In this document: positions 1 through 64,000 of the stretch, in pieces
Layout: each line of letters starts with the position of its first letter
How positions within the stretch are numbered: position 1 is the first letter of the stretch
NCBI GenBank assembly: GCA_963975045.1
Contig: CAXBGJ010000001.1
Span: 12,220 to 76,219, forward strand
Direction of reading: 5' to 3'
Length of the DNA: 64,000 nucleotides
DNA from: an uncultured Marinomonas sp.
Lineage (GTDB): Bacteria > Pseudomonadota > Gammaproteobacteria > Pseudomonadales > Marinomonadaceae
The notes under the pieces: generated by a model
The model's database searches: none
Seen by the model: the letters and a program-made list of their open reading frames with translations, nothing else
Told to the model about the DNA's origin: nothing
Position numbers and translations under genes: made by a program

Positions 1-2
1 GT

Positions 3-335
3 GCGAAATTTTTCCCTACTGTACTAGGTATCGCACAAATATTAATTTGCATTGCCTTGCTGGTACAACGGAAAATGAAAAAATGTAAGACAACAACGTC
101 AGAAAAAATATTTTCAAAAATGTCACTGTTTGGCTTATTTTTCTTAGTCGCTTACGCCATATTAATCAGTCTTATTGGATACCTTATTGCCAGCCTAATA
201 ATGTTCACCTTCTATTTAGTTTATTTAAAAACCAAGAAGGCATCTTATTACTTTTTCGCCTATTTCTTTGTCGTCGTTATTTATTATCTATTCAGTGAGG
301 TCTTTTTAATTTCACTTCCTGAAGGTATCTATTAG
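3..335 (+). CDS. tctB: Tripartite tricarboxylate transporter small membrane subunit (TctB family), 5'-truncated by the window edge
   Basis: The frame of ORF 57..335 stays open back to base 3 (AKFFPTVLGIAQILICIALL...). The FP motif and hydrophobic helices fit TctB, and it lies 8 bp upstream of a clear tctA. Confidence 0.7.
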   Translation, partial: AKFFPTVLGIAQILICIALLVQRKMKKCKTTTSEKIFSKMSLFGLFFLVAYAILISLIGYLIASLIMFTFYLVYLKTKKASYYFFAYFFVVVIYYLFSEVFLISLPEGIY

Positions 336-343
336 AGGCTGCT

Positions 344-1816
344 ATGTTTGATTATTTATTAAGTGGCCTCGGCGCTGCATTTAGTTTAGCTATATTTCCT
401 GTCCTTATATTTGGTGTATTGGGAGGAATTATTCTTGGCGCACTACCAGGTTTAACAGCAACTATGGGGGTTGCCATACTGCTGCCCTTTACTTTTGGGA
501 TGGAAGCAACCGCCGCAATGGTTATGCTTATTGGGGTCTATATTGGTGGCATATATGGCGGGTCGATCTCTGCAATACTGTTAAAAACACCAGGAACACC
601 CGCATCCGCAGCCACCGTGCTAGATGGTTATTATCTAACTCAACAAGGTCAGGCGGCACGCGCCTTGAGTATCTCTGCTGTGGCCTCATTCATCGGTGGC
701 TTGGTTAGTACCATTATCTTAATAGCCATTGCTCCCATGTTAGCAAAATTCGCACTTAGGTTTAATGCACCAGAATATTTTGCCCTGGCACTATTTGGCT
801 TGACTATTATCGCCAGCATATCATCCAAAAACATTCTGAAAGGATTGCTAGCTGGGACAATTGGGTTACTGGTTTCAACAGTAGGTCTTGACCCGATAAG
901 CAGTGTTCCTAGATTCACATTTGGCGTCATGGAGCTTTATAGTGGCATCAATGTAATCCCTGTATTAATTGGCTTATTTGCTATTTCCGAGGCATTGAAT
1001 CAATTAGAAAAATTAAGCTCGAAATCACAAATTGCTGAGAAATTCAGTAATAAATTAATGAGCTTAAAAGATCTTAAAAAGATCCTTCCTACGTCTATAA
1101 AAAGTGCTTTACTTGGGACATCTATCGGTGCTGTACCCGGTGCAGGCGCTGATATATCAGCATTTGTTTGTTACAACGAAGCTAAGCGAGTCTCAAAAGA
1201 ACCTGAAGAATTTGGTAATGGATCAATTAAAGGCCTCGCGGCAGCCGAATCTGGTAATAACGGAGTGACAGGCGGATCATTAGTTCCTTTATTAACTCTC
1301 GGCGTTCCTGGAGATGCGGTTGCGGCAGTTTTATTAGGGGCATTAATTATTCAAGGATTAACACCAGGTCCACTTCTATTTAGCCAAAATCCAGAAATTG
1401 TCTATGGGATTTTTAGCTCCATGCTTGTCGCTAACATTGTCATGCTAGCCATTGGCTTATTGGGCATTCGATTTTTCTGTCAAATCTCTAAAGTACCAAA
1501 ATCATTGATGATCCCCATCATTATTTTCTTATCCATTGTCGGCGCTTATGCGATAAATAACGCAATGTTTGATGTGGGTATCGCCATTGTATTTGGTGTT
1601 CTAGGCTTTATATTGGGTAAACTAGAAGTCCCATCTTCACCAATATTACTTGCTATCATACTAGGCCCAATGGCTGAAACAAACTTAAGAAAGTCATTAC
1701 TCATGTTTGATGGTAGCTGGGCATTTTTATATGAAAGACCGATAGCATTGGCATTTATAACACTGGCTATATTTTCTCTATGGTCAACAATCAGAAGAAA
1801 TAGAAAGAAAACCTAA
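344..1816 (+). CDS. tctA: Tripartite tricarboxylate transporter large permease subunit (TctA family)
   Basis: 490 aa, hydrophobic, with TctA signature segments GALPGLTATMGVAILLP, YGGSISAILLKTPGTPASAAT and PLLTLGVPGDAVAAVLLGAL. Confidence 0.92.
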   Translation: MFDYLLSGLGAAFSLAIFPVLIFGVLGGIILGALPGLTATMGVAILLPFTFGMEATAAMVMLIGVYIGGIYGGSISAILLKTPGTPASAATVLDGYYLTQQGQAARALSISAVASFIGGLVSTIILIAIAPMLAKFALRFNAPEYFALALFGLTIIASISSKNILKGLLAGTIGLLVSTVGLDPISSVPRFTFGVMELYSGINVIPVLIGLFAISEALNQLEKLSSKSQIAEKFSNKLMSLKDLKKILPTSIKSALLGTSIGAVPGAGADISAFVCYNEAKRVSKEPEEFGNGSIKGLAAAESGNNGVTGGSLVPLLTLGVPGDAVAAVLLGALIIQGLTPGPLLFSQNPEIVYGIFSSMLVANIVMLAIGLLGIRFFCQISKVPKSLMIPIIIFLSIVGAYAINNAMFDVGIAIVFGVLGFILGKLEVPSSPILLAIILGPMAETNLRKSLLMFDGSWAFLYERPIALAFITLAIFSLWSTIRRNRKKT

Positions 1817-1836
1817 TAGCTTTTAATTATTTTCTT

Positions 1837-1860
1837 GGTATCTAGTATTCACTAGATACC
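1837..1860 (+). terminator. Hairpin downstream of tctA, possible intrinsic terminator
   Basis: Perfect 10-bp inverted repeat ggtatctagt-attc-actagatacc 20 bp after the tctA stop; the U-tract is weak. Confidence 0.4.
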
Positions 1861-2104
1861 GATTAAATATACTCTTTTACTTCCAAACTCTACCGCATTA
1901 AAAAATCAAAAATTAACATCACTAGGTGTTTACGTTATTTAAACCACTAATATAAATAGAAAATAGTACCGCTCTTAACATTTACAAATAAACCATAAAT
2001 AATTGGTTTATAAATTCATATGTAATAAGGAAATATGATTTATCATTAAAACATTAGGTGTTAGAAAAAGAGAGTAGTAAAAAGAAAAAATCTGGAGAAT
2101 TAAC

Positions 2105-2134
2105 TATAGAGCTCAAATATACTTGAGCCCTATA
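2105..2134 (-). terminator. Hairpin downstream of the dehydrogenase gene, possible terminator
   Basis: 12-bp stem with one mismatch (tatagagctcaa-atatac-ttgagccctata) about 25 bp past the stop at 2160; no immediate U-run. Confidence 0.35.
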
Positions 2135-2159
2135 TCATATATGAAATATTAGTATTTAA

Positions 2160-3038
2160 TTACATTTTTAATTTGAGGAAGTAGTCAAACATTTCAGGAA
2201 CATTACCGCTCCCCATATTTGCATCAACACCAGCTTGAAGATTGGCGGAAGTACCTTCAGCAACCAAAGAGCGAGTCCCTAAATCTTCAACCATCTTCAG
2301 GAAATACCCTAAGTCTTTGTTTGCATTTGCAATAGAGAAACCTAGATCACTGTTGTTATCAACGGCGTAATTTTTACAGAATTGCATAAAAGGAGAATTA
2401 GATGGACCTGCTGACATAATGTCAAACAACTGCTGGCGATCAACACCGGCACGATCGGCCACGGCAAACGCCTGAGACATAGCAGTAACCGTTGTCATCC
2501 CCATAAAATTGTTGATTAGTTTAGTCGTGTGACCGGCACCCAACGCCCCTAAATAAAATACATTTTCGCCTTGCTGATCAAGAATAGGTTTCACTTTTTC
2601 GAAGTTTTCTATATCACCTGCAGCCATGATATTCAATAAACCGTCTTTAGCATGGGCGGGGGTACGGCCAAGGGGAGCATCAACCATCCCAGCACCTTTT
2701 GCCGCCAAATCCGCACCAATCTTACGAGTTGAAGCAGGAATGGATGTGCCAAAATCAATCAATACTGCACCTTCTTTGATGCCAGACAATATTCCATTTT
2801 CACCATAAACCAATTTTTCAACCACGTTAGAAGTCGTTAAGCAGAGCATAATGATATCACTTGCTGCGGCTAGCTCTTTAGCTGTTGCTACTTCAGTTGC
2901 ACCGCGAGCAACACACGCTGCAACGGCTTCTTTATTTAGATCCATAACATTAAGTTCAAAACCTTTTTTCTGTAAGTTTTGAACCATGTTTCCGCCCATT
3001 AGGCCAAGCCCAATGAATCCAATAATAGGTTTAGTCAT
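2160..3038 (-). CDS. NAD(P)-dependent beta-hydroxyacid dehydrogenase (3-hydroxyisobutyrate / 2-hydroxy-3-oxopropionate reductase family)
   Basis: IGFIGLGLMG Rossmann motif, DAPLGRTP substrate motif and GAGHTTKLINN catalytic Lys motif. Confidence 0.85.
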   Translation of the reverse strand: MTKPIIGFIGLGLMGGNMVQNLQKKGFELNVMDLNKEAVAACVARGATEVATAKELAAASDIIMLCLTTSNVVEKLVYGENGILSGIKEGAVLIDFGTSIPASTRKIGADLAAKGAGMVDAPLGRTPAHAKDGLLNIMAAGDIENFEKVKPILDQQGENVFYLGALGAGHTTKLINNFMGMTTVTAMSQAFAVADRAGVDRQQLFDIMSAGPSNSPFMQFCKNYAVDNNSDLGFSIANANKDLGYFLKMVEDLGTRSLVAEGTSANLQAGVDANMGSGNVPEMFDYFLKLKM

Positions 3039-3347
3039 TTTTATTCTCCTGGGTATTAAATTACTAGTGAAAGTATAAGCATTCGTTAATTTGTATTATT
3101 ATAATACTATCATGTTTTTATGAGTTAAAAAATAAATACTGACATATGGCTTAGAACCTTCTAACCACATTGAGTTAAAACAACCGAATCTCGATTAAGA
3201 GCTATTGAAGGGGTTTACCAGACGTAAATAGGAAAAAAATATGGAGGAGGCAAGGTAAGAAAAGACCAAAATTAATATGAAAAATATATAGGGTGAATAC
3301 GATGCACGAAAGTAGAAGTTTCTGGGGCAACTGCATTCGTTCATCGT

Positions 3348-3379
3348 AAAAAGCTTTATTGTGGAAGCAAATAAGGCTT
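3348..3379 (-). terminator. Intrinsic terminator directly after the SDR gene
   Basis: Minus strand reads aagccttatt-tgcttccac-aataaagctt followed by a T-run, starting at the stop codon. Confidence 0.55.
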
Positions 3380-4161
3380 CATGGACATAACTGACCACCG
3401 TTCACATCTAGAATCTGCCCTGTTATATAACCACTGCAAAGGTGAGAAGCAAAAAAAGCAAATGCTGGCGCCACCTCTGTAGACTCTCCAAAACGACCAA
3501 AAGCAATGCTACCAGCAATTTTCTCTTTTAGTTCATCGCTTTTATCTGCATGAAACACCGTATCAACAGTACCTGGAGACACAATATTGAAACGTATTTG
3601 ATCTTTAGTATATTCTTTGACCCAGTTACGATGAACGTTATGTAACCATGCCTTAGACGCAGCATAGATACCGGCACCTAAACCACCACCCTCACGAGCA
3701 GCTATAGATCCGGTGCTAATAACAGACGCTGTTTTACCAGATTCTGCAGCAGATCGACGTAAAAATGGAATGGAAAACTTTGTTACCATAAGAGCTGAAC
3801 GAGCATTCAAATTCATCACATGATCGTAAAATTCATCATCAATCAACTCGAGCCCTGAACGACCACCTAGACCCCCAGCATTATTTATCAATACATCCAT
3901 ACCGCCAAATTCTGCTATAAATGCATTGACTAGTTTCTCGCATTCGCTTGTTTTCGTTAGGTCTGCAGGAATAAATATAACGCTACCTTCCCCTCCCAGC
4001 GTACTGAGTTCTTTCAACACTGATTGTGCCGCTTCATTAGAGGAACGACCATTAATTGCTACCTTTGCACCCTGCTGAACAAATAACTTAGCAACAGCCA
4101 ACCCGATACCTGCAGTTGAACCCGTTATTAGTACTTTTTTACCTTTTAGATCATTAAACAT
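3379..4161 (-). CDS. SDR reductase closely resembling the alginate DEH (4-deoxy-L-erythro-5-hexoseulose uronate) reductase A1-R' type
   Basis: Start taken at MFNDLKGKKVLITGSTAGIG (ATG at 4161). It carries NNAGG, YAASK, ISTGSIAAREGGGLGAGIY, HRNWVKEYTKDQIRFNIVSPGTVDT and C-terminal GQILDVNGGQLCP, which match from memory the Sphingomonas A1-R/A1-R' DEH reductases. Confidence 0.8.
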   Translation of the reverse strand: MFNDLKGKKVLITGSTAGIGLAVAKLFVQQGAKVAINGRSSNEAAQSVLKELSTLGGEGSVIFIPADLTKTSECEKLVNAFIAEFGGMDVLINNAGGLGGRSGLELIDDEFYDHVMNLNARSALMVTKFSIPFLRRSAAESGKTASVISTGSIAAREGGGLGAGIYAASKAWLHNVHRNWVKEYTKDQIRFNIVSPGTVDTVFHADKSDELKEKIAGSIAFGRFGESTEVAPAFAFFASHLCSGYITGQILDVNGGQLCP

Positions 4162-4180
4162 TGTATTTTGCCTTTTTATT

Positions 4181-4287
4181 AGTATTACAATAACACTAAT
4201 ATAGATTCGAAGTTGATTCACTTCAAGTAATACAATGAAATATGCTCAAAGAAGATCTCCTTAAGTATTACAATTCCATACTTAAGG
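4181..4287. promoter_or_regulatory. Three AGTA(T/A)TACAA boxes plus a 10-bp inverted repeat in the divergent SDR/gntR promoter; candidate GntR operators
   Basis: agtattacaa at 4181-4190 and 4264-4273, agtaatacaa at 4226-4235. Perfect IR ccttaagtat(9)atacttaagg at 4259-4287. The reverse complement TTGTAATACT resembles the DgoR-type operator TTGTA(G/C)TACA(A/T). Confidence 0.55.
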
Positions 4288-4393
4288 ATGAAAATTAGCA
4301 TGGGAATGTGATAAAATTCGCCATCGATCAGCGTATATTGAGCTAAAGATCGTCATAACAATCGATATTAAAACTACAAAAATTAAGGGCACC

Positions 4394-5113
4394 ATGACGA
4401 ATAACTTTGCTTTAATATCTACATCCAATCGAAGTTTACATGTACAAGTTGCCCGCAGCATTGCACGCAGTATTTTATCTGGTGAGTTAGCTCAAGGTTC
4501 CATCGTCCCCAATGAAATGGCGCTCTGTGATCAATTTGGTGTAAGTCGAACGGCACTTCGTGAAGCAATGAAACTGCTGACATCAAAAGGCTTATTAGAA
4601 TCTCGGCCTAAGATCGGAACTCGGGTCGTCAATAAAGCTTATTGGAACTTTCTTGATCCTCAGCTTATCGAGTGGATGGATGGATTGAGTGATCCTGAGG
4701 ATTTTTGCCTGAAATTTTTAGGTTTAAGAAGAGCGGTTGAGCCCGAAGCATGTGCTTTAGCGGCAATTAACGCAACAGCAAGCCAAAGAATAGAATTGTC
4801 AGAAATTTTTCAGGAAATGGTAAGAGTTTCTAAAAACTTCAACCAAGAAGAATGGACAGAAGTGGATTTAAGCTTTCACCGCCTTATTTTCAACTCAACA
4901 AACAACGATTTCTATCTTCCATTTGGCAATATTTTAACCACCATGTTTAAAACCTTCATCATACACTCCTCTCGAGAAGGTGATGTCTGTTTGAATGAGC
5001 ATCGTATGATTTATGAAGCTATCATGGCTGGTAATAGTGAATTAGCAAGAGCCGTCTCTTTAGATCACCTGCAAAAAGGCAAACACAGACTCCCAGAAAC
5101 TCAACCCGCGTAA
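4394..5113 (+). CDS. GntR/FadR-family transcriptional regulator (DgoR-like)
   Basis: N-terminal wHTH (LCDQFGVSRTALREAMKLL...RPKIGTRV), WNFLDPQLIEW linker as in DgoR-like proteins, and an FCD domain (DLSFHRLI...HRMIYEAI). Confidence 0.9.
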   Translation: MTNNFALISTSNRSLHVQVARSIARSILSGELAQGSIVPNEMALCDQFGVSRTALREAMKLLTSKGLLESRPKIGTRVVNKAYWNFLDPQLIEWMDGLSDPEDFCLKFLGLRRAVEPEACALAAINATASQRIELSEIFQEMVRVSKNFNQEEWTEVDLSFHRLIFNSTNNDFYLPFGNILTTMFKTFIIHSSREGDVCLNEHRMIYEAIMAGNSELARAVSLDHLQKGKHRLPETQPA

Positions 5114-5298
5114 CATTGTTCTGGTTCGAAGAAAAACTGACCTTTACCAGTTACCAATCCTCCTTAAAAGTCATTTTTCACCAATAAAGTAAGGTCTGGG
5201 TAGACTTCCCAGATCTAAACTGTCAGATGCTGGTTTAAAATGGGATAGCCAGCAGATCAGCTCAGAGGTGTCTAGAAAAGTGGAGGCCATACCACTAA

Positions 5299-6063
5299 TT
5301 AGTGGCTGAATGTCAGTAATTCTAGGTTTCGTTGCAAGATTGTATGAACTACGCATGATGGCTTGTGTGATGGATTAGCAAGTTTCGTCGCAACGGCTAG
5401 ACAATAGTTATCCTCAAGCTGGTACTGATGGAATACCCATAAGTGTGGCATGTCTATGAGGTTTTCTGAGAATGCTATTGTGATCTTTCCAAAGGCTGAA
5501 AATGAAAAATGAAAATCCTGCAATGGGATGTTTAATCCTTTCCCCACCGCCTTAATGTAAGACTCTTTAAGAGTCCAAATTTCAAAAAATTTCAACTCCC
5601 GCTCACTTCTATTTAACATCTGTAAATAATCAATTTCGTTAGGTGCAAAAAAAGACTTAGAAATTTCATCCGCGTCGATACCTCGCTTAACATACTCTAT
5701 ATCAACACCTACTGAATGTTCACGACTGATCGCAAGTACAACTCTTCCCTCCGTATGTGACAAATTAAAATGAAGAGGCATTTCAAAAGCATGACTGGTG
5801 ATAAAAGGTTTTCCGTACTCCCCTTTTCCAAAACACCATTCACTTGGATGTACAGAAGGCTCGTAAAATGAAAGTGTTTGTCTGAGTAACGCTCGAGTGA
5901 TGAGATATTGCTTTCTTAGGTGCTCAAATGCAAAGACATTCATGGCAACTATTTCTTCTTCGTTTAATAAGTTTCTATAGTCAGCTAACACAACCAAATT
6001 ATTAATGTCAGCATCTGCTGTAACCCATACATCAACAGTATGGCAATCAGTAAACAAAGACAT
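5299..6063 (-). CDS. Sfp-type 4'-phosphopantetheinyl transferase
   Basis: GKP, FNLSHT, VGVDIE and WTLKESYIKAVGKGL motifs. Confidence 0.93.
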   Translation of the reverse strand: MSLFTDCHTVDVWVTADADINNLVVLADYRNLLNEEEIVAMNVFAFEHLRKQYLITRALLRQTLSFYEPSVHPSEWCFGKGEYGKPFITSHAFEMPLHFNLSHTEGRVVLAISREHSVGVDIEYVKRGIDADEISKSFFAPNEIDYLQMLNRSERELKFFEIWTLKESYIKAVGKGLNIPLQDFHFSFSAFGKITIAFSENLIDMPHLWVFHQYQLEDNYCLAVATKLANPSHKPSCVVHTILQRNLELLTFSH

Positions 6064-6071
6064 AAAAAACC

Positions 6072-6863
6072 TTAACTATCTGCAACGATGAGCATCTCTA
6101 GCATAGAATTTATATTATCTTTAAATATGTGAGGGCTTTCTTCATGGAAGTAAAAATGTCCACCATTTACCACTTTAAGAAAAAAGTGCTTATTCGTCCA
6201 GCTGCTCCAAGAACGTACAAGATCACTTGATACCGCCATATCTTTATTAGCAGATAAACCGATAATGGGAGAGTTTAGTGGAATTTTAACAACGGAAGAT
6301 AGATAAGACTCTAAGCACTGAAAATCTGATTGTATAACAGGAAGAATGATTTCCATCAATTCATCATTATCAAGAACATCAGAGACTGTGCCACCAAGCT
6401 TCTTCAAATAAGCAATCAGGTCTTTAGAAGGGCAGCCGCTCGCTAAGGAATGACTAGGTGCTACATCAGGCGCAGGACTACAAGAAGCGATCAACAATTT
6501 AGGGGTTTCTGTTAGGCGACAAGCAACTTCATAAGCAATTTTTGCCCCCATACTATGCCCAAAAAATATCATCCTCCCTATTTCAACATCTAATGCATTG
6601 AGTGAAATTACAATTTCGTCGGCGTAATCATATAGACTGGTTTTAAGAGGTGAACGATAACGCCATTCCCTACCAGGATATTGAATAACAATAACTTCCC
6701 ACTCCGTAGTCAACTCTTCTATATAAGAGTGAAATACCGAGGCCGAGCCACCCGCATGAGGGAATAAAACCAAGATGTCTGCATCGTTAACACTAGATTT
6801 ATGGCGTCTAAAATTCAGCTCTTGTTCTAAACAATTACTTGAAGGTCTACTATTTCCATTCAC
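6072..6863 (-). CDS. Type II (editing) thioesterase
   Basis: FPHAGGSAS, IQYPGRE, GHSMG nucleophile elbow and GGHFYF; GTG start. Confidence 0.92.
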   Translation of the reverse strand: MNGNSRPSSNCLEQELNFRRHKSSVNDADILVLFPHAGGSASVFHSYIEELTTEWEVIVIQYPGREWRYRSPLKTSLYDYADEIVISLNALDVEIGRMIFFGHSMGAKIAYEVACRLTETPKLLIASCSPAPDVAPSHSLASGCPSKDLIAYLKKLGGTVSDVLDNDELMEIILPVIQSDFQCLESYLSSVVKIPLNSPIIGLSANKDMAVSSDLVRSWSSWTNKHFFLKVVNGGHFYFHEESPHIFKDNINSMLEMLIVADS

Positions 6864-6887
6864 GATATTAACTTCAGAGGGTTCAAA

Positions 6888-8012
6888 TTATTTACCCTCA
6901 CTCTTAACATCAGGCCGGTTCGAACGATCACTCGTAGTCGGTTTTACAATATCTTCAGAGACATTAGGAACGTTGCTTTGCAGAATGACATCATCAACAC
7001 GATTTTTCCTGAACAAATCTGCATTATTCGTATTATCGTCGGTGACTCTATTTAGTATCTTCTGGAAGTTTTGACTATCAAGTGACGTTGGTCTTTCCGT
7101 CGTAATACTGGATTGATTGTTAGCTGGTTCAGAACCTCCCATATTACCTAATATTAATGGTAAACCTTCGTCGCCAGCACCAATAACAACCACCTTAGCA
7201 TTGTTTGATCCAGCCAGTGCCAGTGTTGCATCTATGCCTTTCCAGCGTAAATAACGATCTGTGATCCCATCACCAACAATATTTTGAAACTTACGAATAC
7301 CTAGTGCTTCTATCTCTTTACGTTGACTTTCTAATTTTTCACGTTGCAAACGATATTCGTAACTTAGCATTAAATGCTTTTGAGCAAGTTTTTTCTCGAT
7401 TTCATCTCGCAAATTTTTCGGTAATACGATGCTTTCTATGAGCACATCTTGTACATAGATAAAGGGCTCAGATCCTACTTCTTCATTGTATTTAACCTCG
7501 ACCTCCTCAATGACTTCTGCTTTCAGTGTGGCTTGTATTTCTTCACGCTTGTATGAGTAAATGTCTTCTGAGTTAAACTGAGCAAAGAGTAATCTTGTAT
7601 GTGCTTCAATTTCAGGAGTGAGCAATATTTTAACATATTTACTGCCAACATTTTTATACAACAAACCCACCTTGTCTGAATTTAAACGGTATCGGACAGC
7701 AATATTGACATCGATATGCAAACCATCATTGGTAAGCACATTAACAGAATCTACATCCGTTAATAATCGAACATCAAACATCTCTAGATGGTCCCATGGC
7801 CAAATAACATGTAACCCTTCACCATAAGTATTAACAACATCGGTACCGCCATTAAAGCGTTTCCATTTAACACCTGCATGACCCGCTCCTACTGTAATAA
7901 ACATGCTGTTATAAAAAAACACAGCTAAAAACAACAAAAGTAAAGCAATGAGCGACACAGGTAAAATCAGTTTATTCGCAATTTTCTTAAATTTAGATAT
8001 TGATTTAGGCAT
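6888..8012 (-). CDS. SPFH / band 7 / prohibitin-family membrane protein
   Basis: One N-terminal TM helix, then ITVGAGHAGVKW...YGEGLHVIWPW, VLTNDGLHIDVNIAVRYR, and a coiled-coil LPKNLRDEIEKKLAQ...EAEG-like segment; low-complexity C-tail. Overlaps the ABC gene by 8 bp. Confidence 0.85.
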   Translation of the reverse strand: MPKSISKFKKIANKLILPVSLIALLLLFLAVFFYNSMFITVGAGHAGVKWKRFNGGTDVVNTYGEGLHVIWPWDHLEMFDVRLLTDVDSVNVLTNDGLHIDVNIAVRYRLNSDKVGLLYKNVGSKYVKILLTPEIEAHTRLLFAQFNSEDIYSYKREEIQATLKAEVIEEVEVKYNEEVGSEPFIYVQDVLIESIVLPKNLRDEIEKKLAQKHLMLSYEYRLQREKLESQRKEIEALGIRKFQNIVGDGITDRYLRWKGIDATLALAGSNNAKVVVIGAGDEGLPLILGNMGGSEPANNQSSITTERPTSLDSQNFQKILNRVTDDNTNNADLFRKNRVDDVILQSNVPNVSEDIVKPTTSDRSNRPDVKSEGK

Positions 8013-9654
8013 CGGCGTTCTCTTTCATATAGGACACAACTTTACCTTCATCAATTCGTATTAAATAATCAGCACAATCAAAATAACGATCGTCATGTGT
8101 GATTGCGATAACAGTTTTATTCTGTTTCTTAAGGTTAGGCAATATTTCTTTGTAAAATTTACGGCGAAACTCAGGATCTTGATCCGCAGCCCATTCATCA
8201 AATATATATATTGGTCGATCCTCCATCAGACTAACCAATAGTGCAATACGCTTTTTTTGGCCGGCAGAAAGTTCAATTGTAGAAAACTCATCTGCATTTA
8301 AACTGACTTTATCATCTAGCTCCAAATATTGAATCAAACTATTCACCGTTTCCGCAGGGACATGGCGTAAACCATAAGCAATTTTAAATAAATGATATTC
8401 AGTGAAAACACAAGCCATCAAGTTTCGGTACTGTTGACTATTTTGATGCCCGATAACAGTATCATCAATTTTTATACTTCCAGAGCTTGGAAAGTAAAGT
8501 CCGGTTAATAGCTTAATAAACGTAGATTTACCAGAACCATTCCCTCCAGCAATAAAAATAATATCGCCACGACTCACTTTTAAATCAATTGGACCAATAG
8601 AAAACTGTTGATCGTCGCCCTGCTGTGGGTAAGAAAATGATACGTTGTTAAAACTAATCTGAGAAAAATTATCCAACAACTCTTGAGCAATGTGATCACG
8701 AGGATCAGCACTTTCTTTGACGACATGTTTTTCTAACTCAGCCTCCAACATATTTACATTATTAATCGCGATGTTAGCGGCATTAAACAAAGGTACTGCA
8801 CCCACTAAGCTGGAAATAGGACCGATTAAAAACAAAACTGTCGTTGTGGTTTTTATGACGACTTCACTGTAGGTATCACTGAAGTTAGGTAACAAAAACA
8901 CCATAGTTGCCAACAATAAATAAAACGTCGACTGAGAAATAATGAAATGATATGAAATATTTGTTTGTGCAATGGTTTTATTTTCTGAGGCTTGCTTTGA
9001 TATTTTATTGGCGTCGTCGTAAAGATCATCATTACGAGCTTGATTCATACGACTTTCTTTAAAACCACTTAACGCATCAGTTACACGATCAAAGAGTTTC
9101 ATCTCATCTTGTGTTGCCAAATGAATAGCTGTACTGACTTTTTTCAAAAATTTAAAATGAAAAACCAGCGCGATTGAAATAAACCCAATGGTCAAACCAA
9201 ACGCAGCAAGCGACAGCCAAGCAATATACAAAAGAGTAAAAAATATCAATACACCGGATTGAACCGCGATCACAAGCATCGGGGCCGCTTGAGAAATTGT
9301 CGTGGTTTCTTTGGTTATATTAGAAAAAATTCGAGCATCTCCAACACTCTCAATTGTCGTTAGATCACAAGCTTGAATTTTATTTACAATACTTGTTCTT
9401 ATGCGGTGAATCATACGCTCAACCTGTTGTGTTGAGGTCACCATAATATGTCGTTGCGTTAACACATAAATTGACATAGTAATAAAGAACAATAATAAGT
9501 ATTTCAAACTGGCGCTTGTTTCAGACGCGTGGTCAGCCGCAATGTTTATAATGGCAAGAATAACCGCATTACTTAAGCCAGCTAACGCAGAAATAAGTAA
9601 AAACCCCCATAAATTCCCAGAGAACTCTTTAGCAAATAGCTTTAATAGATTCAT
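8005..9654 (-). CDS. Cyclic-peptide export ABC transporter, fused permease/ATPase (PvdE/SyrD/YojI family)
   Basis: N-terminal TM domain, Walker A GGNGSGKST, signature LSAGQKKR and the family-typical FDEWAADQDPEFRRKFY. Confidence 0.93.
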   Translation of the reverse strand: MNLLKLFAKEFSGNLWGFLLISALAGLSNAVILAIINIAADHASETSASLKYLLLFFITMSIYVLTQRHIMVTSTQQVERMIHRIRTSIVNKIQACDLTTIESVGDARIFSNITKETTTISQAAPMLVIAVQSGVLIFFTLLYIAWLSLAAFGLTIGFISIALVFHFKFLKKVSTAIHLATQDEMKLFDRVTDALSGFKESRMNQARNDDLYDDANKISKQASENKTIAQTNISYHFIISQSTFYLLLATMVFLLPNFSDTYSEVVIKTTTTVLFLIGPISSLVGAVPLFNAANIAINNVNMLEAELEKHVVKESADPRDHIAQELLDNFSQISFNNVSFSYPQQGDDQQFSIGPIDLKVSRGDIIFIAGGNGSGKSTFIKLLTGLYFPSSGSIKIDDTVIGHQNSQQYRNLMACVFTEYHLFKIAYGLRHVPAETVNSLIQYLELDDKVSLNADEFSTIELSAGQKKRIALLVSLMEDRPIYIFDEWAADQDPEFRRKFYKEILPNLKKQNKTVIAITHDDRYFDCADYLIRIDEGKVVSYMKENADA

Positions 9655-9715
9655 ACAACAGATTTATACAGGTTAATTAATAGAAATTCAGCACAACCAA
9701 AAATGACTGGTTATG

Positions 9716-9883
9716 CTATACGTCACTGACTTTAGGTTTTGTGACTAGAAGTATGATCCAAGCAACTAAGGGGCTCAAAATAAGACTAACAAGAGTAAAT
9801 CCAACAAAGCCGATTACTCGATCACGTCCTATATAGCCCGCAACTAAAGACAAACTTATATACAAAATTGCTAAGAAAGACAT
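9716..9883 (-). CDS. Small hypothetical membrane protein (about 55 aa, two predicted TM helices)
   Basis: Probable start MSFLAILYISL at 9883 with a GAG upstream (the ORF track starts at 9931). Two hydrophobic stretches flank GRDRVIGF. It is co-oriented inside the cluster. Confidence 0.65.
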   Translation of the reverse strand: MSFLAILYISLSLVAGYIGRDRVIGFVGFTLVSLILSPLVAWIILLVTKPKVSDV

Positions 9884-10033
9884 AAAAATCTCATTGCTAG
9901 AGTGTCGAAAAGGCATATCAAACAATATCAATTTCTTTAAAATATAGCATGTAACTGCACAATGAAAAATACAAATACATAACCGACTAGGTTGTTATCA
10001 TAACGAACCCACACTACCGGTTTTCATTGAGAT

Positions 10034-10543
10034 TCATGCCTTACTTGGGGCTTCCGTTTTTTTCATTTCGGCACCAAACATTTTTTTCAAATGATCTTTA
10101 TTTAAGTCAAATAAACTGCCGCCTTCGCCAAAATGTTTAGCAAAAATCTTGCCCAATACATAAGTTGAAGTAGAGGCTAACGCAGGTAATGTAAATGCAC
10201 TTGCCAAAGTACCAATTCCTGGAATCGCTTTAATAAGAGAGCCCACAGCTCCGGCTGCAATGGTTTTAGGCATAAGCCCTGCAATCAATGTTGAAATAAT
10301 AACCTTACTTTTATTATCTGTAAGCTCTACTTCATAATGCTTGGCAAGCTGTTGAATCATTCGAACTTGAACCCCAGCAATGGCAGCAAAATCTAAAACT
10401 GGAATCATAACCAAACCACCAGCAGCCGCTAATTTGCTATGAAATTTAACAATATCCATTGCATCGGAACTTTTTTCGCCAGCTCCAATCTCTTCTGAAT
10501 TATTTGCTTCCATTTCAATTTCTTCTGAGTTATTTCCTTTCAT
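10034..10543 (-). CDS. DUF697 / YcjF-like protein
   Basis: AAAGGLVMIPVLDFAAIAGVQVRMIQQLAKHY and KAIPGIGT...ASTSTYVLGKIF pattern typical of DUF697; GAGG SD upstream of the ATG. Confidence 0.72.
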   Translation of the reverse strand: MKGNNSEEIEMEANNSEEIGAGEKSSDAMDIVKFHSKLAAAGGLVMIPVLDFAAIAGVQVRMIQQLAKHYEVELTDNKSKVIISTLIAGLMPKTIAAGAVGSLIKAIPGIGTLASAFTLPALASTSTYVLGKIFAKHFGEGGSLFDLNKDHLKKMFGAEMKKTEAPSKA

Positions 10544-10546
10544 TTG
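10487..10546. repeat. Imperfect 30-bp tandem duplication spanning the DUF697 start codon
   Basis: aatctcttctgaattatttgcttccatttc / aatttcttctgagttatttcctttcatttg; encodes MKGNNSEEI-E-MEANNSEEI. Confidence 0.8.
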
Positions 10547-10832
10547 AATTACCTCTAAGTTAGGACGATCAAGAGATTACCATTTTTAACTATAGACAAA
10601 AATAATAAGCTATTCCTAGCAATAGTACTAGGGCAATTATTATAAAACATTCAGTCGCGAAAACCATACCAATAGATAAATACCAATTATAGTAGAACCT
10701 ACACATTTCTGTTGTATTTTCATGTTGAAAAATACGTTATAAATAAGAGACTTAATATAATTTATAACATTTTTCACATCTTCCCTACTACCTTTAGGCA
10801 TTTTATTTGTGTAAACAAATAATACTGATATT

Positions 10833-13800
10833 TCACTTACCCAATTCAGTTTTCGCTAAAATAAACTTGAGTTGAGGATCTTTTAATAAATTATCATGTG
10901 TCCCATTAGGTACGACTGTTATAGCAACCGACTGACAATAATTAGTCCAAATTTGCTCCGGATCGGCGTCTTTCCAAGCAGGGTTATCCGCCGCTGTTAT
11001 AATGGTCATACTGCCGTCATAGTAGCTTGGCTCATAAGTACTATATGCTTTCATCGAAGCAAGAATGACCTTTGATAAGCGCTGTAATGAGAGTAAATCA
11101 AACCAAACCGGTAATACTTTTTGAAGAATACCTTGCTCAAGTAAACACTCAATGTTGTTCTCAGTATGTTCTTCAAGCGAAATACCCATAGCATTTGCTG
11201 TAAATAATATAGGATTAGCGAAATGACCACTCAGGTCTTCGTCAAAGCTAGAAAATGGTGCCGCATCAATCATCATTAATTGCGAGACATGATGCCCTTG
11301 TCGCTGCAATTGCAACGCAACTTCAAAGGCAATCATGCCACCTAAAGACCAACCCATAAGTCGATAAGGGCCATTGGGCTGAACATTCAATATTTCACTG
11401 ACATAACGTTCAGCCATCAGCTCAACACGATCCAAAGCCTGATCATTATCTTTTATTCCGGGCGCCTGAAACCCGTAAAAACTTTGGTCACTGGCAAGTC
11501 GTTGACTAAGTTCGTAATAACACAACGGTATACCCGTAAGTGGTGAAAACGCAAAAATTGGCTTCGGCAAAGCAGTCTCACGTGTTTCTACCGCATCAGA
11601 AATCACTTTAAACGGAATTAAAACACTCGTATCGCTTTCGTTATTTACCTCGATCCAATTCGCCATTTTTTCTACCGTCGGGTATTGGAATACGGCCGCC
11701 ATAGGCACCGTTATATTCATGCTTTTACGAATTTGATCAACCAATTTCATTACTGTCATTGAGTGTCCCCCTAATGCAAAGAAGTCATCCGTAATACCAC
11801 AACGGCCAACCCCCGTCACATCAGACCATGCCTGAAGTAATTGCATTTCAACATGAGTACGTGGTGCCATTTGATTTGCCTGTTCTGAGTCGCCTTCTTG
11901 TATACCTAAAACGCAAGTGGGGTCAGGCAAGGTCGCTCGGTTCAATTTACCGTTTATGGTCATAGGGAGATTAGATAAAATAGTGTAGCTTGCTGGCCAC
12001 ATGTGTTCCGGTAACTTATTTTTAATGGCTCGAGCCAGCCCTTCAATTAGCTCATTGTCGTGCATCACTTGTTCTTTGGGTGAATTACTAAGCATCGATG
12101 CATTACTTACAGAGCCAAAATCATGTAATTCATTAACAGTTTGATGGAGCGTTTTCACACTATGCACATCTAAACTGCTTAAATATATCACTGCACTAAA
12201 GCCATATTCGCGATCTACACAGGGCATAATACGCACCGCATAACCCTTTAATTCTACTTGTTCAGCCAGTTCCTCTGGGTTAATAGCCTTACAGGTATTG
12301 GTTATCAAACCTAACTGTCTATAGGTCTCCGCCACACGTTTATCCAATACGTAAGGTAAATAAACAAACGTCGATGTCATTTCTTTTGCATCAAGAGAGA
12401 CTATCAAGTCTTCAATCGACGAAAGCTCATTCATAACAATCGGCTGTGTTATTGAGTCCGTCACGTTAAACTCTGCATTCTTCTCATCACTCAACGGATC
12501 ACGTTTCCAAAAGCAAACATCATAACGATAATTAACCATTTCGTTATCTTGATGTCCGCGCTGATAGTCAACACTAAAGCCTGCCACCTGATTGTTATCA
12601 CGAGAAAAATCAGAAAACAATGCTGGAGAAAGTACTAATTCATACTCATTTTTCAAGCGTGATTGAGCCAAATGCAGTACTTCGTTTGCAGACATTATCT
12701 TTGCGTGCACTTCGTTGTCATACTGGATTACTGAGGCATGAAAACCGGTTAATCTAGGTAAACTCCGAATATCACCGAGGAAAAGCGTACCTGATGGTTT
12801 GAGCATCTTCATAGATTGCTCTAATACTTTCTGTAGGTAGACCTGATTAGGAAAATACTGCACCACAGAATTAAGAATAACCAAATCATAAAAAGCGTCT
12901 TCACATTGTGAGAGATCATGCGCAGCCCCTACTTGCAACTCAACATGCTTCCAATTGCGTGCAAGTGCTTGTTGCTTCAACTTAGTAATCGTCGCTTGCG
13001 ATATATCTATTCCTCGGTAATGTGATACATGCGGTGCCAAACCATGCAATATCATGCCACTGCCACAACCTATCTCGAGTACTTTGCGGGGATTTAAACT
13101 TCTTAACCGTTGCAGTCGAGATGAAAGCCATTCACGCATAATATGGGACGGAATTAGCGACTGAGTATAACTGCTGTTCCACCCTCGAATATCAAAGCCA
13201 TCATCATTCACCTCTGCTGAGTTTTCTTCGTAAACGCTTTCATACAAGGTCTGCCAACTCTTCAATACATCATTGTTAAGCTTCTGATCATCATTCAATG
13301 CGTTGTTAGGTACAATATAAGCGGCAAGTGTTGCGTTGTCTTGGCCAGCATTAAGTACTTTCACTGCTGCCTGCTGCACCGACTTATGCTCCGTCAGATG
13401 CGCTTCTATTTCTTCTAATTCGATACGAAAACCACGTAATTGAACCTGCTGATCGATTCGACCAAGGTACTGCAGATGTCCAGGGATCGTTCTTCGTGCC
13501 AAATCACCCGTTCGGTAAAGCCGTGAACCATCAACAGAATAGGGATCAGGAACAAATTGAACTGCAGTTAATGACGCTTTATTTAAATAACCGCGACTCA
13601 CCCCCATACCACCCACATAGATTTCACCAACCACCCCCACAGGCACAGAGTTCATAGCGCTATCCAACAAGTGAACCTGTAAATGACTGATCGCGTCGCC
13701 GATATGACTGCTTGATTGATGAGTCATCATCTCATCAATCTCTTGATACGTAACATGTACCGTTGTCTCGGTAATACCATACATGTTGACCAAGCGGCAT

Positions 13801-16800
13801 CGCCCCTCCGCTTCACCCGAATCGCCATAACGTTTAAACCAAGTTTTTAAACGATTAAATTCAAGCGTTTCTCCACCAAAAATAATCCAACGTAAAGCAA
13901 GATTTAGCGGTGCTGTAAAACGTTCATCCGCAGCCATCAAGTTATAAAATGCTGATGGTGTTTGATTTAACACTGTGACTTTGTGATTTTCTAGAACAGC
14001 TAAAAATTCATCTGGTTGACGAGTCAATTGTTTCGGTATCACCAGCAAATTTGCGCCATGAGACCAGGCCCCCCAAATTTCCCAAACGGAAAAATCGAAC
14101 GCGTAAGAATGAAAAAATGTCCAAACATCCTGCTCATTAAATGAAAATTTTTGATCACAACTGGCGATTAAACTAGTGACATTTCGGTGGCTAACCACAA
14201 CACCTTTAGGCTTACCTGTTGAACCTGATGTATAAATAATATAAGCGGCACTTTCAGGGTGAATGCACACTTTAGGCGCCAGCTCAAATTCACCATTACA
14301 TTGAGCTTGTTCTAATAATGTCGAAATCACATGAACAGGTACACCCGCAAAGTTTGAAAAATACTGATCACTGAGAATAAAAATAGGCTGTGCATCTTCT
14401 AACATATGTTGCAAACGAGTACTTGGATAGACTGGGTCCAAAGGGACATAAACGCCACCGGCTTTGAGAATCGCGAGCAAGCCTATTAATAATTCAAGAC
14501 CTCGCTCAGCCATCAAACCGACTCGATCCTCATTGTTAAGACCAAGCTGTAGAAGTTGATGCGCGAGCTTATTTGATTTTCTATCTAATTCGGCGTAGCT
14601 CACCTGTGCAGCTGGCTGTTCGCCATTCAGGAGTGTGATAGCGGTAGCATAAGGATAATGCAACACCATTTTTGCAAACAATCTGGGCAAATTATCACCC
14701 ATATCAGATTGAATAGTCCTTGGGATCTGGCCTAAATACGGTGTTTCAACCTTACGATCAATCTCCGGCATTAGCGGTACTGAGAGTAATGGACATGCTG
14801 GATTTCGCATCCAAAACTGCAATAACTCTTTGTACATTTGCGTAAATCGAATAACACTATTGTGATTAAATATGTCCGTATTGTAGACCCAATAACCACG
14901 TATTTGTCCATCGCTTTCAAGCCAGAGATGACACTCAAGATCAAACCTGACCCAATGAATATCGCTACTTAACGCCTTCACTGCAAGTTCAGGCAAAGAG
15001 ACGTCGCCTGTCGGGGCATTCTGTAATGTAAAGTGCACTTGAAACAAAGGATGCATAGAGCCATCACGCTCTTGCATAAGCGCTTCAACTACTTGCTCAA
15101 AGGGTAAGTCTTGATTTGAGTAAGCGTTAAGTGCTACATCACGTACACGCATTAGCAATTCATGAAAATTAGGGTTGCCCACCATATCCGTGCGCATCAC
15201 CAACATATTAACAAAAAAGCCTATCAACGAATCCAAACCCGCATGATTACGGTTGGCCACAGGACTGCCAACAACAATATCTGTTTGACCTGACAAGCGT
15301 GATAATAAAGCTTGATAAACGCTGAGTAATCCCATGTAGAGTGTGGTGTTATTTTCTTTGCAAAAAACGCCAACTGCTTGTGAAAGCGGCAAATCAAACT
15401 CAATTTTGACAACCTCGCCGGCATAACTTTGTTGAGCAGGTCTAGGACGGTCTAATGGAAGTTCAAGATGCGTCAATTGCTTCAGAGCGTCACGCCAATA
15501 AGTCAATTGAGCGTCTAAAACAGGCCCTAAAGAATAGCGCTGCCAATACGCAAAATCATGATATTGAATGGCTAAAGGTGGGCGCTGAGTGTCGCCACCC
15601 GCTAACGCTGATCGATATGCAACACTCAACTCGTGGGCCAGCACGCCTAATGACCAACCATCCGCAGCAATATGATGCAGCGTGATGGCAAACACACTCT
15701 GCTGCTCCGAAGTTCGGATTAACATAGCTCGTAGCATTAAATTATTCGTTAAATCAAAAGGTCGTTCCGCAAAGGCTTTAACCTGGTCAGAAATACTTTC
15801 TCCTGAACTCATTATCGACTCAAGCCATAAATAGTTATTTAGCTTGTCCACATCAATCACTCGTTGTATTACCTGCCCACTGTCGGTTTTTAAATAAACA
15901 GTACGCAATACCTCATGTCGAATGACTATGGATTTTAGTGCTTGGTCCAGAACAGGAACATTCAAATCACCATCGATTTGTAAGACTAAATTTATATAAT
16001 AAGCGGGACTCAGCGGGTTAATTTGCTCCATAAACCAAAGACGTTGCTGAGCAAAAGACAAGACACCTTGCTTCTTACCGACTGGGGCTAATTGTCTATT
16101 TTCCAAAGCTTCTATAGGGGGCAATACACTACCACGTTTTTCACGCAAGAAATGAGTCACTTGGTCCACATAATCAGTGATTTTAGGCGCTTCAAAAACC
16201 AGTTTTACAGGTAGAGACATAGATAGTTGTGCTTGTAGATCCGTCGTCATCTGCGTAGCAAATAAGGAGTGCCCTCCTAGGGCAAAAAAGTCCTTGTCTG
16301 GGTTTATGTTTTCGAGCCCAAGAAGCTTGCACCACAATTGTTCAACCATACTAAAGACAGGATTATCCTTTTGATCTAAGTAAGGCTTTTGCCAAATGTA
16401 GGCTTGCTCTATTTGACCAAAATAATCACTCGCTTTTGGTTTTGGTAAGTTAACCGAATCGATTTTTCCGTTGGCGCTCAATGGCAGTGCATCGAGATAA
16501 ACAAATGCAGATGGCATTTCGTATTCCGCCACGTAATTCATTAGATGTCGTCTAAGCGTCTCTTTATCCAAGCTAGACTCACCACTCCAGTAAGCAATCA
16601 GCTGTTTCTTTGATGTGTCAAACAACACATGAGCAAGATCAACTCCGACAAGGATAACTAAAGCAGCTGAAATGGCCCCTGGTTCAATCCGGTATCCACG
16701 TAATTTAACTTGATCGTCCATTCGACCTAAAAATTCAATATCACCATAAGCATTGATACGAGCTAAATCACCTGTAGCATATAAACGGGAACCAGACATC

Positions 16801-19382
16801 AAACTGAATGGATCGGGAATAAACTTCACTGCAGTTGATGTAGCTTGCTTCCAGTAGCCTTGCGCCACACCTAAGCCACCCACATACAATTGTCCCGAGA
16901 TACCATTAGCAACAGGCTGCAAATTTTCATCTAAAACGTAACAACTGCTGCCTGATATCGGCAAACCGATTGGCATAGTAACGGTGTTTTTTTGTACCGA
17001 CTTCGCTTCGTACCAACTACTAAACGTGGTATTTTCCGTCGGCCCATAAATATTCAGTAAGCGCGCTGGGCCAACACCACTGTTAATTAGTTGTGTCATT
17101 CGCTCACCATCAGCGACTTCACCACCTACTAATAACGTTGACAGCCCTTTAAATGCATCTTGGCGAGTCATAACAATTTGATTAAAGAGCGCCGTTGTCA
17201 AAAACATCGTATCTATGTTGTGCCGCTCAAGCGCTTGGGCGAATTCATTAGGGTCTAAAACCGTCTCTTTCGGTATCAGTACTAAAGTTGCGCCGTTTAA
17301 CAATGCTCCCCAAATTTCAAACGTCGCAGCATCAAACGATGTATTGGCAACTTGTGCAACACAAGAACCAGCATGAATTGGTGCGTAATCATTACCGCAC
17401 ACCAAGCGTACAACCCCCTGCTGTTCCACCACGATGCCTTTAGGTTTACCGGTCGAACCTGAACTGTACATCATATAAGCAGGTGCCATAGCGTCTACAA
17501 CAGACAATACAGACGGCTGGTCGGTATTGTTCAACGGCTCATCAATGCACATTATAGTTAGCAAAGGTAATTGCATGTCCAGCACGTCGGCTTTTAAACT
17601 AGACGAGGTGACAAGCAATTTAGCTTGACTGTCTTCTAACATCATTGCCATACGTTCATTTGGATAGGCTAAATCGATAGGGAAATAACTGGCGCCCAAC
17701 CTTGCTGTCGCCAGTAGAGTAACAACAAGTTCACAACCTCGTTCTAGTCGTAACGCCACCCAATCCGCCTGACGTACACCGTACGCATGCATTTGTTGTG
17801 CTCGAACAGTAACCCGATTATCAAGTTCTAAATACGTCAGCTCTATGAGACATTCATTTTGAGTAGATAATTCACGTAACGCGACCTTGTGAGTATTCTG
17901 TACAACCGACTGCTCAAATAAGACCGCTAGGCTTTTCTTGATATGATTAACGTGGTTTGTCGCACCTAAACTACGGCCTAGTTGCGTGCTTCTTGCTTGA
18001 GGCGACAGCAAACTATAATCCGTTAATAATTTAGTATCATCTTTGACTAACTGATCTAACAGGCTTGTCCATTGGTCAATTAAGTGATGAATTCGCTCAA
18101 CGGAAAACAATTGCGTGTTATAAGCAAAAAAACCTTCAATGCAAGGTGCTTGCAAATCTGTACTTTGCCAGACATGACACTCCATTTCAAAACGAACGGT
18201 CATGCCATCAGCTTCTAAAAAGCCCAGGCTCAATTCATTTTCATCAATATCGGAATGGGGCTGATTTTGTAAAGCGAATGCTACTTGAGCTAACGGTGGT
18301 CGAGATAAATCTCGCTGCACTACGTGATAATCGACAATATCCTCAAATGCCGCTTTATTGTGATCAAATGCTTCCAGCACAAGATCCTTAACATCACGCA
18401 GTAAAGCCGGAAAATCCATATCCACAGTGACATTCGCTCGAAGTAATAATGTATTTATGAAACAGCCTATCAAGCTTTCTAATTCTTTACGGTCACGCCC
18501 GGCTTGAGGCGAAGCAAGCACAATATCTGACTGCTTACTGATCCGCGAAAGTAGAATAAAAAAGCTGCTTAACAACCACATGTATAAAGACACATGTTCC
18601 TTCTTCGCTGCACGCTCAATCGAACTCGACAGAACACTAGAAAATCTAAACGACACACGCTCTGCGCGGTTTTCGAGTACTGCTGGTCGAGCAAAATCTA
18701 AAGGCAATTCAAGATTTTTTGAGCCCGCTAATTTGTGCTTCCAATAGGTTAGATCGACGTTTTTTTGTCTTTTTTGCTCAGTTGTTTGTTGCCACTTTGC
18801 ATAATCAGAATACTGTAGTGAGAGCGTTTCTAATGCCAGCGGCTCCTGTAATTTATAATGCTGATAATGAGTCATTAACTCTTTCGTCAGAATACTTAGA
18901 GACCAGCCATCGCATGCGATATGATGGATGGTGATTTGCAACCAATGTACTTCAGGGCTAATGCGTATTAATAACCCCCGTATTACAGGCCCTTTCTCAA
19001 GGTCAAAGTGAGCCCAAGCGTCTTTATTCAGAATAGTACGTGCTTGTGTCTCTGAATCTGCCAAGGTGCTTAAGTCAAGAATAGGTAGATCTAGCTCAGC
19101 GCTAGAGTGAATGATTTGTGTAATCTGACCTTCTTTAAATGAATAACTCGTTCGCAGTACTTCATGGCGCTGCACAACTGACTCAAAACTCCGTCTAAGT
19201 ACATCAATATCCCAAATGCCTTTTAGCACCACGGCATTGGGCATATTGTATGACCCAGGCTGAAGTTTCTCTGATAACCAGAATCGACGTTGATTATCAG
19301 ATACGACTAATGCTTTCGATGTTTTCTGCTGCAGACGGCGTAACATCGCAAGTTTTTGCTCTCTACTAAGTGGACTACTCAT
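10833..19382 (-). CDS. NRPS, modules 9-10 with termination: C-A(Ile)-T-C-A(Thr)[N-MT]-T-TE
   Basis: C motifs HHIACDG and HHIAADG. A9 code DAFFLGITFK (Ile) and A10 code DFWNIGMVHK (Thr). An N-methyltransferase (GWNSSY, LEIGCGSG, NSVVQYFP) is inserted in A10. T motifs GGHS, GGHS. TE has GWSLGG and GTH. Confidence 0.95.
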   Translation of the reverse strand: MSSPLSREQKLAMLRRLQQKTSKALVVSDNQRRFWLSEKLQPGSYNMPNAVVLKGIWDIDVLRRSFESVVQRHEVLRTSYSFKEGQITQIIHSSAELDLPILDLSTLADSETQARTILNKDAWAHFDLEKGPVIRGLLIRISPEVHWLQITIHHIACDGWSLSILTKELMTHYQHYKLQEPLALETLSLQYSDYAKWQQTTEQKRQKNVDLTYWKHKLAGSKNLELPLDFARPAVLENRAERVSFRFSSVLSSSIERAAKKEHVSLYMWLLSSFFILLSRISKQSDIVLASPQAGRDRKELESLIGCFINTLLLRANVTVDMDFPALLRDVKDLVLEAFDHNKAAFEDIVDYHVVQRDLSRPPLAQVAFALQNQPHSDIDENELSLGFLEADGMTVRFEMECHVWQSTDLQAPCIEGFFAYNTQLFSVERIHHLIDQWTSLLDQLVKDDTKLLTDYSLLSPQARSTQLGRSLGATNHVNHIKKSLAVLFEQSVVQNTHKVALRELSTQNECLIELTYLELDNRVTVRAQQMHAYGVRQADWVALRLERGCELVVTLLATARLGASYFPIDLAYPNERMAMMLEDSQAKLLVTSSSLKADVLDMQLPLLTIMCIDEPLNNTDQPSVLSVVDAMAPAYMMYSSGSTGKPKGIVVEQQGVVRLVCGNDYAPIHAGSCVAQVANTSFDAATFEIWGALLNGATLVLIPKETVLDPNEFAQALERHNIDTMFLTTALFNQIVMTRQDAFKGLSTLLVGGEVADGERMTQLINSGVGPARLLNIYGPTENTTFSSWYEAKSVQKNTVTMPIGLPISGSSCYVLDENLQPVANGISGQLYVGGLGVAQGYWKQATSTAVKFIPDPFSLMSGSRLYATGDLARINAYGDIEFLGRMDDQVKLRGYRIEPGAISAALVILVGVDLAHVLFDTSKKQLIAYWSGESSLDKETLRRHLMNYVAEYEMPSAFVYLDALPLSANGKIDSVNLPKPKASDYFGQIEQAYIWQKPYLDQKDNPVFSMVEQLWCKLLGLENINPDKDFFALGGHSLFATQMTTDLQAQLSMSLPVKLVFEAPKITDYVDQVTHFLREKRGSVLPPIEALENRQLAPVGKKQGVLSFAQQRLWFMEQINPLSPAYYINLVLQIDGDLNVPVLDQALKSIVIRHEVLRTVYLKTDSGQVIQRVIDVDKLNNYLWLESIMSSGESISDQVKAFAERPFDLTNNLMLRAMLIRTSEQQSVFAITLHHIAADGWSLGVLAHELSVAYRSALAGGDTQRPPLAIQYHDFAYWQRYSLGPVLDAQLTYWRDALKQLTHLELPLDRPRPAQQSYAGEVVKIEFDLPLSQAVGVFCKENNTTLYMGLLSVYQALLSRLSGQTDIVVGSPVANRNHAGLDSLIGFFVNMLVMRTDMVGNPNFHELLMRVRDVALNAYSNQDLPFEQVVEALMQERDGSMHPLFQVHFTLQNAPTGDVSLPELAVKALSSDIHWVRFDLECHLWLESDGQIRGYWVYNTDIFNHNSVIRFTQMYKELLQFWMRNPACPLLSVPLMPEIDRKVETPYLGQIPRTIQSDMGDNLPRLFAKMVLHYPYATAITLLNGEQPAAQVSYAELDRKSNKLAHQLLQLGLNNEDRVGLMAERGLELLIGLLAILKAGGVYVPLDPVYPSTRLQHMLEDAQPIFILSDQYFSNFAGVPVHVISTLLEQAQCNGEFELAPKVCIHPESAAYIIYTSGSTGKPKGVVVSHRNVTSLIASCDQKFSFNEQDVWTFFHSYAFDFSVWEIWGAWSHGANLLVIPKQLTRQPDEFLAVLENHKVTVLNQTPSAFYNLMAADERFTAPLNLALRWIIFGGETLEFNRLKTWFKRYGDSGEAEGRCRLVNMYGITETTVHVTYQEIDEMMTHQSSSHIGDAISHLQVHLLDSAMNSVPVGVVGEIYVGGMGVSRGYLNKASLTAVQFVPDPYSVDGSRLYRTGDLARRTIPGHLQYLGRIDQQVQLRGFRIELEEIEAHLTEHKSVQQAAVKVLNAGQDNATLAAYIVPNNALNDDQKLNNDVLKSWQTLYESVYEENSAEVNDDGFDIRGWNSSYTQSLIPSHIMREWLSSRLQRLRSLNPRKVLEIGCGSGMILHGLAPHVSHYRGIDISQATITKLKQQALARNWKHVELQVGAAHDLSQCEDAFYDLVILNSVVQYFPNQVYLQKVLEQSMKMLKPSGTLFLGDIRSLPRLTGFHASVIQYDNEVHAKIMSANEVLHLAQSRLKNEYELVLSPALFSDFSRDNNQVAGFSVDYQRGHQDNEMVNYRYDVCFWKRDPLSDEKNAEFNVTDSITQPIVMNELSSIEDLIVSLDAKEMTSTFVYLPYVLDKRVAETYRQLGLITNTCKAINPEELAEQVELKGYAVRIMPCVDREYGFSAVIYLSSLDVHSVKTLHQTVNELHDFGSVSNASMLSNSPKEQVMHDNELIEGLARAIKNKLPEHMWPASYTILSNLPMTINGKLNRATLPDPTCVLGIQEGDSEQANQMAPRTHVEMQLLQAWSDVTGVGRCGITDDFFALGGHSMTVMKLVDQIRKSMNITVPMAAVFQYPTVEKMANWIEVNNESDTSVLIPFKVISDAVETRETALPKPIFAFSPLTGIPLCYYELSQRLASDQSFYGFQAPGIKDNDQALDRVELMAERYVSEILNVQPNGPYRLMGWSLGGMIAFEVALQLQRQGHHVSQLMMIDAAPFSSFDEDLSGHFANPILFTANAMGISLEEHTENNIECLLEQGILQKVLPVWFDLLSLQRLSKVILASMKAYSTYEPSYYDGSMTIITAADNPAWKDADPEQIWTNYCQSVAITVVPNGTHDNLLKDPQLKFILAKTELGK

Positions 19383-19408
19383 ACTCTAATCGCTCAACTT
19401 TAGTTCGG

Positions 19409-22400
19409 CTATTCTGGGATACTCAACTGTGCTGCGAACAATGCATCAATTTCAGCATCACTTAACTCATCAAGGTTGACGGACGCAAGGTCGATCTCTT
19501 TCAAGTTAAATGCACTTAGTACAGTAGTTTGACCAGAAAATTGTTTGATTTCAGAAGGTGCTATTTCAGACCTACCTTGGTGTATTACCTTAGGAACTTC
19601 TCTTACAATTTTTGCAAAACTTTGAATTGTCGGATGATCAAAAACATGGCGTAATGACATCTCGCAGTGAAACTCATCTTTAACCCGAGACAGTAATTGT
19701 GTAGCGAGTAATGAATGTCCGCCAGCATCAAAGAAGGTTACATCCGTAGAAACTACTTCCAAGCCCAGCAATGAACACCAAATATCATGCACTTTTTGTT
19801 CAATTTCACCCTCCGGTAACTGCCTATCCTGTTCCTCTATGACGATGCTCGAATTAGGTTCAGGTAAAAGCGTACGATCCAGCTTGCCATTTATCGTGAG
19901 AGGCAACGCCTCCAAAGTATTATAAATAGCGGGCCTCATGTGTTCAGGAAGCACGGCTTTAACATGTACTTTGAGGGAATCAATAAGCTTGTAATCGTAT
20001 TTCTGTATCTGAGGGACATTCGTCGCCCTCGTAGACGTTAACGCCCAGGACTGTAATTTGTGTATGCTACAAGTAAGTCGTGAGGAATGCTGATTTTCCG
20101 CCCAACCCAGCTCTCTTTCATTAAATAAAAGAGCACTAAAAGCTGCCGGCTGCTCAGCACAAGGCATGATGCGAATGTGATAACCTAACGCCTTTGCTTG
20201 CTGGCGTAAGTCTTCTGGATGGATCGTGTTGTTATTATCCGCCTCAACAAGCCCTAAAGCTTGGTATTCGTCCACAACACGTGCGTCGAGAACCAATGGC
20301 AAGTAAATAAGAGCCCCTCCTTTACCACCACGTAGCATCGCAGAAACGCTTGAAAAGCGTTGATGAGACGGGAGTATATCTGGCGTTTTATGATTTGATC
20401 CGTTTTTCCATAAGCAAACATCATAACGATAGTGCAGCATTTCATTTTGGCCATAACCGCCTTGATAATCGACACTAAAACCATCGACTGTATCTAACGA
20501 GGCTCCTAAGTCAGCAAACAATGCCGGTGATATCGCAAGTTCTTCCTCCAAGGCCAAATACTTCAACACCGCCGCATCTAAGCGCGATTTCGACATTGCT
20601 TCATGACTGTTTTTAGCATGATAAAGAACAATCGAAGCATAAAACCCCTGTAATCGAGAAAAATCTCGCACATCACCAATAAACAACACACCGCCAGGTA
20701 CTAATACTTCCATCGCTTGCTGTATGACTTTGCGTAAATACATTTCATTAGGGAAGTATTGTGTTACTGAATTAATAACTACTAGGTCAAACTTATCTCG
20801 GCTAAAGCAGGTTAAATCATCCGCTGATCCAGCATGAAGGCAGACATGCGCCCAATTACGATCACTTGCTTGTTGCTGTAACTTAGCAATGGTTTTTTCT
20901 GACAAATCAAAGCCATGATAAGATTCAACATGTGGAGCAATGCCGTGCATGATCATGCCACTGCCACACCCAATTTCTAACACTTGTTTTGGAGAGAAGC
21001 TTAAAATTCGAGCCAAACGCTCATCAAGCCATTCTCGCATTTGATCTTCAGGAATAGCCTCACGCGTATAACTACTATTCCAACCCGTAATATCAAAATC
21101 ATCCGCATAAGTTGATGCATGTACGGTTGAATCATAGGTATTTTCATAAAGAGACTTCCAGCTCTCTAATATTTCATGATCATAGTCACACGCACTGCCG
21201 GTTACTTTTTTAGGCACCACATAAGCGACTAATAATGCGTTATTTTGCCCTTTCTCAAACACAGAAACCGCCGCAGAAGCGACTTGTGGATGCGCACTTA
21301 AGCACGATTCAATTTCTTCTAATTCGATTCTAAAGCCACGTAATTGTATTTGTTGGTCACTTCGTCCGATATATTGTAATTCGCCTCGAGCATTGCGCTG
21401 AATCAAGTCTCCCGTACGATACAAGCGAGAACCAGAATCTGAAAAAGGATTAGGCACAAAATGCCTTGCGGTTAAGCTGGATTGGCCAAAATAACCTCTG
21501 CTAATACCCTCTCCTGCCACGTAAAGTTCGCCAATTACACCGTCAGGAACGGGAGTCATTGCCGCATCAAGAATATATAACTGTAGATCTATTAAGCCTT
21601 GCCCTATATGACTAATACTCGTACCACGGACCATTTGAGCGTCTAATTCGAGATATGTAACATGCACTGTCGTTTCGGTAATACCGTACATGTTCATGAG
21701 TCGTGGTGCTTGACGAGTCGTGTTATCTCCCTTGCAACCATAGCGTTCAACCCAAGAACGCAATCGTTGGAAATCGAGAGCCTCACCACCAAAAACAACC
21801 CAACGCAGTGATAATCTACGCGCCTCTGATAAGGCTTGATCAGCCGCAATCAAACTGTAAAACGCCGTTGGGGTTTGATTCAGTACAGTTACGTTTTCAT
21901 ATTCCAATAGGTCTAAAAACTCACTGGGACTACGACTCAAGGTCTTAGGAATAACCAGAAGTCTCGCGCCATGTGCCCAAGCTCCCCAGATTTCCCAAAC
22001 AGAGAAGTCAAACGCATAAGAGTGAAAAAGTGTCCATACATCTTGTGAATTAAAATCAAATACCCTGTCGCCACTGGTTATCAAGCGCAGCACTTGTCGA
22101 TGGCTGACCACAACCCCCTTTGGCTTACCAGTTGAGCCAGAGGTGTAAATAACGTACGCAGCACTATCAGTGTGAATGCTAACGAAGGGGGGGCTATGCC
22201 ATTCAAGACGAGCATGGTGAATAGCAATCACCTCACCTATATTGACGGTTGGTATGACCGAAATGGAAGCACTATAATCTTGATCACACAGTATTAATAA
22301 AGGCTTCGAATCTTCAATCATGTATTGTAAACGAGTCGTTGGGTATTCAGGATCTAACGGGACATAAACACCGCCAGCCTTAAGAATAGCCAGTAAACCA

Positions 22401-25400
22401 CATAATAAGTCAGCACTACGCTGGCACATCAAACCTACGTGAACTTCAGGCCCTACCCCGTGCTCTTTTAAATAATGGGCGAGCACATTAGATTGCTCAT
22501 CTAACTCTCCATAACTAATTGACTGCCGTTGCATATGACTATTAAAGCTGGTCAAGGCAACTTGCTGATAGTGTTTACTCACCGTCTCTGCAAATAATCT
22601 GGGTAAACTATGATGATAGTTATGTGGAGGCTCAGAGACAGATATCCTTGCTGGAGGATGTGACTGTGGCTGTTGCTGTGGCTGTGGCTGGCTCAAACGT
22701 ACAGCCGATAATGGTGTTTTTGGCGACTCTAGCCATGACTCAATAAGACTTTGGTACATTTGAGTAAAACGGCTGATGGTTTCTTCATCAAACAGGTCCC
22801 TGTTATAAAGCCAGTAACCTCGTATGCTACCGTCAAGGTTTTGCCAAAGATGGCATTCAAGATCAAAGCGAACCCAATTAATCTCCCCATCCATAGGCGA
22901 AATCGTTAGATCCGGTAACTCTAAAGCCTCACTGGGAGCATTTTGCAAAGCAAAATGAATTTGGAACAGAGGATGCTTACTACTGTCACGCTTGGGCTTT
23001 AACGCCTCCACTATTTTTTCAAAAGGTAAATCCTGATTAGCATAAGCATCTAACGCCGTTTTTCTGATGTTTTTCAATACTTGAAGATAATTTGGGTCGT
23101 TATTTAAATCCGTACGCATGACCAGCATATTGACAAAAAATCCGACTAGGTTCTCAAGGCCAGAATGATTTCTATTTGCAATAGGGGACCCTACAGCGAT
23201 ATCCGTTTGTCCAGAAATACGTGACAACAAACTTTGATAAGCCCCCAAGAGCGCCATATACATGGTCACATCTTGCTTTTGACAAAGTGCTTTTAATCCC
23301 TGTGCTAGCCCTTTGTTTAGCTCAACTTTAACGACACCTCCTCTATACGTTTGAAATTCAGGTCGTTCGCGACTTTCTAACAATTCAAGCGATGGTAAAT
23401 TAGCCAGTTGGCGCTTCCAATAAATCAACTGCGTGTCCAGAACATCTTGTAATGAAACACGCTGCCAATACGCAAAGTCTCGATAGTCAATTGACAGTGA
23501 AGGCAAGTCTTGTTCAACATTCATACCTATATCTACCAGACCATTTGACTTCTCAGCGATACAAGCTTTATACAAAACACCTAAGTCTTTAGAGAATATA
23601 CCCAATGACCAGCCATCAGCCGCAATATGGTGCACGGTAATAGCAAGGATCGAACAAGTGTCTGATAAGGTGATTAAACGCACCCGCAACATGAGATCTC
23701 TTTCTAAATCAAACTGGCGCTCTGCGAATTTGACTAATTCTTGCTGCAACACTTTTTCCTGTTCTATATCGCCTAATCCCCTGAGATCCGCTGTTTCCAA
23801 GGGTAATTCTGTTACCGTTAAAATGCGTTGAGAAACACCATGACAAGCGTTTTCAAAATACACGGAACGCAGAATGCTATGGCGCTGAAGCAAGATATTA
23901 AAACAATGCTGTAAGCTATCTAGGTCTAGATTGCCCTCCATACGTAAAGCCATATTGATGTAATACGCAGGGCTCAACGGGTTCATCTTTTCCATAAACC
24001 ACAATCGCTGTTGAGCAAATGAAATAGGTACAGCATCTAAAGGAACATTGTATTCGGCAATCGGTTTTATCATCGGAAGCGTATTGCCATGCTGCGCTCG
24101 CAACATATCATCTAAAAGATGAACAAACTCATTCAGTACTGATGCTTCAAAAATATGTTTAACCGTAATACCAAGATCAAGCTGCTTCTGTAAACGAGTT
24201 ACCATTTGTGTGGCTAATAGAGAGTGCCCTCCCATGGCAAAAAAATCATCATTGCCACCCACACTGCGCAGTTTAAGAACACTGCACCAAACTTGTGACA
24301 CGAGAGAAAATAAATGGTTATCTACTAAATGCGTGATGCGATTACCATCACTCGCTTGATAACGAAAGTCCATTGGTGTCGGTGCAGGCAAGCGTTTAGC
24401 ATCAATTTTACCATTGGCATTTAGGGGTAATTGTTTTACATACATAAGCGCTGAGGGTATTTCATAGTCTGCAAGTTGCGTTGCTAAATACTGCCATAAC
24501 GATGCACGCTCGATAGAGGAAGAGCCACGCCAATACGCCACTATAGCTTTGTTTTTTGTATCAAATACTGTGTGCGCTTGATCTACCCCTGAATAAAGAG
24601 ATATTGCCGCAGTAATGGCACCCAGCTCGATACGAAAGCCGCGTAATTTAATCTGACTATCAAGTCGCCCAACAAACTCAAGTACCCCGTTTAAATTCCA
24701 GCGAGCACCATCACCTGTTGCGTATAAGCGCTCACCTTGCTGATGGCTAAATGGATGAGGAATAAACTTAGAGGCCGTGAGGCTCGGCTGATACTGGTAG
24801 GCTTGCGCCACGCCCAATCCCCCTACATAAAGCTCACCGATTAGACCTGGTGCTACCAGTTCTAAGTTCTTATCTAGGACATAACAGGTGGTGCCGGATA
24901 TCGCTTGGCCGATTGGTAGGGATGCCTGATAAGACGTATTCTTCTTGACCTCGAAGTAAGTGCTATAGGTAGTATTCTCAGTGGGTCCATACATATTCAG
25001 AAGATGAGCAGGCGCATTGTCGCTATTTGCCAAACGCTGCATGAGCTGACTGTCCGCCTCCTCACCGCCTACTAAAACATATTCTAGCCCTTTAAAAGCG
25101 TCTTCACGAGTTACCACCAGTTGATTAAATAATGAGGTCGTTATAACCATCGTATCAATACTATTTTCATTCAACGTCTTGGCAAGTAACTCCGGATCTA
25201 TGCTAACTTTTCGAGGGATCATAACTAAAGTTGCGCCATTGAGGAATGCGCCCCAAATTTCAAATGTAGCGGCATCAAACGAAGTATTTGAAGCTTGTGC
25301 TACTTTTGAACCCGCTTTAACTTGAGCGAAATTGTTGTTGCAAACAAGACGTATAATACCTTGCTGATTAACCACAATTCCCTTGGGTTTTCCTGTCGAT

Positions 25401-27280
25401 CCTGAGCTAAACATCATATAAGCAGGAGACAGAGCATTGCCTCTGGGTATATCTCCACGGTCAATTAAACACTCGTCATCGAGATCATCAATCGCCACCA
25501 TTTTTGGTAAATCATCCGATTTTAATAGCTCATCATTCATCAAATCGGTGCTAGTTAACAGCAGACTAACACCGCTGTTATGCAACATATTTTTCACTCG
25601 TTCTGTCGGGTAAGATAAGTCTATCGGTACATAGCAAGCGCCCAAACGACTGATCGCGAGCAATGTGATAATCAGCTCAGCACCCCGCTCTAAACGAAAC
25701 GCCACCCAATCAGCAGGCACTACTCCCAACTCATAAAGCTGCCATGCCCGTTGATTAACTTGCTGATTCAGCATCTCATAAGTCAGTACGTACGCTTCCC
25801 CCGTTGAGTCAAACAATTCATGAATTGCAATGGCTTGTGGGTCATTTCGCACCTGGTTAGAAAACAATTGGTCCAAACTTAATACCGCTAAATCACCCGC
25901 TAATACAGGCGCGGTTTGTACTGAAACTAGTTCGGCTTGCAACATTTTATTCATCACGGCTAAGCGGTTAATATCCCGGTCTAGATCCTCCGCCATCTCA
26001 ACTAATAATGATGCAAAATAGGATAAAAAACGTTCAATTTCTTGCTGAGAAAAGACCTGATGTAGCGATGAAGCTTTTAACAATAACGTATCCCCAACCC
26101 CAGCCGAAATGGTCAATGGATAGCCAGTGCGTTCTATGGAACTAACATCTTTGATGCTGACACTCGCTTCTTGCCTTTCTAAATCACTGTCGATAGGATA
26201 GTTTTCAAAAGCAAAAATCACTTCAAATAATGACTCGCTCGGCAGCACCGCACACCATTTTGCAATTGACATCAAATCGCTATCTTGGCGCTCCAACAAG
26301 CCCAGCATAGATTGCTGCACTTGACTTAATAAATCGCGCACACTAGCTGATGGGTCTAAGGTAAAACGTAGCGGCAAGGTATTAATAAACATGCCTACTT
26401 GATGTTGCATATCGGACAGTTCAGAAGGTCGACCAGACACAACAGTGCCGATGACAAAATCATGAGAACGAATGTATTTTTGCAGTAACAACCCTAACGC
26501 GCTTTCAACAAAAACCGCCAATGTTACCCCAGCACGGCTTGCGGCCTCATGCAGCTGCTGTGTTGCTGTTTCACTTAACTCATGCTGTGCATTAACGTAT
26601 TTTGTAGCGAGTGAGGCTTCACTTTGCTGAATAAGTCGCGTAGCCAATTTTCGGCTGAAATCTACCTGATGTAAATTTTCACTCCAAAAACCTTCATGAC
26701 TAGGCCTGCGTTGTAACCAATCGAAATAGGGCTTATGCGGATACTGTTGATCGAGGCTAATACGGTTACCTTTAAGCAACTCTTGATATGCGCTCAATAC
26801 CATAGACATCACGATGGGTAATGACCAACCATCCAGCAGTAAATGATGATGACACCAAATGAATCGATACCCTTTATCCCCAAGACTTAGTAAAGAAAAA
26901 TGCATCAAGGGCGCTTTTTTCAAAAGAAAACCATCTTGTTGATAACCCGCTATTAAATTATCTAACGTCAAGCCTTGAACAACACAATCTAACTTAGATA
27001 AATCGTCTTCATGCCAAGGGAAATCCAGCTTTTTGAAAATAACTTGCAAAGGTTTGGCCTGCTTTTCCCATGCAAACGACGTCCGCATCGTAGGTAGTGC
27101 CTGACACACTTTGTCCCATGCCAGCTTCCAACAATCTGTATTAAGATCAGCGCCTAAAGTGGTCGAGAGAATTTGAACATAACTGCCTGAATTTTCGTGC
27201 GCAAGACTGTGATAAAGCATACCGGCCTGCATGGCGGTAGTTGGCAAAACACTTTCAATATTTTGTTTTTCTAATGACAT
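19409..27280 (-). CDS. NRPS, modules 7-8: C(DCL)-A(aliphatic)-T-C-A(Thr)[N-MT]-T
   Basis: Start taken at MSLEKQNIES (27280, GAGG 6 nt upstream; the ORF is open to 27313). DCL-type C (PTTAMQAGMLYH, WCHHHLLLDGWS). A7 code DAFVLGMTYK and A8 code DFWNVGMVHK (Thr). N-MT motifs LEIGCGSG and NSVTQYFP. Two GGHS carriers. Confidence 0.95.
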   Translation of the reverse strand: MSLEKQNIESVLPTTAMQAGMLYHSLAHENSGSYVQILSTTLGADLNTDCWKLAWDKVCQALPTMRTSFAWEKQAKPLQVIFKKLDFPWHEDDLSKLDCVVQGLTLDNLIAGYQQDGFLLKKAPLMHFSLLSLGDKGYRFIWCHHHLLLDGWSLPIVMSMVLSAYQELLKGNRISLDQQYPHKPYFDWLQRRPSHEGFWSENLHQVDFSRKLATRLIQQSEASLATKYVNAQHELSETATQQLHEAASRAGVTLAVFVESALGLLLQKYIRSHDFVIGTVVSGRPSELSDMQHQVGMFINTLPLRFTLDPSASVRDLLSQVQQSMLGLLERQDSDLMSIAKWCAVLPSESLFEVIFAFENYPIDSDLERQEASVSIKDVSSIERTGYPLTISAGVGDTLLLKASSLHQVFSQQEIERFLSYFASLLVEMAEDLDRDINRLAVMNKMLQAELVSVQTAPVLAGDLAVLSLDQLFSNQVRNDPQAIAIHELFDSTGEAYVLTYEMLNQQVNQRAWQLYELGVVPADWVAFRLERGAELIITLLAISRLGACYVPIDLSYPTERVKNMLHNSGVSLLLTSTDLMNDELLKSDDLPKMVAIDDLDDECLIDRGDIPRGNALSPAYMMFSSGSTGKPKGIVVNQQGIIRLVCNNNFAQVKAGSKVAQASNTSFDAATFEIWGAFLNGATLVMIPRKVSIDPELLAKTLNENSIDTMVITTSLFNQLVVTREDAFKGLEYVLVGGEEADSQLMQRLANSDNAPAHLLNMYGPTENTTYSTYFEVKKNTSYQASLPIGQAISGTTCYVLDKNLELVAPGLIGELYVGGLGVAQAYQYQPSLTASKFIPHPFSHQQGERLYATGDGARWNLNGVLEFVGRLDSQIKLRGFRIELGAITAAISLYSGVDQAHTVFDTKNKAIVAYWRGSSSIERASLWQYLATQLADYEIPSALMYVKQLPLNANGKIDAKRLPAPTPMDFRYQASDGNRITHLVDNHLFSLVSQVWCSVLKLRSVGGNDDFFAMGGHSLLATQMVTRLQKQLDLGITVKHIFEASVLNEFVHLLDDMLRAQHGNTLPMIKPIAEYNVPLDAVPISFAQQRLWFMEKMNPLSPAYYINMALRMEGNLDLDSLQHCFNILLQRHSILRSVYFENACHGVSQRILTVTELPLETADLRGLGDIEQEKVLQQELVKFAERQFDLERDLMLRVRLITLSDTCSILAITVHHIAADGWSLGIFSKDLGVLYKACIAEKSNGLVDIGMNVEQDLPSLSIDYRDFAYWQRVSLQDVLDTQLIYWKRQLANLPSLELLESRERPEFQTYRGGVVKVELNKGLAQGLKALCQKQDVTMYMALLGAYQSLLSRISGQTDIAVGSPIANRNHSGLENLVGFFVNMLVMRTDLNNDPNYLQVLKNIRKTALDAYANQDLPFEKIVEALKPKRDSSKHPLFQIHFALQNAPSEALELPDLTISPMDGEINWVRFDLECHLWQNLDGSIRGYWLYNRDLFDEETISRFTQMYQSLIESWLESPKTPLSAVRLSQPQPQQQPQSHPPARISVSEPPHNYHHSLPRLFAETVSKHYQQVALTSFNSHMQRQSISYGELDEQSNVLAHYLKEHGVGPEVHVGLMCQRSADLLCGLLAILKAGGVYVPLDPEYPTTRLQYMIEDSKPLLILCDQDYSASISVIPTVNIGEVIAIHHARLEWHSPPFVSIHTDSAAYVIYTSGSTGKPKGVVVSHRQVLRLITSGDRVFDFNSQDVWTLFHSYAFDFSVWEIWGAWAHGARLLVIPKTLSRSPSEFLDLLEYENVTVLNQTPTAFYSLIAADQALSEARRLSLRWVVFGGEALDFQRLRSWVERYGCKGDNTTRQAPRLMNMYGITETTVHVTYLELDAQMVRGTSISHIGQGLIDLQLYILDAAMTPVPDGVIGELYVAGEGISRGYFGQSSLTARHFVPNPFSDSGSRLYRTGDLIQRNARGELQYIGRSDQQIQLRGFRIELEEIESCLSAHPQVASAAVSVFEKGQNNALLVAYVVPKKVTGSACDYDHEILESWKSLYENTYDSTVHASTYADDFDITGWNSSYTREAIPEDQMREWLDERLARILSFSPKQVLEIGCGSGMIMHGIAPHVESYHGFDLSEKTIAKLQQQASDRNWAHVCLHAGSADDLTCFSRDKFDLVVINSVTQYFPNEMYLRKVIQQAMEVLVPGGVLFIGDVRDFSRLQGFYASIVLYHAKNSHEAMSKSRLDAAVLKYLALEEELAISPALFADLGASLDTVDGFSVDYQGGYGQNEMLHYRYDVCLWKNGSNHKTPDILPSHQRFSSVSAMLRGGKGGALIYLPLVLDARVVDEYQALGLVEADNNNTIHPEDLRQQAKALGYHIRIMPCAEQPAAFSALLFNERELGWAENQHSSRLTCSIHKLQSWALTSTRATNVPQIQKYDYKLIDSLKVHVKAVLPEHMRPAIYNTLEALPLTINGKLDRTLLPEPNSSIVIEEQDRQLPEGEIEQKVHDIWCSLLGLEVVSTDVTFFDAGGHSLLATQLLSRVKDEFHCEMSLRHVFDHPTIQSFAKIVREVPKVIHQGRSEIAPSEIKQFSGQTTVLSAFNLKEIDLASVNLDELSDAEIDALFAAQLSIPE
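22662..22691. repeat. In-frame 6-bp imperfect microsatellite (ggctgt x5) in the C8-A8 linker
   Basis: gactgt-ggctgt-tgctgt-ggctgt-ggctgg, encoding the QPQPQQQPQS stretch on the minus strand. Confidence 0.7.
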
Positions 27281-27287
27281 TTTGGCC

Positions 27288-30200
27288 TCATTCATCAAAC
27301 AGCGATAATTCATCTAGCAGATCATCAAACTGATCTATAGATAATCCTAAGGTGGATGATTGGTCAGTAACATTTGAGAGAACTGATTCGGACAGTCGTT
27401 TTATATTCGAAATATAATCATCAGATAATGCCTTGATGGTACTTTCGTGATGCATGTTTCGGCTATAAACCCAAGTAATTTCAAGATTTTTGGATTTGCG
27501 AGCAATACTAAGTTCTAGTAAAAACGGTCGATGATTTTTTTCATGCTGTAAATGGCTAGGAGTGATAGCTTCTGCTTGAAATAATCTTGTCGATGCCTCT
27601 TTGTTTGTTTGTGCATCAACTGAGCCAAAGTAATTCAGTGAGACCAAAGCATTTTTAATCGGCTCTTGGGCATGATAGGCATTACGTACGCTGTTTATCA
27701 CGCCTGAGTCCAGTAAGGTCACCAATTGCTGGTCAACATCTTGTATTTGCTCAAGAGCGAGTAACTCAGAATTTACCGTCACGGAATTTAAAGTCGTAAA
27801 CCATCCTATGGAAGTTGACAAATCAACCTCTGGAAACATACTGCTACGACCATGACTTTCAACACAGATAACGGTATCAAGCTGTTCACTCCAAGAAGAT
27901 ATAACTTGACCTAACGCGGCAACCAAAATGGCATATTCGTTTGTAACATCTAATTCGAGCGCCAGTATTGTATGTAAAACGACCTCTGACCCGACTAAAT
28001 TCTCTTGATCAATGTTGTCAACGTCATAATCCAGGGGCAATTCGCTGGGTAGGTTTTTCGCTTCAGAGCTGTTTTTATGCGATAAAAGTAACGCATGCTT
28101 TTGCAAGCGTTCCGCCCAATCTAAGTTATTAGCCATTCGAGATGGCCTTGATGGCAGTTCTGTATGCTTCGCCGCACACAACGACTCCAGTTGATCACCT
28201 ATGACTAGCCACGACAGTGCATCGACAATTAAATGGTGCGCGATGAAAATCAGTTGTTTATGTGGCTCAATATCACTATTCGATTCAACATCATGCCATT
28301 CAACAAGAGCCACTCTAAACAATGGTCCTTGCGACAATTGGAAAGGTGTATTCAACTGCTCACAAACCCTTAACATAGCCGCTTTACCTTCACTACTCGT
28401 AGATGAAAAGGCAAAATTAAAGTGGGCTAAATGTATCGCCTTAGTCGGTTCATCTAGACCATGCACACATTGCTGCCAGCCGTCCTCTTGCTCTACAAAA
28501 TAAGTACGTAAGGCAGCATATTGACGCTGTAAACATAACAAAGCGCTGTGTATTGTTTGGCTAGGTAGCGCTTGGGTTAATCTTAAAACTAAACCCTGAT
28601 TCCACTGGCCAGGTTCTGAGAAATGCTGCTCAAAGAACCATTTTTGGATAGGTGAAACCGGGGCTATCTGAGGTTCGGGGGCTTCCTCTTGAGACGCCTC
28701 ACCATTGAAGTTTTGCTGGTCAATATGAAAAGCGAGGCTGGCAATGGTTTGATGCTGGAAGATTTGTGACGCTTGGCAAATAACACCCTCTTTCCTTAAG
28801 GCTGCGACCAAGCGAAAAACCAAAATAGAGTCGCCACCTAATTGAAAAAAGTTATCATGCGTACTCAACGACTCAACGTCTAATAACGCTTGCCATATCT
28901 GCATCAATAACCCTTCTGTCGGGTTACTCGCCTCAACCCAAGTCGTTGCTTTTTCTTGTGCTACAGCAGCGATAGGCAAAGCATTGCGGTCAATCTTACC
29001 GCTTCGGGTTAAGGGAAATTCACTCAATTCAACGAAGGCATTGGGAATGTAATAGCTTGGTAATCTGGTGGCAAGAAAAGCCTGCAGTGACTCTCGTTCA
29101 AGTTCAGCGCTGTGTGCCCCTTGCTTTTGAGTAAAATACGCCACTAGCTGTGTATATTGTTCTGAGTCGGTTTGAGCCATGACCAAGCTGTTTTCAATAC
29201 CAGCGTGTTGATTTAAAGCCTGAACGATTTCATTTGGTTCAATCCGTAACCCTCGAAGCTTAATTTGGAAATCACCACGACCAATAAACTCTAATTGACC
29301 CTGAGCATTCCAACGAGCTAGGTCACCACTGCGATAACCAACGGCACCTAAATCGTTAGACCAAGGTAGAGGAACAAATTGCTCAGCAGTCATAGCAGGT
29401 TGTCCAAAATATCCCCGAGCTAAGCCTTTGCCCCCAATGACAACTTCGCCAATACTTCCATAGGGAACTAATTGAAAATTATTATCGACCAGCCAAATTG
29501 ACACGTTGTTTACCGGTTTACCGATAGGGGTGATGCCCTGACCAGATAGCATTGAATCGAATTGATGAAGACTCGCACACACGGTACTTTCTGTCGGCCC
29601 GTAACCGTTAATAATATTCAAACCTTTAATGTGGCACTGCAATTGAGACAAGACTTGCTGATCAATCGGTTCAACTCCGACAAGCAGAGAGGTTAATGTC
29701 ATCGGCTCTACAGAGCCTTCACTATATTGGGCGAGTTCCGACAAGATGAATCCGGGCAAATACCCTGAGTGGATTCCATTATCCAAATACCAATCCAATA
29801 ACGAATCTGTGTCCACACGGATATTTTCAGGCACAGGATAAAGTGTTGCGCCGCTGAGTAATGGACGAAAAATTTCATACACGGACACATCAAATGTGAA
29901 GGCCGTCCACATGGAAGCACGCTCACCCACCGCTAATGCGGTACGCTGGTCAATATCTGCTAATAAATTAATCACCGAGCTATGCTGGCACGCAACGCCC
30001 TTCGGTTTGCCTGTTGAACCGGAGGTGTATAACACATACGCCAAGTTTGCGGCTTGAACGACAGGCAAAACCACCCTATTCATAGACAATTTACGTAGTA
30101 CAGCGATCGACTGAACAGTAACATCTGCACCAAAGCTTTTTTCACCTTGGGCCGCGTCTGTCAAAACCAAGTCGACCCCAGCATCCTTTAGCAAGCTTTC

Positions 30201-33200
30201 TATACGCGATGAGGGAAATGCAGGATCTAATGGAAGATAGGCGCCACCGGCCTTCATAATACCGAGCATGGCAGCAATCATATCGATACCCGCATGAGCA
30301 CAGATGCCAATCACAACCTCAGAGCTGTCGGGTAAATCCGCCAAGATTCGATACGCTATTTGATCTGACCAATGATTCAGTTGCTCGTAACTGATTTGTT
30401 CACCCAAATGATGAACAGCTATGCTGTCAGGGTACTTTAAGGCCTGCTCAACAAAACCTCCATGTAACGTTCCTGTATGAGGCTGTGTTTTATCGCCATA
30501 AGCGAGTTGCTGAATCAGCGAATATTGATCTGACGGTAACCATTGCGGTGCACTCAGACATTGATTTGGTTGCTCACACATTTGCTCTAGCATAGTGAAC
30601 CAAAGATCAATCCAGACAGTCACTTGTGCGGCTGAAAATAAATCTGTTCGATAGCTTAGCGTCCCAGCCACCGTTTGCTTATCCTCTAAGTTATGCACCC
30701 GCATGGCAAAGGAGACATCGTATACACTATTTTCACGAAGCAGCTCAACCGGCTTAACACTCAACGAGGCATTGTCAATCGTACTGTCATCTACCGTTTG
30801 TAAATCCACCATCAATTGAAAGATTGGGTGTCGATTTTGGTTCCTAGGTACATTAAGTAACTCAACCAATTGCTCAAACGGCAAAGCCTGATGTTCGAGC
30901 GCCTCTAGCGTATTAGTACGAACCTGTTGCAGCACATGCATAAAACTTGCCTGCGGTGCAATCTGTGTTCGCATTACCAAGCTGTTAACAAAACACCCTA
31001 CTACCTGATGCATGGCAGTGTGCGTTCGACCGGCAACGGGAAAACCTATAACCAAATCATCCTGACGCGACAAACGCGCCAATAATACATTTAAGCTCGC
31101 CGTTAAACCCATAAATAAAGAGGCTTGATTGTCTTTACACAGGAGCGACATTTTTTCTACTAGGTGGACAGGTATATCAAACTTCAGCTGTTCAACCTCA
31201 TCCGAAATGTTTGCAGATTGAGGAGCCTGCGAAAGCATCAATGGTTGATAACCGTCCAGTTTTTCACACCAATAGGTTCTAGCAGCACCCTGCTCCACCT
31301 CATTCTCACTGAATTGGTTCTGCTGAATCAGCGTTAGATAGTCCGGTTTATTCTCAACCACCTGTTCAAAATCAAGATTAGATTGATAGTTTTCCATCAG
31401 GTTTTGGAACAATAAATCAACAGACCAACCATCAGCCAAAATATGGTGGACAACAATAATAAAGCGCCACGATGTCTCATCGATAGTGACGAGACAAAAG
31501 CGATACAATGGTTCAGCAGATAGACTAAACGGTTGATCAACAATCTTTGCTTGCAGAGCATCTACCGCATTAGAATCAGAATGACTTAAATCGACAATTT
31601 CTATTGGTCGCACCGGTATTGGCAATAATTGTTGCATCGCGGTTTGGTCTAATTCGTTCGAAACAATATGACTCGATAACACTCTATGCTGCTTAAGCAA
31701 AGCTCGCACAGCAGCCTGTAAACGCTCAACATCGACAGCGTCATTTATTTCAAATGCGGCTACAACATTTAGCGCACTGCTAAGGGGTTGAATTTTTTGC
31801 ATGATCCACAAACGGGTTTGGGCTGTTGATAAGGGCAATGGTATCAACGTCGTATTATCATTTGCTTGTGGAGACTTAACGGCAACAGCGCGAGCTGTAA
31901 CACCCTCTAATTGCGTCGCCAACTGGGCCAAGCTATTACTATCAAAAATGTGTGCTAAAGGAATTTCTACGTTAAAGTGATCTCGAATTTTCGCCACCAA
32001 CTTTGCCGCAGATAAACTGTGCCCACCCAGCTCAAAGAAATTATCTTCACGATAAACTTCCTTGCAGTTGAGTACACTCAACCAAATACCAGCAAGTGCC
32101 TTTTCAACCTCACCACTCGCTGGAGTCTTCTCTCTATCTTGGCTAACTTGATGGTGTAAATCAGGCTCAATCAAGGCTTTATAGTCCACCTTCCCGCTCG
32201 TACTCAGCGGCAAAGCATCCAGTGCTTGCCAGACACTAGGCACCAACGCGTCACTAACTCGTTCACGCATCCAGCGCTTGGCCTCATTAATGTTAATCGA
32301 TACGCCCTGCTTGCTTTGAAAATACAAAGACAGATACGTGTCAGCCCCTACTGACCAAACTTTGGCCGCAACAGCTTCTAAGCCAGGATACCGACTAGCA
32401 ACCCCTTCAACTTCTCCAAGTTCAATACGCTGGCCGCGAATTTTGACCTGACTATCATTACGTCCAAGATATTCTAAAGCCCCGCATGGTAAGCGACGCA
32501 CACGGTCACCTGTGCGATACATTCGAGCGCCGCTGGTCGTGCTAAACGGCGATGGTATAAAACTTGTCGCGGTTAATGCAGATTGACCTAGATAACCCTG
32601 AGCCAAATTCATTCCGCCAATATACAACTCACCGATAGCTCCGCTGGGGACCAGCTCTAACGATGCGTTCAAAACATAAATTTGGGTATTACTGATCGGC
32701 ACACCAATGGGCACACTTAAGCCGGTATCGTCCTCGTCATCGAGCGCTTGTATTGGGCTAATATGCTTATGCCAAGTAACATCCACGGCAGCTTCGGTCG
32801 GCCCATATAAATTATACACTGGCGCACCAAGAGCACGACTGGCATGCTCCGCCAGAGAACGCTCTAAACTCTCTCCAGAACAAATTATTCTGCTTAAAAC
32901 GTATTGTCTATCTTGTAGCGGCACATACTCTAAAAAGCCACGCAACATCGCCGGTACAAAGTGCACCGTCGTAATGGCCATTTCACGAATAAGACGTTCG
33001 AGATAGACCCCATCTTTATGACTGCCCGGGTCAGCTAATACAAGGGTTGCACCTTCGCGTAACGGCCAGAACAACTCCCAAATGGACACATCAAAACTGA
33101 TGGGTGTCTTATGTAAAACCCGCTCCCCATGAGTCAAACCATAATAAGATTGCATCCATTCTAAGCGGTTCACTATGGCACCGTGAGAGACCATGACGCC

Positions 33201-36200
33201 TTTAGGTTTACCCGTCGAACCAGAAGTGTAAAGAATATAGGCGACACTCTGGTCCATTAATGCGACCGGTTGTAGTGGCGCTGTTGGCTGGCTACGATTA
33301 CTGGTTTGCCACGCTTCAATTAACACACATTCCACACCCGAGATTAATCGAGATACCTGTGGCGCTTGCGCTAATATCATCACAGCATGGGAATCGATCA
33401 CCAATTCATTAAGACGCTTATCAGGTAGATCAACATCAAGAGGGAGATACACCGCTCCAGCTTGTAAAACGGCATAAATTGCGAGCATCATATCCAGAGA
33501 TCTGGCGGCACAAACTGCCACAACATCGCCAGCTAACACCCCTTTAATTTGTAAGTGAGCCGCTAATTTTTTACTACGATCATCTAGCTGCGCATAACTC
33601 AATTGCTGCTGACCCTGTATCAAAGCAACATGATTTGGATAACGCTGTGTATGCGCTACAAAACGATCAAGTAAACTCAATGATTCAACAACGGTTTCAG
33701 ACCCGCTAGACAGCCTCAACTCTATGCTCTGCTGCTCTTCTGACAAGCAAGAGACTAGACTCTGTAGCGGTATTGATGCATTCGACTCACGGCTTAAACT
33801 CAATAAAATGTGTTTATAGCCTTCTAGCAAGGTTTGAGCTTGTTTTTTGCTATAGATATGTCCGTCAAACATTAATTGCAAAGCAAGCTGCTCAGAAGGA
33901 TGAACAAGTAAAGTCAGGGGGAAATGTGTTTCTTCGTAGGCATTAACTTTCTCGATACTAAAGCCAGTCAACGAACGGTTCAAAGAGCTGTCTACGGGAT
34001 AGTTTTCAACCACCACGGCACTCTTTAATAAGCCGCTATTACGATTAGATGTCTGATTGTTTAAAGATTGATAAATACTTTGGATATCCGCAAGATTACT
34101 ATACGAATAGGATTGAATAGCATTAACCCGAGACTGAATATCACCTAACCATTCGCTTATCGTGTGTTGAGTGTGGGTGGCCACACGAAGAGGTAAGGTA
34201 TTAATTAGCATACCAACAACACTATCAATATTATCAACACCATTGTCTCTACCAGAGAGCGTCACACCAAACAGTTTTTCGCCTCGAGTATTGGTTGTGT
34301 CTCCAAATCGATCTAATAATAACGCCCATGCACCTTGCACTAAGGTGGCAATTGTAATGCCTCGCTGTCGACAAAATGTTCGTATTAAATGGCTTTCTTC
34401 ACCACCCAATTGCAACGTGACTTTATTCGAATCAAATGATCTTTGATCCCATAAAGCATCGACACTTTTATTGCCAATTAATGGTAATGACGTATCAAGA
34501 TCAAGCGCCGTTAGCTGATCTCGCCAAAATGCATCAGTGCTCGCTAAATCACGCTGATTCAACCAAGTCAAATAACCAGAATAAGATTGCTCAGCCTTTT
34601 TTGAATTCAATTGTTGAATTGGCTTCCCAGTGTTCGCTTGATTGTAAAAAACGAATAACTGCTTGAGCAAAATAGGCAATGACCAACCATCTAATTGTCG
34701 ATGATCCTGACACCACAAAAAATACGTTCGCTGATCGTCCAGACGAATCAAGAAGAAACGATGCAGCAGCTCTTGCTCTAAACTAAAGCCTATCGCTCTC
34801 TGCTGTACGACAAATGCATTCAGCGCGTGCTGTGAATCTCCCTTTTTGTTACGCCAATCCATTTGCGTAACATCGACTTCAACGTTTTTGTGTACAACCT
34901 GCATCGCAGAGACACCATGACAGTCAAAAGATGAGCGCAAAATTGGCTGGGATTCAAATAACGCAGTTAACGCTCTACCAAACACACGGGCGTCAAAGTC
35001 ACCAACAAATTCACAGGAAATTTGCTCAAAGCTCTGGCGATTTGTATTATCACGCTGTATTGCCACCAGCATGCCTTCTTGCAGCGAATTTACCGGATAA
35101 ATGGTTTGCACATTCGAATAGCGTGTCAATATATCGGCTAATCGTTTAGTGGATAAATCAACGTGCTCAAAATCACTGGGAGTAGGCGTGTAAACAGTCT
35201 GCCCAGTATGATTGACAACATCGGTCAGCGCTTTTTGCCACTCGCTAAGTAGTGTCGCAATAATAGAGGGTTGGATTTGAGCTGCCGAAAATGTCAGTGA
35301 TAAACGTAAACGCCCCCTATGCACTACAGACGTTAATTCTAAATCACTAAAACGCTCAGCGTTGAGGTCACGCTCCTTCCCTAAATATTCATCTAAAAAC
35401 GCAAAATCATGGTCACTATCCGTCGCTTCACCCGCTTGTCCCAGATAGTTAAATACCATAGATAACGCGCGGGAGTCCTGATGCTCTTGAAGCGTTTTTT
35501 GCTCAATCGACAACGCATCAGGACGCATATATTTAAGGAGCCCATAACCCATACCTTGCTTAGGAACAGCTCGAGATGCTTCTTTGCTGACATAAATTGC
35601 GTGTGCGACAGGATCTATAAATGGAGATTCACTGACAGACAACAGCAAAGGATATAGACTGGTAAACCAACCTAGGGCATCACCCACATCGTTACTTCGA
35701 CCATGCTTTTCAATCTCTATTTTCAAACATAAATTGGCATTATCAACATACCTTTGACAGGTCAACCACCATGAGGCTAACAACAATTCTTCTGGACGAG
35801 TGTTATAACTCACATTTGCAGAGCTCAAAATCGCCTGGGTAACGTCTTCACAGACATAAACAGTTTCACAACGTTCATCTAACACAGTATTTGATGCAAA
35901 AGGATCTACCATTATAAATCCCTGAGAAAATGTTGACTCTATGTCAGCCCAATAGCGTGCTTCATTTTCTGATATGGCCGCTGCTCTACCCGTTAAATCA
36001 CTAAGCCAACGTATAAACAGATCATCTTCCGTGGCGGTATTTGACATAATCATGTTGTTGCTCAAGCGCTGGATGAACAAACGCCATGACACCGCATCAA
36101 TCACTAAATGATGCGCCACCAACAACAAACGCGAAGCCCCCTGACTTCCGTTTATCCACGCAGCAGCAAATAGTGGCCCCTTTTTTATATCAATGCGTGC

Positions 36201-39200
36201 GCGCAATACGTCTGCTATATCTGCCACACTGGTTTGCATGTCAGCCACTTCCAGCCAATACAATGACCGCTGCTCGACTAAGGATTGTTGCCAATGATTT
36301 TGACCACCATCACTCATCGTCTGTTTAAATCGCAAACCAAATTGGGCCGAACCTTCAATGACGGTTCGCAATGCGGTTAAAATCTGTGCCGAACTAGCAT
36401 TAACTGGCGTTTTTAATAAAACAGACTGTGTGAAATAAGGAGACGGTGCATTAATCGATTCATCTAATGCTGAAGAACCTTGCAGACTGTCTAGATACCA
36501 GCGCTGCATAGGAGACAATGGCAATGAGTGCTGATCAATAAGTGGAGCAAACGTTTGATTGTTCAAGTGCTTTATTAGTGGTGCTAACTCGGCAATGGTT
36601 GGGTAGTTAAAAATTTGTTGTGAGTTAAGTACAAAACCCTGCTGTTTCAAACTGGCGATCACTTGAATAGCCACGATCGAATCACCACCTAACGCAAAAA
36701 AATTCTGATCGATATCAACCGAGTTAAGACTAAAGAAACGTCCCCATATCTCAGTGAGTAATCGTTCATTGGCCGTGCTCGCGACTCGTATTTCTGTCTT
36801 GTCAGTAACCAAAGAAGCGCTGACTAATGTTGGTAGGCGCTGGCTATCTACTTTACCGTTCGGTGTGAGAGGCATCGCCTCAAGTGTGATATAACGATGA
36901 GGCACCATGTAATCCGGTAGCCATTTTATAAGCCATTCAATGAGTACCTGACTATCGATCTTTGTTTCATTCTGCTCTGCAACCACATAACCGACTAATT
37001 GCTTTATATTATTTTCTTCACGCAGCTCAACCGTTGCATCACGAAGGCTTGGGTGCTGCTGTAAAACCGAAGCAATTTCATTTAACTCAACCCTAAATCC
37101 TCGAATCTTGACTTGCTCATCGTCACGTCCAATGAACTCAAGTTCACCGTTCAACAGATAACGTGCCAGATCACCAGTACGGTACAATCGAGCGCCTGCC
37201 TGAGACGAAAGGTGATCAGGAACAAATCGCTCCGCAGTTAACCTAACATGGCCAAGATAACCACGGGCAAGACCAATGCCCCCAATATACAGTTCACCCA
37301 CCATTCCTACGGGTAATACTTGCTTATTCGCATCCAAGACATACACCTGCACTTGCGCTATGCTGCGACCTATCGGTGTTATCGGCTCTAAATCCGCCCT
37401 AGTGTCTACCGTATGGATCGTGCTACAAACCGTGCATTCTGTAGGCCCATACGCATTCACAAATTGGCGATTTTGTGACAACCAACGCTGAACCGTTGCT
37501 TTAGAGCAGGCTTCCCCTACTGATACCACAATCTTTAACCAAGGTAGATCTATAGGGTTCAAAGTGTTAAGAACAGTTGGTGGCAAAGCAATAGTCGTCA
37601 CTTGATGAGTATTAAGCTGTGCGACTAATTCATCCCCTGGCAGACGAGCTTCTTTATTGGGAAGCACCAACGTAGAGCCATTCGCCAAGCAAGCAAATAT
37701 TTCCGCAATAGCCGCATCAAAATTCCATGATGCAAACTGTAACAAACGCTTATTAGGTGTTAATCCAAAAGGTTCACGCTGAGATTTTACTAGGTTATTG
37801 AGCCCTCGGTGCGTCAACAATGTACCTTTTGGCCGCCCAGTAGAGCCAGAGGTATAAATAATATAAGCCAGCTGTTCTAAGTCAATAATCCTACTAGACC
37901 CACCTCCTGATTGCTTGCTGATTAATCCTGCTGAGCCAGATGGTTGGCGCAAACGACTCAAGGCAATACATGGGATATCGTCAGTAGGAATACTATCTAG
38001 TAAGGCATCATCCGCAATGATGATAGAAGGCTGTGCATCTTTGAGTATGTATTCTAATCGCGTTGCAGGATAAGCGGGATCAAGGGGTAAAAACACAAAA
38101 CCCGAGGCTAAAATGGCAAGAATTATCGCAACGCCATCAATCGATTTATCACAATAGACGCCGATAACCAATTCGTTCTCAGAGGAGTGAGAACCCTGAG
38201 CCAGCGTAATTAATCCCTCAGAAAACAGATCAACCTTATGAAGTAATTCGGCATAAGTAAGACATAACTCATCACTAACAATAGCCCATTCATTTGGTGT
38301 TTCGAGTGCCATAGCGCACACAGTATCTATGACTGAAACATGCTCACTTTCCAATGGCGTAATGGGATTCAGAGAAACCAAAGAAGCATTAAATGAAAGT
38401 ATTTTTTGGTACTCGGCGTACGACAATAGACTGACGTTAGCAATGCAGGCCTTAGGCGCTTCAAGTAAGTTGCCTAACATCTGTACAAGTTGCGCAGACA
38501 AAGCCTCTATGTAATTAATGCCCACCATATCGGTACGCACCGTTAAGATACCATCCAGTCCGTTCATCGTCGGTGTGAATAACCAAGTCTGATCAAATGC
38601 AGTTTGCGTTGCACTCAAGTCTATCTCTTCACTTTGCAACCCCGCAAAACGCCAATCAACAGCAGGCATACTCTGCCATACCATCATGACTTGAAAAATC
38701 GGATGTCGCCCATCTCTAACGGATGGAAAATGATCTAATATTGACTCAAAGGCTATATCTTGATGTTGATAAGCAAGTAAACAGAAGGCCTTTACTTGTT
38801 GAATTACTTCACGAAAATCCATCTTATGATGAACATTCGCCACCATCGCTAGCGTATTGACAAAAGCACCGACAGTGTCTTCAAACTCTAACTTATCGCG
38901 ACCGGCAACTACTGAGCCAATCACCATTTTTTTTGCTGCTGACAGATTTTTTTCAGTACTGCTGGACTGTTTGTAAAGCAAGATAAATAAAGCCGACAAC
39001 ATCACCATTTGTGGGGTTGCTTGACACTGTGACGCTTGCGTTTGTATTTTTGCGAATAATGATTTATCTATATGAAAACGATGCTGAATCGCCTCATGTA
39101 CATTGGAGCTCTGTTGTCCGGTATTAACATTATCCGGGGACAGTACCGGTAATTGCAGTGCATCAACAGCGGTTAAACGCTCTTGCCAAAACGGCAATTG

Positions 39201-42200
39201 CTGTTCAATAAACACGTTCAAATTTCCTTGATACCAATCAGCAAAGTCAGCGTATGCATGGGGTGACTTGGAGAAAACAGTAGTAGGATCCAAAGGTAAA
39301 ACGTTATTCGCCTCTGCATTGTCATGCCGACTTATCTGCGCATAGAGATGCGCCCATTCTTGCATCAAAATTGAAGCAGACCATCCATCCGCCAAAATAT
39401 GATGTAGACAAACCAGTAAAATGGACTCGTCAGTGCTCAGTTTGGCTAGTTTAAAACGAACGGGTGGTGCTAAAACAAGGTCAAATTCATCATTGATTTG
39501 CAGTTTTAACCAAGCATCGACAAACGGCGCTGATGCATTGTCTAACGATACGATGTCGAGTTCTGCTTGATATGAAGGGATAACCTCAGCAAATATCGGC
39601 TCATCAACAACATCGCCAACCGCTTCAGTAAAACGCGTTCGCAAACTATCATGTCGGTCGGTTAATACCTGCAAAGCTATTAATAAAGCCTGCTCATCTA
39701 GTATTCCACGTAATCGCACCGCCCCAAAAATATGATGAGCATTACCGGCAGTCGAAACATTATGTAATGTCCAGAAGCGCTTCTGTGTTGGCGTTAAAGG
39801 GTAAAATACAGGTGCTGAATCCGCTAAAAAGGCTCGCTTAAGCAACTTACTTGTTGCCCTTTGAGGCGCACTGCTCTGGTCAAAATTTAAATCCTCTGCA
39901 AGGTCTGTTGACCAAATTTTTTCTCGTCGAATAATGTCGGCAAAATCAAACAACACCGGTGTGGAAAAGACTTGGGACAATGCAATTTCAACCGAAAATT
40001 GCGCTCTAACTCGAGCAATCATTTTCGCTGCAACTAGACTATGTCCGCCCAAATCAAAAAAGTTATCGTCCCGATAAATATCATTACGTTCAAGCACATC
40101 AGCCCAAATTTGCGACAATAATTGCTCCGTCAAACCTTCAGCTGTCCGTTTGCTACGAGCAACTTGAGACGTATTCCATACAGCCGGTTCGATTAACGCT
40201 TTACGGTTCACCTTACCACTATCACTCAGCGGTAAGGTCTCCATCTCACACCAAGCAGAGGGCAACATAGCGGCACTTACGCGCTGTGACATCCATCGTT
40301 CGAGAGTTTCAACCGCAATGTCCACACCTTGATTTATACGATAATAAACCGCCAGTTTAGAACCTAAATCAGACGGCCAAATTTTAGCGGCTACCGAATC
40401 AATGGCAGGGTATTCAGTTAACACCGCTTCGATTTCACCAAGCTCAATTCGCTGACCACGAATTTTCACTTGCCCGTCCATGCGCCCCACATATTCTAGT
40501 GCACCACTTTCTAAACGGCGTACACGATCGCCCGTACGGTATAAACGACTTCCGGCTTGCGTCATATTAAATGGGCTCGGAATAAAGCTTGCTGCTGTGA
40601 GCGCAGATTGACCAACATAACCATGGGCCAGATTAGCACCGCCCAGATACAACTCCCCCACTACGCCTTGAGGCATTAATTCAAGCGCCTCATTCAGCAC
40701 ATAGGTCTGCGTATTATCGATAGGCACGCCAATAGGAACACTAAAACGAGTATTGGAAAGCGCGTGATTACGCTCATCAAACTCATACCAAGTGACATCG
40801 ATGGCCGCTTCTGTTGGGCCATATAAATTATCGACTGGAACGTTAAATGCGTCATTCGCTGTTTTGGCTAAACTGCTTTCTAAATTTTCACCGGAACAAA
40901 TGATACGCTTTAGTAAATATACATTTGATGACTGCAATGGCGCAGTACTCAAGAAGCTATGCAACATCGCGGGAACAAAATGCAGCGTGGTGATCGCTTT
41001 TTCTCGAATCAATCGTTCTAGATAAACACTGTCCCTATGACCTCCCGGTTCTGCGAGCACAAGCACTGCACCTGCTCGTAATGGCCAAAATAATTCCCAT
41101 ATAGAGACATCAAAGCTGATCGGCGTTTTATGCAACACCCGATCACTACAATCAAGCTGATAGCGTGTTTGCATCCATTCCAAGCGATTTACAATGGCGG
41201 CATGAGAGACTAATACCCCCTTTGGTTTTCCGGTGGAACCCGAGGTATACAATAAATACGCACTACTTTGCGGAAGCATCTCTATGGCTTGAAATACTGG
41301 TATTACGCACGGGGTTCGCTCTGCCTGCCAATCGTCTAAAATAACCTTTCGATTCTCTACGGCCATTCGCTTAGCATGCTGACGCTGCACTAAAGTAATG
41401 CAGACATCGGCATCAATAATTAAATCATGTAGGCGTTGATCTGGTAAATCTGGGTCTAATGGTAAATACGTAGCACCAGCCTGTAGTACCGCATAAATCC
41501 CGACCATCATCTCTAATGAGCGTTCAGAAAATACGGCAACGACATCCCCATGGGTAATGCCTTGACTCTGCAAATGCGAGGCTAAGTTCTGACTGCGTTG
41601 CCAGAGTTGTTGATAACTTAACGAATCTGTTTCACTCACTAGAGCAAGGCGATCTGGATAACGCTTAGCCAGCACTATAAAGCGGTCCAACAGCCAACAA
41701 GAAGTAACTTGTTTCTGTGGACCTTGAGAAACGATCAATTCACGCTGTTGCTCTTCTTTAGACAACACAGCTAAGCGGGCCAAAGGTGTTACTGCAGACT
41801 GGACAATGTCACCTAACAAATGAATATAGCGCTGACAAAAATCACTTATCTCTGACGCATCGTAAAGTTGTGACCTATATTCCACATCCAGCCTGATAGA
41901 TGACTGATTGTCAGAGCAACGAATTCGCCTAAAGTAGAGGGTTAAATCATACTTACATTGGCTAGATAACAAGCGATGAGGATGAACTTTTGTACCTTCT
42001 AGTGACCAAGAGGAATCACTTAAAACGTCATCCTGCCAATCCACCAGCACATCAAAAAATGGCATGTGGCCTGCGGGTGTCTGAGGTTGTAACTCACTCA
42101 CCAAACGCCCTAAAGGATAGTTAGCGTGGCTCAAAGCCCCCATTAATATCGAGGCTATATTTTGCAAGTTTTGAGGAAACGATTTGCTCTCATCCAGTGT

Positions 42201-45200
42201 GACTGGTAGAGCGATATTATTCAAAAACAGTCCCATCATGTCTCTCAGTGCAGGGTCTGTTCTGGTTGATACAACAGCACCAAGTACTATTTTATGCTGG
42301 CCTGTTAAGCGATAAAACGTCGCATAGAGTGCGCTCAAATACAGCATAAAGACGCTGACATTCTGCTCTTTTGCCATGCGCTCCAGTGAGGAAAATAACG
42401 CAGCATCAAAATCCACACTGAACCATTCTGCTTGGTTGCTAACATCGTTTAATCTAGGGCGTTCAGACGCGTACTGCAATGGTTCAATGACACTGAGCTG
42501 TTGATGCCAAAAGTCACGACTTAACTGACTCTCAGGAGCTTGCATTTTCTTATCTATCCAGTAGACATAATCTTGGTATTGCAAGGTGGCTGGTACCATT
42601 GAACTAGAATGATATACCGCCGATAACTCATCCAAAAAGTAGCGTAAACTATGTCCATCAAATGCAAGATGATGAAACACAAACAGCAGTAAGTTTTGCT
42701 GTGAACCGAGCTCATAACGGTGCACTCTAACCAAGGGCGCGGAATTTAGATTAAACGGCTGATCCACCGCTTTTTGAATGACGTGCTTCTGTTTTTCAGC
42801 ACTCCAGCCAATCCCATTGTCGACGATAATGTCAAACTCAACACGCTCTTGTATGAGCTGTACCGGACCGTCAATGGTATCAATAATAGCGGTTCGTAAA
42901 ATATCGTATTTTTCTAACAGTAACCTCACCGAAGTATGAAGTTTAATATGGTCAAGCTCACCCTCTACCATAAATAGAGCAGGTATGTGGTAAGCACTTG
43001 CATTGTCTGTAGTGAGCTTCTGACATTGAACCCAAATGTCATATTGCGCGGGCGACAATATAAATTGCTGTTGCCTTTTTACCGCTAATAAAGGCATAAG
43101 CGCTACATTCTTATTCAACTCAGATACGATAGGTTTGGCATCGTGAGGGCAATTGGTTTCTTCCAGAGTCGCCTGATCAAGAAATGTTAATAAGGTTGCG
43201 ATTGTTGGGTGTTTAAAGATCTCTTGTAAGGGCATCGATAGACCAAATGCACGATTAATCAAGGCAACTAATTGTGCGCCAGAAAGCGAATGACCACCAA
43301 CACTGAAAAAATTATCATCAATTGAAAACGAATCGTGTTGCAGAACCGTTCGCCAGATGGCTGTTAAGGCAACCTCAGCTTGTGATTTTTGACGATCAGG
43401 ATCAGTAAGAAAGGGAGAATGCTGCTCGAAAATAGGTAATCGAGAAATATCGATACGACCATCCTGCGTGACCGGCATGTTACCCAGAATGGCAATGCGA
43501 TTAGGTAACATATGCGAAGTAAAACACGCCTGCATAGCCCCCAACAATTTAATTTCATCCTGTTGAACAAGTGTGCGACTGGTCACATAACATGTCCAAG
43601 GAAGAGCCTCCTTACTCGGTGAAGGCAAGTAAACCTGTTGCACGTCTATTTGACCATAAAGGTATTCTTGCAGAATCGTTAAATCAAGGTAGTGCCCATC
43701 ATACCAATTGGGCTGATCCGTAGTACCAAGGTATTGGTAACAACCTTCCCCCCAATAAGATACTAACAGTCCTGTTGCTTTATGAGTGCTACTGGACTCA
43801 TGTTCGACCATTAGCTGTGCCTCGACCCCAATAGACACTAGGTCTGAGCACTCACCTTTTAACCACCAAGTGTCTTCGAATATAGGCTGACCCACATCGT
43901 TTCCATCAATCAAGATGCTCTTATCAGCCCTCCATATGCGTGAACTTAGGGGCCTTCCTCCGTTTGGACTACAAACTACATTATGGATATTGAGTTTGTG
44001 ATTAAAAGCCACTTTTGATGCTTGTAACCCATTAACTAAATCACCAATCACATAGATATTTATTAACGATGCTAATTGTTCTGGCTGCTCAAGTTGTAAA
44101 TTGGCAAATTGACTAGCACTTAAACATAAACTTGTGGCACCTAGTCTTTGCAAATCGAGCGTGATGTTCGTGTTATCGGATAGTACTAAACAAGAGCCTT
44201 CCGTGAGTGATCGATACTTAATGGCATAGTCCATTACATTCTGCATCGGTAATACAGAATGGATGGATAAACCAAAATCATTGCCAGACAGTGCCTTAAC
44301 TAGCAAATGCCTTTCACATTTAGTGTAAAAACACTGATGGGCAAAATCGTAAAAGCACGCATCGCTGACGTTGTCATTTTCAAAGTGCAAAACGTCTTGT
44401 TTATGGACAATATGTAAATCTGCGTCTAGGCCTTCACTCTGAAAAATCCAAACTGCACTCTTACTGCTTAATAGCTGATCCGCCAACCCGAGATTAGGGT
44501 CACCCAGAAAACGTTGGCTTGTAATCAAAAGACTAGGGCTGATCTGTTCATGATCATCGATTGTTTTTAAGGGCGCCCAGCAGGCATCACAACGATCAAC
44601 CGCCAACATAATGATGGTTGATAGTAAAGGAGACACACAACTACCAACGACATCCCCAGCCCCGATAGATTGTCGCTTTAATTCGGCACAAAGCACTGCC
44701 ACATAATGCTCGAGCTGCGTCCGATTAAGCCTAGTATCGGCACAGATTAGAACGTCAGTCTGTAATGAAGGCTGCAAAGAAGAGGCTGGCAATTGAAGTT
44801 GAGCGTAACGATTAACTGGGCGACAGTAATCTTTTACTATGGAAGTCAATTCATATTGAGCGATAGCACACTCATTCGAACTTACTAATTGCTGCAGCAG
44901 CAATAAGTAATCCTTAGAGAAGGTTATTAAACGTTCATGACTAAATTTAGATGGCTGAAATTCAAAACAGGCAGACCAACCAAAACTTTGGTTTTTGGGC
45001 TCAATATTTAAACTGATTTCAAATGTCTTGCCACTGGCATAGTGATTGAAAAAATCCGCTTGAGGTACACCAAATAACGGCTCAGCCTGCAGCGTTTCCT
45101 GAAAGGTAAATAACGCTTGGGCTAATGGATTCATGCCATTGATTCGTGTGGCTTGTAAATTACTCACCAACACATCAAAGGGTAAATTTTGATGCTCTAA

Positions 45201-48200
45201 TGCAGCCAGTAAACAGTGTTTGACGTCTGCAATAAAATCTTTGCCTGTGACACCATTCAACGTTTTATTAGATGAGTACGGTGAAAATAATACGGTATTA
45301 ACAAAGCACCCTATCAGTGGCTCTAAATCTGCATTAAACCGACCGTCTGTAGGGATTGCTAGCGCAAAGTTTTGTTGCTGGCTATGTCGACTCAATAGCA
45401 ACCAATACACGCCAAGCATTAACGTAAATAGCGTGGTCTTCTGTTCAATGGCTAATTGTTGCATTTGACCAATAAGATTAGCCGGAATATCAAACCGATA
45501 TTCCTCATAATCAGCCGTTATAGGCAGCACAGGTTCTTGTCGTTCGGTCAGTAAATGAAGGTCATGCAAGCCATTCAATTGTTGTTGCCAAAAAATTAAC
45601 TCGGATTTATTTCGTGCTGTTGACACCTGTTGCTGCTGCCAAATAGCAAAGTCACGGTAGTCTAGTTTTAGGTTATCTAAGGGCTCTTTCGTGGTGTTCA
45701 TGTCCTCTATCGCCAATTGATAAAGAGCCGACCATTCCTGAAATAAAATGCCTATTGATGTGCCATCCGCGATCAAGTGATGCAAACATATTACTAACGC
45801 ACAATCTTTAGCTGCGAACGTCAATATTCGCACTTTGAAAAGTGGTGCAGTACTTAAATCAAATAAGTGTTGTGAAAGTGCTATTAAATGCTTTTGAAGC
45901 TCATCATAGCGTTGCGATGGTGCAACATTAGAGCAATCCACTCGTTCAATTAATAACTCGCTGTTTAGTTCATCTAAGGACAAAAACCTTAACTCTGGGC
46001 TACCGGCAACCTCAGTCACTTGAGACAGTAGAATACGCTGGCGCAGCATCAAATCTTTAATGGCATGCTCTAACGCTTCTAGATTCAACTCTCCCTTAAG
46101 GCGAATCGCGCCAGGCATGTTATACGCAGTGCTTTCAGGCTCCATTTTATTTAACACCCAGAGTCTCTGCTGGGATGAAGACAATGGGCAGATAACATCC
46201 TTTTGTGCCGCCGAAATAGCGATGCTTGGTTTTATCGAATTAGGGTCACTTACTTGAGTTTGCAATACTACCGCTAGGTCACTCAATACTGGATGATCAA
46301 AAACCTGCGCCAAAGAAATTTCTAAAAACAAAAATCTTCGTACTCGAGACACCAACTTAGCAGCTAATAAACTATGACCGCCCAGTTGAAAAAAATCGTC
46401 CCCTCGGAAAACTTCCTTTACATTAAGAACCTCACACCACAAGTCACCGAGCATCTCTTCCGTTATACCTTGCGGTTTTACCTTAGTTTTTGCAGTGTCG
46501 CTAACGCTCCAGAATTCAGGCTCACGCAAGGATTTTCGATCTAACTTACCACTGCTGTTTAACGGTAGTTTATCCAAACGATTCCAACTGCTTGGCAGCA
46601 TCGCTGAGCTGACTCGCTCTGCCAACCAGGCATGTAACGCCTGGGCGTCTATAAGGCATTCGCTGTATTGTTTATGTTGATAATAAACCGCTAAACGAGC
46701 GCCAGATTCAGCAGGCCAAACTCGAGCCGCTGCAGCTTCTAACGAAGGATGCTCGGCTAAAATAGCTTCAATCTCTCCCAGTTCGATACGCTGGCCTCGT
46801 ATTTTGACCTGACCATCATTGCGCCCTAAATATTCCAGCGCACCACTGGCTAACCGACGAACTCGGTCTCCTGTACGATAAAGTCTTTCGCCCATCTGCT
46901 TCGAAAAAGGGTTAGGGATAAAGCTTGTTGCGGTTAATCTCGCTTGCCCTAGATAACCATGAGCGAGATTAAATCCCCCCAAATACAACTCACCCTCCAC
47001 ACCTCGTGGAACAAACTGCAAGGCTTCGTTCAAAACAAAGGTTTGAGTATTATCGATGGGAGTGCCAATCGGCACTGTCAATATGTTGCTATCCGCTTGA
47101 TCCGTGATATCCAATTCATGCCAAGTTACATCCACAGCCGCTTCAGTAGGGCCATAAAGATTGTGAACAGGGGCATTTAATAAAGTATTAGCTCGTACGG
47201 CCAACTGCCGCTCAAGGCTTTCTCCAGAACAAAGGATACGAGTTAACGAATAAGCGCCCTCTTGAATTTCTGCTGTTTCCAGAAAACTGCGCAACATCGC
47301 CGGCACAAAATGCACCGTTGTTATGGCTTTTTTACGCAACAAATGCTCTAGATACACCCCGTCTTTATGGCCACCGGGCTCTGCCAATACCAATGTTGCG
47401 CCTTCACGCAAAGGCCAAAATAATTCCCAAATTGACACATCAAAACTAATCGGCGTTTTATGCAGGACTCGTTCGTGACGCTTAAGCTGATAACAGGATT
47501 GCATCCACTGCAAACGGTTGCTAATCGCTAAATGTGAAATCATTACCCCTTTGGGTTTACCAGTTGAACCTGAGGTATATAGAATGTAGGCGGTACTGTT
47601 GGGCCGTAATTCAATACCATTAGAACCTTCCGTATTTTTAGATCCTCGATCTTGCGCCCAAGGCTCTAATACCACACTGGTTTTAGCAGGGCTTAAGCGT
47701 GTTACATGCTTTGCTTGTGCGAGAATGCAGGTCACTCCGCCATCATCTATCAAACCATCGATGCGCTGATCTGGTAAATCAGGGTCTAGTGGTAAGTACA
47801 CCGCCCCGGCCATCAGGGAGGCATAAATGCCCAGCATCATTTCAAACGAGCGCTCAGCAAAAACCCCGACTACATCCCCATGCCCTACACCATTGGTATG
47901 CAGGTAGGCAGCCAGATGTCGGCTACGACATTCAAATTGACCATAGCTCAGCTGATCATCACCATAGATCAGGGCTATATCATCAGGAAACGTTTTCGCG
48001 TGACGAACAAAACCATCAAGTAAGTCAGTCGATGAAATCGACTCTACTGCGCCCGAGGAACTCTCCATTTCGGCTTGATAAGCCATTGAATTTAAAAAAT
48101 TAAAATCGATTAACTTAGTGTTAGGAAATAAAACACTCTGCTCAAGCAAGAGTACTAATTGCTCAGACCAAGATTGGATAGTGGTCACGTCAAATAAATC

Positions 48201-49736
48201 GGTATTGTACTTAAAAGCCAATATCAAACCTTTCGGACCCGTTACCGCTTCCAGCATTAGATCCAACACCCCTTCCTGTTGAGGCAAGGCTATGGGGGTG
48301 ATAGTTAGGCTTCCAAATGGAATCTCAGTTTTAACCGGCTGATAAATAAAATCGTCTGGCTGATTATAGTCTTTATCAATACGCAACATATGTTCAGCAA
48401 AATCGCTCACTTGGGCAAGACTTTGCAATACAAATGCGACTTGAAATACCGGCGAGTATTGTGGATCACGCTGGCAGTCTAATGCGTCAAATAACTGTGA
48501 AAAAGGCAACTCTTGATAATCGAGCGCTTCAAGAATATTTTGGCTTGTTTGGGCCACTAAATACTGGAACGTCATTGATGCATCAAGTTGTGCAACAATT
48601 GGCATTGGGTTAACAAAAAAACCAACTGAATGCTCGTATTTTTTTGATATTCGGCCCGACAGTGGGGCACCCACAACAAAATCATTCTGGCCACTAACGC
48701 GGAACAATAAGGTCTGATAAGCCGCCATCAATACACTGTACAAGGAAACATTTTGCTGTTTTGCAAACCCCATCAATTGATCACTCAACTGACTCGTAAT
48801 ACAAACCGTGTAGCTATCACCGTTAAACGTTTGTCGTAACGGTCTTTCAGCATCACAAGGTAGTGACAAATAAGGTGGTATATTGGCTAATTTTTCCTTC
48901 CAATAATCTATTTGAGAGCTACATTTTTGCGTTGATAAAAAGTGCTTCTGCTGACTAATATACTCTGAATAAAGGCCTATTTCTGGAGCAATGCTTGCAA
49001 CTTTCCCTGTTGTTTTCTGTTGGTAAATTTGGCGAATTTCATCAATCAGCTGCCATAACGACCACCCATCTACAGCAATATGAGGAGCAACGATAACTAG
49101 ACTGGTTTCATCCGCATTACGGCCAGTCCACAGTACAGCTCGTATAATCGGCCCCGTTGACAAATTAATTGGCATTACATATTCCGCAAGTAACGCCTGC
49201 CGCTGCTGTTGTTCACTCCAACCGACAGCACTGACAACCTTTAACGGATCTTTTATGGCCTCACTCGGTGTTGTAATTTGCACAACATCCGCAGCATGTT
49301 CATTTGTATGATTCTGTTCAGCGACGACGTAATGAGTTCTAAGTATAGGATGAGCATTAATGAGCTGCGTAATCGCTACAGCCATAGCTGGCTCATCAAT
49401 CTTTGCATGAATGGTTGCAGCAAAACCCACATTAAACGCAAAACCCGTTTTATCCAGTCGGCTTAGATACCACATGGACTCTTGACCTAAAGATAACTCA
49501 AACGGCTGATCATCGTTAATAGCAGGAGCAGGAGAAGATGAGGAAGGAAAAAGGAGTAAATAATTAATGAGTTCAGGTTTTCGGCTTCGTAACGCGAGAA
49601 CCAAATCATCATCTAATACACCTTTTGGTGCATCAATTAACAATTTATCGTCCTTAACATTAAGCACAACTTTACGTTCTTTCAGATACGCTAGAAATTC
49701 CGTTATGGTCATTTCAATGGGTGAATTTGAGCTCAT
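27288..49736 (-). CDS. NRPS, modules 1-6: betaHD-C-A(Ser)-T-C-A*(vestigial)-T-C-A(Ser)-T-C-A(aromatic?)-T-E-C-A(Ser)-T-C-A(?)-T-E
   Basis: 7482 aa uninterrupted. Five A domains have YTSGSTG; codes are DVWHLSLVDK, DVWHISLIDK, DAAAVVAVCK, DVWHISLVDK and DVYYLGGVCK. There are six T domains (4 GGHS, plus 2 GGDS before E domains). E motifs are HHLVIDAVSW and HHLIVDALSW. Confidence 0.95.
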   Translation of the reverse strand: MSSNSPIEMTITEFLAYLKERKVVLNVKDDKLLIDAPKGVLDDDLVLALRSRKPELINYLLLFPSSSSPAPAINDDQPFELSLGQESMWYLSRLDKTGFAFNVGFAATIHAKIDEPAMAVAITQLINAHPILRTHYVVAEQNHTNEHAADVVQITTPSEAIKDPLKVVSAVGWSEQQQRQALLAEYVMPINLSTGPIIRAVLWTGRNADETSLVIVAPHIAVDGWSLWQLIDEIRQIYQQKTTGKVASIAPEIGLYSEYISQQKHFLSTQKCSSQIDYWKEKLANIPPYLSLPCDAERPLRQTFNGDSYTVCITSQLSDQLMGFAKQQNVSLYSVLMAAYQTLLFRVSGQNDFVVGAPLSGRISKKYEHSVGFFVNPMPIVAQLDASMTFQYLVAQTSQNILEALDYQELPFSQLFDALDCQRDPQYSPVFQVAFVLQSLAQVSDFAEHMLRIDKDYNQPDDFIYQPVKTEIPFGSLTITPIALPQQEGVLDLMLEAVTGPKGLILAFKYNTDLFDVTTIQSWSEQLVLLLEQSVLFPNTKLIDFNFLNSMAYQAEMESSSGAVESISSTDLLDGFVRHAKTFPDDIALIYGDDQLSYGQFECRSRHLAAYLHTNGVGHGDVVGVFAERSFEMMLGIYASLMAGAVYLPLDPDLPDQRIDGLIDDGGVTCILAQAKHVTRLSPAKTSVVLEPWAQDRGSKNTEGSNGIELRPNSTAYILYTSGSTGKPKGVMISHLAISNRLQWMQSCYQLKRHERVLHKTPISFDVSIWELFWPLREGATLVLAEPGGHKDGVYLEHLLRKKAITTVHFVPAMLRSFLETAEIQEGAYSLTRILCSGESLERQLAVRANTLLNAPVHNLYGPTEAAVDVTWHELDITDQADSNILTVPIGTPIDNTQTFVLNEALQFVPRGVEGELYLGGFNLAHGYLGQARLTATSFIPNPFSKQMGERLYRTGDRVRRLASGALEYLGRNDGQVKIRGQRIELGEIEAILAEHPSLEAAAARVWPAESGARLAVYYQHKQYSECLIDAQALHAWLAERVSSAMLPSSWNRLDKLPLNSSGKLDRKSLREPEFWSVSDTAKTKVKPQGITEEMLGDLWCEVLNVKEVFRGDDFFQLGGHSLLAAKLVSRVRRFLFLEISLAQVFDHPVLSDLAVVLQTQVSDPNSIKPSIAISAAQKDVICPLSSSQQRLWVLNKMEPESTAYNMPGAIRLKGELNLEALEHAIKDLMLRQRILLSQVTEVAGSPELRFLSLDELNSELLIERVDCSNVAPSQRYDELQKHLIALSQHLFDLSTAPLFKVRILTFAAKDCALVICLHHLIADGTSIGILFQEWSALYQLAIEDMNTTKEPLDNLKLDYRDFAIWQQQQVSTARNKSELIFWQQQLNGLHDLHLLTERQEPVLPITADYEEYRFDIPANLIGQMQQLAIEQKTTLFTLMLGVYWLLLSRHSQQQNFALAIPTDGRFNADLEPLIGCFVNTVLFSPYSSNKTLNGVTGKDFIADVKHCLLAALEHQNLPFDVLVSNLQATRINGMNPLAQALFTFQETLQAEPLFGVPQADFFNHYASGKTFEISLNIEPKNQSFGWSACFEFQPSKFSHERLITFSKDYLLLLQQLVSSNECAIAQYELTSIVKDYCRPVNRYAQLQLPASSLQPSLQTDVLICADTRLNRTQLEHYVAVLCAELKRQSIGAGDVVGSCVSPLLSTIIMLAVDRCDACWAPLKTIDDHEQISPSLLITSQRFLGDPNLGLADQLLSSKSAVWIFQSEGLDADLHIVHKQDVLHFENDNVSDACFYDFAHQCFYTKCERHLLVKALSGNDFGLSIHSVLPMQNVMDYAIKYRSLTEGSCLVLSDNTNITLDLQRLGATSLCLSASQFANLQLEQPEQLASLINIYVIGDLVNGLQASKVAFNHKLNIHNVVCSPNGGRPLSSRIWRADKSILIDGNDVGQPIFEDTWWLKGECSDLVSIGVEAQLMVEHESSSTHKATGLLVSYWGEGCYQYLGTTDQPNWYDGHYLDLTILQEYLYGQIDVQQVYLPSPSKEALPWTCYVTSRTLVQQDEIKLLGAMQACFTSHMLPNRIAILGNMPVTQDGRIDISRLPIFEQHSPFLTDPDRQKSQAEVALTAIWRTVLQHDSFSIDDNFFSVGGHSLSGAQLVALINRAFGLSMPLQEIFKHPTIATLLTFLDQATLEETNCPHDAKPIVSELNKNVALMPLLAVKRQQQFILSPAQYDIWVQCQKLTTDNASAYHIPALFMVEGELDHIKLHTSVRLLLEKYDILRTAIIDTIDGPVQLIQERVEFDIIVDNGIGWSAEKQKHVIQKAVDQPFNLNSAPLVRVHRYELGSQQNLLLFVFHHLAFDGHSLRYFLDELSAVYHSSSMVPATLQYQDYVYWIDKKMQAPESQLSRDFWHQQLSVIEPLQYASERPRLNDVSNQAEWFSVDFDAALFSSLERMAKEQNVSVFMLYLSALYATFYRLTGQHKIVLGAVVSTRTDPALRDMMGLFLNNIALPVTLDESKSFPQNLQNIASILMGALSHANYPLGRLVSELQPQTPAGHMPFFDVLVDWQDDVLSDSSWSLEGTKVHPHRLLSSQCKYDLTLYFRRIRCSDNQSSIRLDVEYRSQLYDASEISDFCQRYIHLLGDIVQSAVTPLARLAVLSKEEQQRELIVSQGPQKQVTSCWLLDRFIVLAKRYPDRLALVSETDSLSYQQLWQRSQNLASHLQSQGITHGDVVAVFSERSLEMMVGIYAVLQAGATYLPLDPDLPDQRLHDLIIDADVCITLVQRQHAKRMAVENRKVILDDWQAERTPCVIPVFQAIEMLPQSSAYLLYTSGSTGKPKGVLVSHAAIVNRLEWMQTRYQLDCSDRVLHKTPISFDVSIWELFWPLRAGAVLVLAEPGGHRDSVYLERLIREKAITTLHFVPAMLHSFLSTAPLQSSNVYLLKRIICSGENLESSLAKTANDAFNVPVDNLYGPTEAAIDVTWYEFDERNHALSNTRFSVPIGVPIDNTQTYVLNEALELMPQGVVGELYLGGANLAHGYVGQSALTAASFIPSPFNMTQAGSRLYRTGDRVRRLESGALEYVGRMDGQVKIRGQRIELGEIEAVLTEYPAIDSVAAKIWPSDLGSKLAVYYRINQGVDIAVETLERWMSQRVSAAMLPSAWCEMETLPLSDSGKVNRKALIEPAVWNTSQVARSKRTAEGLTEQLLSQIWADVLERNDIYRDDNFFDLGGHSLVAAKMIARVRAQFSVEIALSQVFSTPVLFDFADIIRREKIWSTDLAEDLNFDQSSAPQRATSKLLKRAFLADSAPVFYPLTPTQKRFWTLHNVSTAGNAHHIFGAVRLRGILDEQALLIALQVLTDRHDSLRTRFTEAVGDVVDEPIFAEVIPSYQAELDIVSLDNASAPFVDAWLKLQINDEFDLVLAPPVRFKLAKLSTDESILLVCLHHILADGWSASILMQEWAHLYAQISRHDNAEANNVLPLDPTTVFSKSPHAYADFADWYQGNLNVFIEQQLPFWQERLTAVDALQLPVLSPDNVNTGQQSSNVHEAIQHRFHIDKSLFAKIQTQASQCQATPQMVMLSALFILLYKQSSSTEKNLSAAKKMVIGSVVAGRDKLEFEDTVGAFVNTLAMVANVHHKMDFREVIQQVKAFCLLAYQHQDIAFESILDHFPSVRDGRHPIFQVMMVWQSMPAVDWRFAGLQSEEIDLSATQTAFDQTWLFTPTMNGLDGILTVRTDMVGINYIEALSAQLVQMLGNLLEAPKACIANVSLLSYAEYQKILSFNASLVSLNPITPLESEHVSVIDTVCAMALETPNEWAIVSDELCLTYAELLHKVDLFSEGLITLAQGSHSSENELVIGVYCDKSIDGVAIILAILASGFVFLPLDPAYPATRLEYILKDAQPSIIIADDALLDSIPTDDIPCIALSRLRQPSGSAGLISKQSGGGSSRIIDLEQLAYIIYTSGSTGRPKGTLLTHRGLNNLVKSQREPFGLTPNKRLLQFASWNFDAAIAEIFACLANGSTLVLPNKEARLPGDELVAQLNTHQVTTIALPPTVLNTLNPIDLPWLKIVVSVGEACSKATVQRWLSQNRQFVNAYGPTECTVCSTIHTVDTRADLEPITPIGRSIAQVQVYVLDANKQVLPVGMVGELYIGGIGLARGYLGHVRLTAERFVPDHLSSQAGARLYRTGDLARYLLNGELEFIGRDDEQVKIRGFRVELNEIASVLQQHPSLRDATVELREENNIKQLVGYVVAEQNETKIDSQVLIEWLIKWLPDYMVPHRYITLEAMPLTPNGKVDSQRLPTLVSASLVTDKTEIRVASTANERLLTEIWGRFFSLNSVDIDQNFFALGGDSIVAIQVIASLKQQGFVLNSQQIFNYPTIAELAPLIKHLNNQTFAPLIDQHSLPLSPMQRWYLDSLQGSSALDESINAPSPYFTQSVLLKTPVNASSAQILTALRTVIEGSAQFGLRFKQTMSDGGQNHWQQSLVEQRSLYWLEVADMQTSVADIADVLRARIDIKKGPLFAAAWINGSQGASRLLLVAHHLVIDAVSWRLFIQRLSNNMIMSNTATEDDLFIRWLSDLTGRAAAISENEARYWADIESTFSQGFIMVDPFASNTVLDERCETVYVCEDVTQAILSSANVSYNTRPEELLLASWWLTCQRYVDNANLCLKIEIEKHGRSNDVGDALGWFTSLYPLLLSVSESPFIDPVAHAIYVSKEASRAVPKQGMGYGLLKYMRPDALSIEQKTLQEHQDSRALSMVFNYLGQAGEATDSDHDFAFLDEYLGKERDLNAERFSDLELTSVVHRGRLRLSLTFSAAQIQPSIIATLLSEWQKALTDVVNHTGQTVYTPTPSDFEHVDLSTKRLADILTRYSNVQTIYPVNSLQEGMLVAIQRDNTNRQSFEQISCEFVGDFDARVFGRALTALFESQPILRSSFDCHGVSAMQVVHKNVEVDVTQMDWRNKKGDSQHALNAFVVQQRAIGFSLEQELLHRFFLIRLDDQRTYFLWCQDHRQLDGWSLPILLKQLFVFYNQANTGKPIQQLNSKKAEQSYSGYLTWLNQRDLASTDAFWRDQLTALDLDTSLPLIGNKSVDALWDQRSFDSNKVTLQLGGEESHLIRTFCRQRGITIATLVQGAWALLLDRFGDTTNTRGEKLFGVTLSGRDNGVDNIDSVVGMLINTLPLRVATHTQHTISEWLGDIQSRVNAIQSYSYSNLADIQSIYQSLNNQTSNRNSGLLKSAVVVENYPVDSSLNRSLTGFSIEKVNAYEETHFPLTLLVHPSEQLALQLMFDGHIYSKKQAQTLLEGYKHILLSLSRESNASIPLQSLVSCLSEEQQSIELRLSSGSETVVESLSLLDRFVAHTQRYPNHVALIQGQQQLSYAQLDDRSKKLAAHLQIKGVLAGDVVAVCAARSLDMMLAIYAVLQAGAVYLPLDVDLPDKRLNELVIDSHAVMILAQAPQVSRLISGVECVLIEAWQTSNRSQPTAPLQPVALMDQSVAYILYTSGSTGKPKGVMVSHGAIVNRLEWMQSYYGLTHGERVLHKTPISFDVSIWELFWPLREGATLVLADPGSHKDGVYLERLIREMAITTVHFVPAMLRGFLEYVPLQDRQYVLSRIICSGESLERSLAEHASRALGAPVYNLYGPTEAAVDVTWHKHISPIQALDDEDDTGLSVPIGVPISNTQIYVLNASLELVPSGAIGELYIGGMNLAQGYLGQSALTATSFIPSPFSTTSGARMYRTGDRVRRLPCGALEYLGRNDSQVKIRGQRIELGEVEGVASRYPGLEAVAAKVWSVGADTYLSLYFQSKQGVSININEAKRWMRERVSDALVPSVWQALDALPLSTSGKVDYKALIEPDLHHQVSQDREKTPASGEVEKALAGIWLSVLNCKEVYREDNFFELGGHSLSAAKLVAKIRDHFNVEIPLAHIFDSNSLAQLATQLEGVTARAVAVKSPQANDNTTLIPLPLSTAQTRLWIMQKIQPLSSALNVVAAFEINDAVDVERLQAAVRALLKQHRVLSSHIVSNELDQTAMQQLLPIPVRPIEIVDLSHSDSNAVDALQAKIVDQPFSLSAEPLYRFCLVTIDETSWRFIIVVHHILADGWSVDLLFQNLMENYQSNLDFEQVVENKPDYLTLIQQNQFSENEVEQGAARTYWCEKLDGYQPLMLSQAPQSANISDEVEQLKFDIPVHLVEKMSLLCKDNQASLFMGLTASLNVLLARLSRQDDLVIGFPVAGRTHTAMHQVVGCFVNSLVMRTQIAPQASFMHVLQQVRTNTLEALEHQALPFEQLVELLNVPRNQNRHPIFQLMVDLQTVDDSTIDNASLSVKPVELLRENSVYDVSFAMRVHNLEDKQTVAGTLSYRTDLFSAAQVTVWIDLWFTMLEQMCEQPNQCLSAPQWLPSDQYSLIQQLAYGDKTQPHTGTLHGGFVEQALKYPDSIAVHHLGEQISYEQLNHWSDQIAYRILADLPDSSEVVIGICAHAGIDMIAAMLGIMKAGGAYLPLDPAFPSSRIESLLKDAGVDLVLTDAAQGEKSFGADVTVQSIAVLRKLSMNRVVLPVVQAANLAYVLYTSGSTGKPKGVACQHSSVINLLADIDQRTALAVGERASMWTAFTFDVSVYEIFRPLLSGATLYPVPENIRVDTDSLLDWYLDNGIHSGYLPGFILSELAQYSEGSVEPMTLTSLLVGVEPIDQQVLSQLQCHIKGLNIINGYGPTESTVCASLHQFDSMLSGQGITPIGKPVNNVSIWLVDNNFQLVPYGSIGEVVIGGKGLARGYFGQPAMTAEQFVPLPWSNDLGAVGYRSGDLARWNAQGQLEFIGRGDFQIKLRGLRIEPNEIVQALNQHAGIENSLVMAQTDSEQYTQLVAYFTQKQGAHSAELERESLQAFLATRLPSYYIPNAFVELSEFPLTRSGKIDRNALPIAAVAQEKATTWVEASNPTEGLLMQIWQALLDVESLSTHDNFFQLGGDSILVFRLVAALRKEGVICQASQIFQHQTIASLAFHIDQQNFNGEASQEEAPEPQIAPVSPIQKWFFEQHFSEPGQWNQGLVLRLTQALPSQTIHSALLCLQRQYAALRTYFVEQEDGWQQCVHGLDEPTKAIHLAHFNFAFSSTSSEGKAAMLRVCEQLNTPFQLSQGPLFRVALVEWHDVESNSDIEPHKQLIFIAHHLIVDALSWLVIGDQLESLCAAKHTELPSRPSRMANNLDWAERLQKHALLLSHKNSSEAKNLPSELPLDYDVDNIDQENLVGSEVVLHTILALELDVTNEYAILVAALGQVISSWSEQLDTVICVESHGRSSMFPEVDLSTSIGWFTTLNSVTVNSELLALEQIQDVDQQLVTLLDSGVINSVRNAYHAQEPIKNALVSLNYFGSVDAQTNKEASTRLFQAEAITPSHLQHEKNHRPFLLELSIARKSKNLEITWVYSRNMHHESTIKALSDDYISNIKRLSESVLSNVTDQSSTLGLSIDQFDDLLDELSLFDE
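43190..44800 (-). other. Degenerate adenylation domain followed by an intact T domain (module 2), inside the large NRPS
   Basis: About 455 aa occupy the A position but lack the YTSGSTG P-loop, FD, YGPTE and TGD-R motifs. Only traces remain (IGAGDVVG; MPVTQDGRIDISRLP for LPLTxNGKIDRxxLP, with Lys replaced by Arg). The following T is FFSVGGHSL. Confidence 0.88.
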
Positions 49737-52700
49737 ATTTCAATCACTTCTCGACTATCATCCATAACATCTGGTTCAAATTGTTGCTGAATGTCATATA
49801 CGAGACTCTCCACACTGGCACCTTGAATAATATCAACGGTGCGGATCACAACGCGGAAATCAGCCTCTATACGACTTTTCAATGTCACGGCCATTAACGA
49901 ATCAAAACCTTGCTCAATAAGAGGTTTTCTTAATTTCAGTGACTCAACACTGGTCGCCATTAAATTGGCCACCTCTAGTGTTAACCAATCAAAAACAGAG
50001 CGATTAGCCCCATTAAACATGTCAATTTCTTCGTGATTATAATTTACCGCTAACACCTCTGAGCCCACCTCTTCATGACGAGAAAATAAGTTTTGTATTA
50101 GTCCATCTCGCTCAAGCTCAGGTACGATTTTCAGCAAATCATCCAGAGGTCCAGGAATAACAAAAATATCAGCAGGAAAAAGACTTCTATCAGCAGGGTG
50201 ATTTTTTAACATCGATATGCTCCATTCCAGCATATCCATACCGGCCTGTAATTCGATTGTTTGCACCCCATGACGATTGACTAAATCCACTACCTTTTGT
50301 GCGGCTACACCCGCTTTTTCCCAAACCCCCCAAGATAACGTTAAAGCATTCAAACCACCCATTCGAGCTTGATGACTTAAACCTGACTGAAAACCATTCG
50401 CCGCAGCATAGATAGCTTGACCTTGAGGAGCTAATACACTGGCGGCAGAACCAAACATAATAAAAAAATCTAAGGGCCGGCTGTAACGCTCAAAGTACTC
50501 AAGCAAACATTGGCTTCCCTTCGCCTTCGCAGACATAACATCATCAATATGATCCATATCGACGCGCTCAATTAGTGAGCCCTGTAGATCGCCAGCCAGT
50601 TGAATAACCCCTTTTATTGGATGGGTTAATTCTGCCTCGATTTTTCTCAAAGTACCGAATATCTTGTCTATGTTGCCGTCACCAACGTCTAAGTCAACAA
50701 CGTCAATTTGCACTCCGGAGCGTTTCCAGTGTTCAAATAAATCACTATTTTCCAGTGCTTTTTGTATGGCTGTACGACTTGTTAACACAAGAGATCGAGC
50801 ACCCATTGCTATTAAGCGTCCAACCGTTTCAATCCCCAACACACCAAAGCCACCAACGACCAAATAGCTCCCATCACCCTCAAGCACCTGTTGCACAGGA
50901 TTATAATCACCCATCAGAGAAGCTTGTAGTGGCACTAGCACTGGTTCGAAAGTAATGTTATTCCGATAAACACGGTGTTTCATCGGCGCCTTACTGGATG
51001 TGTTTTTTTGCAGCAACACAGCGAGATTATTGACCCCATTCGAGCGTTCATCGAAATCCACTAAGCGCAATGGAATCCTTGTAAACTCACGATTCACCAC
51101 ACGTCCAAATGCCCAAAGTGCAGCACCTTCAGGGTGGATTATATTGTTATCTTGATCGCTGATTTTTTGACTAGAATGGGTCGCTAAAATAAAGCTGTCT
51201 AATAAGATGTGCTTTTGGTTGATGACAGAAAACATCACAGATAACACCAGCAAAGTATCAGTAACGGAATACGTTACAGTGTCATCAGCCCAAAACACAC
51301 AATGGCTTATTTCTTCATGAAGCACTAAATCGAAGATACTAGACCAAGCTAGAGGATCATCTAAAGACAAAGAAATGGATTGCTGAGTTTGGTTAAAGCC
51401 ACGGTAATCAGACGAAAGATCAACAAGCCAAACCCTATGGCCTAAGGCTTCTAAAGCCTGAACTTGAGCATCACATGCTGGTGAAGAACGTCGTAATAAT
51501 AGTATTTTTTGCGTGGAGACAACCTGAGGTGCGGATTCCTCGTTGCATTCCTGCCAATCAATGAAGTACGCACAAGCATTGGCTAAGCGTGCTTTACTCA
51601 TGCTTTGATCAGCATCATGACACTTTTGTGCAACTATAATATGCTGCCCAAGCACGCTTGCTGCGCTGTGTTTTTCAGGGAAAGAATGGCCTAATTCAAA
51701 ACCACAACCCTCAAGCAAATCTATCCAGATTTTCGACGACAACAAAGGTGTATTAGTGCGGATACCATCATCAAATACCCCCCACCCCTCGATGAGTCCA
51801 ATTGACATATCCACCCAAGGTTGCGCATTTGTCAGTTCGTATAAAAGAATCATCGCACCGGAACGCATCACACTATTGAGCTGTGCAAGAGTTTGCTTTA
51901 GGTCACTAACCGCATGCAGCACATTCGCGCCCAGCACAATATCAAACAATGCCTCGTCAAGGTCTTCTAACTGAGGAGCTAGTGGTGTTTCTAAGTTTAT
52001 CGTCTTAAAGGTAACAAAATCATATTCTGCAAACAGCGCTTTAGCACGTTCAAAAAACATCGGCGTAACATCACTAAAATAATACTCTATGGGAGCATCA
52101 CTAACATTAGAGAAATTTTCTGCCAGGGATGGAATGAGAGATCGAGTTAACCCTCCGGTGCCCGCTCCAACCTCCAAGATACGCAGTGGTTTTTTGCTCT
52201 TTTTTTGATTCGCCAAGACACTCAGGTACCGTAAACAACTACGCACAGCTATGCTGTTAAAGTACTGCACCAACGGCCAGTCATGATATAGCTTTTCAAC
52301 CAACTCAAGTGAACCTTGCGGAAACAAAAGTTCGAGCGGGTTAAATTCACCGATTAAAGTCTGTGTTAGCTGCCGATCACAATGCTCTAAATAGTTGAAT
52401 AAAAACTCACCGTCATCACCGTCAAAATACTCAGCGCACTTGATTTGAGCCTTAAATCTGTTTTCATCAAGGGATGATGCGCCCTCATTGAGAAAATATT
52501 GCTTATCAAAACTATCTTCATCAACATGGGTCGAGGTATGAAGAATGCCCACATTACTCAGGTGATCTAACCAGCGCTCAACCAATGGCAAATAATCATT
52601 TTTAATATCTGTTTTATCAATAAAGCGTCTAACCGTAACACCCTGCTTTAATAAACCTTTCCCATCAATTTTGACCAACGCTACAGCCATTGAATAAACG

Positions 52701-55700
52701 GCATAGTCGTTTAAGTTGTCCCAAGATTGCTCGCATTTATCCAAGGATAAATCCATCGGTAAGTACGTGCTTTGTCGTTGAATCTCTTTGACGATTAAAG
52801 GCCATTGCTGAAATATTATAGGCCGATAAACGGCTTCATTGTCTATTTCAGGCAATGTAGGGAGCTCAACCGGCATAACTTGTTGTAGATGTGGATACCA
52901 AAAAGTTTGTTGTTGCCAAGGGTAGGTTGGTAGTTGATAAGTGGGGGCTGCCGCGATATTTATATCCGCAATCGCGTCTTCGTTAATTAACGTCCAATCT
53001 AATACGCCATCATGTTCATAAGACCTAGCCAACACCTTATGCAGCTGGCTTAATGCGGGTACTTTCAGACCTTCCCTTGAGTTAGACTTAATCAAAGTGG
53101 CCATGGTAAAACCAGACTGAGATAGACCCCGTAAGTTCGCTTGAATGACTGGCGACAGTATGGCGCCTGGACCAATTTCAATAAAATTTCGATAGCCTTC
53201 AGAAACCGCCCGCTCAATAGCCTGCTTAAAGTGCACCGTATTGCGAATATTATTCGCCCAATACCGAGCATCATAATACGTCGAGGTTACCCCATCCCCA
53301 GCACTTGTGGAGAACATGTCTACTGAACTGCTCAGTCCATCAACTTTTGCCAATTTTCCAATAAGTACAGATTCTAATGGCGCCATGTTTGCACTGTGAA
53401 ATGCGTATGGCATAGCCATTCGGTGAAACTCAATATTATTTTGCATAAGATAATGTGAAAAGTTTTCAATAGCCCCATTATCCCCACTAACCACGCAAGC
53501 AAGTGCGCTGTTGTCGGCGGCAACTTCTACCGAAAAACCGGATATTACAATGAGTTCTTCAACCGCCTGAGCAGACATCCTCAGTGCTAACATGCCGCCT
53601 TTTCCGTGTGCATCATGCATAACTTCACCACGACCAAGGATAACTCGCACTGCGGTATCGAGGGATATTTTTCCGGCCACGTAAGCCGCAGCCACCTCCC
53701 CCATACTGTGACCGACAACTGCTGAAGGTAATACGCCACACTGGCGCAGATAATCTGCTGTTGCCACTTGTAGCGCAAAAATCATTGGCTGAATAAAGCG
53801 AGTTTGATCTGTTAAAGATTCCTTTTCCAGTTGCTCAACAACCGACCAACCAGCGTGCTTTTGAACCAACTGATCGATGGAGTTTAATGCGCGATTAAAC
53901 ACGCTAGAACTTGCTCTAAGCTCCTGCCCCATACCCAACCACTGATTGCCCTGCCCACTAAACACAAAAACATGTCCCGCAGTAACATCAATATCTCGTG
54001 TTTTAGATGACCACGCCAATTCTTGTCTTAACGCTTCTGCGGCAAGAGTCAGTTTTTCGACAAACTCATCAACATGGCAACATGAAAGTGTAATACGGTG
54101 GGAGATATGATCTCTATTATGTATAAGCTGTGACGCTAACAACGCTAATTGCACATCATTCTCACCCACAAAGGCGAGTAATTGCTCAACACGCATCAAT
54201 AACGCTTTGGGCGTATTAGCAGAAACAGGAATCAGCAGCGGTCGATTTTCTTGAACAACGTACGATGACTGGCGACTTGGCAATGTATCATCAGCACGCC
54301 CCAAAATAACATGAGCATTTGCGCCACCAAAACTAAACGCGCTTACCCCAGCAAAAAGTGGCTCGCTGAACTCGGTATTTGACGTTTTAGAAGATCCGGA
54401 TTGAGTGCTTAAACAGGTATTCTTTTGAGCGATGGCTAAGTTGTCTCCAAGCTCAATCATTGGGTTTAATTGTTGGCAATTAATCGTGCTAGGCAACATT
54501 TTATAGTGCAATGACAGCACACTTTTAATTAGACCGGCCAAGCCTGCCGCCGCCTCCAAATGACCAATATTACTCTTTGCCGAGCCGACTAAACATTTGC
54601 GTTTTCGCGCCCCTGAACCTTGGCTCATCAAACGTTTTAAAGCCCCCACTTCAATTGGATCGCCAAGGGGCGTTCCCGTACCATGAGCTTCAAAAAAACT
54701 AATATCATCAATGGTTTTATGAGCCGCCTTTAACGCTTGAGTAATAACCTCTTCTTGAGCCAAGCCATTCGGCGCCGTAAGTCCGTTACTTCGACCATCT
54801 TGGTTTAAAGCAGAACCTTCGATAACCGCTAACACTCTATTGCCTTGCGCTTGTGCAACATCCAACGGCTGCAACATCAATACCGCTCCGCCTTCTGCAC
54901 GAACATAGCCGTCCGCCTCAGCTGAAAAAGTTCGGCAAGCACCTGTTGGCGATAACATATTAGCTTGCGACAAACCCACTGCGACATCAGGCGATAATAT
55001 TAGATTTACACCACCTACTAAAGCCTGATCGCAATCACCAGCCTGAAGGCTGCGACAAGCTTGGTGAATCGCCACCAAGGATGATGAGCAGGCCGTGTCT
55101 ATGGCCATACTCGGCCCTTTGAAATCAAAAAAGTAAGATAGACGATTCGCCGCAATACTGTGCGCATTACCTGACGCTTGATAAGCACTAATATTTTCCA
55201 GCGCAGAACCTGCCAGCGCATCATAATCGTGTGTACTTATACCAACAAAAACCCCTGTATTACTCCCAGATAGAGCCTCACGAGTAAATCCAGCAGATTC
55301 GATTGCTTCCCAGGAAAGTGCCATCAATAACCGTTGCTGAGGGTCCATTGAATTTGCTTCACGCGCTGAAATACCAAAAAAATCGGCATCAAAACCAGTC
55401 ACATTGTCGAGAAAACCCGCAGTGTTAAGCTTATTCTTTTCAACCGAACCGTAGTCTTTTAATAATGCGTCCGACCAACGCTCATCTAACCTTTTAGAAA
55501 CGCTATGTTGATTGTTGAGCAACAATTGCCAATATTCATCTATATTGCTGGCTCCAGGGAAACGACAAGACATAGCAACAATAGCGATACGAGAGGAATG
55601 TTTATTCACCTCACCCACAGGTAAAGGCTCATTATGCTTTGCAGGAGAAATAAGATGATCACATAAGGCATTAATCGTTGAGTATTGATACAGCACCGTT

Positions 55701-57676
55701 GGGTCCAACGGCTGATTTAACCGCTCCGACAGACGCCCCGTCAGACCGACCGATTGACGCGAGTTCAATCCATATTCTTTTAACGGTCGATCAAATTTTA
55801 TGGAAGAGACCTCTGCAGAAGGTATTTCCAGTAATTCAGCAATCTGCGATCTTAACCAAGACTTTAACTCAAAAGCGCCTGCATCGGCTTCAGCCCTCTC
55901 TTTAGACTCACCCCCATAAAGAATATGGGGATCTAAATCGGCAAACACTTTCAACTCCTGATTCAATAATTTTTGTTTGCTTAACGAACGCTGAATTTTG
56001 CCACTTGATGTTTTATCAATTGAGCCTGGTCGAACCAATACTAAGCGGCTTAACGACAAACCCAGCTCTTCTGAAATAGTGGAGGCGACTGCAGCAAAAA
56101 CCTCTTCAAGGTCTAAGTTATTACGCTCTGTTCGCTTTACCTCCTGTATCAATACTAAACGCTCTAATCCATCATCATATAAACCGAAAGCTGCCCCTCC
56201 ATCCGCCTCTAAAGCGGAGTGACTTTGAGCCGCCATTAATTCAATATCTTGGGGATAATAGTTATTGCCATCGACAATAATGACATCCTTTAGACGGCCA
56301 TTAACAAATAACTCTCCATCACAATCTAAAAAGCCTACGTCACCAGTGCGTAAATACTCACCGCGCCCAGCAAAACCTAAAGCGATACCGTAAGTACTTT
56401 TAGTTTTTGCGTCATCAGCCCAATAACCAGAAGTAATAGTTTTCCCTGCCAACCATATTTCTCCAATATGCCAAGCCTCTAAACGCTCTCCTGTTACGGG
56501 ATTAACAATCGCAATATCAACACCACTGGCCGCTCTACCTGAGCTAACTAACCTCTGACCTGCATTACCATCTAGTGACTCTACCGCGCATCCTTGTCGC
56601 AACGAGACAGGATCAAAGGACTTAATGACCAACATTTTTTTAATCCCACTGTCTGTGACCATTAATGTTGATTCTGCCATGCCATAGCCAGGCATTTGCG
56701 CTTCAGGTCTGTATCCAAAGGGTTTAAAAGCGTCAGCAAAAGCCTCTACACTACTGACACGGATTGGCTCTGCTCCATTTAATAAAGACCGCCAATTTGA
56801 AAGATCGAGTTCAAGCAGCCCCGCAGGATTATTTCGCTTGAATCGCTCTAGTGTTGATACCGCTAAATCAAGAGCGAAATTAGGAGCGAAACTATGGGTA
56901 ATACGGTATTTAGAAAGCGCAGTCAGCCAAAGCATAGGAGTTTGAATAAATGTTGCCGGGGCCATCAAATAACCTTTGACCCCTATATACAGCGGCATAA
57001 TGTAACCACATATCAATCCCATATCATGATAGTGAGGCATCCAACTAAGCTGACGACTTTCTTCATTAAAATCTAAGGCAGAGCATAATATATCAAGGTT
57101 GCACAATAAATTTTCACCACTAACGATGACACCTTTAGGGTCTGAAGTAGAGCCCGATGTGTACTGTAACAATGCGATTTCATCATATCTTGAGGTGATA
57201 GAGATTATTTTTGCATCCGGCTCTTTATAACTCAAATCCGTTGCCATAACTCTGCAAGCATCGAGCTCTTTTAAATCTTCCAACTGGAGCCAATCATTTA
57301 ATTTTACTAAGGAGGTTTCAGTTGTAAGAAGGCACGAACTGTCGGCATCGTTTAGAACTTTTCGAATACGTCCCCAGTGTCTTACATTACGAGGAGGGTA
57401 AACCGGTATGGCGACAACACCCGAGTACAGACACGCTAAAAAGGCGATGAGGAAATCCAATCCTGATGGATAAAGTAACACCACTCTCTCGCCTGATTGA
57501 GAGTGCAACATAATCTCTTTTGCTACTTTTCGAACTCGATCAAGCAATGTTGCATAATTTAACTCTAATGCTTCACTTCCGTTTTGTAGATATACATAAG
57601 CCGTTTTATTCGGGGTTTTCTGAGCTCTATCAACTAAAATTGCAATTATTTCATGGCAAACATCTTCGTTAATCAT
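49733..57676 (-). CDS. Loading and PKS protein: FAAL-ACP-KS-AT-cMT-KR-ACP
   Basis: FAAL: LQYTSGSTSDPKGV, WMPHYHDMGLI. ACP: GLNS. KS: DTACSSS, HGTGT, NIGHLEAAAG. AT: GHSMG, YAFH. C-MT: LEVGAGTGG, ANVLHA. KR: GGFGVLG, YAAAN. ACP: GFDS. Confidence 0.95.
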   Translation of the reverse strand: MINEDVCHEIIAILVDRAQKTPNKTAYVYLQNGSEALELNYATLLDRVRKVAKEIMLHSQSGERVVLLYPSGLDFLIAFLACLYSGVVAIPVYPPRNVRHWGRIRKVLNDADSSCLLTTETSLVKLNDWLQLEDLKELDACRVMATDLSYKEPDAKIISITSRYDEIALLQYTSGSTSDPKGVIVSGENLLCNLDILCSALDFNEESRQLSWMPHYHDMGLICGYIMPLYIGVKGYLMAPATFIQTPMLWLTALSKYRITHSFAPNFALDLAVSTLERFKRNNPAGLLELDLSNWRSLLNGAEPIRVSSVEAFADAFKPFGYRPEAQMPGYGMAESTLMVTDSGIKKMLVIKSFDPVSLRQGCAVESLDGNAGQRLVSSGRAASGVDIAIVNPVTGERLEAWHIGEIWLAGKTITSGYWADDAKTKSTYGIALGFAGRGEYLRTGDVGFLDCDGELFVNGRLKDVIIVDGNNYYPQDIELMAAQSHSALEADGGAAFGLYDDGLERLVLIQEVKRTERNNLDLEEVFAAVASTISEELGLSLSRLVLVRPGSIDKTSSGKIQRSLSKQKLLNQELKVFADLDPHILYGGESKERAEADAGAFELKSWLRSQIAELLEIPSAEVSSIKFDRPLKEYGLNSRQSVGLTGRLSERLNQPLDPTVLYQYSTINALCDHLISPAKHNEPLPVGEVNKHSSRIAIVAMSCRFPGASNIDEYWQLLLNNQHSVSKRLDERWSDALLKDYGSVEKNKLNTAGFLDNVTGFDADFFGISAREANSMDPQQRLLMALSWEAIESAGFTREALSGSNTGVFVGISTHDYDALAGSALENISAYQASGNAHSIAANRLSYFFDFKGPSMAIDTACSSSLVAIHQACRSLQAGDCDQALVGGVNLILSPDVAVGLSQANMLSPTGACRTFSAEADGYVRAEGGAVLMLQPLDVAQAQGNRVLAVIEGSALNQDGRSNGLTAPNGLAQEEVITQALKAAHKTIDDISFFEAHGTGTPLGDPIEVGALKRLMSQGSGARKRKCLVGSAKSNIGHLEAAAGLAGLIKSVLSLHYKMLPSTINCQQLNPMIELGDNLAIAQKNTCLSTQSGSSKTSNTEFSEPLFAGVSAFSFGGANAHVILGRADDTLPSRQSSYVVQENRPLLIPVSANTPKALLMRVEQLLAFVGENDVQLALLASQLIHNRDHISHRITLSCCHVDEFVEKLTLAAEALRQELAWSSKTRDIDVTAGHVFVFSGQGNQWLGMGQELRASSSVFNRALNSIDQLVQKHAGWSVVEQLEKESLTDQTRFIQPMIFALQVATADYLRQCGVLPSAVVGHSMGEVAAAYVAGKISLDTAVRVILGRGEVMHDAHGKGGMLALRMSAQAVEELIVISGFSVEVAADNSALACVVSGDNGAIENFSHYLMQNNIEFHRMAMPYAFHSANMAPLESVLIGKLAKVDGLSSSVDMFSTSAGDGVTSTYYDARYWANNIRNTVHFKQAIERAVSEGYRNFIEIGPGAILSPVIQANLRGLSQSGFTMATLIKSNSREGLKVPALSQLHKVLARSYEHDGVLDWTLINEDAIADINIAAAPTYQLPTYPWQQQTFWYPHLQQVMPVELPTLPEIDNEAVYRPIIFQQWPLIVKEIQRQSTYLPMDLSLDKCEQSWDNLNDYAVYSMAVALVKIDGKGLLKQGVTVRRFIDKTDIKNDYLPLVERWLDHLSNVGILHTSTHVDEDSFDKQYFLNEGASSLDENRFKAQIKCAEYFDGDDGEFLFNYLEHCDRQLTQTLIGEFNPLELLFPQGSLELVEKLYHDWPLVQYFNSIAVRSCLRYLSVLANQKKSKKPLRILEVGAGTGGLTRSLIPSLAENFSNVSDAPIEYYFSDVTPMFFERAKALFAEYDFVTFKTINLETPLAPQLEDLDEALFDIVLGANVLHAVSDLKQTLAQLNSVMRSGAMILLYELTNAQPWVDMSIGLIEGWGVFDDGIRTNTPLLSSKIWIDLLEGCGFELGHSFPEKHSAASVLGQHIIVAQKCHDADQSMSKARLANACAYFIDWQECNEESAPQVVSTQKILLLRRSSPACDAQVQALEALGHRVWLVDLSSDYRGFNQTQQSISLSLDDPLAWSSIFDLVLHEEISHCVFWADDTVTYSVTDTLLVLSVMFSVINQKHILLDSFILATHSSQKISDQDNNIIHPEGAALWAFGRVVNREFTRIPLRLVDFDERSNGVNNLAVLLQKNTSSKAPMKHRVYRNNITFEPVLVPLQASLMGDYNPVQQVLEGDGSYLVVGGFGVLGIETVGRLIAMGARSLVLTSRTAIQKALENSDLFEHWKRSGVQIDVVDLDVGDGNIDKIFGTLRKIEAELTHPIKGVIQLAGDLQGSLIERVDMDHIDDVMSAKAKGSQCLLEYFERYSRPLDFFIMFGSAASVLAPQGQAIYAAANGFQSGLSHQARMGGLNALTLSWGVWEKAGVAAQKVVDLVNRHGVQTIELQAGMDMLEWSISMLKNHPADRSLFPADIFVIPGPLDDLLKIVPELERDGLIQNLFSRHEEVGSEVLAVNYNHEEIDMFNGANRSVFDWLTLEVANLMATSVESLKLRKPLIEQGFDSLMAVTLKSRIEADFRVVIRTVDIIQGASVESLVYDIQQQFEPDVMDDSREVIEI

Positions 57677-57790
57677 TTACAAGAATCCCTGTCAAACGCC
57701 ATCAGACATTTACAAAAAAAAACAATTCAATGCTATTAAAATCGAATAAAATGCATTACTAAAGAAAGCATTTAGAATGAAATTATAACG

Positions 57791-57991
57791 TTATTTCTCT
57801 AGAGCCTTACGTAAACTAAGGGGACGCATATCAGTCCAAACCTCTTCAATATAATCTAAACATTCCTGTCGATTTTTTTTATGTCCAACGGCTTCCCAAC
57901 CATTAGGCATTTCTTTTTCTGATGGCCAGATAGAATATTGCTCTTCATGATTGACAACCACATAGTACTCCAAAGTATCTTCGTAATTCAT
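57791..57991 (-). CDS. mbtH: MbtH-like protein
   Basis: [12 protein letters not shown]...PNGW...[17 protein letters not shown] with three conserved Trp; GAGG SD. Confidence 0.97.
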
Positions 57992-58335
57992 GTACCCTCA
58001 ATGACTAATGTCTTTTGAAAAATTAATAATATGATGAGATAACACACATAAAATGAAACAAAACACCCTCTCACCACCTCTTCCTACCACATAAAGCATA
58101 CCTACTGGACACTCAATTAAGGCAAACCAATATTCATAGCCCAAGAGCTTGTCTTCACTAGGTTAAGTCATCTATTAAACATTCCTCTAAAATCGATTTT
58201 TAGCATAATCCATTACTTCAATAACATTGCCTTTCAAAAGATAAATCACGTCAAATTGAAATTTTTTTTCAACAAATGATAACGAAGAAAACACTTTCCT
58301 ATTAAAAAACAGAAACTGTATAATCCATCATAATT

Positions 58336-58367
58336 ATTATTTGTTAACGAGTTAAAACTCGTCAACA
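58336..58367 (-). promoter_or_regulatory. Candidate sigma70 promoter for the cluster, overlapped by a 26-bp near-perfect palindrome
   Basis: Minus strand: TTGACG (58365-58360), 18 nt, AATAAT (58341-58336), pointing at mbtH. The palindrome tgttaacgagtt-aa-aactcgtcaaca (58342-58367, one mismatch) covers the -35 and spacer. Confidence 0.5.
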
Positions 58368-58480
58368 TGACCTAAAATGTATGAAAAAAATATACCTTTA
58401 ATAAAAAACGTTTGCAACTTTCTTGAGAGCTTCTTATATCAACCCATAGGCAGCGACCCCAAGGGATATCTGATCAAGTC

Positions 58481-58541
58481 AAATCAACGCGCTGATTTTT
58501 TTCAAAACGATAAAAAACTGCGATTTGATTTTTTATCGTTT
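58481..58541. repeat. Two adjacent inverted repeats upstream of the cluster
   Basis: aaatca-acgcgc-tgattt (58481-58498) and a perfect 13-bp IR aaacgataaaaaa(11)ttttttatcgttt (58505-58541). Confidence 0.6.
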
Positions 58542-59077
58542 CTTGGCCTCGGAACAAAATGAATTTAACTTTACTCCGTATTTTTTTAAACAAATTAGCT
58601 CCTTACATCTCACCTCATCGAATCATCTCAAAGCACACATATAAGCACAAAAAGTATCATCAATTTATTGTCATCATTAGAAATAAATCCATAAATAAAC
58701 AACTCAAAAGGTAATGGTTTACAGGCTATAAGCTAAACGATAACTTACCAGAACCCCCTATTTGGACTCGCTCAGGATGCCATCGCTGAATGGATAAACA
58801 AACTAACCTCTGCATTGAAAGGTAGCTAAATCGATAAGGGAATGGATTTCTACCTCTTTTAAGCAAGCCAATCGCTAGACCAGAAACCCAGAGTAAACAC
58901 AGGCAAGCGTCATACTCAAATGCTCTTTACACCACTACCTTTAGCCTCGCAGTAATAACAACTATGATGTGATTACCCAAGCTATTAAGATCGAAATATG
59001 ATTTGATTATCCTTCATATTCACATTACATCTATGATTAGATAACGAGTATTATTCAAAGCGTAGAAAATCCACACA

Positions 59078-59311
59078 CTCTATCTCAGAATCACTCATGT
59101 TGTACCAATATTGCATACAGTGAATACGGAACATTTTCTAAAATGGGTAAGGCTTTCTATCATTCCCAGACTAAGGATAAAACAGGTCAATAAGAACTTC
59201 TAATTGATCCAAAAACATCAACTCATTCATGCGAGTGAGGAATAGCACTTTGCGTATATTACGTTTTTTTCTGTTAAATTCGCTGCCAGAAAAAGTAAAT
59301 TGATGCGACAT
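59078..59311 (-). pseudogene. IS5-family transposase remnant (N-terminal about 78 codons, two in-frame stops)
   Basis: Not in the ORF track. My translation is MSHQFTFSGSEFNRKKRNIRKVLFLTRMNELMFLDQLEVLIDLFYP*SGNDRKPYPF*KMFRIHCMQYWYNMSDSEIE, collinear with IS5 InsH (MSHQLTFADSEF...[31 protein letters not shown]). Confidence 0.88.
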
Positions 59312-59347
59312 TCTTGAGGCTCGATTTAGAAAAATCAGATTGCTGAA

Positions 59348-59640
59348 TTAAAGGAAATTACTCGCATGCTCCCTAGATCTATGGATTAATGAACCTAGCA
59401 AGATTGCCATCTTGCGCAACGATAAAGCATGTCTCGCGATATCTTCTATGATATTGCATTCTTTTGAGGCATTACCCAGTTCTTCAGAGAGACAGAGCAA
59501 CCCTGCTTTATGTTTAGTGAGTGGATTGTTGACATGCAACATAGAGAGTTACCTTTGAGATAGATTGAAGATTCAATACCTTCATCAAAACGGGTAACCC
59601 TCTACCTTTCAAGTAGAATTGTCGGATCAAGTCAAGACTA
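59348..59640 (-). mobile_element. IS481-family remnant: left-end region, 5' hairpin and frameshifted transposase N-terminus
   Basis: MLHVNNPLTKHKAGLLCLSEELGNASKEC matches gammaproteobacterial IS481 transposase starts. An adjacent frame then gives SRDMLYR (cf. SRDTFYR), showing a frameshift. A 12-bp stem with one mismatch (59542-59553 / 59593-59604) lies upstream of the ATG. Confidence 0.8.
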
Positions 59641-59647
59641 ATATTAT

Positions 59648-60001
59648 TTAAGATAGATAACTGTGTACTCTTTTTTTATAAGCAACCGCGTTCATATCTC
59701 GAACATCAATACTAATACTATTTACGTCTTTCAATTCAGTCGATAGCTTTTCACGTACTAAAATAGCAAGAGCTTCTTTATTTTCATCACTACGCCCTTC
59801 TAAAAGCGATACGGTTAAATGCATAAAAGTCTCGCCTTTTTTTGATAGCTTAAAATGATCAAAAGGAATGGCTCTGATTTTAATATCATCAGGCTGCATC
59901 AGACCACTCTGACAAGCCGCATTAAAAATGGCCTCCATTATTTCATTCATATCTACCGTATCCTCAATGCACCTAGAATACTCAATTACAAAATGCGGCA
60001 T
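59648..60001 (-). CDS. 5-carboxymethyl-2-hydroxymuconate isomerase-like protein (tautomerase superfamily)
   Basis: N-terminal catalytic Pro (MPHFVIEYS), DIKIRA, FMHLTVSLLEGRS and ISIDVRDM...YKK. Confidence 0.85.
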   Translation of the reverse strand: MPHFVIEYSRCIEDTVDMNEIMEAIFNAACQSGLMQPDDIKIRAIPFDHFKLSKKGETFMHLTVSLLEGRSDENKEALAILVREKLSTELKDVNSISIDVRDMNAVAYKKRVHSYLS

Positions 60002-60013
60002 ATGACTTACTTC

Positions 60014-61465
60014 CTAGAATAAATTTAGGTATTCACGCTCTTCCCACTCGGAAACGGTCGTAAGATAGCGATCCCATTCCGCTTGTTTGATAGTGGCATA
60101 ATAGCGAACAAAGTTAGGACTAATTTTATCCGAGTAAAAAGAGCCAGAGGTAAAGGCAGTTAATGCCTCCTGTAAACAAGTAGGTAACCTTTTTGCATCA
60201 CTGGTTAGCAGGTTAGATACCGGTTCAGGAGCACTAAGATTTCGTTCTAACCCATCCATCCCGCTCAATATTTGGGACGCTATATATAAGTAAGGGTTGG
60301 CGGCAGGTTCACCTACTCTGTTTTCAATTCTACTGGCTTTGTCACCTGGTTTAGCAAGGCAGCGAATCATTGCACCACGGTTATCTCGGCCCCATTGAAT
60401 ACGGTCAGGAGCTAACGTAAGTGGTCTATAACGTTTATAACCATTCACGGTAGGCGTAGAAAAAATACAACTTTCCTCTGCGTGCTCAAGCACGCCAGCA
60501 ATCCAGTTTTTTCCTATAGGAGAAATAGCCTCACCTTCTTTAGGAATAAAAACATTTTCTCCCGTCTTGATATCGACAACAGACTGATGCAGATGCCAAC
60601 CACTCGCGATAGATTCTTTAAAGCGAGGGCGACACATAAAGGTCGCATGGAAGCCATTTCGACGACAAACCTGCTTTACCATTGAGCGAAACAAAATCAT
60701 ATTATCGGCCTGCTCTAGAGCTGGCCTAGGGTCAAAAGTCACTTCAACCTGACTTGGGCCAAATTCAACCTCTAATGTGCGAATCGGCAAACCTAACCCT
60801 TGAGCATTACGACGAATCAAATCGAACACATGCTCCATTTGATCATAACAATCTTCGGTCAAATATTGATAACCCGTTGAAATCTGCTCAAGCTCAGGTA
60901 AGTGCTGTGGCATTCCCATCGCATTAGGCTGTACGGGTGTTTCTATCTTTTTAAACACATGAAACTCAACTTCTAAACCCGCAATAAACTCTAGGCCGGT
61001 ATCGTTAAGTTTGCGCTGCGCTTTTTGCAATACAGATCGCGTCGAGAATTCCAAAGGATTGCCATTGCTGTAATACAAGTCAGCAAGTACCCATGCACTA
61101 TGAGGCGCCCAAGGCAGAATTTTTAACGTGGATGGGTCAGGAAGCATAAGCACATCACTCGCGCCAGTCATCGTGCCCTCACCAAACCCAGCATCACTTT
61201 CCCAAACAGGGAACACAGTATTATGAGAGGTGTCTTTCAATAACATCGTCGATGTCATGGCAATACCGCTTTCAAAAGCAGACTTCAATGCATCAACAAC
61301 AATTGTTTTTCCTCTCAACACACCATGCTGATCGACAAAAGAAACACGTACAACTTCAATGCCTTTTTCCACCATAAGCGCTAAAGATTTCGCCCTGTCT
61401 AAATACTGCTGATTTGTCCATAAATCATATCGTTTCGCAAACTCTACTTCGTTTCCATTTGACAT
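60014..61465 (-). CDS. Glutamine-synthetase-like ligase (probable gamma-glutamylating enzyme, not housekeeping GlnA)
   Basis: DQHGVLRGK, GLEVEF, EVEFGPSQVE, GWHLHQS, NGYKR, WGRDNRGAMIR and RIENRVGEPAANPYL. It sits in an oxygenase operon and has an extended N-terminus. Confidence 0.85.
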   Translation of the reverse strand: MSNGNEVEFAKRYDLWTNQQYLDRAKSLALMVEKGIEVVRVSFVDQHGVLRGKTIVVDALKSAFESGIAMTSTMLLKDTSHNTVFPVWESDAGFGEGTMTGASDVLMLPDPSTLKILPWAPHSAWVLADLYYSNGNPLEFSTRSVLQKAQRKLNDTGLEFIAGLEVEFHVFKKIETPVQPNAMGMPQHLPELEQISTGYQYLTEDCYDQMEHVFDLIRRNAQGLGLPIRTLEVEFGPSQVEVTFDPRPALEQADNMILFRSMVKQVCRRNGFHATFMCRPRFKESIASGWHLHQSVVDIKTGENVFIPKEGEAISPIGKNWIAGVLEHAEESCIFSTPTVNGYKRYRPLTLAPDRIQWGRDNRGAMIRCLAKPGDKASRIENRVGEPAANPYLYIASQILSGMDGLERNLSAPEPVSNLLTSDAKRLPTCLQEALTAFTSGSFYSDKISPNFVRYYATIKQAEWDRYLTTVSEWEEREYLNLF

Positions 61466-61489
61466 TTTAACTACCTCAAATCAGCGTTT

Positions 61490-62812
61490 TTATAGATCAG
61501 CATCCCACGTACAAGCTTGTCTTCTGCTTTTATCTCGTTCAGGCCAAGATGACTCCCAACTGTCTGTCGGAGCAACCGCATCCACAGCAACAGGGCCTTT
61601 GATCGTTTTAGCCACGGCTTCGCTCACATGTAAAGGCAACTCACTTCTATCACCACCTTCCGCGACCAATTTCATCGCTTTGATCAATTTTCGACGATGC
61701 TTAATAATAGCTTTATCTGTTGTCCCGAGGTGTTCATGCCTTCTGTCTTGAATCGGTCCCATAGACTCACACGCCCACTGATCATGGACATTAATATCCA
61801 TCCCTAAACCAGTCCAAGTCTCATTTTCTTGCTCTGCCCTACTATATCCGTATTCATTACTTTTATTACGGACAGGGGCGTAGTCAGGAAGGGTGTGTTC
61901 TTTTAAGCGCTGATCTCTCATTTTTTCTTTATCAACAGGGCTACCAAAACTGGTAAACATAGAAACCCAATACGATGTTTCGTCATCAACGGGAACATGC
62001 CACTGCGTAATATTCATTTCATTCGACATAGGGATTGTGATGGCGCAAGGAAAAACTTGATTCGTTACACGAACATGGGTCTGACCGTTTTGCAAATCTC
62101 TCAGTGCTATAATACGCATACCAAAATCAGTATCTTCTACCTCAATGACAGGCCTATCAAATTCACGCAATACTTTTGTAATAGGTAAATTTGTATCCGC
62201 TGCATTATCTCGAAACTGTTTACCATATTGATCTTTTGGATCTTCATCTTTTAAGAAACGATGTAAAAAAGAGGCATGCGCAGGGTCAATACCCACTTCT
62301 AATGCCTGTAACCAGTTACACTCCCAAAGCCCTTTAAAAGCAAAAACATGAGATTCAGGCGCTTTAAAGCAATCAAAATCAGGGAACGCGGGTGGAACAT
62401 CATCTCCAAGATAGGCAAATATCAGACCATTTATTTCTTTTAGAGGATAAGACCTGATTTTAATTTTTTTACACATTTTAGAGTCTTCAGGCTCTGCTGG
62501 TTGATTAATGCACTGACCTGTTTCATCAAACTTCCAACCATGGAACGGACAACGAATACCGTCATCCTCAATACGACCAAATGTCATATCGGCACCACGA
62601 TGCGGACAATGACGTGCCATAAGAACCAGATTCCCTTTTAAATCTCTATAAAGTGCTAACTTTTCACCCAAAACATTGACTGGAATAACGGGGCGGTCAC
62701 CCTCAAGCTCTTCAGAAAGCGCAACTGGCATCCAATATTGACGAAGCATATTGCCACCTAACGTTCCAGCGCCAACTTGTGTAAGTTCATTATTCTTATC
62801 TTGACTCATCAT
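61490..62812 (-). CDS. Rieske non-heme iron oxygenase, phthalate 4,5-dioxygenase / LigX-like alpha-only type
   Basis: Rieske motifs CPHRG and CPFHGW, mononuclear iron motif DPAHASFLH, and distal DQWACES. Confidence 0.88.
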   Translation of the reverse strand: MMSQDKNNELTQVGAGTLGGNMLRQYWMPVALSEELEGDRPVIPVNVLGEKLALYRDLKGNLVLMARHCPHRGADMTFGRIEDDGIRCPFHGWKFDETGQCINQPAEPEDSKMCKKIKIRSYPLKEINGLIFAYLGDDVPPAFPDFDCFKAPESHVFAFKGLWECNWLQALEVGIDPAHASFLHRFLKDEDPKDQYGKQFRDNAADTNLPITKVLREFDRPVIEVEDTDFGMRIIALRDLQNGQTHVRVTNQVFPCAITIPMSNEMNITQWHVPVDDETSYWVSMFTSFGSPVDKEKMRDQRLKEHTLPDYAPVRNKSNEYGYSRAEQENETWTGLGMDINVHDQWACESMGPIQDRRHEHLGTTDKAIIKHRRKLIKAMKLVAEGGDRSELPLHVSEAVAKTIKGPVAVDAVAPTDSWESSWPERDKSRRQACTWDADL

Positions 62813-62863
62813 AATAAATTTGCCTTTTGTCTAAATATATTTGTTGTAGATCGTCCGTCTTAT

Positions 62864-64000
62864 TTATAAGAAATCTTTTAATTTAATCGACGGCTGTTTG
62901 GCTAACTCTTTTGATATCTTCGCGTTTTTCGATACGAGTTTCCGAGCAGCTATATGATCAGCTGCACTATTAATAGAGTCGACTCTGACTAAATTTTCCC
63001 CTTGGAAATACAGTAAAGAAAATTTATTTGAAGCGATCTCGCCTCGACAAATAAGATCATCGTATTCGAGCTCTGTACCAACCATTTGGAGTTTTAAATC
63101 AAGTTGATCTGACCAAAACCAAGGAGCAACTCTTTCAGGTAAAACAGCGCCAGTAAGACGAGCAGCAATTGTTTTAGCCTGATCAACGGCGGTTTGTACT
63201 GATTCAATGCGAGAAGCGGCACCTTTGCCCGATTGCTTCCATACAGAACAGTCGCCACATGCTGAAATACTAGGATCCGAGGTTACACAGGATTCATCAA
63301 CCACAATGCCATCGTTACATATCAAACCAATTGATCGAGCCAGCTCATCACTCACCGTTGTGCCAATACCTACCACAACCGCGTCGGCGTGTAGCACTTG
63401 CCCATCGTCTAAATGCACAATGACACTAGAGCCTTGATCCTTTTCTATTTTCACTATTTGTGAATTGAATAAAAAATTAGACCCTGACGCTTCGTGCTTC
63501 TTAATCAAAAAATCAGACATCACCGGAGGAAAGAGCCGTGAAAGTAAGCGCTCTCCCCTCACAATGACAGTGGACTTTATTCCTAGCTTCACTAGTGTTG
63601 AGGCGACTTCTAAGCCAATAAAACCGGCTCCAGCTACCACAACACTCTTCGATGAAAGAAAGGCTTCTTTTAAACGCAAAGCATCTTCAATAGAGCGAAT
63701 ACAAATAACGTTTGGTAAATCTCCCCCAGGTACTGAAAGAGGTTTTGCCAAAGCCCCTGTTGCTATCACTAAATGGTCAAAGTGGTATTCTGTAATGCCG
63801 CTATCTGAACCGCGGCGCTTAACCGTGACCTTTTTATCCGTACGATCGATTGCCTTTACCCACGTATCATTAACGATATCGATTGACTTATCTGCGTAAT
63901 ACGTCGGGCTTCGAAAACTAAGGCTCTCGACGTCTGCCCCACCATATAAAACGGCTTTAGACAAAGGCGGGCGCTGATAGGGATAGGCCGCCTCACCATT
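62864..64000 (-). CDS. FAD/NAD(P)-dependent ferredoxin reductase (GR type), 5'-truncated by the window edge
   Basis: The frame is open to the window end (NGEAAYPYQRPPLSKA...). Motifs LVIATGA, GAGFIGLE, ISACGDC, RIESVQTA and PWFWSDQ. Confidence 0.9.
   Translation of the reverse strand, partial: NGEAAYPYQRPPLSKAVLYGGADVESLSFRSPTYYADKSIDIVNDTWVKAIDRTDKKVTVKRRGSDSGITEYHFDHLVIATGALAKPLSVPGGDLPNVICIRSIEDALRLKEAFLSSKSVVVAGAGFIGLEVASTLVKLGIKSTVIVRGERLLSRLFPPVMSDFLIKKHEASGSNFLFNSQIVKIEKDQGSSVIVHLDDGQVLHADAVVVGIGTTVSDELARSIGLICNDGIVVDESCVTSDPSISACGDCSVWKQSGKGAASRIESVQTAVDQAKTIAARLTGAVLPERVAPWFWSDQLDLKLQMVGTELEYDDLICRGEIASNKFSLLYFQGENLVRVDSINSAADHIAARKLVSKNAKISKELAKQPSIKLKDFL

What the first reader, a model, noticed from the sequence alone, without database searches (positions are those of the whole stretch)
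5299..57991. Complete orphan FAAL-PKS/NRPS cluster predicting an N-methylated, hydroxy-amino-acid-rich lipodecapeptide
Seen: an uninterrupted assembly line of 1 PKS and 10 NRPS modules plus a TE, with its own MbtH, TEII, PPTase and exporter, and no tailoring or precursor-supply genes. Established knowledge: Stachelhaus pocket codes and C/E typing. Inferred product: (2-methyl-3-hydroxy acyl)-Ser1-X2-Ser3-D-aromatic4-Ser5-D-X6-aliphatic7-NMeThr8-Ile9-NMeThr10. Ser/Thr residues alternate with hydrophobic or D residues, which suggests an amphipathic (depsi)peptide. I do not recognise this as a characterised compound.
Basis: partly seen in the sequence, partly recalled or inferred. Interest (0 to 1): 0.85.

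Follow-up and report, generated by a model that had tools for sequence, protein, structure and literature searches.

The report
Orphan Marinomonas lipopeptide synthetase island
A marine Marinomonas genome carries an intact 54-kb gene island that should build a fatty-acid-tailed, serine/threonine-rich ten-residue peptide not matched to any known compound. One of its ten amino-acid-loading domains is dead, and the island is present in only part of the natural population.

Summary
On the minus strand, 5299-57991, lie MbtH, one FAAL-ACP-KS-AT-cMT-KR-ACP protein, three NRPS proteins (10 modules, 2 E domains, 2 embedded methyltransferases, a terminal TE), a cyclic-peptide ABC exporter, SPFH, DUF697, TEII and an Sfp-type PPTase. 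All frames are open and all catalytic motifs are intact, with one exception.

The exception is module 2. Its A-sized segment has lost every core motif and has no Pfam hit, so residue 2 cannot be read by collinearity. The only relative found (45-48% identity, a MAG contig) has the same dead domain with intact C2, T2 and C3. This argues for loading of T2 by another A domain rather than recent decay.

New here:
- The cluster lies on a 54.26-kb strain-variable island (about 5142-59402). An empty-site allele coexists with it in the same metagenome at about 2:1.
- It is absent from 63 other Marinomonas species genomes.
- No named homologue exceeds about 40-48% identity, and no Marinomonas lipopeptide is in the literature searched.

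Verdict: a real, probably functional, orphan cluster and a new member of a known kind. Interest is moderate, not 0.85. MIBiG comparison and chemistry remain undone.

The parts
5142..59402 (.). Strain-variable genomic island (54,261 bp) that holds the whole cluster
   Evidence: In metagenome X1 a 112-nt contig (depth 57.3) runs along window 5065-5141 and then continues with ATTAA followed by the sequence that starts at window 59403. This is the empty-site allele. Depths: island 28.1, both flanks 84-85 (57.3+28.1=85.4). X9 shows the same 1:3 ratio. In X4 one 45-kb contig spans cluster to right flank.
57791..57991 (-). MbtH-like protein (66 aa)
   Evidence: Pfam PF03621, 82 bits
49733..57676 (-). 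FAAL-ACP-KS-AT-cMT-KR-ACP loading/extension protein (2647 aa)
   Evidence: Pfam hits. Motifs: KS DTACSS/HGTGT/GHLE, AT GHSMG + YAFH, cMT ILEVGAGTG, KR GGFGVLG + YAAAN. Best relatives with the same architecture are 46-48% identical.
27288..49736 (-). NRPS-B (7482 aa): TubC_N dock, M1 C-A(Ser)-T, M2 C-A*(dead)-T, M3 C-A(Ser)-T, M4 C-A(aromatic-like)-T-E, M5 C-A(Ser)-T, M6 C-A(?)-T-E
43347..44876 (-). Degenerate, catalytically dead A domain of module 2 (NRPS-B residues 1621-2130)
   Evidence: No Pfam hit at E<=10. Only 31.5 bits, colinear, against an HMM built from the cluster's own A domains. A3, A5, A7 and A8 are lost, part of A6 is deleted, and the A10 Lys is Arg. The model still resembles PheA (TM 0.60). 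The same state is seen in the L089 relative.
19409..27313 (-). NRPS-C (2634 aa): M7 DCL-C-A(aliphatic?)-T, M8 C-A(Thr, MT inserted)-T
10833..19382 (-). NRPS-D (2849 aa): M9 C-A(Ile/Val-like)-T, M10 C-A(Thr, MT inserted)-T-TE
   Evidence: Colinear with NRPS-C at 44% identity over 2591 aligned positions, consistent with an old bimodule duplication. TE has GWSLG and a C-terminal GTHD.
10034..10543 (-). DUF697 protein (169 aa)
   Evidence: Pfam PF05128
9716..9931 (-). Small hydrophobic ORF (71 aa); coding status unproven
   Evidence: ORF list; no family hit
8005..9654 (-). Cyclic-peptide export ABC transporter (SyrD/PvdE type)
   Evidence: NCBIfam TIGR01194, 344.7 bits against a cutoff of 286.2
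6888..8012 (-). SPFH/Band-7 protein; overlaps the ABC gene by 8 bp
   Evidence: Pfam PF01145; gap table
6072..6863 (-). Type II thioesterase
   Evidence: Pfam PF00975, 113.8 bits; GHSMG motif
5299..6063 (-). Sfp/HetI-type 4'-phosphopantetheinyl transferase
   Evidence: Pfam ACPS + AASDHPPT_N. The best NCBIfam hit is HetI, below its equivalog cutoff.
4038..5232 (+). Boundary repeat: GntR-family regulator gene (4394-5113) and its surroundings, duplicated on contig C22
   Evidence: C22:513-1706 is 94% identical to C1:16257-17451, and the proteins are 100% identical. Loose ends at 5232 continue into C22:1707.
59078..59376 (.). Copy of a ~300-nt dispersed repeat just inside the right end of the island
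   Evidence: 10 other copies at 67-76% identity on 7 contigs, three of them on C22 and two of those flanking its GntR copy. Very high depth of short contigs at this spot in the metagenomes.

Best explanation
This is an intact hybrid FAAL-PKS/NRPS biosynthetic gene cluster in a marine Marinomonas population. It is carried on a 54-kb accessory island.

Inferred pathway:
- The FAAL activates a fatty acid and loads it on ACP.
- One KS-AT-cMT-KR-ACP round turns it into a 2-methyl- (or 2,2-dimethyl-) 3-hydroxyacyl thioester.
- The thioester passes through a TubC-type docking pair to C1.
- The chain is then extended: Ser1, residue 2, Ser3, D-aromatic-like 4, Ser5, D-X6, aliphatic 7, methyl-Thr8, Ile/Val9, methyl-Thr10.
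- The terminal TE releases the chain, probably as a macrolactone.
- The SyrD/PvdE-type ABC transporter exports it.

Module 2 has a dead A domain that is kept as a folded spacer. Its intact T2 is most likely charged with serine by one of the neighbouring, closely related Ser-activating A domains (A1 or A3), which would give Ser1-Ser2-Ser3.

Shown: gene and domain content, motif integrity, pocket codes, death of A2 and its conservation, island boundaries and population frequency.

Inferred: every chemical step, the identity of residue 2, N- rather than O-methylation, and cyclisation.
For: Architecture and motifs.

Pocket codes. DVWHISLVDK is reported as Ser (PMC12964202) and DFWNVGMVHK as Thr (PMC9113097).

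D/L typing: E4 and E6, GGDSI carriers, and a C5+C7 clade with support 1.0.

Methyltransferase: the A(MT) of M10 aligns over its full length with the interrupted A-M-A structure 5wmm (E 5e-119). The nearest named relatives are N-methylating synthetases, pristinamycin I synthase 3/4 and OciB.

Dead A2:
- No Pfam hit, weak colinear homology only, motif losses.
- The model keeps an ANL-like fold (pLDDT 63.5; TM 0.60 to 1amu).
- The only relative (L089, PKS 48%, NRPS 45.5% colinear) has the same dead domain, with HHLIADG in C2, GGHSL in T2 and HHLIFDG in C3.
- Between two natural strains there are no indels or stops in it, and pN/pS is 0.33 (P for neutrality 0.005), against 0.27 for A3 and 0.10 for A1.
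- No stand-alone A or A-T gene exists in the island. The only other NRPS in the genome is a multidomain synthetase beside a TonB receptor.
- A1, A3 and A5 are 61-62% identical Ser domains. T2 is closest to the Ser carrier T5 (43%).

Precedents for carriers loaded by another module's A domain or by a separate A-T: capreomycin CmnI (PMC12400406); syringomycin, albicidin, ramoplanin (PMC8949500).

Exporter: TIGR01194 above its cutoff.

Reality of the sequence: it is present, with SNPs only, in metagenomes of five studies.
Against: - No expression or metabolite data, and no RNA run holds the sequence.
- Three pocket codes (M4, M6, M7) match nothing I could find.
- T2 is only 31-33% identical to T1 and T3, so nothing singles out A1 or A3 as the loader.
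- The pN/pS estimates rest on one strain pair with 19-26 SNPs per domain. They do not differ significantly between dead and live domains (Fisher P 0.14).
- The structure model used an alignment that contained live A domains, so the retained fold is partly imposed.
- An MT domain of this position can in principle be an O-methyltransferase.
- The genome is a fragmented, probably metagenome-assembled one (388 contigs).
Confidence: 0.7

Rival explanations
1. Module 2 is skipped. The acyl-Ser1 chain passes over C2/T2 to module 3, and the product is a lipononapeptide.
For: A2 cannot adenylate. No dedicated trans-loading enzyme is encoded in the island. Module skipping is a documented exception to collinearity (PMC8949500).
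Against: C2 (HHLIADG), T2 (GGHSL) and C3 keep their catalytic motifs in two lineages that are only about 45% identical. The whole 1000-aa module is kept in frame in all strains sampled. A useless module would be expected to decay or be deleted over that distance.
Confidence: 0.17
2. T2 is loaded in trans by an enzyme encoded elsewhere in the genome, so residue 2 is something other than Ser.
For: Inactive in-line A domains in albicidin, ramoplanin and enduracidin are complemented by separate A-T proteins (PMC8949500). The assembly is fragmented (388 contigs), so a gene could have been missed.
Against: tblastn with two A domains finds only this cluster and one multidomain NRPS on C116 (code DTWDYGYI-K, beside a TonB receptor). 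It finds no stand-alone A or A-T. The island moves as a unit between strains, which favours self-sufficiency.
Confidence: 0.1
3. The cluster is silent or on its way to loss, a non-functional accessory island, so no product is made in nature.
For: It is absent from about two thirds of the cells in two samples and from 63 other Marinomonas species. There is no transcript evidence and no regulator inside the island.
Against: About 47 kb of synthetase ORFs carry no stop or frameshift in any of four independent assemblies. There is purifying selection on A1, A3 and even A2. A dedicated PPTase, TEII, MbtH and exporter are all intact.
Confidence: 0.08
4. The placement in Marinomonas is an assembly or binning artefact, and the cluster belongs to another organism.
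For: The left junction lies in a ~1.2-kb repeat (GntR copy, also on C22) where all Logan assemblies break. In X4 the left flank is at lower depth (27) than the cluster (43-60). Tetranucleotide correlation of the island with the rest of the genome is 0.93, against a median of 0.97.
Against: The right junction is spanned by a single 45-kb contig in X4. The empty-site contig joins the same left and right flanks, and depths add up (57.3+28.1=85.4). Both flanks are Marinomonas-like: TctA is 95% identical to M. phaeophyticola, and a SoxA-like gene 27 kb to the right is 85-88% identical to several Marinomonas genomes. Island GC is 42.4% against 43.2% for the genome.
Confidence: 0.04

Closest known systems
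Uncharacterised MbtH / FAAL-PKS(cMT-KR) / NRPS cluster on MAG contig JBFPDY010000321.1 (GCA_041156805.1; locus L089)
   Same: Same gene order mbtH, FAAL-ACP-KS-AT-cMT-KR-ACP, NRPS. The PKS is 48% identical. The NRPS is colinear at 45.5% over residues 7-2687. M1 has a Ser code (DVWHISLVDK). Module 2 has the same dead A domain with intact C2, T2 and C3.
   Different: The contig ends inside C3, so the rest of the line is unknown. The flanking genes differ. Its dead A domain is about 60 aa longer, and its A10 position is Glu rather than Arg. No product is known.
FAAL-initiated PKS/NRPS lipopeptide lines of cyanobacteria (hassallidin, puwainaphycin/minutissamide, hapalosin types; from my own knowledge, not tested here)
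   Same: A fatty acyl-AMP ligase loads an ACP, one PKS round modifies the beta position, and a multimodular NRPS with embedded methyltransferases and a terminal TE follows. N-methyl-Thr occurs in hassallidins. 2-methyl-3-hydroxy acyl units arise from the cMT+KR logic.
   Different: Module order and pocket codes differ. There is no aminotransferase, glycosyltransferase or halogenase here. The host is a gammaproteobacterium. The best cyanobacterial PKS hits are only 38-39% identical and cover about 60% of the query.
Pseudomonas cyclic lipopeptide synthetases (syringomycin, viscosin families)
   Same: Gram-negative host, Ser/Thr-rich lipopeptide, SyrD/PvdE-family ABC exporter (TIGR01194). In syringomycin, one module has no working A domain and is supplied from elsewhere (PMC8949500).
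   Different: Those lines start with a starter C domain that takes acyl-CoA, not a FAAL-PKS. They use dual C/E domains and tandem TEs, and they lack N-methylation. Here E domains are separate and there is one TE.
Assembly lines with an inactive or missing A domain (albicidin, ramoplanin, enduracidin, capreomycin CmnI)
   Same: An in-line module whose carrier must be charged by an A domain that is not its own (PMC8949500; PMC12400406).
   Different: In albicidin and ramoplanin a separate A-T protein is encoded in the cluster, but none is here. In capreomycin the module simply lacks an A domain. Here a full-length, folded, dead A domain is conserved in two distant lineages.

Membership tests
Hybrid type I PKS / NRPS lipopeptide biosynthetic gene cluster | Fatty acyl-AMP ligase fused to or followed by an ACP | tested here: met
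   AMP-binding 16-419 plus an AMP-dom_DIP2-like C-terminal part and PP-binding 607-675 in one protein. The homologue P0071 is named long-chain-fatty-acid-ACP ligase. The FAAL-specific insertion was not examined.
Hybrid type I PKS / NRPS lipopeptide biosynthetic gene cluster | Condensing KS (Cys-His-His), AT, carrier, with optional cMT and KR | tested here: met
   DTACSS, HGTGT, GHLE, GHSMG, ILEVGAGTG, GGFGVLG and YAAAN motifs; Pfam hits.
Hybrid type I PKS / NRPS lipopeptide biosynthetic gene cluster | Every NRPS module has C, A and T domains with catalytic motifs | tested here: not met
   Nine of ten modules comply. Module 2 has C and T but a dead A domain.
Hybrid type I PKS / NRPS lipopeptide biosynthetic gene cluster | Chain-release domain at the end of the last module | tested here: met
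   Thioesterase PF00975, 100 bits, GWSLG.
Hybrid type I PKS / NRPS lipopeptide biosynthetic gene cluster | A lipopeptide product is actually made | not testable with these tools
   No culture, MS or transcript data. The RNA run search was empty.
Cyclic peptide export ABC transporters (TIGR01194; SyrD/PvdE type) | Score above the curated NCBIfam cutoff over the full length | tested here: met
   344.7 bits against a cutoff of 286.2, residues 18-543 of 549.
Interrupted A domains with an N-methyltransferase (TioS A4-M-A4 type) | MT inserted in the C-terminal subdomain of the A domain, with an intact SAM motif | tested here: met
   VLEIGCGSG lies between A7 and A10 in M8 and M10. Full-length alignment to 5wmm, E 4.9e-119.
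Interrupted A domains with an N-methyltransferase (TioS A4-M-A4 type) | Methyl group goes to the alpha-amino nitrogen, not to the Thr hydroxyl | tested here: inconclusive
   Named relatives are N-methylating synthetases. No O-methyltransferase reference was available for comparison.
A characterised (MIBiG) cluster with a known product | Same module order and high identity to a curated entry | not testable with these tools
   MIBiG and antiSMASH are not on hand. Indirect evidence: no named protein above about 40% identity to the PKS or to the terminal NRPS in 5.8 billion proteins. No Marinomonas lipopeptide turned up in three literature searches.

The most novel reading that the evidence does not exclude
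The dead A2 is not decay but a conserved pseudo-enzyme. It is a folded scaffold that positions T2 so that a neighbouring Ser-activating A domain (A1 or A3) charges two carriers. This gives a Ser-Ser-Ser motif in a previously unknown family of N-methylated lipodecapeptides. The whole pathway travels as a 54-kb island that segregates (about 1 cell in 3) within natural Marinomonas populations, implying a frequency-dependent or niche-specific benefit.
Probability: 0.3. Interest if true: 0.6.

Novelty: new member of a known kind. Interest (0 to 1): 0.45.

Why it matters
If the product is made, it would be the first lipopeptide assigned to Marinomonas in the literature searched here. Its scaffold (three to four Ser, two methyl-Thr, two D residues, a branched hydroxy acyl tail) matched no paper in that literature and no compound I can recall.

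The conserved dead A domain offers a clean natural case for studying how one A domain serves two carriers. This bears on NRPS engineering.

The coexistence of island-positive and empty-site cells in the same seawater samples makes the ecological value of a 54-kb secondary-metabolite island directly measurable.

None of this overturns current understanding. It is a good genome-mining target rather than a surprise.

Tried and rejected
1. Scanning GTDB species genomes with the dead-A segment found no relative.
2. GC content as a sign of foreign origin was rejected. The cluster (42-45%) matches the genome mean of 43.2%, and it is the immediate flanks that are low. Tetranucleotide correlation (0.93) is low but within the range of other contigs.
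3. The Rieske / GS-like / CHMI / reductase operon (59648-64000) was considered as precursor supply for the odd residues 4 and 6. It lies outside the island at flank depth, is present in empty-site cells, and is not next to the related clusters. It was therefore rejected as part of the BGC.
4. Looking for the empty site in sister species failed. In G020 the genes after GntR are unrelated. The right-flank GS-like gene is unique to this species.
5. Promoter and terminator scans were at chance level.
6. Pfam on the small ORFs in the 1.6-kb upstream gap, and an Rfam scan, gave nothing above threshold.
7. A full-length homologue search with NRPS-D timed out. It was repeated on residues 1950-2849.
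8. The genome behind L089 is not held, so the rest of the related cluster could not be fetched.
9. T-domain similarity did not identify which A domain loads T2.
10. Searching papers for the unassigned pocket codes found nothing.
Full report
**Observation**

The window holds eleven co-directional minus-strand genes between 5299 and 57991. Gaps between them run from -26 to +289 bp.

Pfam on module-sized pieces and a motif scan give this line:
- MbtH.
- FAAL-ACP-KS-AT-cMT-KR-ACP (2647 aa).
- NRPS-B (7482 aa): TubC_N dock, then M1 C-A-T, M2 C-A*-T, M3 C-A-T, M4 C-A-T-E, M5 C-A-T, M6 C-A-T-E.
- NRPS-C: M7 C-A-T, M8 C-A(MT)-T.
- NRPS-D: M9 C-A-T, M10 C-A(MT)-T-TE.
- DUF697, a 71-aa hydrophobic ORF, an ABC exporter, SPFH, TEII and an Sfp-type PPTase.

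The exporter scores above the curated cutoff of TIGR01194, cyclic peptide export (344.7 against 286.2 bits).

**Specificities and stereochemistry**

- M1, M3 and M5 carry Ser codes. DVWHISLVDK is reported as Ser in PMC12964202.
- M8 and M10 carry Thr codes. DFWNVGMVHK is Thr in PMC9113097.
- M9, DAFFLGITFK, is Ile/Val-like by my recollection of published codes.
- M4 (DAAAVVAVCK), M6 (DVYYLGGVCK) and M7 (DAFVLGMTYK) match nothing in the paper library.

T4 and T6 carry GGDSI and are followed by E domains with HHxxxDA. C5 and C7 form a separate, well-supported clade with the QEGML/QAGML N-terminal signature of DCL domains. D residues at positions 4 and 6 are therefore well founded.

C1 (PHIAVDG) and C5 (DHRQLDG) keep the second, catalytic His.

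The AT has GHSMG, QPMIF and YAFH. This is mostly malonyl-like, so the branch methyl should come from the cMT. One versus two methyl groups cannot be told.

The MT-interrupted A domain of M10 aligns end to end with the A-M-A crystal structure 5wmm. Its nearest named relatives are N-methylating synthetases. N-methylation is likely but O-methylation is not excluded.

**Module 2**

The 510-aa segment between C2 and T2 (window 43347-44876) has no Pfam hit even at E<=10. Against an HMM built from the nine live A domains of this cluster it scores 31.5 bits, in three colinear pieces.

In the alignment:
- The P-loop (A3) is gone.
- NxYGPTE (A5) reads NVVCSPNG.
- About 29 residues around A6 are deleted.
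- YRTGD (A7) reads HKATGL.
- GRxDxQVKIRG (A8) reads GTTDQPNWYDG.
- The A10 Lys is Arg.

It cannot adenylate. Yet C2 (HHLIADG), T2 (GGHSL) and C3 (HHLAFDG) are intact.

An AlphaFold model is of middling confidence (pLDDT 63.5, with the P-loop region disordered). It still superposes on PheA (TM 0.60). Live A domains were in the input alignment, so this is weak support for a retained fold.

**The dead domain is old and maintained**

A search of 1.84 billion representative proteins gave only one protein that matches the N-terminal core of the segment (P0121, E 2e-43). All other hits cover only the C-terminal subdomain at about 25% identity.

P0121 and locus L089 (a 24-kb MAG contig) belong to one related cluster:
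- MbtH.
- A FAAL-PKS of the same architecture (48% identity).
- An NRPS colinear with NRPS-B residues 7-2687 at 45.5%.

Its module 1 is also Ser. Its module 2 has the same motif-less A segment, with Glu at the A10 position, flanked by intact C2, T2 and C3 motifs.

Identity falls from about 50% in C2 to 14-34% in the dead core, and recovers to 34-46% in the C-terminal subdomain and T2.

Within the species, contigs from four independent metagenome studies cover the segment with substitutions only, no indels or stops. Against the most divergent strain (X9), pN/pS is 0.33 in the dead domain (12 synonymous, 14 non-synonymous; P 0.005 against neutrality). It is 0.27 in A3 and 0.10 in A1. These numbers are small, but they do not look like a free-running pseudogene.

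**Who loads T2?**

The island encodes no stand-alone A or A-T. The only other NRPS in the 3.79-Mb assembly is a multidomain enzyme next to a TonB-dependent receptor, with an unrelated code.

A1, A3 and A5 are 61-62% identical Ser domains. The dead A2 is equidistant (17-20%) from all A domains. T2 is closest to the Ser carrier T5 (43%) but not to T1 or T3.

Published precedents exist for carriers charged by another module's A domain (capreomycin CmnI, PMC12400406) and for inactive in-line A domains (albicidin, ramoplanin; PMC8949500).

My best reading is cis or neighbour loading with Ser (about 0.5). Next come skipping (about 0.2) and an unlinked loader (about 0.1).

**Where the cluster sits**

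The TctA gene on the left flank is 95% identical to M. phaeophyticola. A SoxA-like gene 27 kb to the right is 85-88% identical to several Marinomonas genomes. The host is therefore a Marinomonas.

None of 63 other Marinomonas species genomes has an orthologue of the PKS (best partial hit 47% over about 300 residues; no full-length orthologue) or of the dead-A segment.

The sequence occurs in marine and estuarine metagenomes of five studies.

Laying their contigs on the junctions shows a depth step:

| Run | Left flank | Cluster | Right flank |
|---|---|---|---|
| X1 | 85 | 28 | 84 |
| X9 | 40 | 13.5 | 36-41 |

In X1 a short contig of depth 57.3 follows the left flank to 5141, then reads ATTAA, then the sequence starting at 59403. 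This is the empty site, and 57.3+28.1 equals the flank depth.

In X4 a single 45-kb contig spans the cluster into the right flank.

The cluster is therefore a 54,261-bp island (about 5142-59402) carried by roughly one cell in three in two samples.

The left end abuts a ~1.2-kb repeat (a GntR gene duplicated on contig C22). The right end contains a ~300-nt dispersed repeat with 10 other copies on 7 contigs, two of them flanking the C22 GntR copy. No integrase or transposase was found.

The Rieske/GS-like operon upstream lies outside the island and is not part of the BGC.

In X4 the left flank is at lower depth (27) than the cluster (43-60). I cannot explain this. It may mean a different left context in that population.

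**Novelty**

No protein with a name exceeds about 40% identity to the PKS or to the terminal MT-T-TE region among 5.8 billion sequences. Three literature searches found no Marinomonas lipopeptide or depsipeptide. MIBiG could not be consulted.

The logic (FAAL, one PKS round, collinear NRPS, TE, SyrD-type exporter) is entirely familiar. So is the idea of a non-functional A domain.

I class this as a new member of a known kind, with three features worth a follow-up:
- A conserved dead A domain.
- Two or three unassigned pocket codes.
- A cleanly delimited, segregating island.

Interest is 0.45.

Noticed in passing
window 4038-5232 and genome contig C22:513-1706: The GntR-family regulator gene next to the island is duplicated. 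The protein is 100% identical and the DNA 94% identical over 1196 bp. All four metagenome assemblies break in this repeat.
   Followed up: partly
window 59078-59376: A ~300-nt dispersed repeat with 10 other copies (67-76% identity) on 7 contigs, often at contig ends. Two of the three copies on C22 flank its GntR copy, which hints that these repeats mediate rearrangements at the island borders.
   Followed up: partly
window 59648-64000: A CHMI-like tautomerase, GS-like ligase, Rieske oxygenase (LigXa-type) and ferredoxin reductase operon. The GS-like gene has no orthologue (E<=1e-100) in 63 other Marinomonas species genomes. The operon lies outside the NRPS island, at flank depth.
   Followed up: partly
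genome contig C116:3951-10274: A second NRPS (at least C-A-T-C-C, A code DTWDYGYI-K) beside a TonB-dependent receptor gene, probably a siderophore synthetase. It is cut by the contig end.
   Followed up: partly
window 2000-4100 versus 5276-9000 in run X4: In X4 the left flank has lower depth (27) than the cluster (43-60), the reverse of X1 and X9. The island may sit in a different left context in that population.
   Followed up: no
window 39927-43166 (C3 of NRPS-B): C3, the domain that takes the chain from T2, is the most divergent LCL-type C domain of the line (17-24% identity to the other C and E domains) and has an unusual HHLAFDGHS motif. I did not test whether it is a specialised subtype, for example one acting on Ser.
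   Followed up: no
L089:840-2794: The related cluster on the MAG contig also lies a few kb from TctA/TctB transporter genes, as does the window's cluster (TctB/TctA at 3-1816). This may be coincidence or shared ancestry of the neighbourhood.
   Followed up: no
window 59546-59693 (+): Weak Rfam match to psRNA2 (23.1 bits against a gathering score of 65; E 0.005), far below threshold and probably chance.
   Followed up: no
window 10833-27313: NRPS-C and NRPS-D are colinear at 44% identity over 2591 aligned positions. Modules 7-8 and 9-10 are an old bimodule duplication in which only the first A domain changed its pocket code.
   Followed up: yes

What the first reader, a model, noticed from the sequence alone, without database searches (positions are those of the whole stretch)
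43190..44800. Module 2 has a dead, full-length adenylation domain but an intact carrier and intact flanking C domains
Seen: the A-sized segment has lost essentially every core motif (P-loop, FD, YGPTE, hinge; A10 Lys is now Arg). Yet T2 keeps GGHSL, and C2 (HHLIADG) and C3 (HHLAFDG) keep full catalytic motifs. No stand-alone A domain is encoded in the window. Established precedent: carriers loaded by another module's A domain (yersiniabactin HMWP2; intermodule activation in thalassospiramide synthetases), and module skipping usually tied to a dead carrier (myxochromide S). Inference: T2 is still under selection and is loaded non-collinearly, most simply by neighbouring Ser-specific A1 or A3 (giving Ser-Ser-Ser), or in trans with the pseudo-A acting as a spacer or docking scaffold. 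This is the best candidate for new assembly-line logic here.
Basis: partly seen in the sequence, partly recalled or inferred. Interest (0 to 1): 0.9.

Follow-up and report, generated by a model that had tools for sequence, protein, structure and literature searches.

The report
Conserved dead adenylation domain in NRPS
One module of a giant lipopeptide-making enzyme has an amino-acid-activating domain that has lost all its catalytic motifs, yet selection has kept it as a folded part in two distant bacteria. Its carrier domain is therefore most likely loaded with serine by a neighbouring module, a trick already known from a few other peptide synthetases.

Summary
Residues 1628-2105 of the 7482-aa NRPS (window 43422-44855, minus strand) are a collinear, near full-length relic of an adenylation (A) domain.
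- It has no P-loop, YGPTE, YRTGD or hinge motif, and the A10 Lys is Arg.
- Pfam no longer detects it. A profile-profile comparison still aligns it to A domains over 464 columns (99.1%).
- C2, T2 (GGHSL) and C3 are intact.

New here: an exhaustive search found one orthologue, in an Arenicella MAG. It carries the same dead domain.
- The relic is 31% identical between the two lineages. Live domains are 45-65% identical, and synonymous sites are saturated.
- It shares motifs found only in the two relics, and strain polymorphism shows fewer amino-acid changes than neutral drift predicts.
- It is therefore an old pseudo-domain kept by selection, not junk. Only the former P-loop zone drifts freely.
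- C2 and T2 are as conserved as the active C3, so module 2 is in use.

No stand-alone amino-acid A domain was found in the window or the genome. A1, A3 and A5 all read as Ser. The best reading is cross-module loading of T2 with Ser, giving acyl-Ser-Ser-Ser. This is inferred, not shown.

Precedents exist (Sib1, SidD/NPS6, KtzH A*, albicidin), so this is a new member of a known kind and of moderate interest.

The parts
27288..49736 (-). 7482-aa NRPS (N2): dock-C1-A1-T1-C2-A*-T2-C3-A3-T3-C4-A4-T4-E-C5-A5-T5-C6-A6-T6-E
   Evidence: ORF list, translation, Pfam, motif map
44907..46244 (-). C2 condensation domain (aa 1165-1610). HHLIADG lies at 45762-45782. It groups with the LCL-type C domains.
   Evidence: Pfam Condensation 242 bits. 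49% identical to the Arenicella orthologue with the motif kept. Identity matrix.
43422..44855 (-). A*: relic of an adenylation domain (aa 1628-2105) with all core motifs lost
   Evidence: hhalign 99.15% over 464 columns. AF2 pLDDT 66, and Foldseek TM 0.65-0.67 to Txo2 and GrsA A domains.
44157..44519 (-). Unconstrained zone of A* (aa 1740-1860), the former P-loop/A3-A4 region
   Evidence: Only 7-20% identity to the Arenicella A*, with indels. AF2 pLDDT is below 50 across A* residues 99-177, which overlaps most of this zone.
44568..44594 (-). RCDACWAPL: an A*-specific conserved version of motif A2 (Arenicella has RCGACWLPL)
43422..43781 (-). C-terminal subdomain of A* (aa 1986-2105), the best-kept part. 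Contains DQPNWYDGHYLD (old A8, 43683-43718) and QDGRIDIS (old A10, Lys to Arg, 43443-43466).
   Evidence: 44% identical to the orthologue, the same as T2. Weak PDB matches to the A subdomain.
43167..43394 (-). T2 carrier domain (aa 2115-2190). GGHSL with Ser2150 (codon 43287-43289).
   Evidence: Pfam PP-binding 55.8 bits. The motif is kept in the Arenicella orthologue. Coordinates.
41757..43094 (-). C3 condensation domain (aa 2215-2660). HHLAFDG lies at 42654-42674.
   Evidence: Pfam 263 bits. 48% identical to the orthologue.
46512..48059 (-). A1, Ser-type adenylation domain (code DVWHLSLVDK). Candidate loader of T2.
   Evidence: Alignment with the code read by hand. 64.5% identical to the Arenicella A1.
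40182..41729 (-). A3, Ser-type adenylation domain (DVWHISLIDK). Candidate loader of T2.
   Evidence: 60% identical to A1 and A5.
32145..33707 (-). A5, third Ser-type adenylation domain (DVWHISLVDK)
57791..57991 (-). MbtH-like protein at the head of the operon
   Evidence: ORF. Called as PF03621 in the strain contigs and in the Arenicella contig.
49733..57676 (-). FAAL-ACP-KS-AT-cMT-KR-ACP starter protein that feeds C1
   Evidence: Pfam

Best explanation
Module 2 (C2-A*-T2) is a working elongation module whose adenylation domain died long ago.

Shown:
- A* descends from a normal A domain.
- It lost ATP- and substrate-handling motifs A3-A8 and the A10 lysine before the Marinomonas-like and Arenicella lineages of this gene cluster split.
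- Since then selection has kept it as a folded pseudo-domain. The second half of its N-terminal core and its C-terminal subdomain are constrained. The former P-loop zone drifts freely.
- C2 and T2 are conserved as strongly as the active C3.

Inferred:
- A* is kept because the C-A platform and the mobile A subdomain are needed to hold T2 and move it between the C2 acceptor site and the C3 donor site.
- T2 is loaded with L-Ser by one of the three Ser-activating A domains of the same protein (A1, A3 or A5), within one molecule or between two. The lipopeptide would then start acyl-Ser-Ser-Ser and have ten residues.
- Because the neighbouring A domains activate the same amino acid, losing A2 activity cost nothing.
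For: Dead A domain:
- Motifs are absent and Pfam does not detect the domain.
- It is still a collinear A homologue (hhalign 99.15%, E 3.8e-19, 464 columns).
- The AF2 model has pLDDT 66 and pTM 0.62, and matches A-domain structures at TM 0.65-0.67.

Ancient and under selection:
- Among 1.84 billion representative proteins there is one strong relative, P0032, at E 3e-41. It is the orthologous NRPS of an Arenicella MAG.
- Its A* is also dead, but Pfam AMP-binding still scores it at 44.6 bits.
- Amino-acid identity by domain: A1 64.5%, T1 56.6%, C1 54%, C2 49.1%, C3 47.8%, T2 44.7%. A* is 30.6% overall: N-core 26.1%, C-subdomain 44.2%.
- pS is 0.76-0.92 everywhere (saturated), while pN in A* is only 0.50.
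- Alignment score against shuffled sequence gives z=75 for the whole domain and z=35 for the N-core alone.
- 136 columns are identical between the two A*, most of them not the live-A consensus.
- Among six strain or metagenome sequences A* shows 13 synonymous and 16 non-synonymous changes. Neutral drift predicts about 78% non-synonymous (binomial p=0.005). The ratio does not differ significantly from the rest of the genes (Fisher p=0.16).

Module in use:
- C2, T2 and C3 have normal Pfam scores.
- HHLIADG, GGHSL and HHL(A/I)FDG are kept in both lineages.

No trans partner:
- The other AMP-binding genes of the 99.95%-complete genome look, read by eye from their sequences (no family scan was run on them), like:
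  - FadD, Acs and PaaK types
  - an EntE-like aryl ligase
  - a partial AMP-ligase-like ORF at a contig end
  - a second NRPS
- None is in the window.
- None lies in the 16.7 kb upstream of the Arenicella cluster.

Suitable donors:
- A1, A3 and A5 are about 60% identical to one another and carry Ser codes.

Precedent:
- For Sib1, the first A domain has been proposed to take over for the degenerate second A domain, giving Gly-Gly-Gly (PMC2644324).
- SidD A1 loads both T1 and T2, next to a dA (bioRxiv 10.1101/2022.10.10.511241).
Against: - No product is known and there is no biochemical evidence, so loading of T2 by A1, A3 or A5 is pure inference.
- Conservation of C2 and T2 would also be expected if the chain only passes through T2 without extension.
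- The genome is in 388 contigs, so a small A or A-T gene could sit in a gap.
- The window's A* is far more eroded than the Arenicella copy: pairwise z<=3 against live A domains versus z 14-22 for four of the five (3.4 for A6). Strain pN/pS in A* (0.33-0.98) is above the neighbouring domains (0.1-0.3). Constraint in this lineage is therefore weak and may be fading.
- The AF2 and Foldseek evidence is partly circular, because the input alignment consisted of A domains.
- Only two lineages are available, and dS is saturated, so no proper dN/dS value can be given.
Confidence: 0.55

Rival explanations
1. Module 2 is a non-extending pass-through. T2 is never aminoacylated. The acyl-Ser chain moves from T1 to the T2 thiol (through C2 or spontaneously) and C3 takes it on, giving a nine-residue peptide.
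For: A* is dead and no trans A domain was found. Conservation of C2 and T2 is also compatible with a relay role. Module skipping is an accepted NRPS phenomenon (myxochromide S, from my own knowledge; review PMC8949500 mentions skipped domains).
Against: - From my own knowledge, in myxochromide S skipping has been linked to a defective carrier. Here the carrier motif, the catalytic HHxxxDG of C2 and the whole 1000-aa module are conserved across two lineages.
- A pure relay would be expected to be lost by in-frame deletion.
- Thiol-to-thiol transfer by an LCL-type C domain has no established precedent that I know of.
Confidence: 0.2
2. T2 is loaded in trans by a stand-alone A or A-T protein encoded elsewhere, with A* acting as its docking site, as in KtzN/KtzH A*, albicidin, ramoplanin and enduracidin.
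For: This is the most common bacterial solution for an inactive in-line A domain (PMC8949500). The KtzH A* is reported to be critical for KtzN-mediated loading (PMC10587159). A*-specific conserved motifs could form a docking surface. The assembly is fragmented into 388 contigs.
Against: - None is in the window.
- Every other AMP-binding gene in the 99.95%-complete genome is a fatty-acyl, acetyl, phenylacetyl or aryl ligase type, a partial AMP-ligase-like ORF, or part of a second NRPS (typed by eye).
- None is upstream of the Arenicella orthologous cluster.
Confidence: 0.08
3. A* has gained a new activity or ligand-binding role, or still activates a substrate by non-canonical chemistry. It would then be more than a passive scaffold.
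For: 136 columns are identical between the two A* copies, most of them differing from the live-A consensus. These include RCxACWxPL and DQxxWxxGHYxD. A* has 16 Cys against 5 in A1.
Against: - All residues known to bind ATP, Mg and the alpha-carboxylate are lost: the P-loop, the Thr/Glu of A5, the Asp of A7 and the Lys of A10.
- The former active-site zone is the least conserved part and is modelled as disordered.
- No other Pfam family matches.
Confidence: 0.07
4. The whole assembly line is defunct and decaying, and A* is simply the part that has decayed furthest.
For: The cluster is rare. It is absent from 36 congeneric species and 24 order-level relatives. No product is known.
Against: - A 22.4-kb reading frame is intact in at least four strain or metagenome versions and over the 2813 aa available from Arenicella.
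- Strain pN/pS is 0.1-0.4 across the PKS and live NRPS domains.
- All other catalytic motifs are intact.
Confidence: 0.04

Closest known systems
Degenerate A domain (dA) of fungal siderophore synthetases: S. pombe Sib1 module 2, SidD/NPS6 module 2
   Same: An in-line A domain lacks core motifs inside a module whose T and C domains work. For SidD, A1 was shown to load both T1 and T2; for Sib1 the same role is proposed for the first A domain. The same residue is then incorporated repeatedly (Gly-Gly-Gly in ferrichrome) (PMC2644324; bioRxiv 10.1101/2022.10.10.511241).
   Different: - Those are fungal, iterative, non-linear synthetases.
- The SidD/NPS6 dA is truncated by about 290 N-terminal residues.
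- Here the host is bacterial, the line is a linear ten-module lipopeptide synthetase, and the relic is nearly full length.
- Cross-loading is not demonstrated here.
Inactive in-line A domains complemented in trans: albicidin, cystobactamid, ramoplanin, enduracidin, kutzneride KtzH A* with KtzN
   Same: [quoted passage not shown] The KtzH A* is reported as needed for loading by the partner, which is a scaffold or docking role for a dead A domain (PMC8949500; PMC10587159).
   Different: Those systems encode a dedicated stand-alone A or A-T protein. None was found here in the window, the genome or the orthologous locus.
Carriers served by another module's A domain: yersiniabactin HMWP2, thalassospiramide synthetase
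   Same: Non-collinear aminoacylation of a carrier by an A domain of another module in a bacterial line.
   Different: As far as I recall, the served modules there lack an A domain rather than keeping a dead one.
Glidonin termination module A* (GdnB module 13)
   Same: A bacterial in-line A* cannot activate an amino acid but is retained. The C-terminal subdomain is the part that is kept (PMC10587159). Here too the C-terminal subdomain is the best-conserved part.
   Different: The glidonin A* keeps only the A subdomain and sits in a terminal module that adds putrescine. Here the N-terminal core also persists, and the module is internal.

Membership tests
NRPS adenylation domain (ANL superfamily, Pfam PF00501 / PF13193) | Sequence match to the AMP-binding family profile | tested here: not met
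   Pfam gives no AMP-binding or AMP-binding_C hit in aa 1590-2120 even at E<=10. The Arenicella orthologous A* still scores 44.6 bits against a cut-off of 29.9.
NRPS adenylation domain (ANL superfamily, Pfam PF00501 / PF13193) | Common descent and fold: collinear homology over both subdomains | tested here: met
   hhalign 99.15%, E 3.8e-19, 464 aligned columns. Foldseek top hits are all ANL enzymes, with TM 0.65-0.67 to 6p1j and 1amu. This second result is partly circular.
NRPS adenylation domain (ANL superfamily, Pfam PF00501 / PF13193) | Catalytic core motifs A3 (P-loop), A5 (YGPTE), A7 (Y[RK]TGD), A8 hinge and A10 Lys | tested here: not met
   All are absent or substituted. Only 17 of the 66 columns invariant in seven live A domains are kept.
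NRPS adenylation domain (ANL superfamily, Pfam PF00501 / PF13193) | Amino-acid-dependent ATP-PPi exchange or adenylate formation | not testable with these tools
   Needs purified protein.
Degenerate in-line A domain with cross-module loading (Sib1, SidD/NPS6 type) | A dead A domain inside a module that keeps intact, conserved C and T domains | tested here: met
Degenerate in-line A domain with cross-module loading (Sib1, SidD/NPS6 type) | Another A domain in the same synthetase that can supply the residue | tested here: met
   A1, A3 and A5 carry Ser codes and flank the module (read by hand against GrsA numbering).
Degenerate in-line A domain with cross-module loading (Sib1, SidD/NPS6 type) | Demonstrated aminoacylation of the orphan carrier by the foreign A domain, and a product with the repeated residue | not testable with these tools
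   No product is known and there is no biochemistry.
Inactive A complemented by a stand-alone A or A-T (albicidin, KtzN, ramoplanin type) | A dedicated stand-alone A or A-T gene in the cluster or genome | tested here: not met
   Genome-wide PF00501 scan plus inspection by eye of the six hits outside the cluster. Window ORFs. Arenicella upstream flank. Caveat: the draft genome is in 388 contigs.
Module skipping (myxochromide S type) | A skipped module with a defective carrier (recalled from memory) | tested here: not met
   T2 has GGHSL with the Ser, scores 55.8 bits on PP-binding and is conserved in the orthologue.
Module skipping (myxochromide S type) | A product one residue shorter than the module count | not testable with these tools
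   The product is unknown.

The most novel reading that the evidence does not exclude
A* is not just a leftover spacer. It would be a repurposed pseudo-enzyme with its own conserved surface (RCxACWxPL, GGxPxSxRxW, DQxxWxxGHYxD). That surface would recruit a neighbouring Ser-activating A domain, or steer T2 to it. This would be an evolved adaptor for programmed inter-module aminoacylation in a linear bacterial NRPS. An alternative version is that C2-A*-T2 is a dedicated non-extending chain-relay or tailoring module.
Probability: 0.15. Interest if true: 0.7.

Novelty: new member of a known kind. Interest (0 to 1): 0.42.

Why it matters
Dead A domains are usually noted in passing and treated as junk or as a sign of a missing trans partner. 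Here a bacterial in-line relic can be shown to be old, shared by two distant lineages, and under purifying selection in its C-terminal subdomain and half of its core. Its former active-site zone drifts freely.

This gives a natural map of which parts of an A domain are needed for structure and which for catalysis, which is useful for NRPS engineering such as A-domain deletion and swap boundaries.

It also offers a simple test system for cross-module loading, because three Ser-activating A domains sit beside one orphan carrier. The practical prediction is a lipopeptide beginning acyl-Ser-Ser-Ser with ten residues, not nine.

Tried and rejected
- Close homologues of A*:
  - None by word-indexed search of 5.8 billion clusters.
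  - None in GTDB genome contigs or JGI metagenome contigs using the window's own 8-mers.
  - None in 60 relatives.
  - Only the exhaustive HMMER search found the Arenicella orthologue.
I got around this through the neighbouring PKS gene and the search for related loci.
- Classical dN/dS between the two lineages is impossible, because pS is at or above 0.75 in every domain. I used pN, identity, shuffle z-scores and polymorphism counts instead.
- The first AF2 run, with 8 sequences, was poor (pLDDT 48.9). Adding the Arenicella A* raised it to 66.3.
- I tried to tell which live A type A* descends from. Arenicella A* scores 97-122 against A1, A3, A4 and A5, and 36 against A6, which does not discriminate.
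- I looked for an orthologous C2 in congeners, to find a sister cluster with a live A2 or without module 2. There is none: the best matches are 29-36% identical, which is paralogue level.
- A literature search for a Marinomonas lipopeptide from this cluster returned only general titles; I did not read the papers.
- Nothing lies on the opposite strand in the region. The only other ORF is a 68-aa one on the same minus strand, overlapping the NRPS frame. GC content there is unremarkable.
Full report
**Context**

The window carries a lipopeptide gene cluster on the minus strand.
- An MbtH-like gene lies at 57791-57991.
- A FAAL-ACP-KS-AT-cMT-KR-ACP starter protein lies at 49733-57676 (Pfam).
- Three NRPS proteins follow, of 7482, 2634 and 2849 aa. 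Together they hold ten modules.
- Downstream come a DUF697 protein, a cyclic-peptide ABC exporter, an SPFH protein, a probable type II thioesterase (it matches only generic alpha/beta-hydrolase families) and an Sfp-type PPTase.
- The 7482-aa protein reads dock-C1-A1-T1-C2-A*-T2-C3-A3-T3-C4-A4-T4-E-C5-A5-T5-C6-A6-T6-E.
- The closest named homologues of a flanking housekeeping-type gene are from Marinomonas, at about 90% identity. The host is therefore probably a Marinomonas species.
- The genome is 3.79 Mb in 388 contigs and 99.95% complete.

**The observation**

The finding's coordinates map to aa 1646-2183. I place A* at aa 1628-2105 (window 43422-44855) and T2 at aa 2115-2190.
- A regular-expression scan finds P-loop, YGPTE, YRTGD and hinge motifs in all five live A domains of this protein. 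It finds none in module 2.
- HHLIADG (C2), GGHSL (T2) and HHLAFDG (C3) are present.
- Aligned with seven live A domains of the cluster, A* is collinear at 16-20% identity.
- It has a 6-aa deletion at the P-loop and, in that alignment, a ~26-aa gap that takes out A6. YGPTE is NVVCSPNGG, the hinge is GTTDQPNWYDGHYLD, and the A10 Lys is Arg.
- Pfam does not detect an AMP-binding domain even at E<=10.
- PDB sequences match only the C-terminal subdomain, at E about 1e-3.
- C2, C3 and T2 score like their active sisters.
- Nothing relevant lies on the other strand.

**Is it really an A domain, and is it junk?**

Word-based and pattern-based searches found no close relative. The exhaustive HMMER search of 1.84 billion representatives found one strong hit, P0032, at E 3e-41. 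All the other hits listed were ordinary NRPS proteins, nearly all matching only the C-terminal subdomain.

P0032 is a partial NRPS of an Arenicella sp. MAG. I fetched its contig as L015.
- In L015 the PKS gene overlaps a 2813-aa NRPS frame that runs open to the contig end.
- That frame has the same order, dock-C1-A1-T1-C2-A*-T2-C3.
- The Arenicella A* is also dead: it has no P-loop, no YGPTE and no A10 Lys.
- It is less eroded, however. Pfam still gives AMP-binding 44.6 bits, and global alignments to four of the five live A domains of the window give z = 14-22 against shuffles (3.4 for A6).
- The window's A* gives z<=3 in the same test.
- A profile of the two A* copies aligns to a profile of eight live A domains with 99.15% probability over 464 columns.
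- A* is therefore a genuine, near full-length A-domain relic. Since both copies have lost the same catalytic motifs, inactivation most likely predates the split of the two lineages.

**Selection**

Amino-acid identity between the two lineages, domain by domain:

| Domain | Identity |
|---|---|
| C1 | 54% (58% over the part covered by P0032) |
| A1 | 64.5% |
| T1 | 56.6% |
| C2 | 49.1% |
| A* overall | 30.6% |
| A* N-core | 26.1% |
| A* C-terminal subdomain | 44.2% |
| T2 | 44.7% |
| C3 | 47.8% |

- Synonymous differences are saturated in every domain (pS 0.76-0.92). Neutral sequence would have lost all similarity.
- pN in A* is only 0.50, and the alignment score is 75 standard deviations above shuffles, or 35 for the N-core alone.
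- Conservation is uneven.
  - aa 1696-1740, around the old A2 motif: 37-50%.
  - aa 1740-1860, the old P-loop to A4 zone: 7-20%, with indels.
  - aa 1860-1990: 27-43%.
  - The C-terminal subdomain: 37-47%, the same as T2.
- 136 columns are identical between the two relics, and most differ from the live-A consensus. Examples are RCxACWxPL, GGxPxSxRxW, DQxxWxxGHYxD and RIAxLxxMPxxxDGxI.
- Five strain or metagenome contigs (Tara, ENA, Logan; up to 1.4% DNA divergence) plus the window give the polymorphism data.
  - A* carries 13 synonymous and 16 non-synonymous changes.
  - That is fewer non-synonymous changes than the roughly 78% expected under neutrality (binomial p=0.005).
  - The ratio is not significantly different from the rest of the two genes, which show 138 and 93 (Fisher p=0.16).
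  - Pairwise pN/pS in A* is 0.33-0.98, against 0.1-0.3 in the neighbouring domains. Constraint is relaxed but still present.
- An AF2 model built from a ten-sequence alignment reaches pLDDT 66.3 and pTM 0.62. It is confident everywhere except residues 1-31 and 99-177.
- The second of those low-confidence stretches overlaps the zone that drifts between the orthologues.
- Foldseek places the model on NRPS A domains at TM 0.65-0.67. This step is partly circular, because the alignment consisted of A domains.

**What it means for the module**

C2 and T2 are as conserved as the active C3, and their catalytic residues are kept in both lineages. Module 2 is therefore used, not bypassed as dead weight. 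C2 groups with the LCL-type C domains of the cluster.

A* is best read as a retained pseudo-domain. In solved NRPS modules the C domain and the A core form a platform, and the A subdomain moves the carrier (general knowledge from the SrfA-C, EntF and LgrA structures). This matches the pattern seen here, in which the subdomain next to T2 is the best-kept part.

**Who loads T2?**
- The genome-wide PF00501 scan finds, outside this cluster:
  - genes that look by eye like FadD, Acs and PaaK types
  - an EntE-like aryl ligase
  - a partial acyl-ligase-like ORF
  - a second NRPS on another contig
- There is no stand-alone amino-acid A or A-T gene in the window.
- None lies in the 16.7 kb upstream of the Arenicella cluster.
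- A1, A3 and A5 are about 60% identical to each other. Read against GrsA numbering they carry DVWHLSLVDK, DVWHISLIDK and DVWHISLVDK, which are Ser codes.
- The simplest mechanism is therefore that one of these domains puts Ser on T2, in cis or between molecules. The product would begin acyl-Ser-Ser-Ser.
- This step is inference. A non-extending relay through T2 cannot be excluded by sequence.

**Comparison with what is known**

In-line degenerate or inactive A domains are documented.
- S. pombe Sib1 has a degenerate second A domain. Its function, and that of a missing A domain, is proposed to be taken over by the first A domain, giving three glycines (PMC2644324).
- SidD/NPS6 have a truncated dA, and SidD A1 was shown to load both T1 and T2 (bioRxiv 10.1101/2022.10.10.511241).
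- Albicidin, cystobactamid, ramoplanin and enduracidin complement an inactive A domain with a stand-alone A-T protein (PMC8949500).
- KtzH carries a non-functional A* that is needed for loading by KtzN. The glidonin terminal module keeps only an A subdomain (PMC10587159).
- Earlier notes of this scan also report retained dead A domains in other genomes. These are leads only.

The present case fits the Sib1/SidD logic, but in a linear bacterial lipopeptide line. The relic is nearly full length, and there is explicit evidence for purifying selection on it. It fails the defining feature of the trans-complemented class, since no partner gene was found. It also fails that of myxochromide-type skipping, since the carrier is intact.

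**Verdict**

This is a new member of a known kind, of moderate interest.

Noticed in passing
window 34686-34706 (aa 5011-5017 of the 7482-aa NRPS): C5, the condensation domain after the first epimerase, has DHRQLDG in place of HHxxxDG. The first His of the motif is Asp.
   Followed up: no
window 49065-49085 (aa 218-224): C1, the first C domain, which receives the PKS-built acyl chain, has PHIAVDG in place of HHxxxDG.
   Followed up: no
L015 (Arenicella MAG contig JBOEHE010000064.1) and G061:C72:20334-21470: The only orthologous cluster found is in an Arenicella MAG, at 45-65% protein identity. 36 congeners of the window's genome lack it. The cluster therefore looks horizontally transferred between distant gammaproteobacteria. 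The MAG's copy is split over several contigs.
   Followed up: partly
window 43422-44855 versus L015:10001-11542: Erosion is asymmetric. Pfam still detects the Arenicella relic as AMP-binding (44.6 bits), and 26 of 66 invariant columns are kept. The window's copy is undetectable, with 17 of 66 kept. Decay has gone further, or constraint is weaker, in the window's lineage.
   Followed up: partly
G000 contigs C116 (3950-10274) and C156 (4153-5791): A second NRPS (C-A-T-E-C-A..., cut by the contig end) and an EntE-like 2,3-dihydroxybenzoate-AMP ligase lie elsewhere in the genome. They probably belong to a catecholate siderophore pathway.
   Followed up: no
L013, alignment position 8142-8148 (about aa 67 of the NRPS; window about 49530): One metagenome strain has a 6-bp in-frame insertion just after the N-terminal TubC-type docking domain, near the Ser-rich linker.
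   Followed up: no
window 59648-64000; L012 and L013 upstream parts; L020: A block of ferredoxin, ferredoxin reductase, Rieske oxygenase, GS-like ligase and CHMI-type isomerase genes is syntenic upstream of the cluster in the strain contigs, with TRAP-transporter genes beyond it in L012. It is absent upstream of the Arenicella cluster. There the neighbours are a DctP-family binding protein, a NiFe-hydrogenase-like protein and Tct transporter genes. The block is probably not part of the biosynthetic cluster.
   Followed up: partly
window 43422-44855: The relic is unusually rich in cysteine: 16 Cys in 478 aa against 5 in A1. This includes a CxxC (RCDAC) that is conserved in the Arenicella copy (RCGAC).
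   Followed up: no

What the first reader, a model, noticed from the sequence alone, without database searches (positions are those of the whole stretch)
49733..57676. Single-protein FAAL-ACP-KS-AT-cMT-KR-ACP starter resembling cyanobacterial depsipeptide lipid-unit logic
Seen: fatty acyl-AMP ligase loading fused to one extension module with a C-methyltransferase and KR but no DH or ER. Established: this domain set gives a 2-methyl- or 2,2-dimethyl-3-hydroxy acyl unit, the type known from marine cyanobacterial depsipeptides (Hmoya/Dhoya-type units). Inference: its beta-hydroxyl is a candidate nucleophile for TE macrolactonisation. Finding this in a probable gammaproteobacterium together with N-MT modules hints at cross-phylum origin or convergence.
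Basis: partly seen in the sequence, partly recalled or inferred. Interest (0 to 1): 0.62.

Follow-up and report, generated by a model that had tools for sequence, protein, structure and literature searches.

The report
Fatty-acid-primed polyketide starter of lipopeptide cluster
This gene really does encode one large enzyme that should load a fatty acid, lengthen it by two carbons, add one or two methyl groups and leave a hydroxyl before passing it to a ten-module peptide synthetase; the enzyme type is familiar, but this marine-bacterial version belongs to a rare, unstudied group with no sign of a cyanobacterial origin.

Summary
ORF 49733-57676 (-) is an intact 2647-aa FAAL-ACP-KS-AT-cMT-KR-ACP protein. 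All catalytic motifs are present and there is no DH or ER. Its AT is malonyl-type, so C-methyls must come from the cMT, whose His1921/Glu1947 dyad aligns with CurJ. The predicted product is a 2-methyl- or 2,2-dimethyl-3-hydroxyacyl thioester.

A conserved C-terminal tail and a TubC-type docking domain pass this unit to a 10-module NRPS. The predicted peptide is Ser-X-Ser-D-X-Ser-D-X-Val/Ile-NMeThr-Ile-NMeThr-TE.

The host is a Marinomonas MAG (RpoB 95-97% identical). None of 24 other genomes of the genus carries an orthologue. GC and GC3 are native-like.

FAAL, KS and cMT trees all place the protein in a nine-member clade of identical architecture. The named members are Arenicella (Gamma) and Rubricella (Alpha). 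Each gene is preceded by mbtH and followed by a docking-domain NRPS. Cyanobacterial and yersiniabactin HMWP1 domains fall elsewhere, and the deeper sister group is unresolved.

So the chemical logic is supported, and macrolactonisation on the beta-hydroxyl is plausible but untested, since at least five Ser/Thr hydroxyls compete. The hint of cross-phylum origin is not supported.

Verdict: an orphan gene cluster, a new member of a known kind, of moderate genome-mining interest.

The parts
57791..57991 (-). MbtH-like protein gene (66 aa) directly upstream of the PKS
   Evidence: ORF. PF03621 MbtH was called on the identical metagenome contigs. An mbtH gene precedes the PKS in every family member examined.
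55907..57676 (-). FAAL loading domain (residues 1-590)
   Evidence: Pfam AMP-binding plus DIP2-like C subdomain. The best PDB matches are all FAALs: 7R7G 1e-113, 3KXW 6e-94, FadD23/32/28 and EcFAAL 3PBK. Acyl-CoA ligases reach only about 1e-21. The top adenylate-family NCBIfam hits are fatty-acid--AMP ligase models.
55652..55858 (-). ACP1 (residues 607-675), carrier for the FAAL-loaded acyl group
   Evidence: PP-binding hit. The Ser in EYGLNSRQ is conserved in the family as EYGL[NTS]S.
54476..55594 (-). KS (residues 695-1067), an elongating ketosynthase
   Evidence: Pfam E 1e-86 and 6e-40. The Cys (DTACSSS), His (EAHGTGT) and His (NIGHLE) motifs are all present and conserved.
53090..53971 (-). 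AT (residues 1236-1529), malonyl-type
   Evidence: Pfam E 9e-63. It has GHSMG (not GHSQG), YAFHS with Phe at the HAFH/YASH discriminating position, and QTRFIQP. Motif meaning is taken from PMC7327777.
51662..52879 (-). C-methyltransferase (residues 1600-2005, lid plus core)
   Evidence: PDB matches: CurJ cMT 5THY 4.5e-42, DisA 6CCA 3e-37, AprA MT2. SAM motif ILEVGAGTGG is present, and His1921 and Glu1947 align with the CurJ catalytic dyad.
50237..51589 (-). KR (residues 2030-2480, structural plus catalytic subdomains)
   Evidence: Pfam KR E 3e-44. It aligns to PKS KR structures 4IMP, 3SLK and 2Z5L. GGFGVLG, Lys, Ser, Tyr and Asn are present. The LDD position reads LQG and the A-type Trp position is Leu.
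49772..49999 (-). ACP2 (residues 2560-2635), carrier of the finished starter unit
   Evidence: PP-binding/ACP_SdgA_C hit. The GFDSL Ser is conserved.
49736..49771 (-). C-terminal docking tail ending ...SREVIEI
   Evidence: The tail motif R-[ED]-[VTI]-[IVLM]-x-[ILF] is conserved at the extreme C-terminus of all eight proteobacterial family members and is absent from the cyanobacterial protein of like architecture.
49557..49706 (-). TubC_N-type beta-hairpin docking domain at the N-terminus of NRPS1 (residues 11-60)
   Evidence: PF18563 at E 1.7e-13. The same domain heads the downstream NRPS in the Arenicella, Logan, ENA and Rubricella loci.
27288..49736 (-). NRPS1 (7482 aa), modules 1-6: C-A(Ser)-T, C-A*(dead)-T, C-A(Ser)-T, C-A(DAAAVVAVCK)-T-E, C-A(Ser)-T, C-A(DVYYLGGVCK)-T-E
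   Evidence: Pfam counts, motif positions and specificity codes. Its start overlaps the PKS stop by 4 bp.
19409..27313 (-). NRPS2 (2634 aa), modules 7-8: C-A(DAFVLGMTYK)-T, C-A(Thr)[N-MT]-T
10833..19382 (-). NRPS3 (2849 aa), modules 9-10 and release: C-A(DAFFLGITFK)-T, C-A(Thr)[N-MT]-T-TE
   Evidence: The TE has GWSLG and a downstream His.
5299..10543 (-). Accessory genes: DUF697, ABC exporter, SPFH protein, type II thioesterase, Sfp-type PPTase
   Evidence: Pfam. The PPTase and TEII are the expected helpers for an ACP/T-rich assembly line.

Best explanation
The ORF is the priming subunit of an orphan hybrid PKS-NRPS lipopeptide pathway of about 54 kb in a marine Marinomonas. Inferred sequence of events: the FAAL adenylates a free fatty acid (chain length unknown) and loads it on ACP1 without a CoA intermediate. 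The KS condenses it with malonyl-ACP2, which is supplied by the malonyl-type AT. The cMT methylates C-2 of the beta-ketoacyl-ACP once or twice with SAM. The KR then reduces the 3-keto group. With no DH or ER, the result is a 2-methyl- or 2,2-dimethyl-3-hydroxyacyl-S-ACP2. The PKS tail (...SREVIEI) docks on the beta-hairpin docking domain of NRPS1, and C1 (PHIAVDG) transfers the acyl group to Ser1. Ten modules build acyl-Ser-X-Ser-D-X-Ser-D-X-(Val/Ile)-NMeThr-Ile-NMeThr, and a C-terminal TE releases it. I rate ring closure on the acyl 3-hydroxyl at about 0.5. Shown here: the domain order, the intact motifs, the docking pair and the module count. Inferred: the substrates, the number of methyls, the stereochemistry and the release mode. 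In evolutionary terms the protein belongs to a small, rare clade of identically built proteins in marine Proteobacteria. It is accessory in Marinomonas, and it was inherited as a whole unit (mbtH-PKS-NRPS) rather than assembled from cyanobacterial parts.
For: The domain map and the absence of DH and ER come. FAAL identity rests on structural homologues and NCBIfam. KS, AT, cMT, KR and ACP catalytic motifs are intact and conserved across nine homologues. The docking tail and the TubC_N domain are conserved in all family loci. The PKS stop and NRPS1 start overlap, and PPTase, TEII, MbtH and an exporter lie in the same operon-like block. The host is Marinomonas. No orthologue occurs in 24 genomes of the genus. 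The Arenicella locus is collinear through PKS and 2800 aa of NRPS at 46-49% identity. FAAL, KS, cMT and FAAL-ACP-KS trees are congruent, with support 100*, 100*, 100* and 100/99*. An exhaustive search of 1.84 billion representatives finds only one other 50% cluster close across cMT-KR, at 47% identity; the rest are at 40% or less.
Against: FAAL chain-length preference cannot be read from sequence. The best structural cMT matches are a monomethylating cMT (CurJ) and a gem-dimethylating cMT (DisA) at similar scores, so the methyl count is open. The KR lacks both the LDD Asp and the A-type Trp, so 3-OH configuration is unassignable. The AT motif is YAFH, not the textbook HAFH. Module 2 has a dead A domain, so residue 2 is uncertain. 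The genome is a MAG of 388 contigs, so mis-binning is possible in principle, although GC matches and the contig carries 98 kb.
Confidence: 0.78

Rival explanations
1. The starter protein, or its FAAL, KS and cMT parts, was acquired from cyanobacteria. It would then be a transplanted kulolide- or hapalosin-type lipid-unit module.
For: After the family itself, the highest-scoring FAAL and KS sequences in the sampled set are cyanobacterial (Nostoc, Scytonema, Anabaena). A Scytonema protein shares the same domain order. The cMT's best solved structure is cyanobacterial CurJ. An AU test does not reject family plus cyanobacterial FAAL clade as one group (p 0.66).
Against: In all four trees the cyanobacterial sequences form their own supported clades, outside the nine-member family. 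The backbone is a polytomy, so no sister group is supported. Named family members are Gamma- and Alphaproteobacteria. GC (0.433 against 0.432) and GC3 are native. The docking tail is absent from the cyanobacterial homologue. No JamB-type desaturase, halogenase or hydroxy-acid module accompanies the gene.
Confidence: 0.1
2. The 3-hydroxyl of the acyl unit stays free. The TE closes the ring on a Ser or Thr side chain, as in Pseudomonas viscosin- or syringomycin-type lipopeptides, or it simply hydrolyses to a linear lipopeptide.
For: The predicted peptide has Ser at positions 1, 3 and 5 (perhaps also 2) and N-Me-Thr at 8 and 10, so there are many alternative nucleophiles. From my own knowledge, many gammaproteobacterial 3-hydroxyacyl lipopeptides lactonise on Thr or Ser.
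Against: Also from my own knowledge: in characterised pathways where a PKS module deliberately makes an alpha-methylated 3-hydroxyacyl starter (hapalosin, globomycin, kulolide-type and emericellamide-type compounds), that hydroxyl is the ester oxygen. Several gammaproteobacterial lipodepsipeptides (WAP-8294A, serrawettin, plusbacin) also close on the acyl 3-OH. None of this was tested here.
Confidence: 0.45
3. The cMT or the KR is a non-functional relic. The unit delivered would then be an unbranched 3-hydroxyacyl or a 3-ketoacyl chain.
For: The KR lacks both canonical stereochemistry fingerprints. The Pfam MT hit is modest (E 1e-13).
Against: The SAM motif, the His/Glu dyad, the NADPH motif and the Lys/Ser/Tyr/Asn residues are all intact. 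They are conserved across homologues only 37-49% identical, which indicates purifying selection.
Confidence: 0.07

Closest known systems
Uncharacterised orthologues in Arenicella sp. MAGs (JBOEHE010000064.1; GCA_041156805.1) and the sister clade that includes Rubricella aquisinus WP_184009092.1
   Same: They share the FAAL-ACP-KS-AT-cMT-KR-ACP order, an mbtH gene upstream, the C-terminal R-E/D-x-x-x-[ILF] tail, and a downstream NRPS headed by a TubC_N docking domain. The Arenicella locus is collinear through the first 2800 aa of NRPS1, including the module with only one A3 motif per two modules.
   Different: Identity is only 46-49% (Arenicella) and 37-39% (sister clade). None of these has a known product. 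Rubricella carries a halogenase-like gene and an extra methyltransferase gene upstream.
Yersiniabactin synthetase HMWP1 PKS module (KS-AT-cMT-KR-ACP) of Enterobacteriaceae and Pseudomonas
   Same: It has the same reductive loop in gammaproteobacteria (Pfam domain lists). From my own knowledge, it bis-methylates a malonyl-derived unit and reduces the ketone to give a gem-dimethyl carbinol.
   Different: It has no FAAL loading domain and sits in the middle of an NRPS line. Its cMT forms a separate, distant clade (100*) at 30-35% identity.
Cyanobacterial FAAL-primed cMT-KR starter modules (hapalosin HapA/HapB type; Hmoya/Dhoya units of kulolide-type depsipeptides) and CurJ cMT (PDB 5THY)
   Same: The chemical logic is the same: a fatty acid is loaded through acyl-AMP, extended by one malonyl unit, C-methylated with SAM and ketoreduced with no dehydration. 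The FAAL-ACP didomain feeding a type I PKS in hapalosin is described in PMC11837247. The CurJ cMT dyad aligns.
   Different: This protein is not in the cyanobacterial clades. The cluster has no alkyne-forming desaturase and no alpha-hydroxy-acid modules. The docking system differs, and the peptide is Ser-rich and unlike any kulolide.
FAAL domains fused to PKS modules in Pseudomonadota and cyanobacteria (micacocidin, desmamides, olefin synthase)
   Same: An N-terminal FAAL is fused in cis to a type I PKS module. This arrangement is listed as known in PMC11837247. The best PDB match, 7R7G, is a PKS-embedded FAAL.
   Different: Those modules lack the cMT-KR combination or are iterative, and their products are not decapeptide lipopeptides.

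Membership tests
Fatty acyl-AMP ligase (FAAL) loading domains | ANL-superfamily adenylation fold whose closest relatives are verified FAALs rather than acyl-CoA ligases | tested here: met
   PDB matches are 7R7G 1e-113, 3KXW 6e-94, FadD23/32/28 and EcFAAL at 1e-63 or better, against CoA ligases at about 1e-21. NCBIfam fatty-acid--AMP ligase models score best among the adenylate families.
Fatty acyl-AMP ligase (FAAL) loading domains | FAAL-specific insertion in the N-terminal subdomain | tested here: inconclusive
   The segment around residues 338-385 aligns to the FAAL of 7R7G with only two short gaps. I did not align a CoA ligase to show the insertion explicitly.
Fatty acyl-AMP ligase (FAAL) loading domains | Cognate ACP immediately downstream | tested here: met
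   PP-binding at 607-675 with a conserved Ser.
Fatty acyl-AMP ligase (FAAL) loading domains | Forms acyl-AMP and transfers to holo-ACP but not to CoA | not testable with these tools
   This needs an enzyme assay.
cis-AT type I PKS module with a KS-AT-cMT-KR-ACP loop | KS Cys-His-His triad | tested here: met
   DTACSSS, EAHGTGT and NIGHLE are present.
cis-AT type I PKS module with a KS-AT-cMT-KR-ACP loop | Malonyl-specific AT, so that branching comes from SAM | tested here: met
   GHSMG, Phe in YAFHS and QTRFIQP are present, with motif meaning from PMC7327777. The first motif residue, Tyr, is atypical.
cis-AT type I PKS module with a KS-AT-cMT-KR-ACP loop | cMT with SAM motif I and the catalytic His/Glu dyad | tested here: met
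   ILEVGAGTGG is present, and H1921 and E1947 align to the CurJ dyad.
cis-AT type I PKS module with a KS-AT-cMT-KR-ACP loop | Active KR (NADPH motif, Lys-Ser-Tyr-Asn) | tested here: met
   The stereochemistry fingerprints are absent, so the A or B type is unassigned.
cis-AT type I PKS module with a KS-AT-cMT-KR-ACP loop | No DH and no ER | tested here: met
   No Pfam hit, even at E<=10, on either linker. The linkers are too short.
Cyanobacterial Hmoya/Dhoya (kulolide-type) depsipeptide pathways | PKS domains that group phylogenetically with cyanobacterial homologues | tested here: not met
   The protein falls in a separate supported clade in the FAAL, KS, cMT and FAAL-ACP-KS trees. A deeper sister relation is not rejected.
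Cyanobacterial Hmoya/Dhoya (kulolide-type) depsipeptide pathways | JamB-type desaturase making the terminal alkyne, and alpha-hydroxy-acid (A-KR-T) modules | tested here: not met
   There is no desaturase and no KR-containing NRPS module among the proteins scanned in the window.
Cyanobacterial Hmoya/Dhoya (kulolide-type) depsipeptide pathways | Macrolactone closed on the acyl 3-hydroxyl | not testable with these tools
   This needs the product structure or a TE assay.

The most novel reading that the evidence does not exclude
The nine-member mbtH-[FAAL-ACP-KS-AT-cMT-KR-ACP]-NRPS family encodes an undescribed class of marine proteobacterial cyclic lipodepsipeptides. In this reading a gem-dimethyl- or methyl-3-hydroxyacyl unit is the ring-closing element. 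The class would be a heterotrophic-bacterial counterpart of the cyanobacterial kulolide and hapalosin chemistry that arose independently, with its own dedicated PKS-to-NRPS docking pair and a KR of a non-canonical stereochemical type.
Probability: 0.3. Interest if true: 0.5.

Novelty: new member of a known kind. Interest (0 to 1): 0.3.

Why it matters
Marinomonas is not known as a lipopeptide producer. This cluster is complete in about 54 kb, with its own PPTase, TEII, MbtH and exporter. It recurs at 99.7-99.8% DNA identity in three ocean-metagenome assemblies, so it is a clean target for synthesis or capture and heterologous expression. The conserved docking tail and beta-hairpin pair, and a compact single-protein route to alpha-methylated 3-hydroxyacyl starters, could be useful parts for engineering lipopeptides. 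The work does not open a new biological question. The enzymology is textbook, and the suggested cyanobacterial link is not supported.

Tried and rejected
- **16S rRNA:** none is present in the MAG, so I used RpoB instead. An exact look-up of RpoB found nothing.
- **Insertion site by synteny:** the flanking GS-like and SDR genes are themselves absent from most Marinomonas genomes, so no empty site could be shown.
- **Terminal repeats at the apparent island ends (about 5284 and 59457):** none of 10 nt or more was found.
- **Names for the unnamed family members:** only Rubricella aquisinus was recovered. P0003, P0012-14 and P0319 remain without taxonomy.
- **AU test of a family-plus-cyanobacteria FAAL clade:** not rejected (p 0.66). 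The constrained tree was even slightly better than the quick free tree. A careful FAAL-ACP-KS tree then left the backbone unresolved, so I make no claim about the deep origin.
- **Mono- versus di-methylation:** the cMT clade is separate from both HMWP1 and the CurJ-like groups, and the CurJ and DisA scores are similar. No call is possible.
- **Literature:** searches for a described Marinomonas or Arenicella product, or for this exact architecture, found none.
- **Hidden DH or ER:** rejected.
- **Siderophore reading of the Ser-rich peptide:** considered and dropped, because no hydroxylase or hydroxamate- or catechol-forming genes are present.

Full report
**The observation**

The window holds one uninterrupted ORF at 49733..57676 on the minus strand, exactly as reported (2647 aa). 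Pfam places the domains in this order:
- AMP-binding domain 16-419, with a DIP2-like C-terminal subdomain 464-577
- carrier domain 607-675
- KS 695-1067
- KS-AT linker 1098-1212
- AT 1236-1529
- methyltransferase 1818-1995
- KR 2269-2453
- second carrier domain 2560-2635

No dehydratase or enoylreductase family is hit on the whole protein. None is hit when the two linker stretches (AT-to-cMT and cMT-to-KR) are scanned alone at E<=10. Those stretches instead align to the N-terminal lid of the CurJ C-methyltransferase and to the structural subdomain of PKS ketoreductases. The described architecture, FAAL-ACP-KS-AT-cMT-KR-ACP without DH or ER, is therefore real.

**State of each domain**

*FAAL.* The loading domain is a FAAL rather than an acyl-CoA ligase or an amino-acid A domain.
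- Its best solved relatives are all FAALs: a PKS-embedded FAAL 7R7G at 1e-113, Legionella 3KXW at 6e-94, mycobacterial FadD23/32/28 and E. coli 3PBK. CoA ligases reach only about 1e-21.
- Among the adenylate-family NCBIfam models, the fatty-acid--AMP ligase models score best.

*KS.* It has the Cys-His-His triad, so it is an elongating KS.

*AT.* It carries GHSMG, a Phe at the discriminating position of the HAFH/YASH motif (here YAFH) and QTRFIQP. By the published fingerprints (PMC7327777) this is malonyl-type. Any C-2 branch must therefore come from SAM.

*cMT.* It matches the CurJ cMT (5THY, 4.5e-42), DisA (6CCA) and AprA MT2. It keeps SAM motif I, and His1921 and Glu1947 align with the CurJ catalytic dyad.

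*KR.* It keeps the NADPH motif and Lys, Ser, Tyr and Asn. It has neither the Asp of the B-type LDD motif (LQG here) nor the A-type Trp (Leu here), so the carbinol configuration cannot be assigned.

All of these residues are conserved in homologues only 37-49% identical, which argues against a decayed domain.

**The rest of the pathway**

The PKS stop codon overlaps the start of a 7482-aa NRPS. That NRPS begins with a TubC_N-type beta-hairpin docking domain (PF18563, 1.7e-13).

The PKS ends in ...SREVIEI. The same R-[ED]-x-x-x-[ILF] tail closes all eight proteobacterial homologues, and each of their downstream NRPSs starts with the same docking domain. This looks like a dedicated PKS-to-NRPS docking pair.

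Motif scans and specificity codes give ten modules:

| Module | Reading |
|---|---|
| 1 | Ser (DVWHLSLVDK) |
| 3 | Ser |
| 4 | DAAAVVAVCK, followed by E |
| 5 | Ser |
| 6 | DVYYLGGVCK, followed by E |
| 7 | DAFVLGMTYK |
| 8 | Thr, with inserted N-MT |
| 9 | DAFFLGITFK |
| 10 | Thr, with inserted N-MT, then TE (GWSLG) |

MbtH, DUF697, an ABC exporter, an SPFH protein, a type II thioesterase and an Sfp-type PPTase complete the block.

**Mechanism**

The steps below are inferred from domain order and established PKS/NRPS logic.
1. The FAAL loads a fatty acid on ACP1.
2. The KS extends it with malonate.
3. The cMT methylates C-2 of the 3-ketoacyl-ACP once or twice.
4. The KR reduces C-3.
5. The 2-methyl- or 2,2-dimethyl-3-hydroxyacyl-ACP2 is docked to NRPS1, and C1 (PHIAVDG) acylates Ser1.

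The number of methyls is open. A monomethylating cMT (CurJ) and a gem-dimethylating cMT (DisA) are matched about equally well, and the family's cMT forms its own clade.

The release mode is also open. The 3-hydroxyl is a reasonable nucleophile. From my own knowledge, alpha-methylated 3-hydroxyacyl starters in characterised lipodepsipeptides are usually the ester oxygen. However, the peptide also offers at least three Ser and two Thr hydroxyls. I put ring closure on the acyl 3-OH at about 0.5.

**Host and distribution**

- The genome is a 3.79-Mb MAG of 388 contigs and 43.2% GC, without a 16S gene.
- None of 24 other genomes of the genus has an orthologue. Their best hits are FabF-level matches or unrelated PKS KS domains at 30-36% identity.
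- The flanking genes are themselves rare in the genus.
- The identical protein occurs on three ocean-metagenome contigs, one from Tara, that are 99.7-99.8% identical in DNA.
- Cluster GC (0.433) and GC3 (0.37-0.39) match the genome (0.432) and rpoB, so there is no compositional sign of recent foreign origin.

**Phylogeny**

Across 5.8 billion clustered proteins, the only close full-length relatives are two Arenicella MAG proteins (48%) and one protein from an unnamed sequencing run (46%). Everything else is at 38% or less. An exhaustive HMMER pass over 1.84 billion representatives found only one other 50% cluster close across the cMT-KR didomain.

Trees of the FAAL, KS and cMT core, and a careful tree of the contiguous FAAL-ACP-KS region, agree.
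- The window protein sits with these three relatives at 100* support in the three single-domain trees. In the FAAL-ACP-KS tree it pairs with the unnamed-run protein at 100/100*; the Arenicella protein was left out there because its gene call is truncated at the N-terminus.
- This group is sister to a five-member clade (support 100*, 82 and 98* in the single-domain trees), and the sampled family as a whole has 100/99* in the FAAL-ACP-KS tree. That clade includes Rubricella aquisinus, an alphaproteobacterium.
- All nine proteins have the same domain order, and an mbtH gene lies upstream of each one examined.
- The Arenicella NRPS is collinear with NRPS1 for 2800 aa at 46% identity.
- Cyanobacterial FAAL, KS and cMT domains, yersiniabactin HMWP1 cMTs and the PKS of another Marinomonas all lie in other clades.

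The backbone is a polytomy. An AU test does not reject joining the family to the cyanobacterial FAAL clade (p 0.66). The deep origin is therefore unresolved. What can be said is that the protein evolved as a unit within a small, so far proteobacterial, family. There is no positive evidence for a cyanobacterial donor.

**Comparison with known systems**

The chemistry is that of known modules.
- FAALs fused to or feeding type I PKS modules are catalogued for cyanobacteria and Pseudomonadota (PMC11837247).
- The KS-AT-cMT-KR-ACP loop is present in gammaproteobacterial HMWP1 (domain lists).
- The cyanobacterial hapalosin- and kulolide-type starter logic is the same in outline.

Membership in the cyanobacterial group fails on phylogeny and on accessory features: there is no alkyne desaturase and no hydroxy-acid module. 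I found no described product for Marinomonas, Arenicella or this architecture.

**Verdict**

The biosynthetic inference is supported, the lactonisation idea is plausible but untested, and the cross-phylum hint is not supported. This is a new member of a known kind: an orphan, apparently complete, portable lipopeptide cluster of moderate genome-mining interest. Its modest curiosities are the conserved docking pair, a KR without canonical fingerprints, and metagenome contigs that seem to break at the cluster's ends.

Noticed in passing
window 59457 and about 5284: Three independent metagenome contigs, 99.7-99.8% identical to the window, all stop exactly at 59457. The Tara contig is 54,174 nt long, which, if collinear, ends at about 5284, just past the PPTase gene. 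That contig would then equal the gene cluster and nothing else, which suggests population-level breakpoints of a flexible island. No terminal repeats of 10 nt or more were found, and the junction is single-copy in the MAG. The left end was not verified.
   Followed up: partly
window 49736-49771, 49557-49706; L001, L032, L033, L034, L037: All eight proteobacterial homologues end in R-[ED]-[VTI]-[IVLM]-x-[ILF]. Every downstream NRPS begins with a TubC_N-type docking domain. This is a conserved docking pair specific to the family, and it is absent from the cyanobacterial protein of the same architecture.
   Followed up: partly
window 50237-51589: The KRs of the whole family lack both the B-type LDD Asp and the A-type Trp while keeping all catalytic residues. 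They form a fingerprint-less KR group of unknown stereochemistry.
   Followed up: partly
window 57992-59647: A 1.65-kb stretch at 34.7% GC, with no ORF over 64 codons, lies between mbtH and the neighbouring aromatic-catabolism operon. The 64-codon ORF at 59348-59542 spans the contig breakpoint.
   Followed up: no
window 27288-49736 (modules 1, 3, 5): Three A domains carry near-identical Ser codes (DVWH[LI]SL[VI]DK) and share long identical stretches (PISFDVSIWELFWPLR...). This suggests module duplication within NRPS1, in addition to the duplicated bimodules 7-8 and 9-10 noted earlier.
   Followed up: no
L037 8254-9462 (Rubricella aquisinus): The sister-clade cluster in a cultured alphaproteobacterium has a flavin-dependent halogenase-like gene and a stand-alone methyltransferase gene just upstream of mbtH-PKS. 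This hints at a halogenated relative of the product.
   Followed up: no
JGI contig of P0014 (no DNA held): A DUF697 gene and an IS240-type transposase lie just upstream of mbtH-PKS. This echoes the DUF697 gene in the window's accessory cassette.
   Followed up: no

Follow-up and report, generated by a model that had tools for sequence, protein, structure and literature searches.

A probable Sad/Pab-type glutamylation-dependent arylamine dioxygenase operon in an uncultured Marinomonas

Introduction

Aniline, chloroaniline and 1-naphthylamine systems (AtdA1-A5, TdnQTA1A2B, DcaQTA1A2B, NpaA1-A5) follow a common logic, in which a GS-like (glutamine synthetase-like) enzyme gamma-glutamylates the aryl amine at the expense of ATP before Rieske dioxygenation to a catechol. 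The pab operon of Paraburkholderia terrae KU-15 (PabA, PabB1-B3, PabC) reportedly converts 4-aminobenzoate through gamma-glutamyl-4-carboxyanilide to protocatechuate. The 4-aminobenzenesulfonate 3,4-dioxygenase of Hydrogenophaga (intermedia) PBC comprises the oxygenase SadA, the glutamine synthetase (GS)-like SadB, the ferredoxin SadD and the reductase SadC, and SadB is reported as required (Gan et al. 2012, via PMC5632844, PMC3704786).

The 64,000-nucleotide stretch of Marinomonas DNA analysed here (the window) ends in a gene set of related content. Judged from its sequence, it is probably a Sad/Pab-type glutamylation-dependent arylamine dioxygenase operon, forming one self-contained unit of uptake and deamination; we put this reading at about 80%.

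Results

Four co-oriented minus-strand genes lie at the end of the window, and the ORF list gives intergenic gaps of exactly 51, 24 and 12 bp, as the initial annotation had stated. The contig past the window end supplied the complete reductase ORF and five further genes of the unit. These are listed in coordinates of L002, a piece of this contig, to which 63780 is added to obtain the window equivalent.

59648..60001, minus strand: CHMI-family protein of the tautomerase superfamily, 117 aa (Pfam CHMI 1.7e-14); last operon gene
60014..61465, minus strand: putative GS-like gamma-glutamyl-arylamine ligase, SadB/NpaA1-type, 483 aa (Pfam Gln-synt_C 1.2e-82)
61490..62812, minus strand: alpha-only Rieske oxygenase, phthalate family, SadA-type, 440 aa (Pfam Rieske 1.5e-21 and LigXa_C 1.2e-30)
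62864..64000, onward to window-equivalent 64108 (L002 328), minus strand: GR-type FAD ferredoxin-NAD(P)H reductase, 414 aa in full (Pfam Pyr_redox_2 3.9e-55 and Reductase_C 1.1e-26)
L002 316-645, minus strand, beyond the window: [2Fe-2S] ferredoxin
L002 665-1972, minus strand, beyond the window: DctM (TRAP transporter)
L002 1987-2475, minus strand, beyond the window: DctQ (TRAP transporter)
L002 2499-3536, minus strand, beyond the window: DctP (TRAP binding protein)
L002 4045-4815, plus strand, beyond the window: IclR regulator, divergent

Eight co-oriented genes, tightly spaced or overlapping, thus run in the order DctP-DctQ-DctM-ferredoxin-reductase-Rieske alpha-GS-like ligase-CHMI-like tautomerase, with the divergent IclR gene ahead of them; the ferredoxin gene and the start of the reductase overlap by 13 nt. 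The initial annotation had suggested looking beyond position 64000 for a ferredoxin and a regulator, and both were found just outside the window. The glutamine amidotransferase it named with them is missing from the operon, and a genome search for a Peptidase_C26/GAT-type gamma-glutamyl hydrolase found none in the operon or in the genome. NpaA2 of the 1-naphthylamine system was shown to be dispensable (PMC11335346).

The four-gene arrangement is far beyond chance. Among 29 genome loci, 28 have a Rieske homologue that adjoins the GS-like gene or lies within 2 kb of it, and so do 7 of another 8 loci. The 35 pairs among these 37 related loci come from Alpha-, Beta- and Gammaproteobacteria and Streptomyces (four bacterial classes). 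All nine genes stand in the same order in Sneathiella, Oceanobacter and Azospirillum, the individual proteins sharing 47-79% identity. The operon did not turn up in the relatives that were searched; therefore it is accessory and probably horizontally acquired. Its end lies 2 kb upstream of a 47-kb PKS-NRPS lipopeptide cluster in the same orientation, so that a role in tailoring or precursor supply for this cluster, in place of catabolism, may be considered. This is extremely improbable, since the surroundings of the nine-gene unit in the three genera are unrelated and the 9-10 kb of flanking sequence retrieved there holds neither an NRPS nor a PKS gene, the operon has its own importer and regulator, and a 2-kb AT-rich spacer (34.5% GC) with promoter-like sites lies between operon and cluster.

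The best solved relative of the ligase in a PDB search is NpaA1 (8wwu, E 2.8e-126), with true GS at 1e-52; in bits, the arylamine enzyme reaches 425, and no GS or GmaS exceeds 182. Identity is 47-57% to plasmid copies partnered with alpha-only oxygenases, 42-44% to plasmid aniline/chloroaniline copies of the TdnQ/DcaQ type, and 40% to NpaA1. The amine-binding Glu pair is kept and V201 is replaced by Tyr, while a polar/basic K-D-T-S-H motif stands in place of the hydrophobic arylamine loop. Every ligase paired with an alpha-only oxygenase has this basic/polar loop, LLKDTSH(R/N)TV, as opposed to the hydrophobic PFFFD loop of aniline enzymes, which fits an anionic substituent on the presumed substrate. 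In a quick tree the ligase separates from the aniline type and is placed next to the Sad/Burkholderia clade. The clade of the window ligase and oxygenase is sister to the Sad-like/Burkholderia clade and not within it, and therefore their specificity may differ from that of the Sad-like and Burkholderia copies. Alternatively, the protein could be a glutamine synthetase or a gamma-glutamyl-polyamine or alkylamine ligase (PuuA, GmaS or IpuC type) that adjoins the oxygenase incidentally. NCBIfam indeed scores it about equally against GlnA, gamma-glutamylputrescine synthetase and type III GS, yet all these values lie far under the GS and PuuA cut-offs. This and the bit scores above, together with the Rieske pairing in 35/37 loci and a separate GlnA in the genome (26% identity), make such an assignment very unlikely.

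In the PDB, the oxygenase is matched best by isophthalate dioxygenase 9ina (2.3e-68), 7fhr and phthalate 4,5-dioxygenase (PDO) 7fjl. Its metal sites are complete (C69/H71/C88/H91, H179/H184/D344 and the bridging D176). R248, equivalent to the carboxylate-anchoring Arg244 of PDO, and R238 are invariant among 36 family members. The Pfam domains agree with the description of the pair as an alpha-only oxygenase of the phthalate/LigX type with a GR-type reductase partner. The reductase is nearest to HcaD/AndAa-type reductases, yet falls under their NCBIfam cut-offs.

The tautomerase has the catalytic Pro1, and Pro1 and the motifs DIK-R, GR(T/S) and RDM-YKK are kept in all seven operon-linked homologues. 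A CHMI-like gene occurs in only 6 of the 37 related loci. In Sneathiella, Oceanobacter, Azospirillum, a gamma MAG, Pseudooceanicola and Novosphingobium resinovorum SA1 it adjoins the gene of the GS-like protein.

A structural model of DctP (pLDDT 89.6) gives Z of 42-44 against aromatic-acid-specific TarP binding proteins and 33 or less against those with non-aromatic ligands; DctP is thus nearest to these proteins and belongs to the aromatic-acid-specific TarP clade. The regulator is nearest to the PcaR/PcaU/PobR subfamily. Elsewhere in the genome lies a LigA/LigB/LigK/OMA-tautomerase cluster for protocatechuate 4,5-cleavage. A 4-sulfomuconolactone-hydrolase profile has a sub-threshold match in the genome (223 vs 500 bits), which is read as LigI-like.

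Discussion

The initial annotation had proposed that an amino-aromatic acid is glutamylated for protection and then oxidised. Our analysis agrees, in that the ligase groups with arylamine gamma-glutamylases, the alpha-only phthalate-family oxygenase keeps the carboxylate-anchoring Arg, and the binding protein falls in the aromatic-acid-specific TarP clade. By homology, an anionic aromatic amine would be imported by the TarP-clade TRAP transporter and converted by the GS-like ligase, with ATP and L-glutamate, to an N-gamma-glutamyl anilide. The alpha-only Rieske dioxygenase would draw electrons from NAD(P)H by way of the GR-type reductase and the [2Fe-2S] ferredoxin, and would dihydroxylate the carbon bearing the amide nitrogen and its neighbour. 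The resulting gem-hydroxy-amide is expected to collapse to glutamine (or glutamate and ammonia) and a catechol. We speculate, purely by inference, that the Pro1 tautomerase accelerates the keto-enol rearomatisation of a dienone intermediate. The PcaU/PobR-like IclR regulator presumably controls the operon.

The order of the steps, glutamylation and then oxygenation, is borrowed from aniline and naphthylamine work. In the reverse order, the Rieske enzyme would hydroxylate the arylamine acid in its free form, and removal or transfer of the amino group by the GS-like protein would follow. This was the first hypothesis of the Sad authors, who proposed from gene deletion and transposon data that SadB acts after hydroxylation and not before it (PMC3704786). 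Nevertheless, NpaA1, the nearest relative characterised in both biochemistry and structure, glutamylates the amine before oxygenation, and cells with only the oxygenase of the NpaA system left the free amine unconverted (PMC11335346). The window ligase retains the NpaA1 architecture for binding ATP, glutamate and amine, and the reverse order is thus improbable.

4-Aminobenzoate appears to be the likeliest substrate, at a little short of even odds, and a close analogue would be the choice otherwise. The catechol formed from 4-aminobenzoate would be protocatechuate, which could feed the 4,5-cleavage pathway encoded elsewhere in the genome. It is also quite possible, with the odds leaning against it, that the same kind of pathway acts on another anionic arylamine (sulfanilate, 2-/3-aminobenzoate, aminosalicylate, 4-aminophenylacetate or 4-aminocinnamate) and yields a different catechol. 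Among TarP relatives whose ligands are named, the nearest are binders of hydroxycinnamates or 4-hydroxyphenylacetate and not of aminobenzoates. The genome also carries catA-catB, and with a catechol 1,2-dioxygenase present anthranilate might be converted to catechol. The GS-like orthologue of Amorphus adjoins a 3-hydroxyanthranilate dioxygenase. The CHMI-family gene brings to mind the homoprotocatechuate pathway, into which 4-aminophenylacetate would lead, but the protein scores 30 bits against the NCBIfam HpcD cut-off of 215 bits, and the sole other LigB-family gene of the genome is YgiD-like, not HpaD. Sulfanilate is favoured by the only member of this class documented in the literature consulted, which acts on 4-aminobenzenesulfonate (PMC5632844, PMC3704786). 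However, sulfanilate is a xenobiotic, whereas the window clade occurs widely among marine bacteria and in metagenomes, and the sulfanilate degrader lineages (two only) have Asn/Asp where the window and Burkholderia-type ligases have His81 in the loop.

Comparison with known systems

The nearest solved oxygenase folds are the phthalate 4,5-dioxygenase (7fjl) and isophthalate dioxygenase (9ina) of Comamonas testosteroni KF1, which share with the window oxygenase the metal ligands and the equivalents of the carboxylate-binding Arg244/Arg234. The window family has an invariant Asp at PDO Phe339 and an invariant Pro at PDO Ser179, and PDO Arg207 is not conserved. The KF1 enzymes have a fused reductase, whereas the window oxygenase has a GS-like ligase partner and a three-component electron chain.

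Aniline-type operons are arranged GS-amidotransferase-alpha-beta-reductase, whereas the window operon lacks both the beta subunit and the amidotransferase, and the window oxygenase comes from another Rieske family. The window ligase, only 40-43% identical to theirs, forms a separate clade with a basic instead of a hydrophobic substrate loop.

We take the architecture of the window operon to match that of the 4-aminobenzoate pab operon of P. terrae, and compared it with pab look-alike loci of Burkholderia sp. YI23 and Polaromonas sp. JS666. These have a GntR gene beside alpha-only Rieske-GS-like-ferredoxin-GR-type reductase; the YI23 proteins are 55%, 51%, 46% and 40% identical to their counterparts in the window operon, and the ligase loop is the same as in the window, His81 included. 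They differ in an extra Peptidase_C26/type 1 amidotransferase hydrolase, which the window lacks, in MFS or Liv-type ABC importers with GntR in place of the TRAP importer with IclR, and in the absence of the CHMI-like gene that the window has.

As in Sad, the genes for an alpha-only phthalate-family Rieske oxygenase and a GS-like protein are direct neighbours, accompanied by a separate reductase and a 2Fe-2S ferredoxin. A Hydrogenophaga genome has Rieske (SadA-like, 53%), GS (40%) and ferredoxin genes in the sadABD order. Plasmid pSA3 of the sulfanilate degrader N. resinovorum SA1 encodes an oxygenase 56% and a ligase 49% identical to those of the window, and its Rieske-GS-CHMI genes, which like the window include a CHMI-like gene, adjoin a maleylacetate reductase. 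The Sad-type Hydrogenophaga and SA1 ligases share the polar/basic loop of the window ligase, with Asn/Asp in these two sulfanilate lineages in place of the window His. The window copy differs from Sad in belonging to a separate, mainly marine clade, in being joined with a TarP-type TRAP importer under a PcaU/PobR-like IclR regulator, and in a genome that shows the protocatechuate 4,5-cleavage pathway. The initial annotation was right that an alpha-only oxygenase is here paired with a ligase of the GS-like type, but the implied departure from known systems was overstated because the Sad system for 4-aminobenzenesulfonate already has this pairing (PMC5632844, PMC3704786). The operon adds a marine member to a kind of pathway that has been described before, and does not represent a new kind.

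Operon structure and extent

The initial annotation described four co-oriented genes with gaps of 51, 24 and 12 bp, and the ORF listing gives exactly those, on the minus strand. The unit continues beyond position 64000 into L002, the adjoining contig stretch, in which a coordinate plus 63780 gives the window-equivalent position. A ferredoxin, a regulator and a glutamine amidotransferase had been anticipated there. The first two were found, as a Fer2 ferredoxin and a divergent IclR gene, while the operon carries no amidotransferase.

Genes of the operon core (domains from Pfam)
L002 316-645, upstream of the reductase: Fer2 2Fe-2S ferredoxin, 109 aa
62864 to beyond 64000, minus strand: GR-type pyridine-nucleotide-disulphide reductase with Reductase_C, full length 414 aa
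61490-62812, minus strand: Rieske and LigXa_C catalytic domain protein, 440 aa
60014-61465, minus strand: glutamine-synthetase catalytic-domain protein, 483 aa
59648-60001, minus strand: CHMI-family tautomerase-superfamily protein, 117 aa

The end of the ferredoxin gene overlaps the start of the reductase gene by 13 nt. The TRAP transporter genes DctM, DctQ and DctP lie upstream of the ferredoxin gene with gaps of 19, 14 and 23 nt, and the gene of the IclR-family regulator (256 aa) is divergent from dctP. The full unit is thus an IclR gene facing DctPQM-ferredoxin-reductase-Rieske-GS-CHMI. The Rieske and GS-like genes are separated by only 24 bp, and no beta-subunit ORF is present in the operon. 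A genome-wide search with Peptidase_C26 (PF07722) gave only weak partial matches of 22-40 bits, mostly within larger open frames. None of the four window proteins reaches a curated NCBIfam equivalog.

We read the locus, with a probability of roughly 0.8 for the class, as a marine member of the Sad/Pab-type glutamylation-dependent arylamine dioxygenase systems that is complete, linked to a TRAP transporter and devoid of an amidotransferase. By homology, an anionic arylamine would be converted to a gamma-glutamyl anilide and then dioxygenated to a catechol.

The 2-kb spacer 3′ of the CHMI gene (57677-59647) has 34.5% GC and promoter-like sites, and is followed by a PKS-NRPS lipopeptide cluster. 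No recognisable intrinsic terminator for the CHMI gene was found in this spacer, since the sole terminator-like hairpin there, at 59436-59457, belongs to the plus strand. The spacer also carries a 64-aa ORF at 59348-59542 on the minus strand. The proximity of the PKS-NRPS cluster could suggest a functional link; we reject this, as the complete operon is found in unrelated surroundings in other genomes.

At the other end, the IclR-dctP intergenic region contains a 44-bp imperfect palindrome (L002 3576-3619, window-equivalent 67356-67399) with 22-nt arms, 77% complementarity and no spacer. Positioned 40-80 bp ahead of the dctP start, it is a candidate operator for the PcaU/PobR-like IclR protein. 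Past the IclR gene there is a second uptake operon (L002 5157-10556, window-equivalent 68937-74336), which encodes a TAXI-type solute-binding protein (SBP; NMT1_3), DUF1850, a fused 744-aa DctQM permease and a HutF-like amidohydrolase.

The GS-like ligase

The best solved relative of the ligase is NpaA1 (8wwu; E 2.8e-126, 425 bits), and scores drop to 182 bits or less for the next-best PDB relatives, which are true glutamine synthetases and GmaS. The ligase also falls well below the NCBIfam cut-offs for glutamine synthetases and gamma-glutamylputrescine synthetase, with 247 bits vs 429 for GlnA, 241 vs 650 for GGputSyn and 236 vs 470 for type III GS. NpaA1 glutamylates 1-naphthylamine and anilines ahead of dioxygenation, and its residue roles (PMC11335346) were mapped onto the window ligase by alignment. 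The amine-binding pair E232/E234 is kept. NpaA1 V201 corresponds to a Tyr, which AtdA1 and GS also have, and a single-ring pocket is therefore indicated. The hydrophobic loop that cradles the ring in NpaA1 (V68-M81; A/I/G/P/F residues) is T-S-T-M-L-L-K-D-T-S-H-N in the window ligase.

Among 41 aligned ligases, this polar/basic form of the loop, T-(S/T)-T-x-L-L-K-D-T-S-H-(R/N)-T-V, is shared by all that are paired with an alpha-only oxygenase, including those of the marine clade, Burkholderia, Polaromonas, Reyranella, Pigmentiphaga, Streptomyces, SA1 (Novosphingobium resinovorum) and Hydrogenophaga. The two aniline-type enzymes aligned have the form P-F-F-F-D. We infer that the polar/basic loop is adapted to arylamines with an anionic substituent. 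Within the loop (residues ~66-84; window 61214-61270, minus strand), the two lineages known as sulfanilate degraders, SA1 and Hydrogenophaga, have Asn or Asp, whereas His81 is found in the window ligase, the Burkholderia type and the majority of marine-clade ligases. This difference is a possible marker of carboxylate vs sulfonate specificity, drawn from two lineages only, and Pseudooceanicola also has Asn.

A quick maximum-likelihood tree with SH-aLRT supports places the aniline-type ligases in a clade of their own (support 100). The window ligase belongs to a 15-member, mainly marine clade (100), nearest to Sneathiella, Thiothrix and Oceanobacter (98). A 19-member clade (99) contains, among others, SA1, Burkholderia YI23, Polaromonas JS666, the Hydrogenophaga copy, Pigmentiphaga and Reyranella. 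In this quick tree the marine clade of the window stands beside, not inside, the clade with the Hydrogenophaga and SA1 copies.

The Rieske oxygenase

The nearest solved oxygenases are isophthalate dioxygenase (IPDO; 9ina, 2.3e-68), the uncharacterised RO_CH34 (7fhr) and phthalate 4,5-dioxygenase (7fjl). Residue roles were transferred by alignment from PMC8649396, in which Arg244 of phthalate dioxygenase (PDO) is the carboxylate anchor common to PDO, IPDO and RO_CH34. The Rieske ligands C69, H71, C88 and H91, the iron ligands H179, H184 and D344, and the bridging Asp D176 are all present, as is R248, the equivalent of Arg244. The metal ligands, the bridging Asp and R248 are invariant or nearly so across 36 family members.

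The residue sets with which the two dicarboxylate enzymes bind their substrates were compared, namely Arg207 and Arg244 in PDO, and Arg234 and His257 in IPDO. PDO Arg207, the ortho-carboxylate binder, is not conserved; its position aligns to Leu, Ile or Met in a gappy region. Gln is invariant at the position of PDO Asn266 and IPDO His257 and is followed by a His two residues later, and PDO Phe339 is replaced by an Asp invariant in the 36 members. The complete metal sites, the Arg244 equivalent and the altered pocket residues therefore indicate an intact oxygenase with one anion-binding site and a remodelled, more polar pocket.

Transporter and regulator

The nearest PDB entries to DctP by phmmer are 7nsw, 7nrr, 7nr2, 5im2, 5i5p and 5iga, with E values of about 1e-54 to 1e-65 (3.6e-65 for the first three). 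An AlphaFold model built from 39 orthologues (pLDDT 89.6) matches aromatic-acid SBPs with Z 42-44, rmsd 1.3-1.6 A and 33-36% identity. These matches are TarP_Csal with caffeate, coumarate or ferulate, TarP_Sse with cinnamate or coumarate, and four marine-metagenome SBPs titled 'specific for aromatic acid ligands', the ligand identities being those of the PDB entry titles. SBPs for sugar acids, ectoine, pyroglutamate, isethionate and sialic acid reach Z of at most 33. By its closest relatives in sequence and fold, DctP is thus predicted to be a TarP-type aromatic-acid SBP. The best family of the regulator is the PcaR/PcaU/PobR subfamily (211 bits vs a cut-off of 285). Both the kinship of DctP and that of the regulator suggest that substrate and inducer are an aromatic carboxylate.

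Alternatively, the ligase could serve osmolyte, polyamine or methylamine catabolism, as do GS-like enzymes of the PuuA, GmaS and IpuC type. We reject this on the PDB and NCBIfam scores of the ligase and on the aromatic-acid SBP. Glutamylation followed by oxidation of an amino-aromatic acid, as first proposed for the locus, is supported by the kinship of ligase, oxygenase, transporter and regulator alike.

The CHMI-like tautomerase

The CHMI-like protein scores 30 bits against the HpcD model PRK15031 (NCBIfam), vs a cut-off of 215, and its nearest structures are uncharacterised proteins. It is a divergent member of the superfamily rather than an orthologue of HpcD. A homoprotocatechuate route, of which a CHMI gene would be the mark, is rejected on this ground and because the second LigB-family gene of the genome is YgiD-like.

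Pro1 and the invariant motifs are kept in all seven operon-linked homologues. A CHMI-like gene accompanies the Rieske-GS pair in 6 of 37 related loci from other genomes, drawn from both main clades, with the sulfanilate degrader SA1 among them. From this we would assign the tautomerase to the deaminating dioxygenation and not to a lower pathway. Speculatively, a Pro1 tautomerase might speed the keto-enol rearomatisation of the hydroxy-dienone that would remain once the amide leaves.

The genome has a CHMI-like paralogue of 40% identity on another contig (C81 5786-6148). It is flanked by genes for a D-2-hydroxyacid dehydrogenase and for phospholipase A1, and the next gene upstream of these belongs to the glyoxalase family; this context is uninformative. 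As called, the paralogue has a 4-residue N-terminal extension before Met-Pro, so that the internal Met is probably its true start.

Fate of the product

A protocatechuate 4,5-cleavage cluster lies on a further contig of the genome (C11 165-8669) and encodes LigK, a 4-oxalomesaconate tautomerase, a LigI-like hydrolase, LigA and LigB. Catechol 1,2-dioxygenase and muconate cycloisomerase are also encoded. With both gene sets, the genome can consume protocatechuate or catechol. The C11 cleavage genes adjoin a DctPQM transporter of their own and a gene for a PAS-domain methyl-accepting chemotaxis protein, and the whole looks like an island for the sensing, uptake and cleavage of aromatic acids.

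Conservation and distribution

Thousands of close relatives of the ligase, at 56-76% identity, occur in Proteobacteria of marine and soil origin, among them Sneathiella, Saccharospirillum, Oceanobacter, Thiothrix, Nisaea, Roseibium and Arenicellales. The identical nine-gene order is found in Sneathiella chinensis (Alphaproteobacteria), Oceanobacter (Gammaproteobacteria) and Azospirillum, with 47-79% identity per protein to the window and unrelated flanks. A homologous Rieske gene lies immediately upstream of the ligase gene in 28 of 29 loci (ligase identity at least 46%), and adjacent to it or within 2 kb in seven of eight further loci, which brings the pairing to 35/37. The paired loci span, among others, Reyranella, Pigmentiphaga, Granulosicoccaceae, Kordiimonadales and a Streptomyces. 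The two-gene Rieske-GS core is therefore a strongly conserved module, around which transporter, electron carriers and tautomerase vary.

The oxygenase has no match at E <= 1e-60 in 24 same-genus or 16 same-order genomes, and the operon is therefore accessory in its source organism. With 42.5% GC against 43.2% for the whole genome, the operon shows no compositional sign of recent transfer. All-against-all ORF clustering around 32 loci, blurred by spurious antisense ORFs in high-GC genomes, found only transporters (TctC, MFS, Liv), TetR and Zn-ADH in common and no shared ring-cleavage genes.

In Sneathiella chinensis (L004 1-3094), the nine-gene operon directly adjoins ectoine synthesis genes (an EctB-type aminotransferase, EctC and aspartokinase), probably by coincidence. 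In Amorphus orientalis (L052 9001-13203), a 60%-identical orthologue of the ligase occurs without a Rieske partner and faces genes for an amidohydrolase, 3-hydroxyanthranilate 3,4-dioxygenase, RidA and a Liv-type ABC importer, which hints that the ligase is used there with a different amino-aromatic acid.

Substrate and significance

4-Aminobenzoate, a folate precursor or breakdown product and a known exometabolite, is our tentative candidate for the substrate, put forward at somewhat under even odds. A wider and rather doubtful proposal is that the TRAP-linked marine clade represents the long-sought natural form of the Sad-type dioxygenases. Marine heterotrophs would then import and deaminate 4-aminobenzoate, passing its nitrogen directly to glutamine and its ring to protocatechuate, with the Pro1 CHMI-like protein as an unrecognised third catalytic component that rearomatises the dienone.

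The value of the locus is that of a clean and complete example, in which importer, regulator, full electron chain, ligase, oxygenase and an extra tautomerase stand in one operon, and which belongs to a large uncharacterised marine clade. Published Sad work leaves open the natural substrate of its oxygenase group (PMC5632844, PMC3704786). An SBP of the aromatic-acid type in the same operon provides a direct handle on this question through screening of DctP ligands. The basic loop signature offers a usable annotation rule that separates 'anionic arylamine' from 'neutral aniline' ligases.

Comparison with known systems

A tblastn search of plasmids with the ligase gave three tiers. The upper tier, at 47-57% identity, holds Nitratireductor, Pseudooceanicola, Burkholderia, Caballeronia, Paraburkholderia phymatum, SA1 and Polaromonas JS666. 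The second, at 42-44%, consists of the classical plasmids for aniline and chloroaniline from Delftia, Comamonas and Variovorax, and NpaA1 forms the third at 40%. Aniline-type operons (Atd/Tdn/Dca/Npa) have the order GS, amidotransferase, alpha, beta and reductase, whereas the window operon has neither beta subunit nor amidotransferase. Likewise, the aniline-type ligases carry a hydrophobic arylamine loop, in place of which the window ligase has its polar/basic one.

Closer likenesses are found among the alpha-only systems. In Burkholderia YI23 and Polaromonas JS666, a GntR gene stands beside alpha-only Rieske, GS, ferredoxin and GR-type reductase genes. A Peptidase_C26 or type 1 amidotransferase gene lies slightly further on in both, unlike in the window operon. 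The pab operon of Paraburkholderia terrae KU-15 reportedly converts 4-aminobenzoate through gamma-glutamyl-4-carboxyanilide to protocatechuate, its enzymes being a ligase of the GS-like kind, a dioxygenase of three components and a hydrolase; the YI23 locus fits this description. In SA1, the order Rieske-GS-CHMI adjoins maleylacetate reductase, with ferredoxin, reductase and glutaminase nearby, and the window oxygenase and ligase have 56% and 49% identity to the pSA3 proteins. A Hydrogenophaga genome has Rieske (53%), GS (40%) and ferredoxin genes in sadABD order with DctP close by, these identities being to the genome copies and not to authentic SadA and SadB of strain PBC.

In Hydrogenophaga PBC, SadA is a 4-aminobenzenesulfonate 3,4-dioxygenase, SadB is GS-like and SadD is a ferredoxin, and the authors of the published account hold the natural substrate to be probably a natural analogue of sulfanilate (PMC5632844). 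A further account implicates SadB in deamination by gene deletion and transposon mutagenesis and calls the natural substrate open (PMC3704786). The operon shares with the Sad system an alpha-only phthalate-family Rieske oxygenase beside a GS-like ligase, a dedicated 2Fe-2S ferredoxin and a separate flavin reductase. The pairing of an alpha-only oxygenase with a GS-like ligase, to which the initial annotation drew attention, is thus real, but the combination is not new, the Sad system having the same architecture. The pathway logic has already been described for aniline, naphthylamine and sulfanilate, and for 4-aminobenzoate too, and the locus leaves this picture unchanged.
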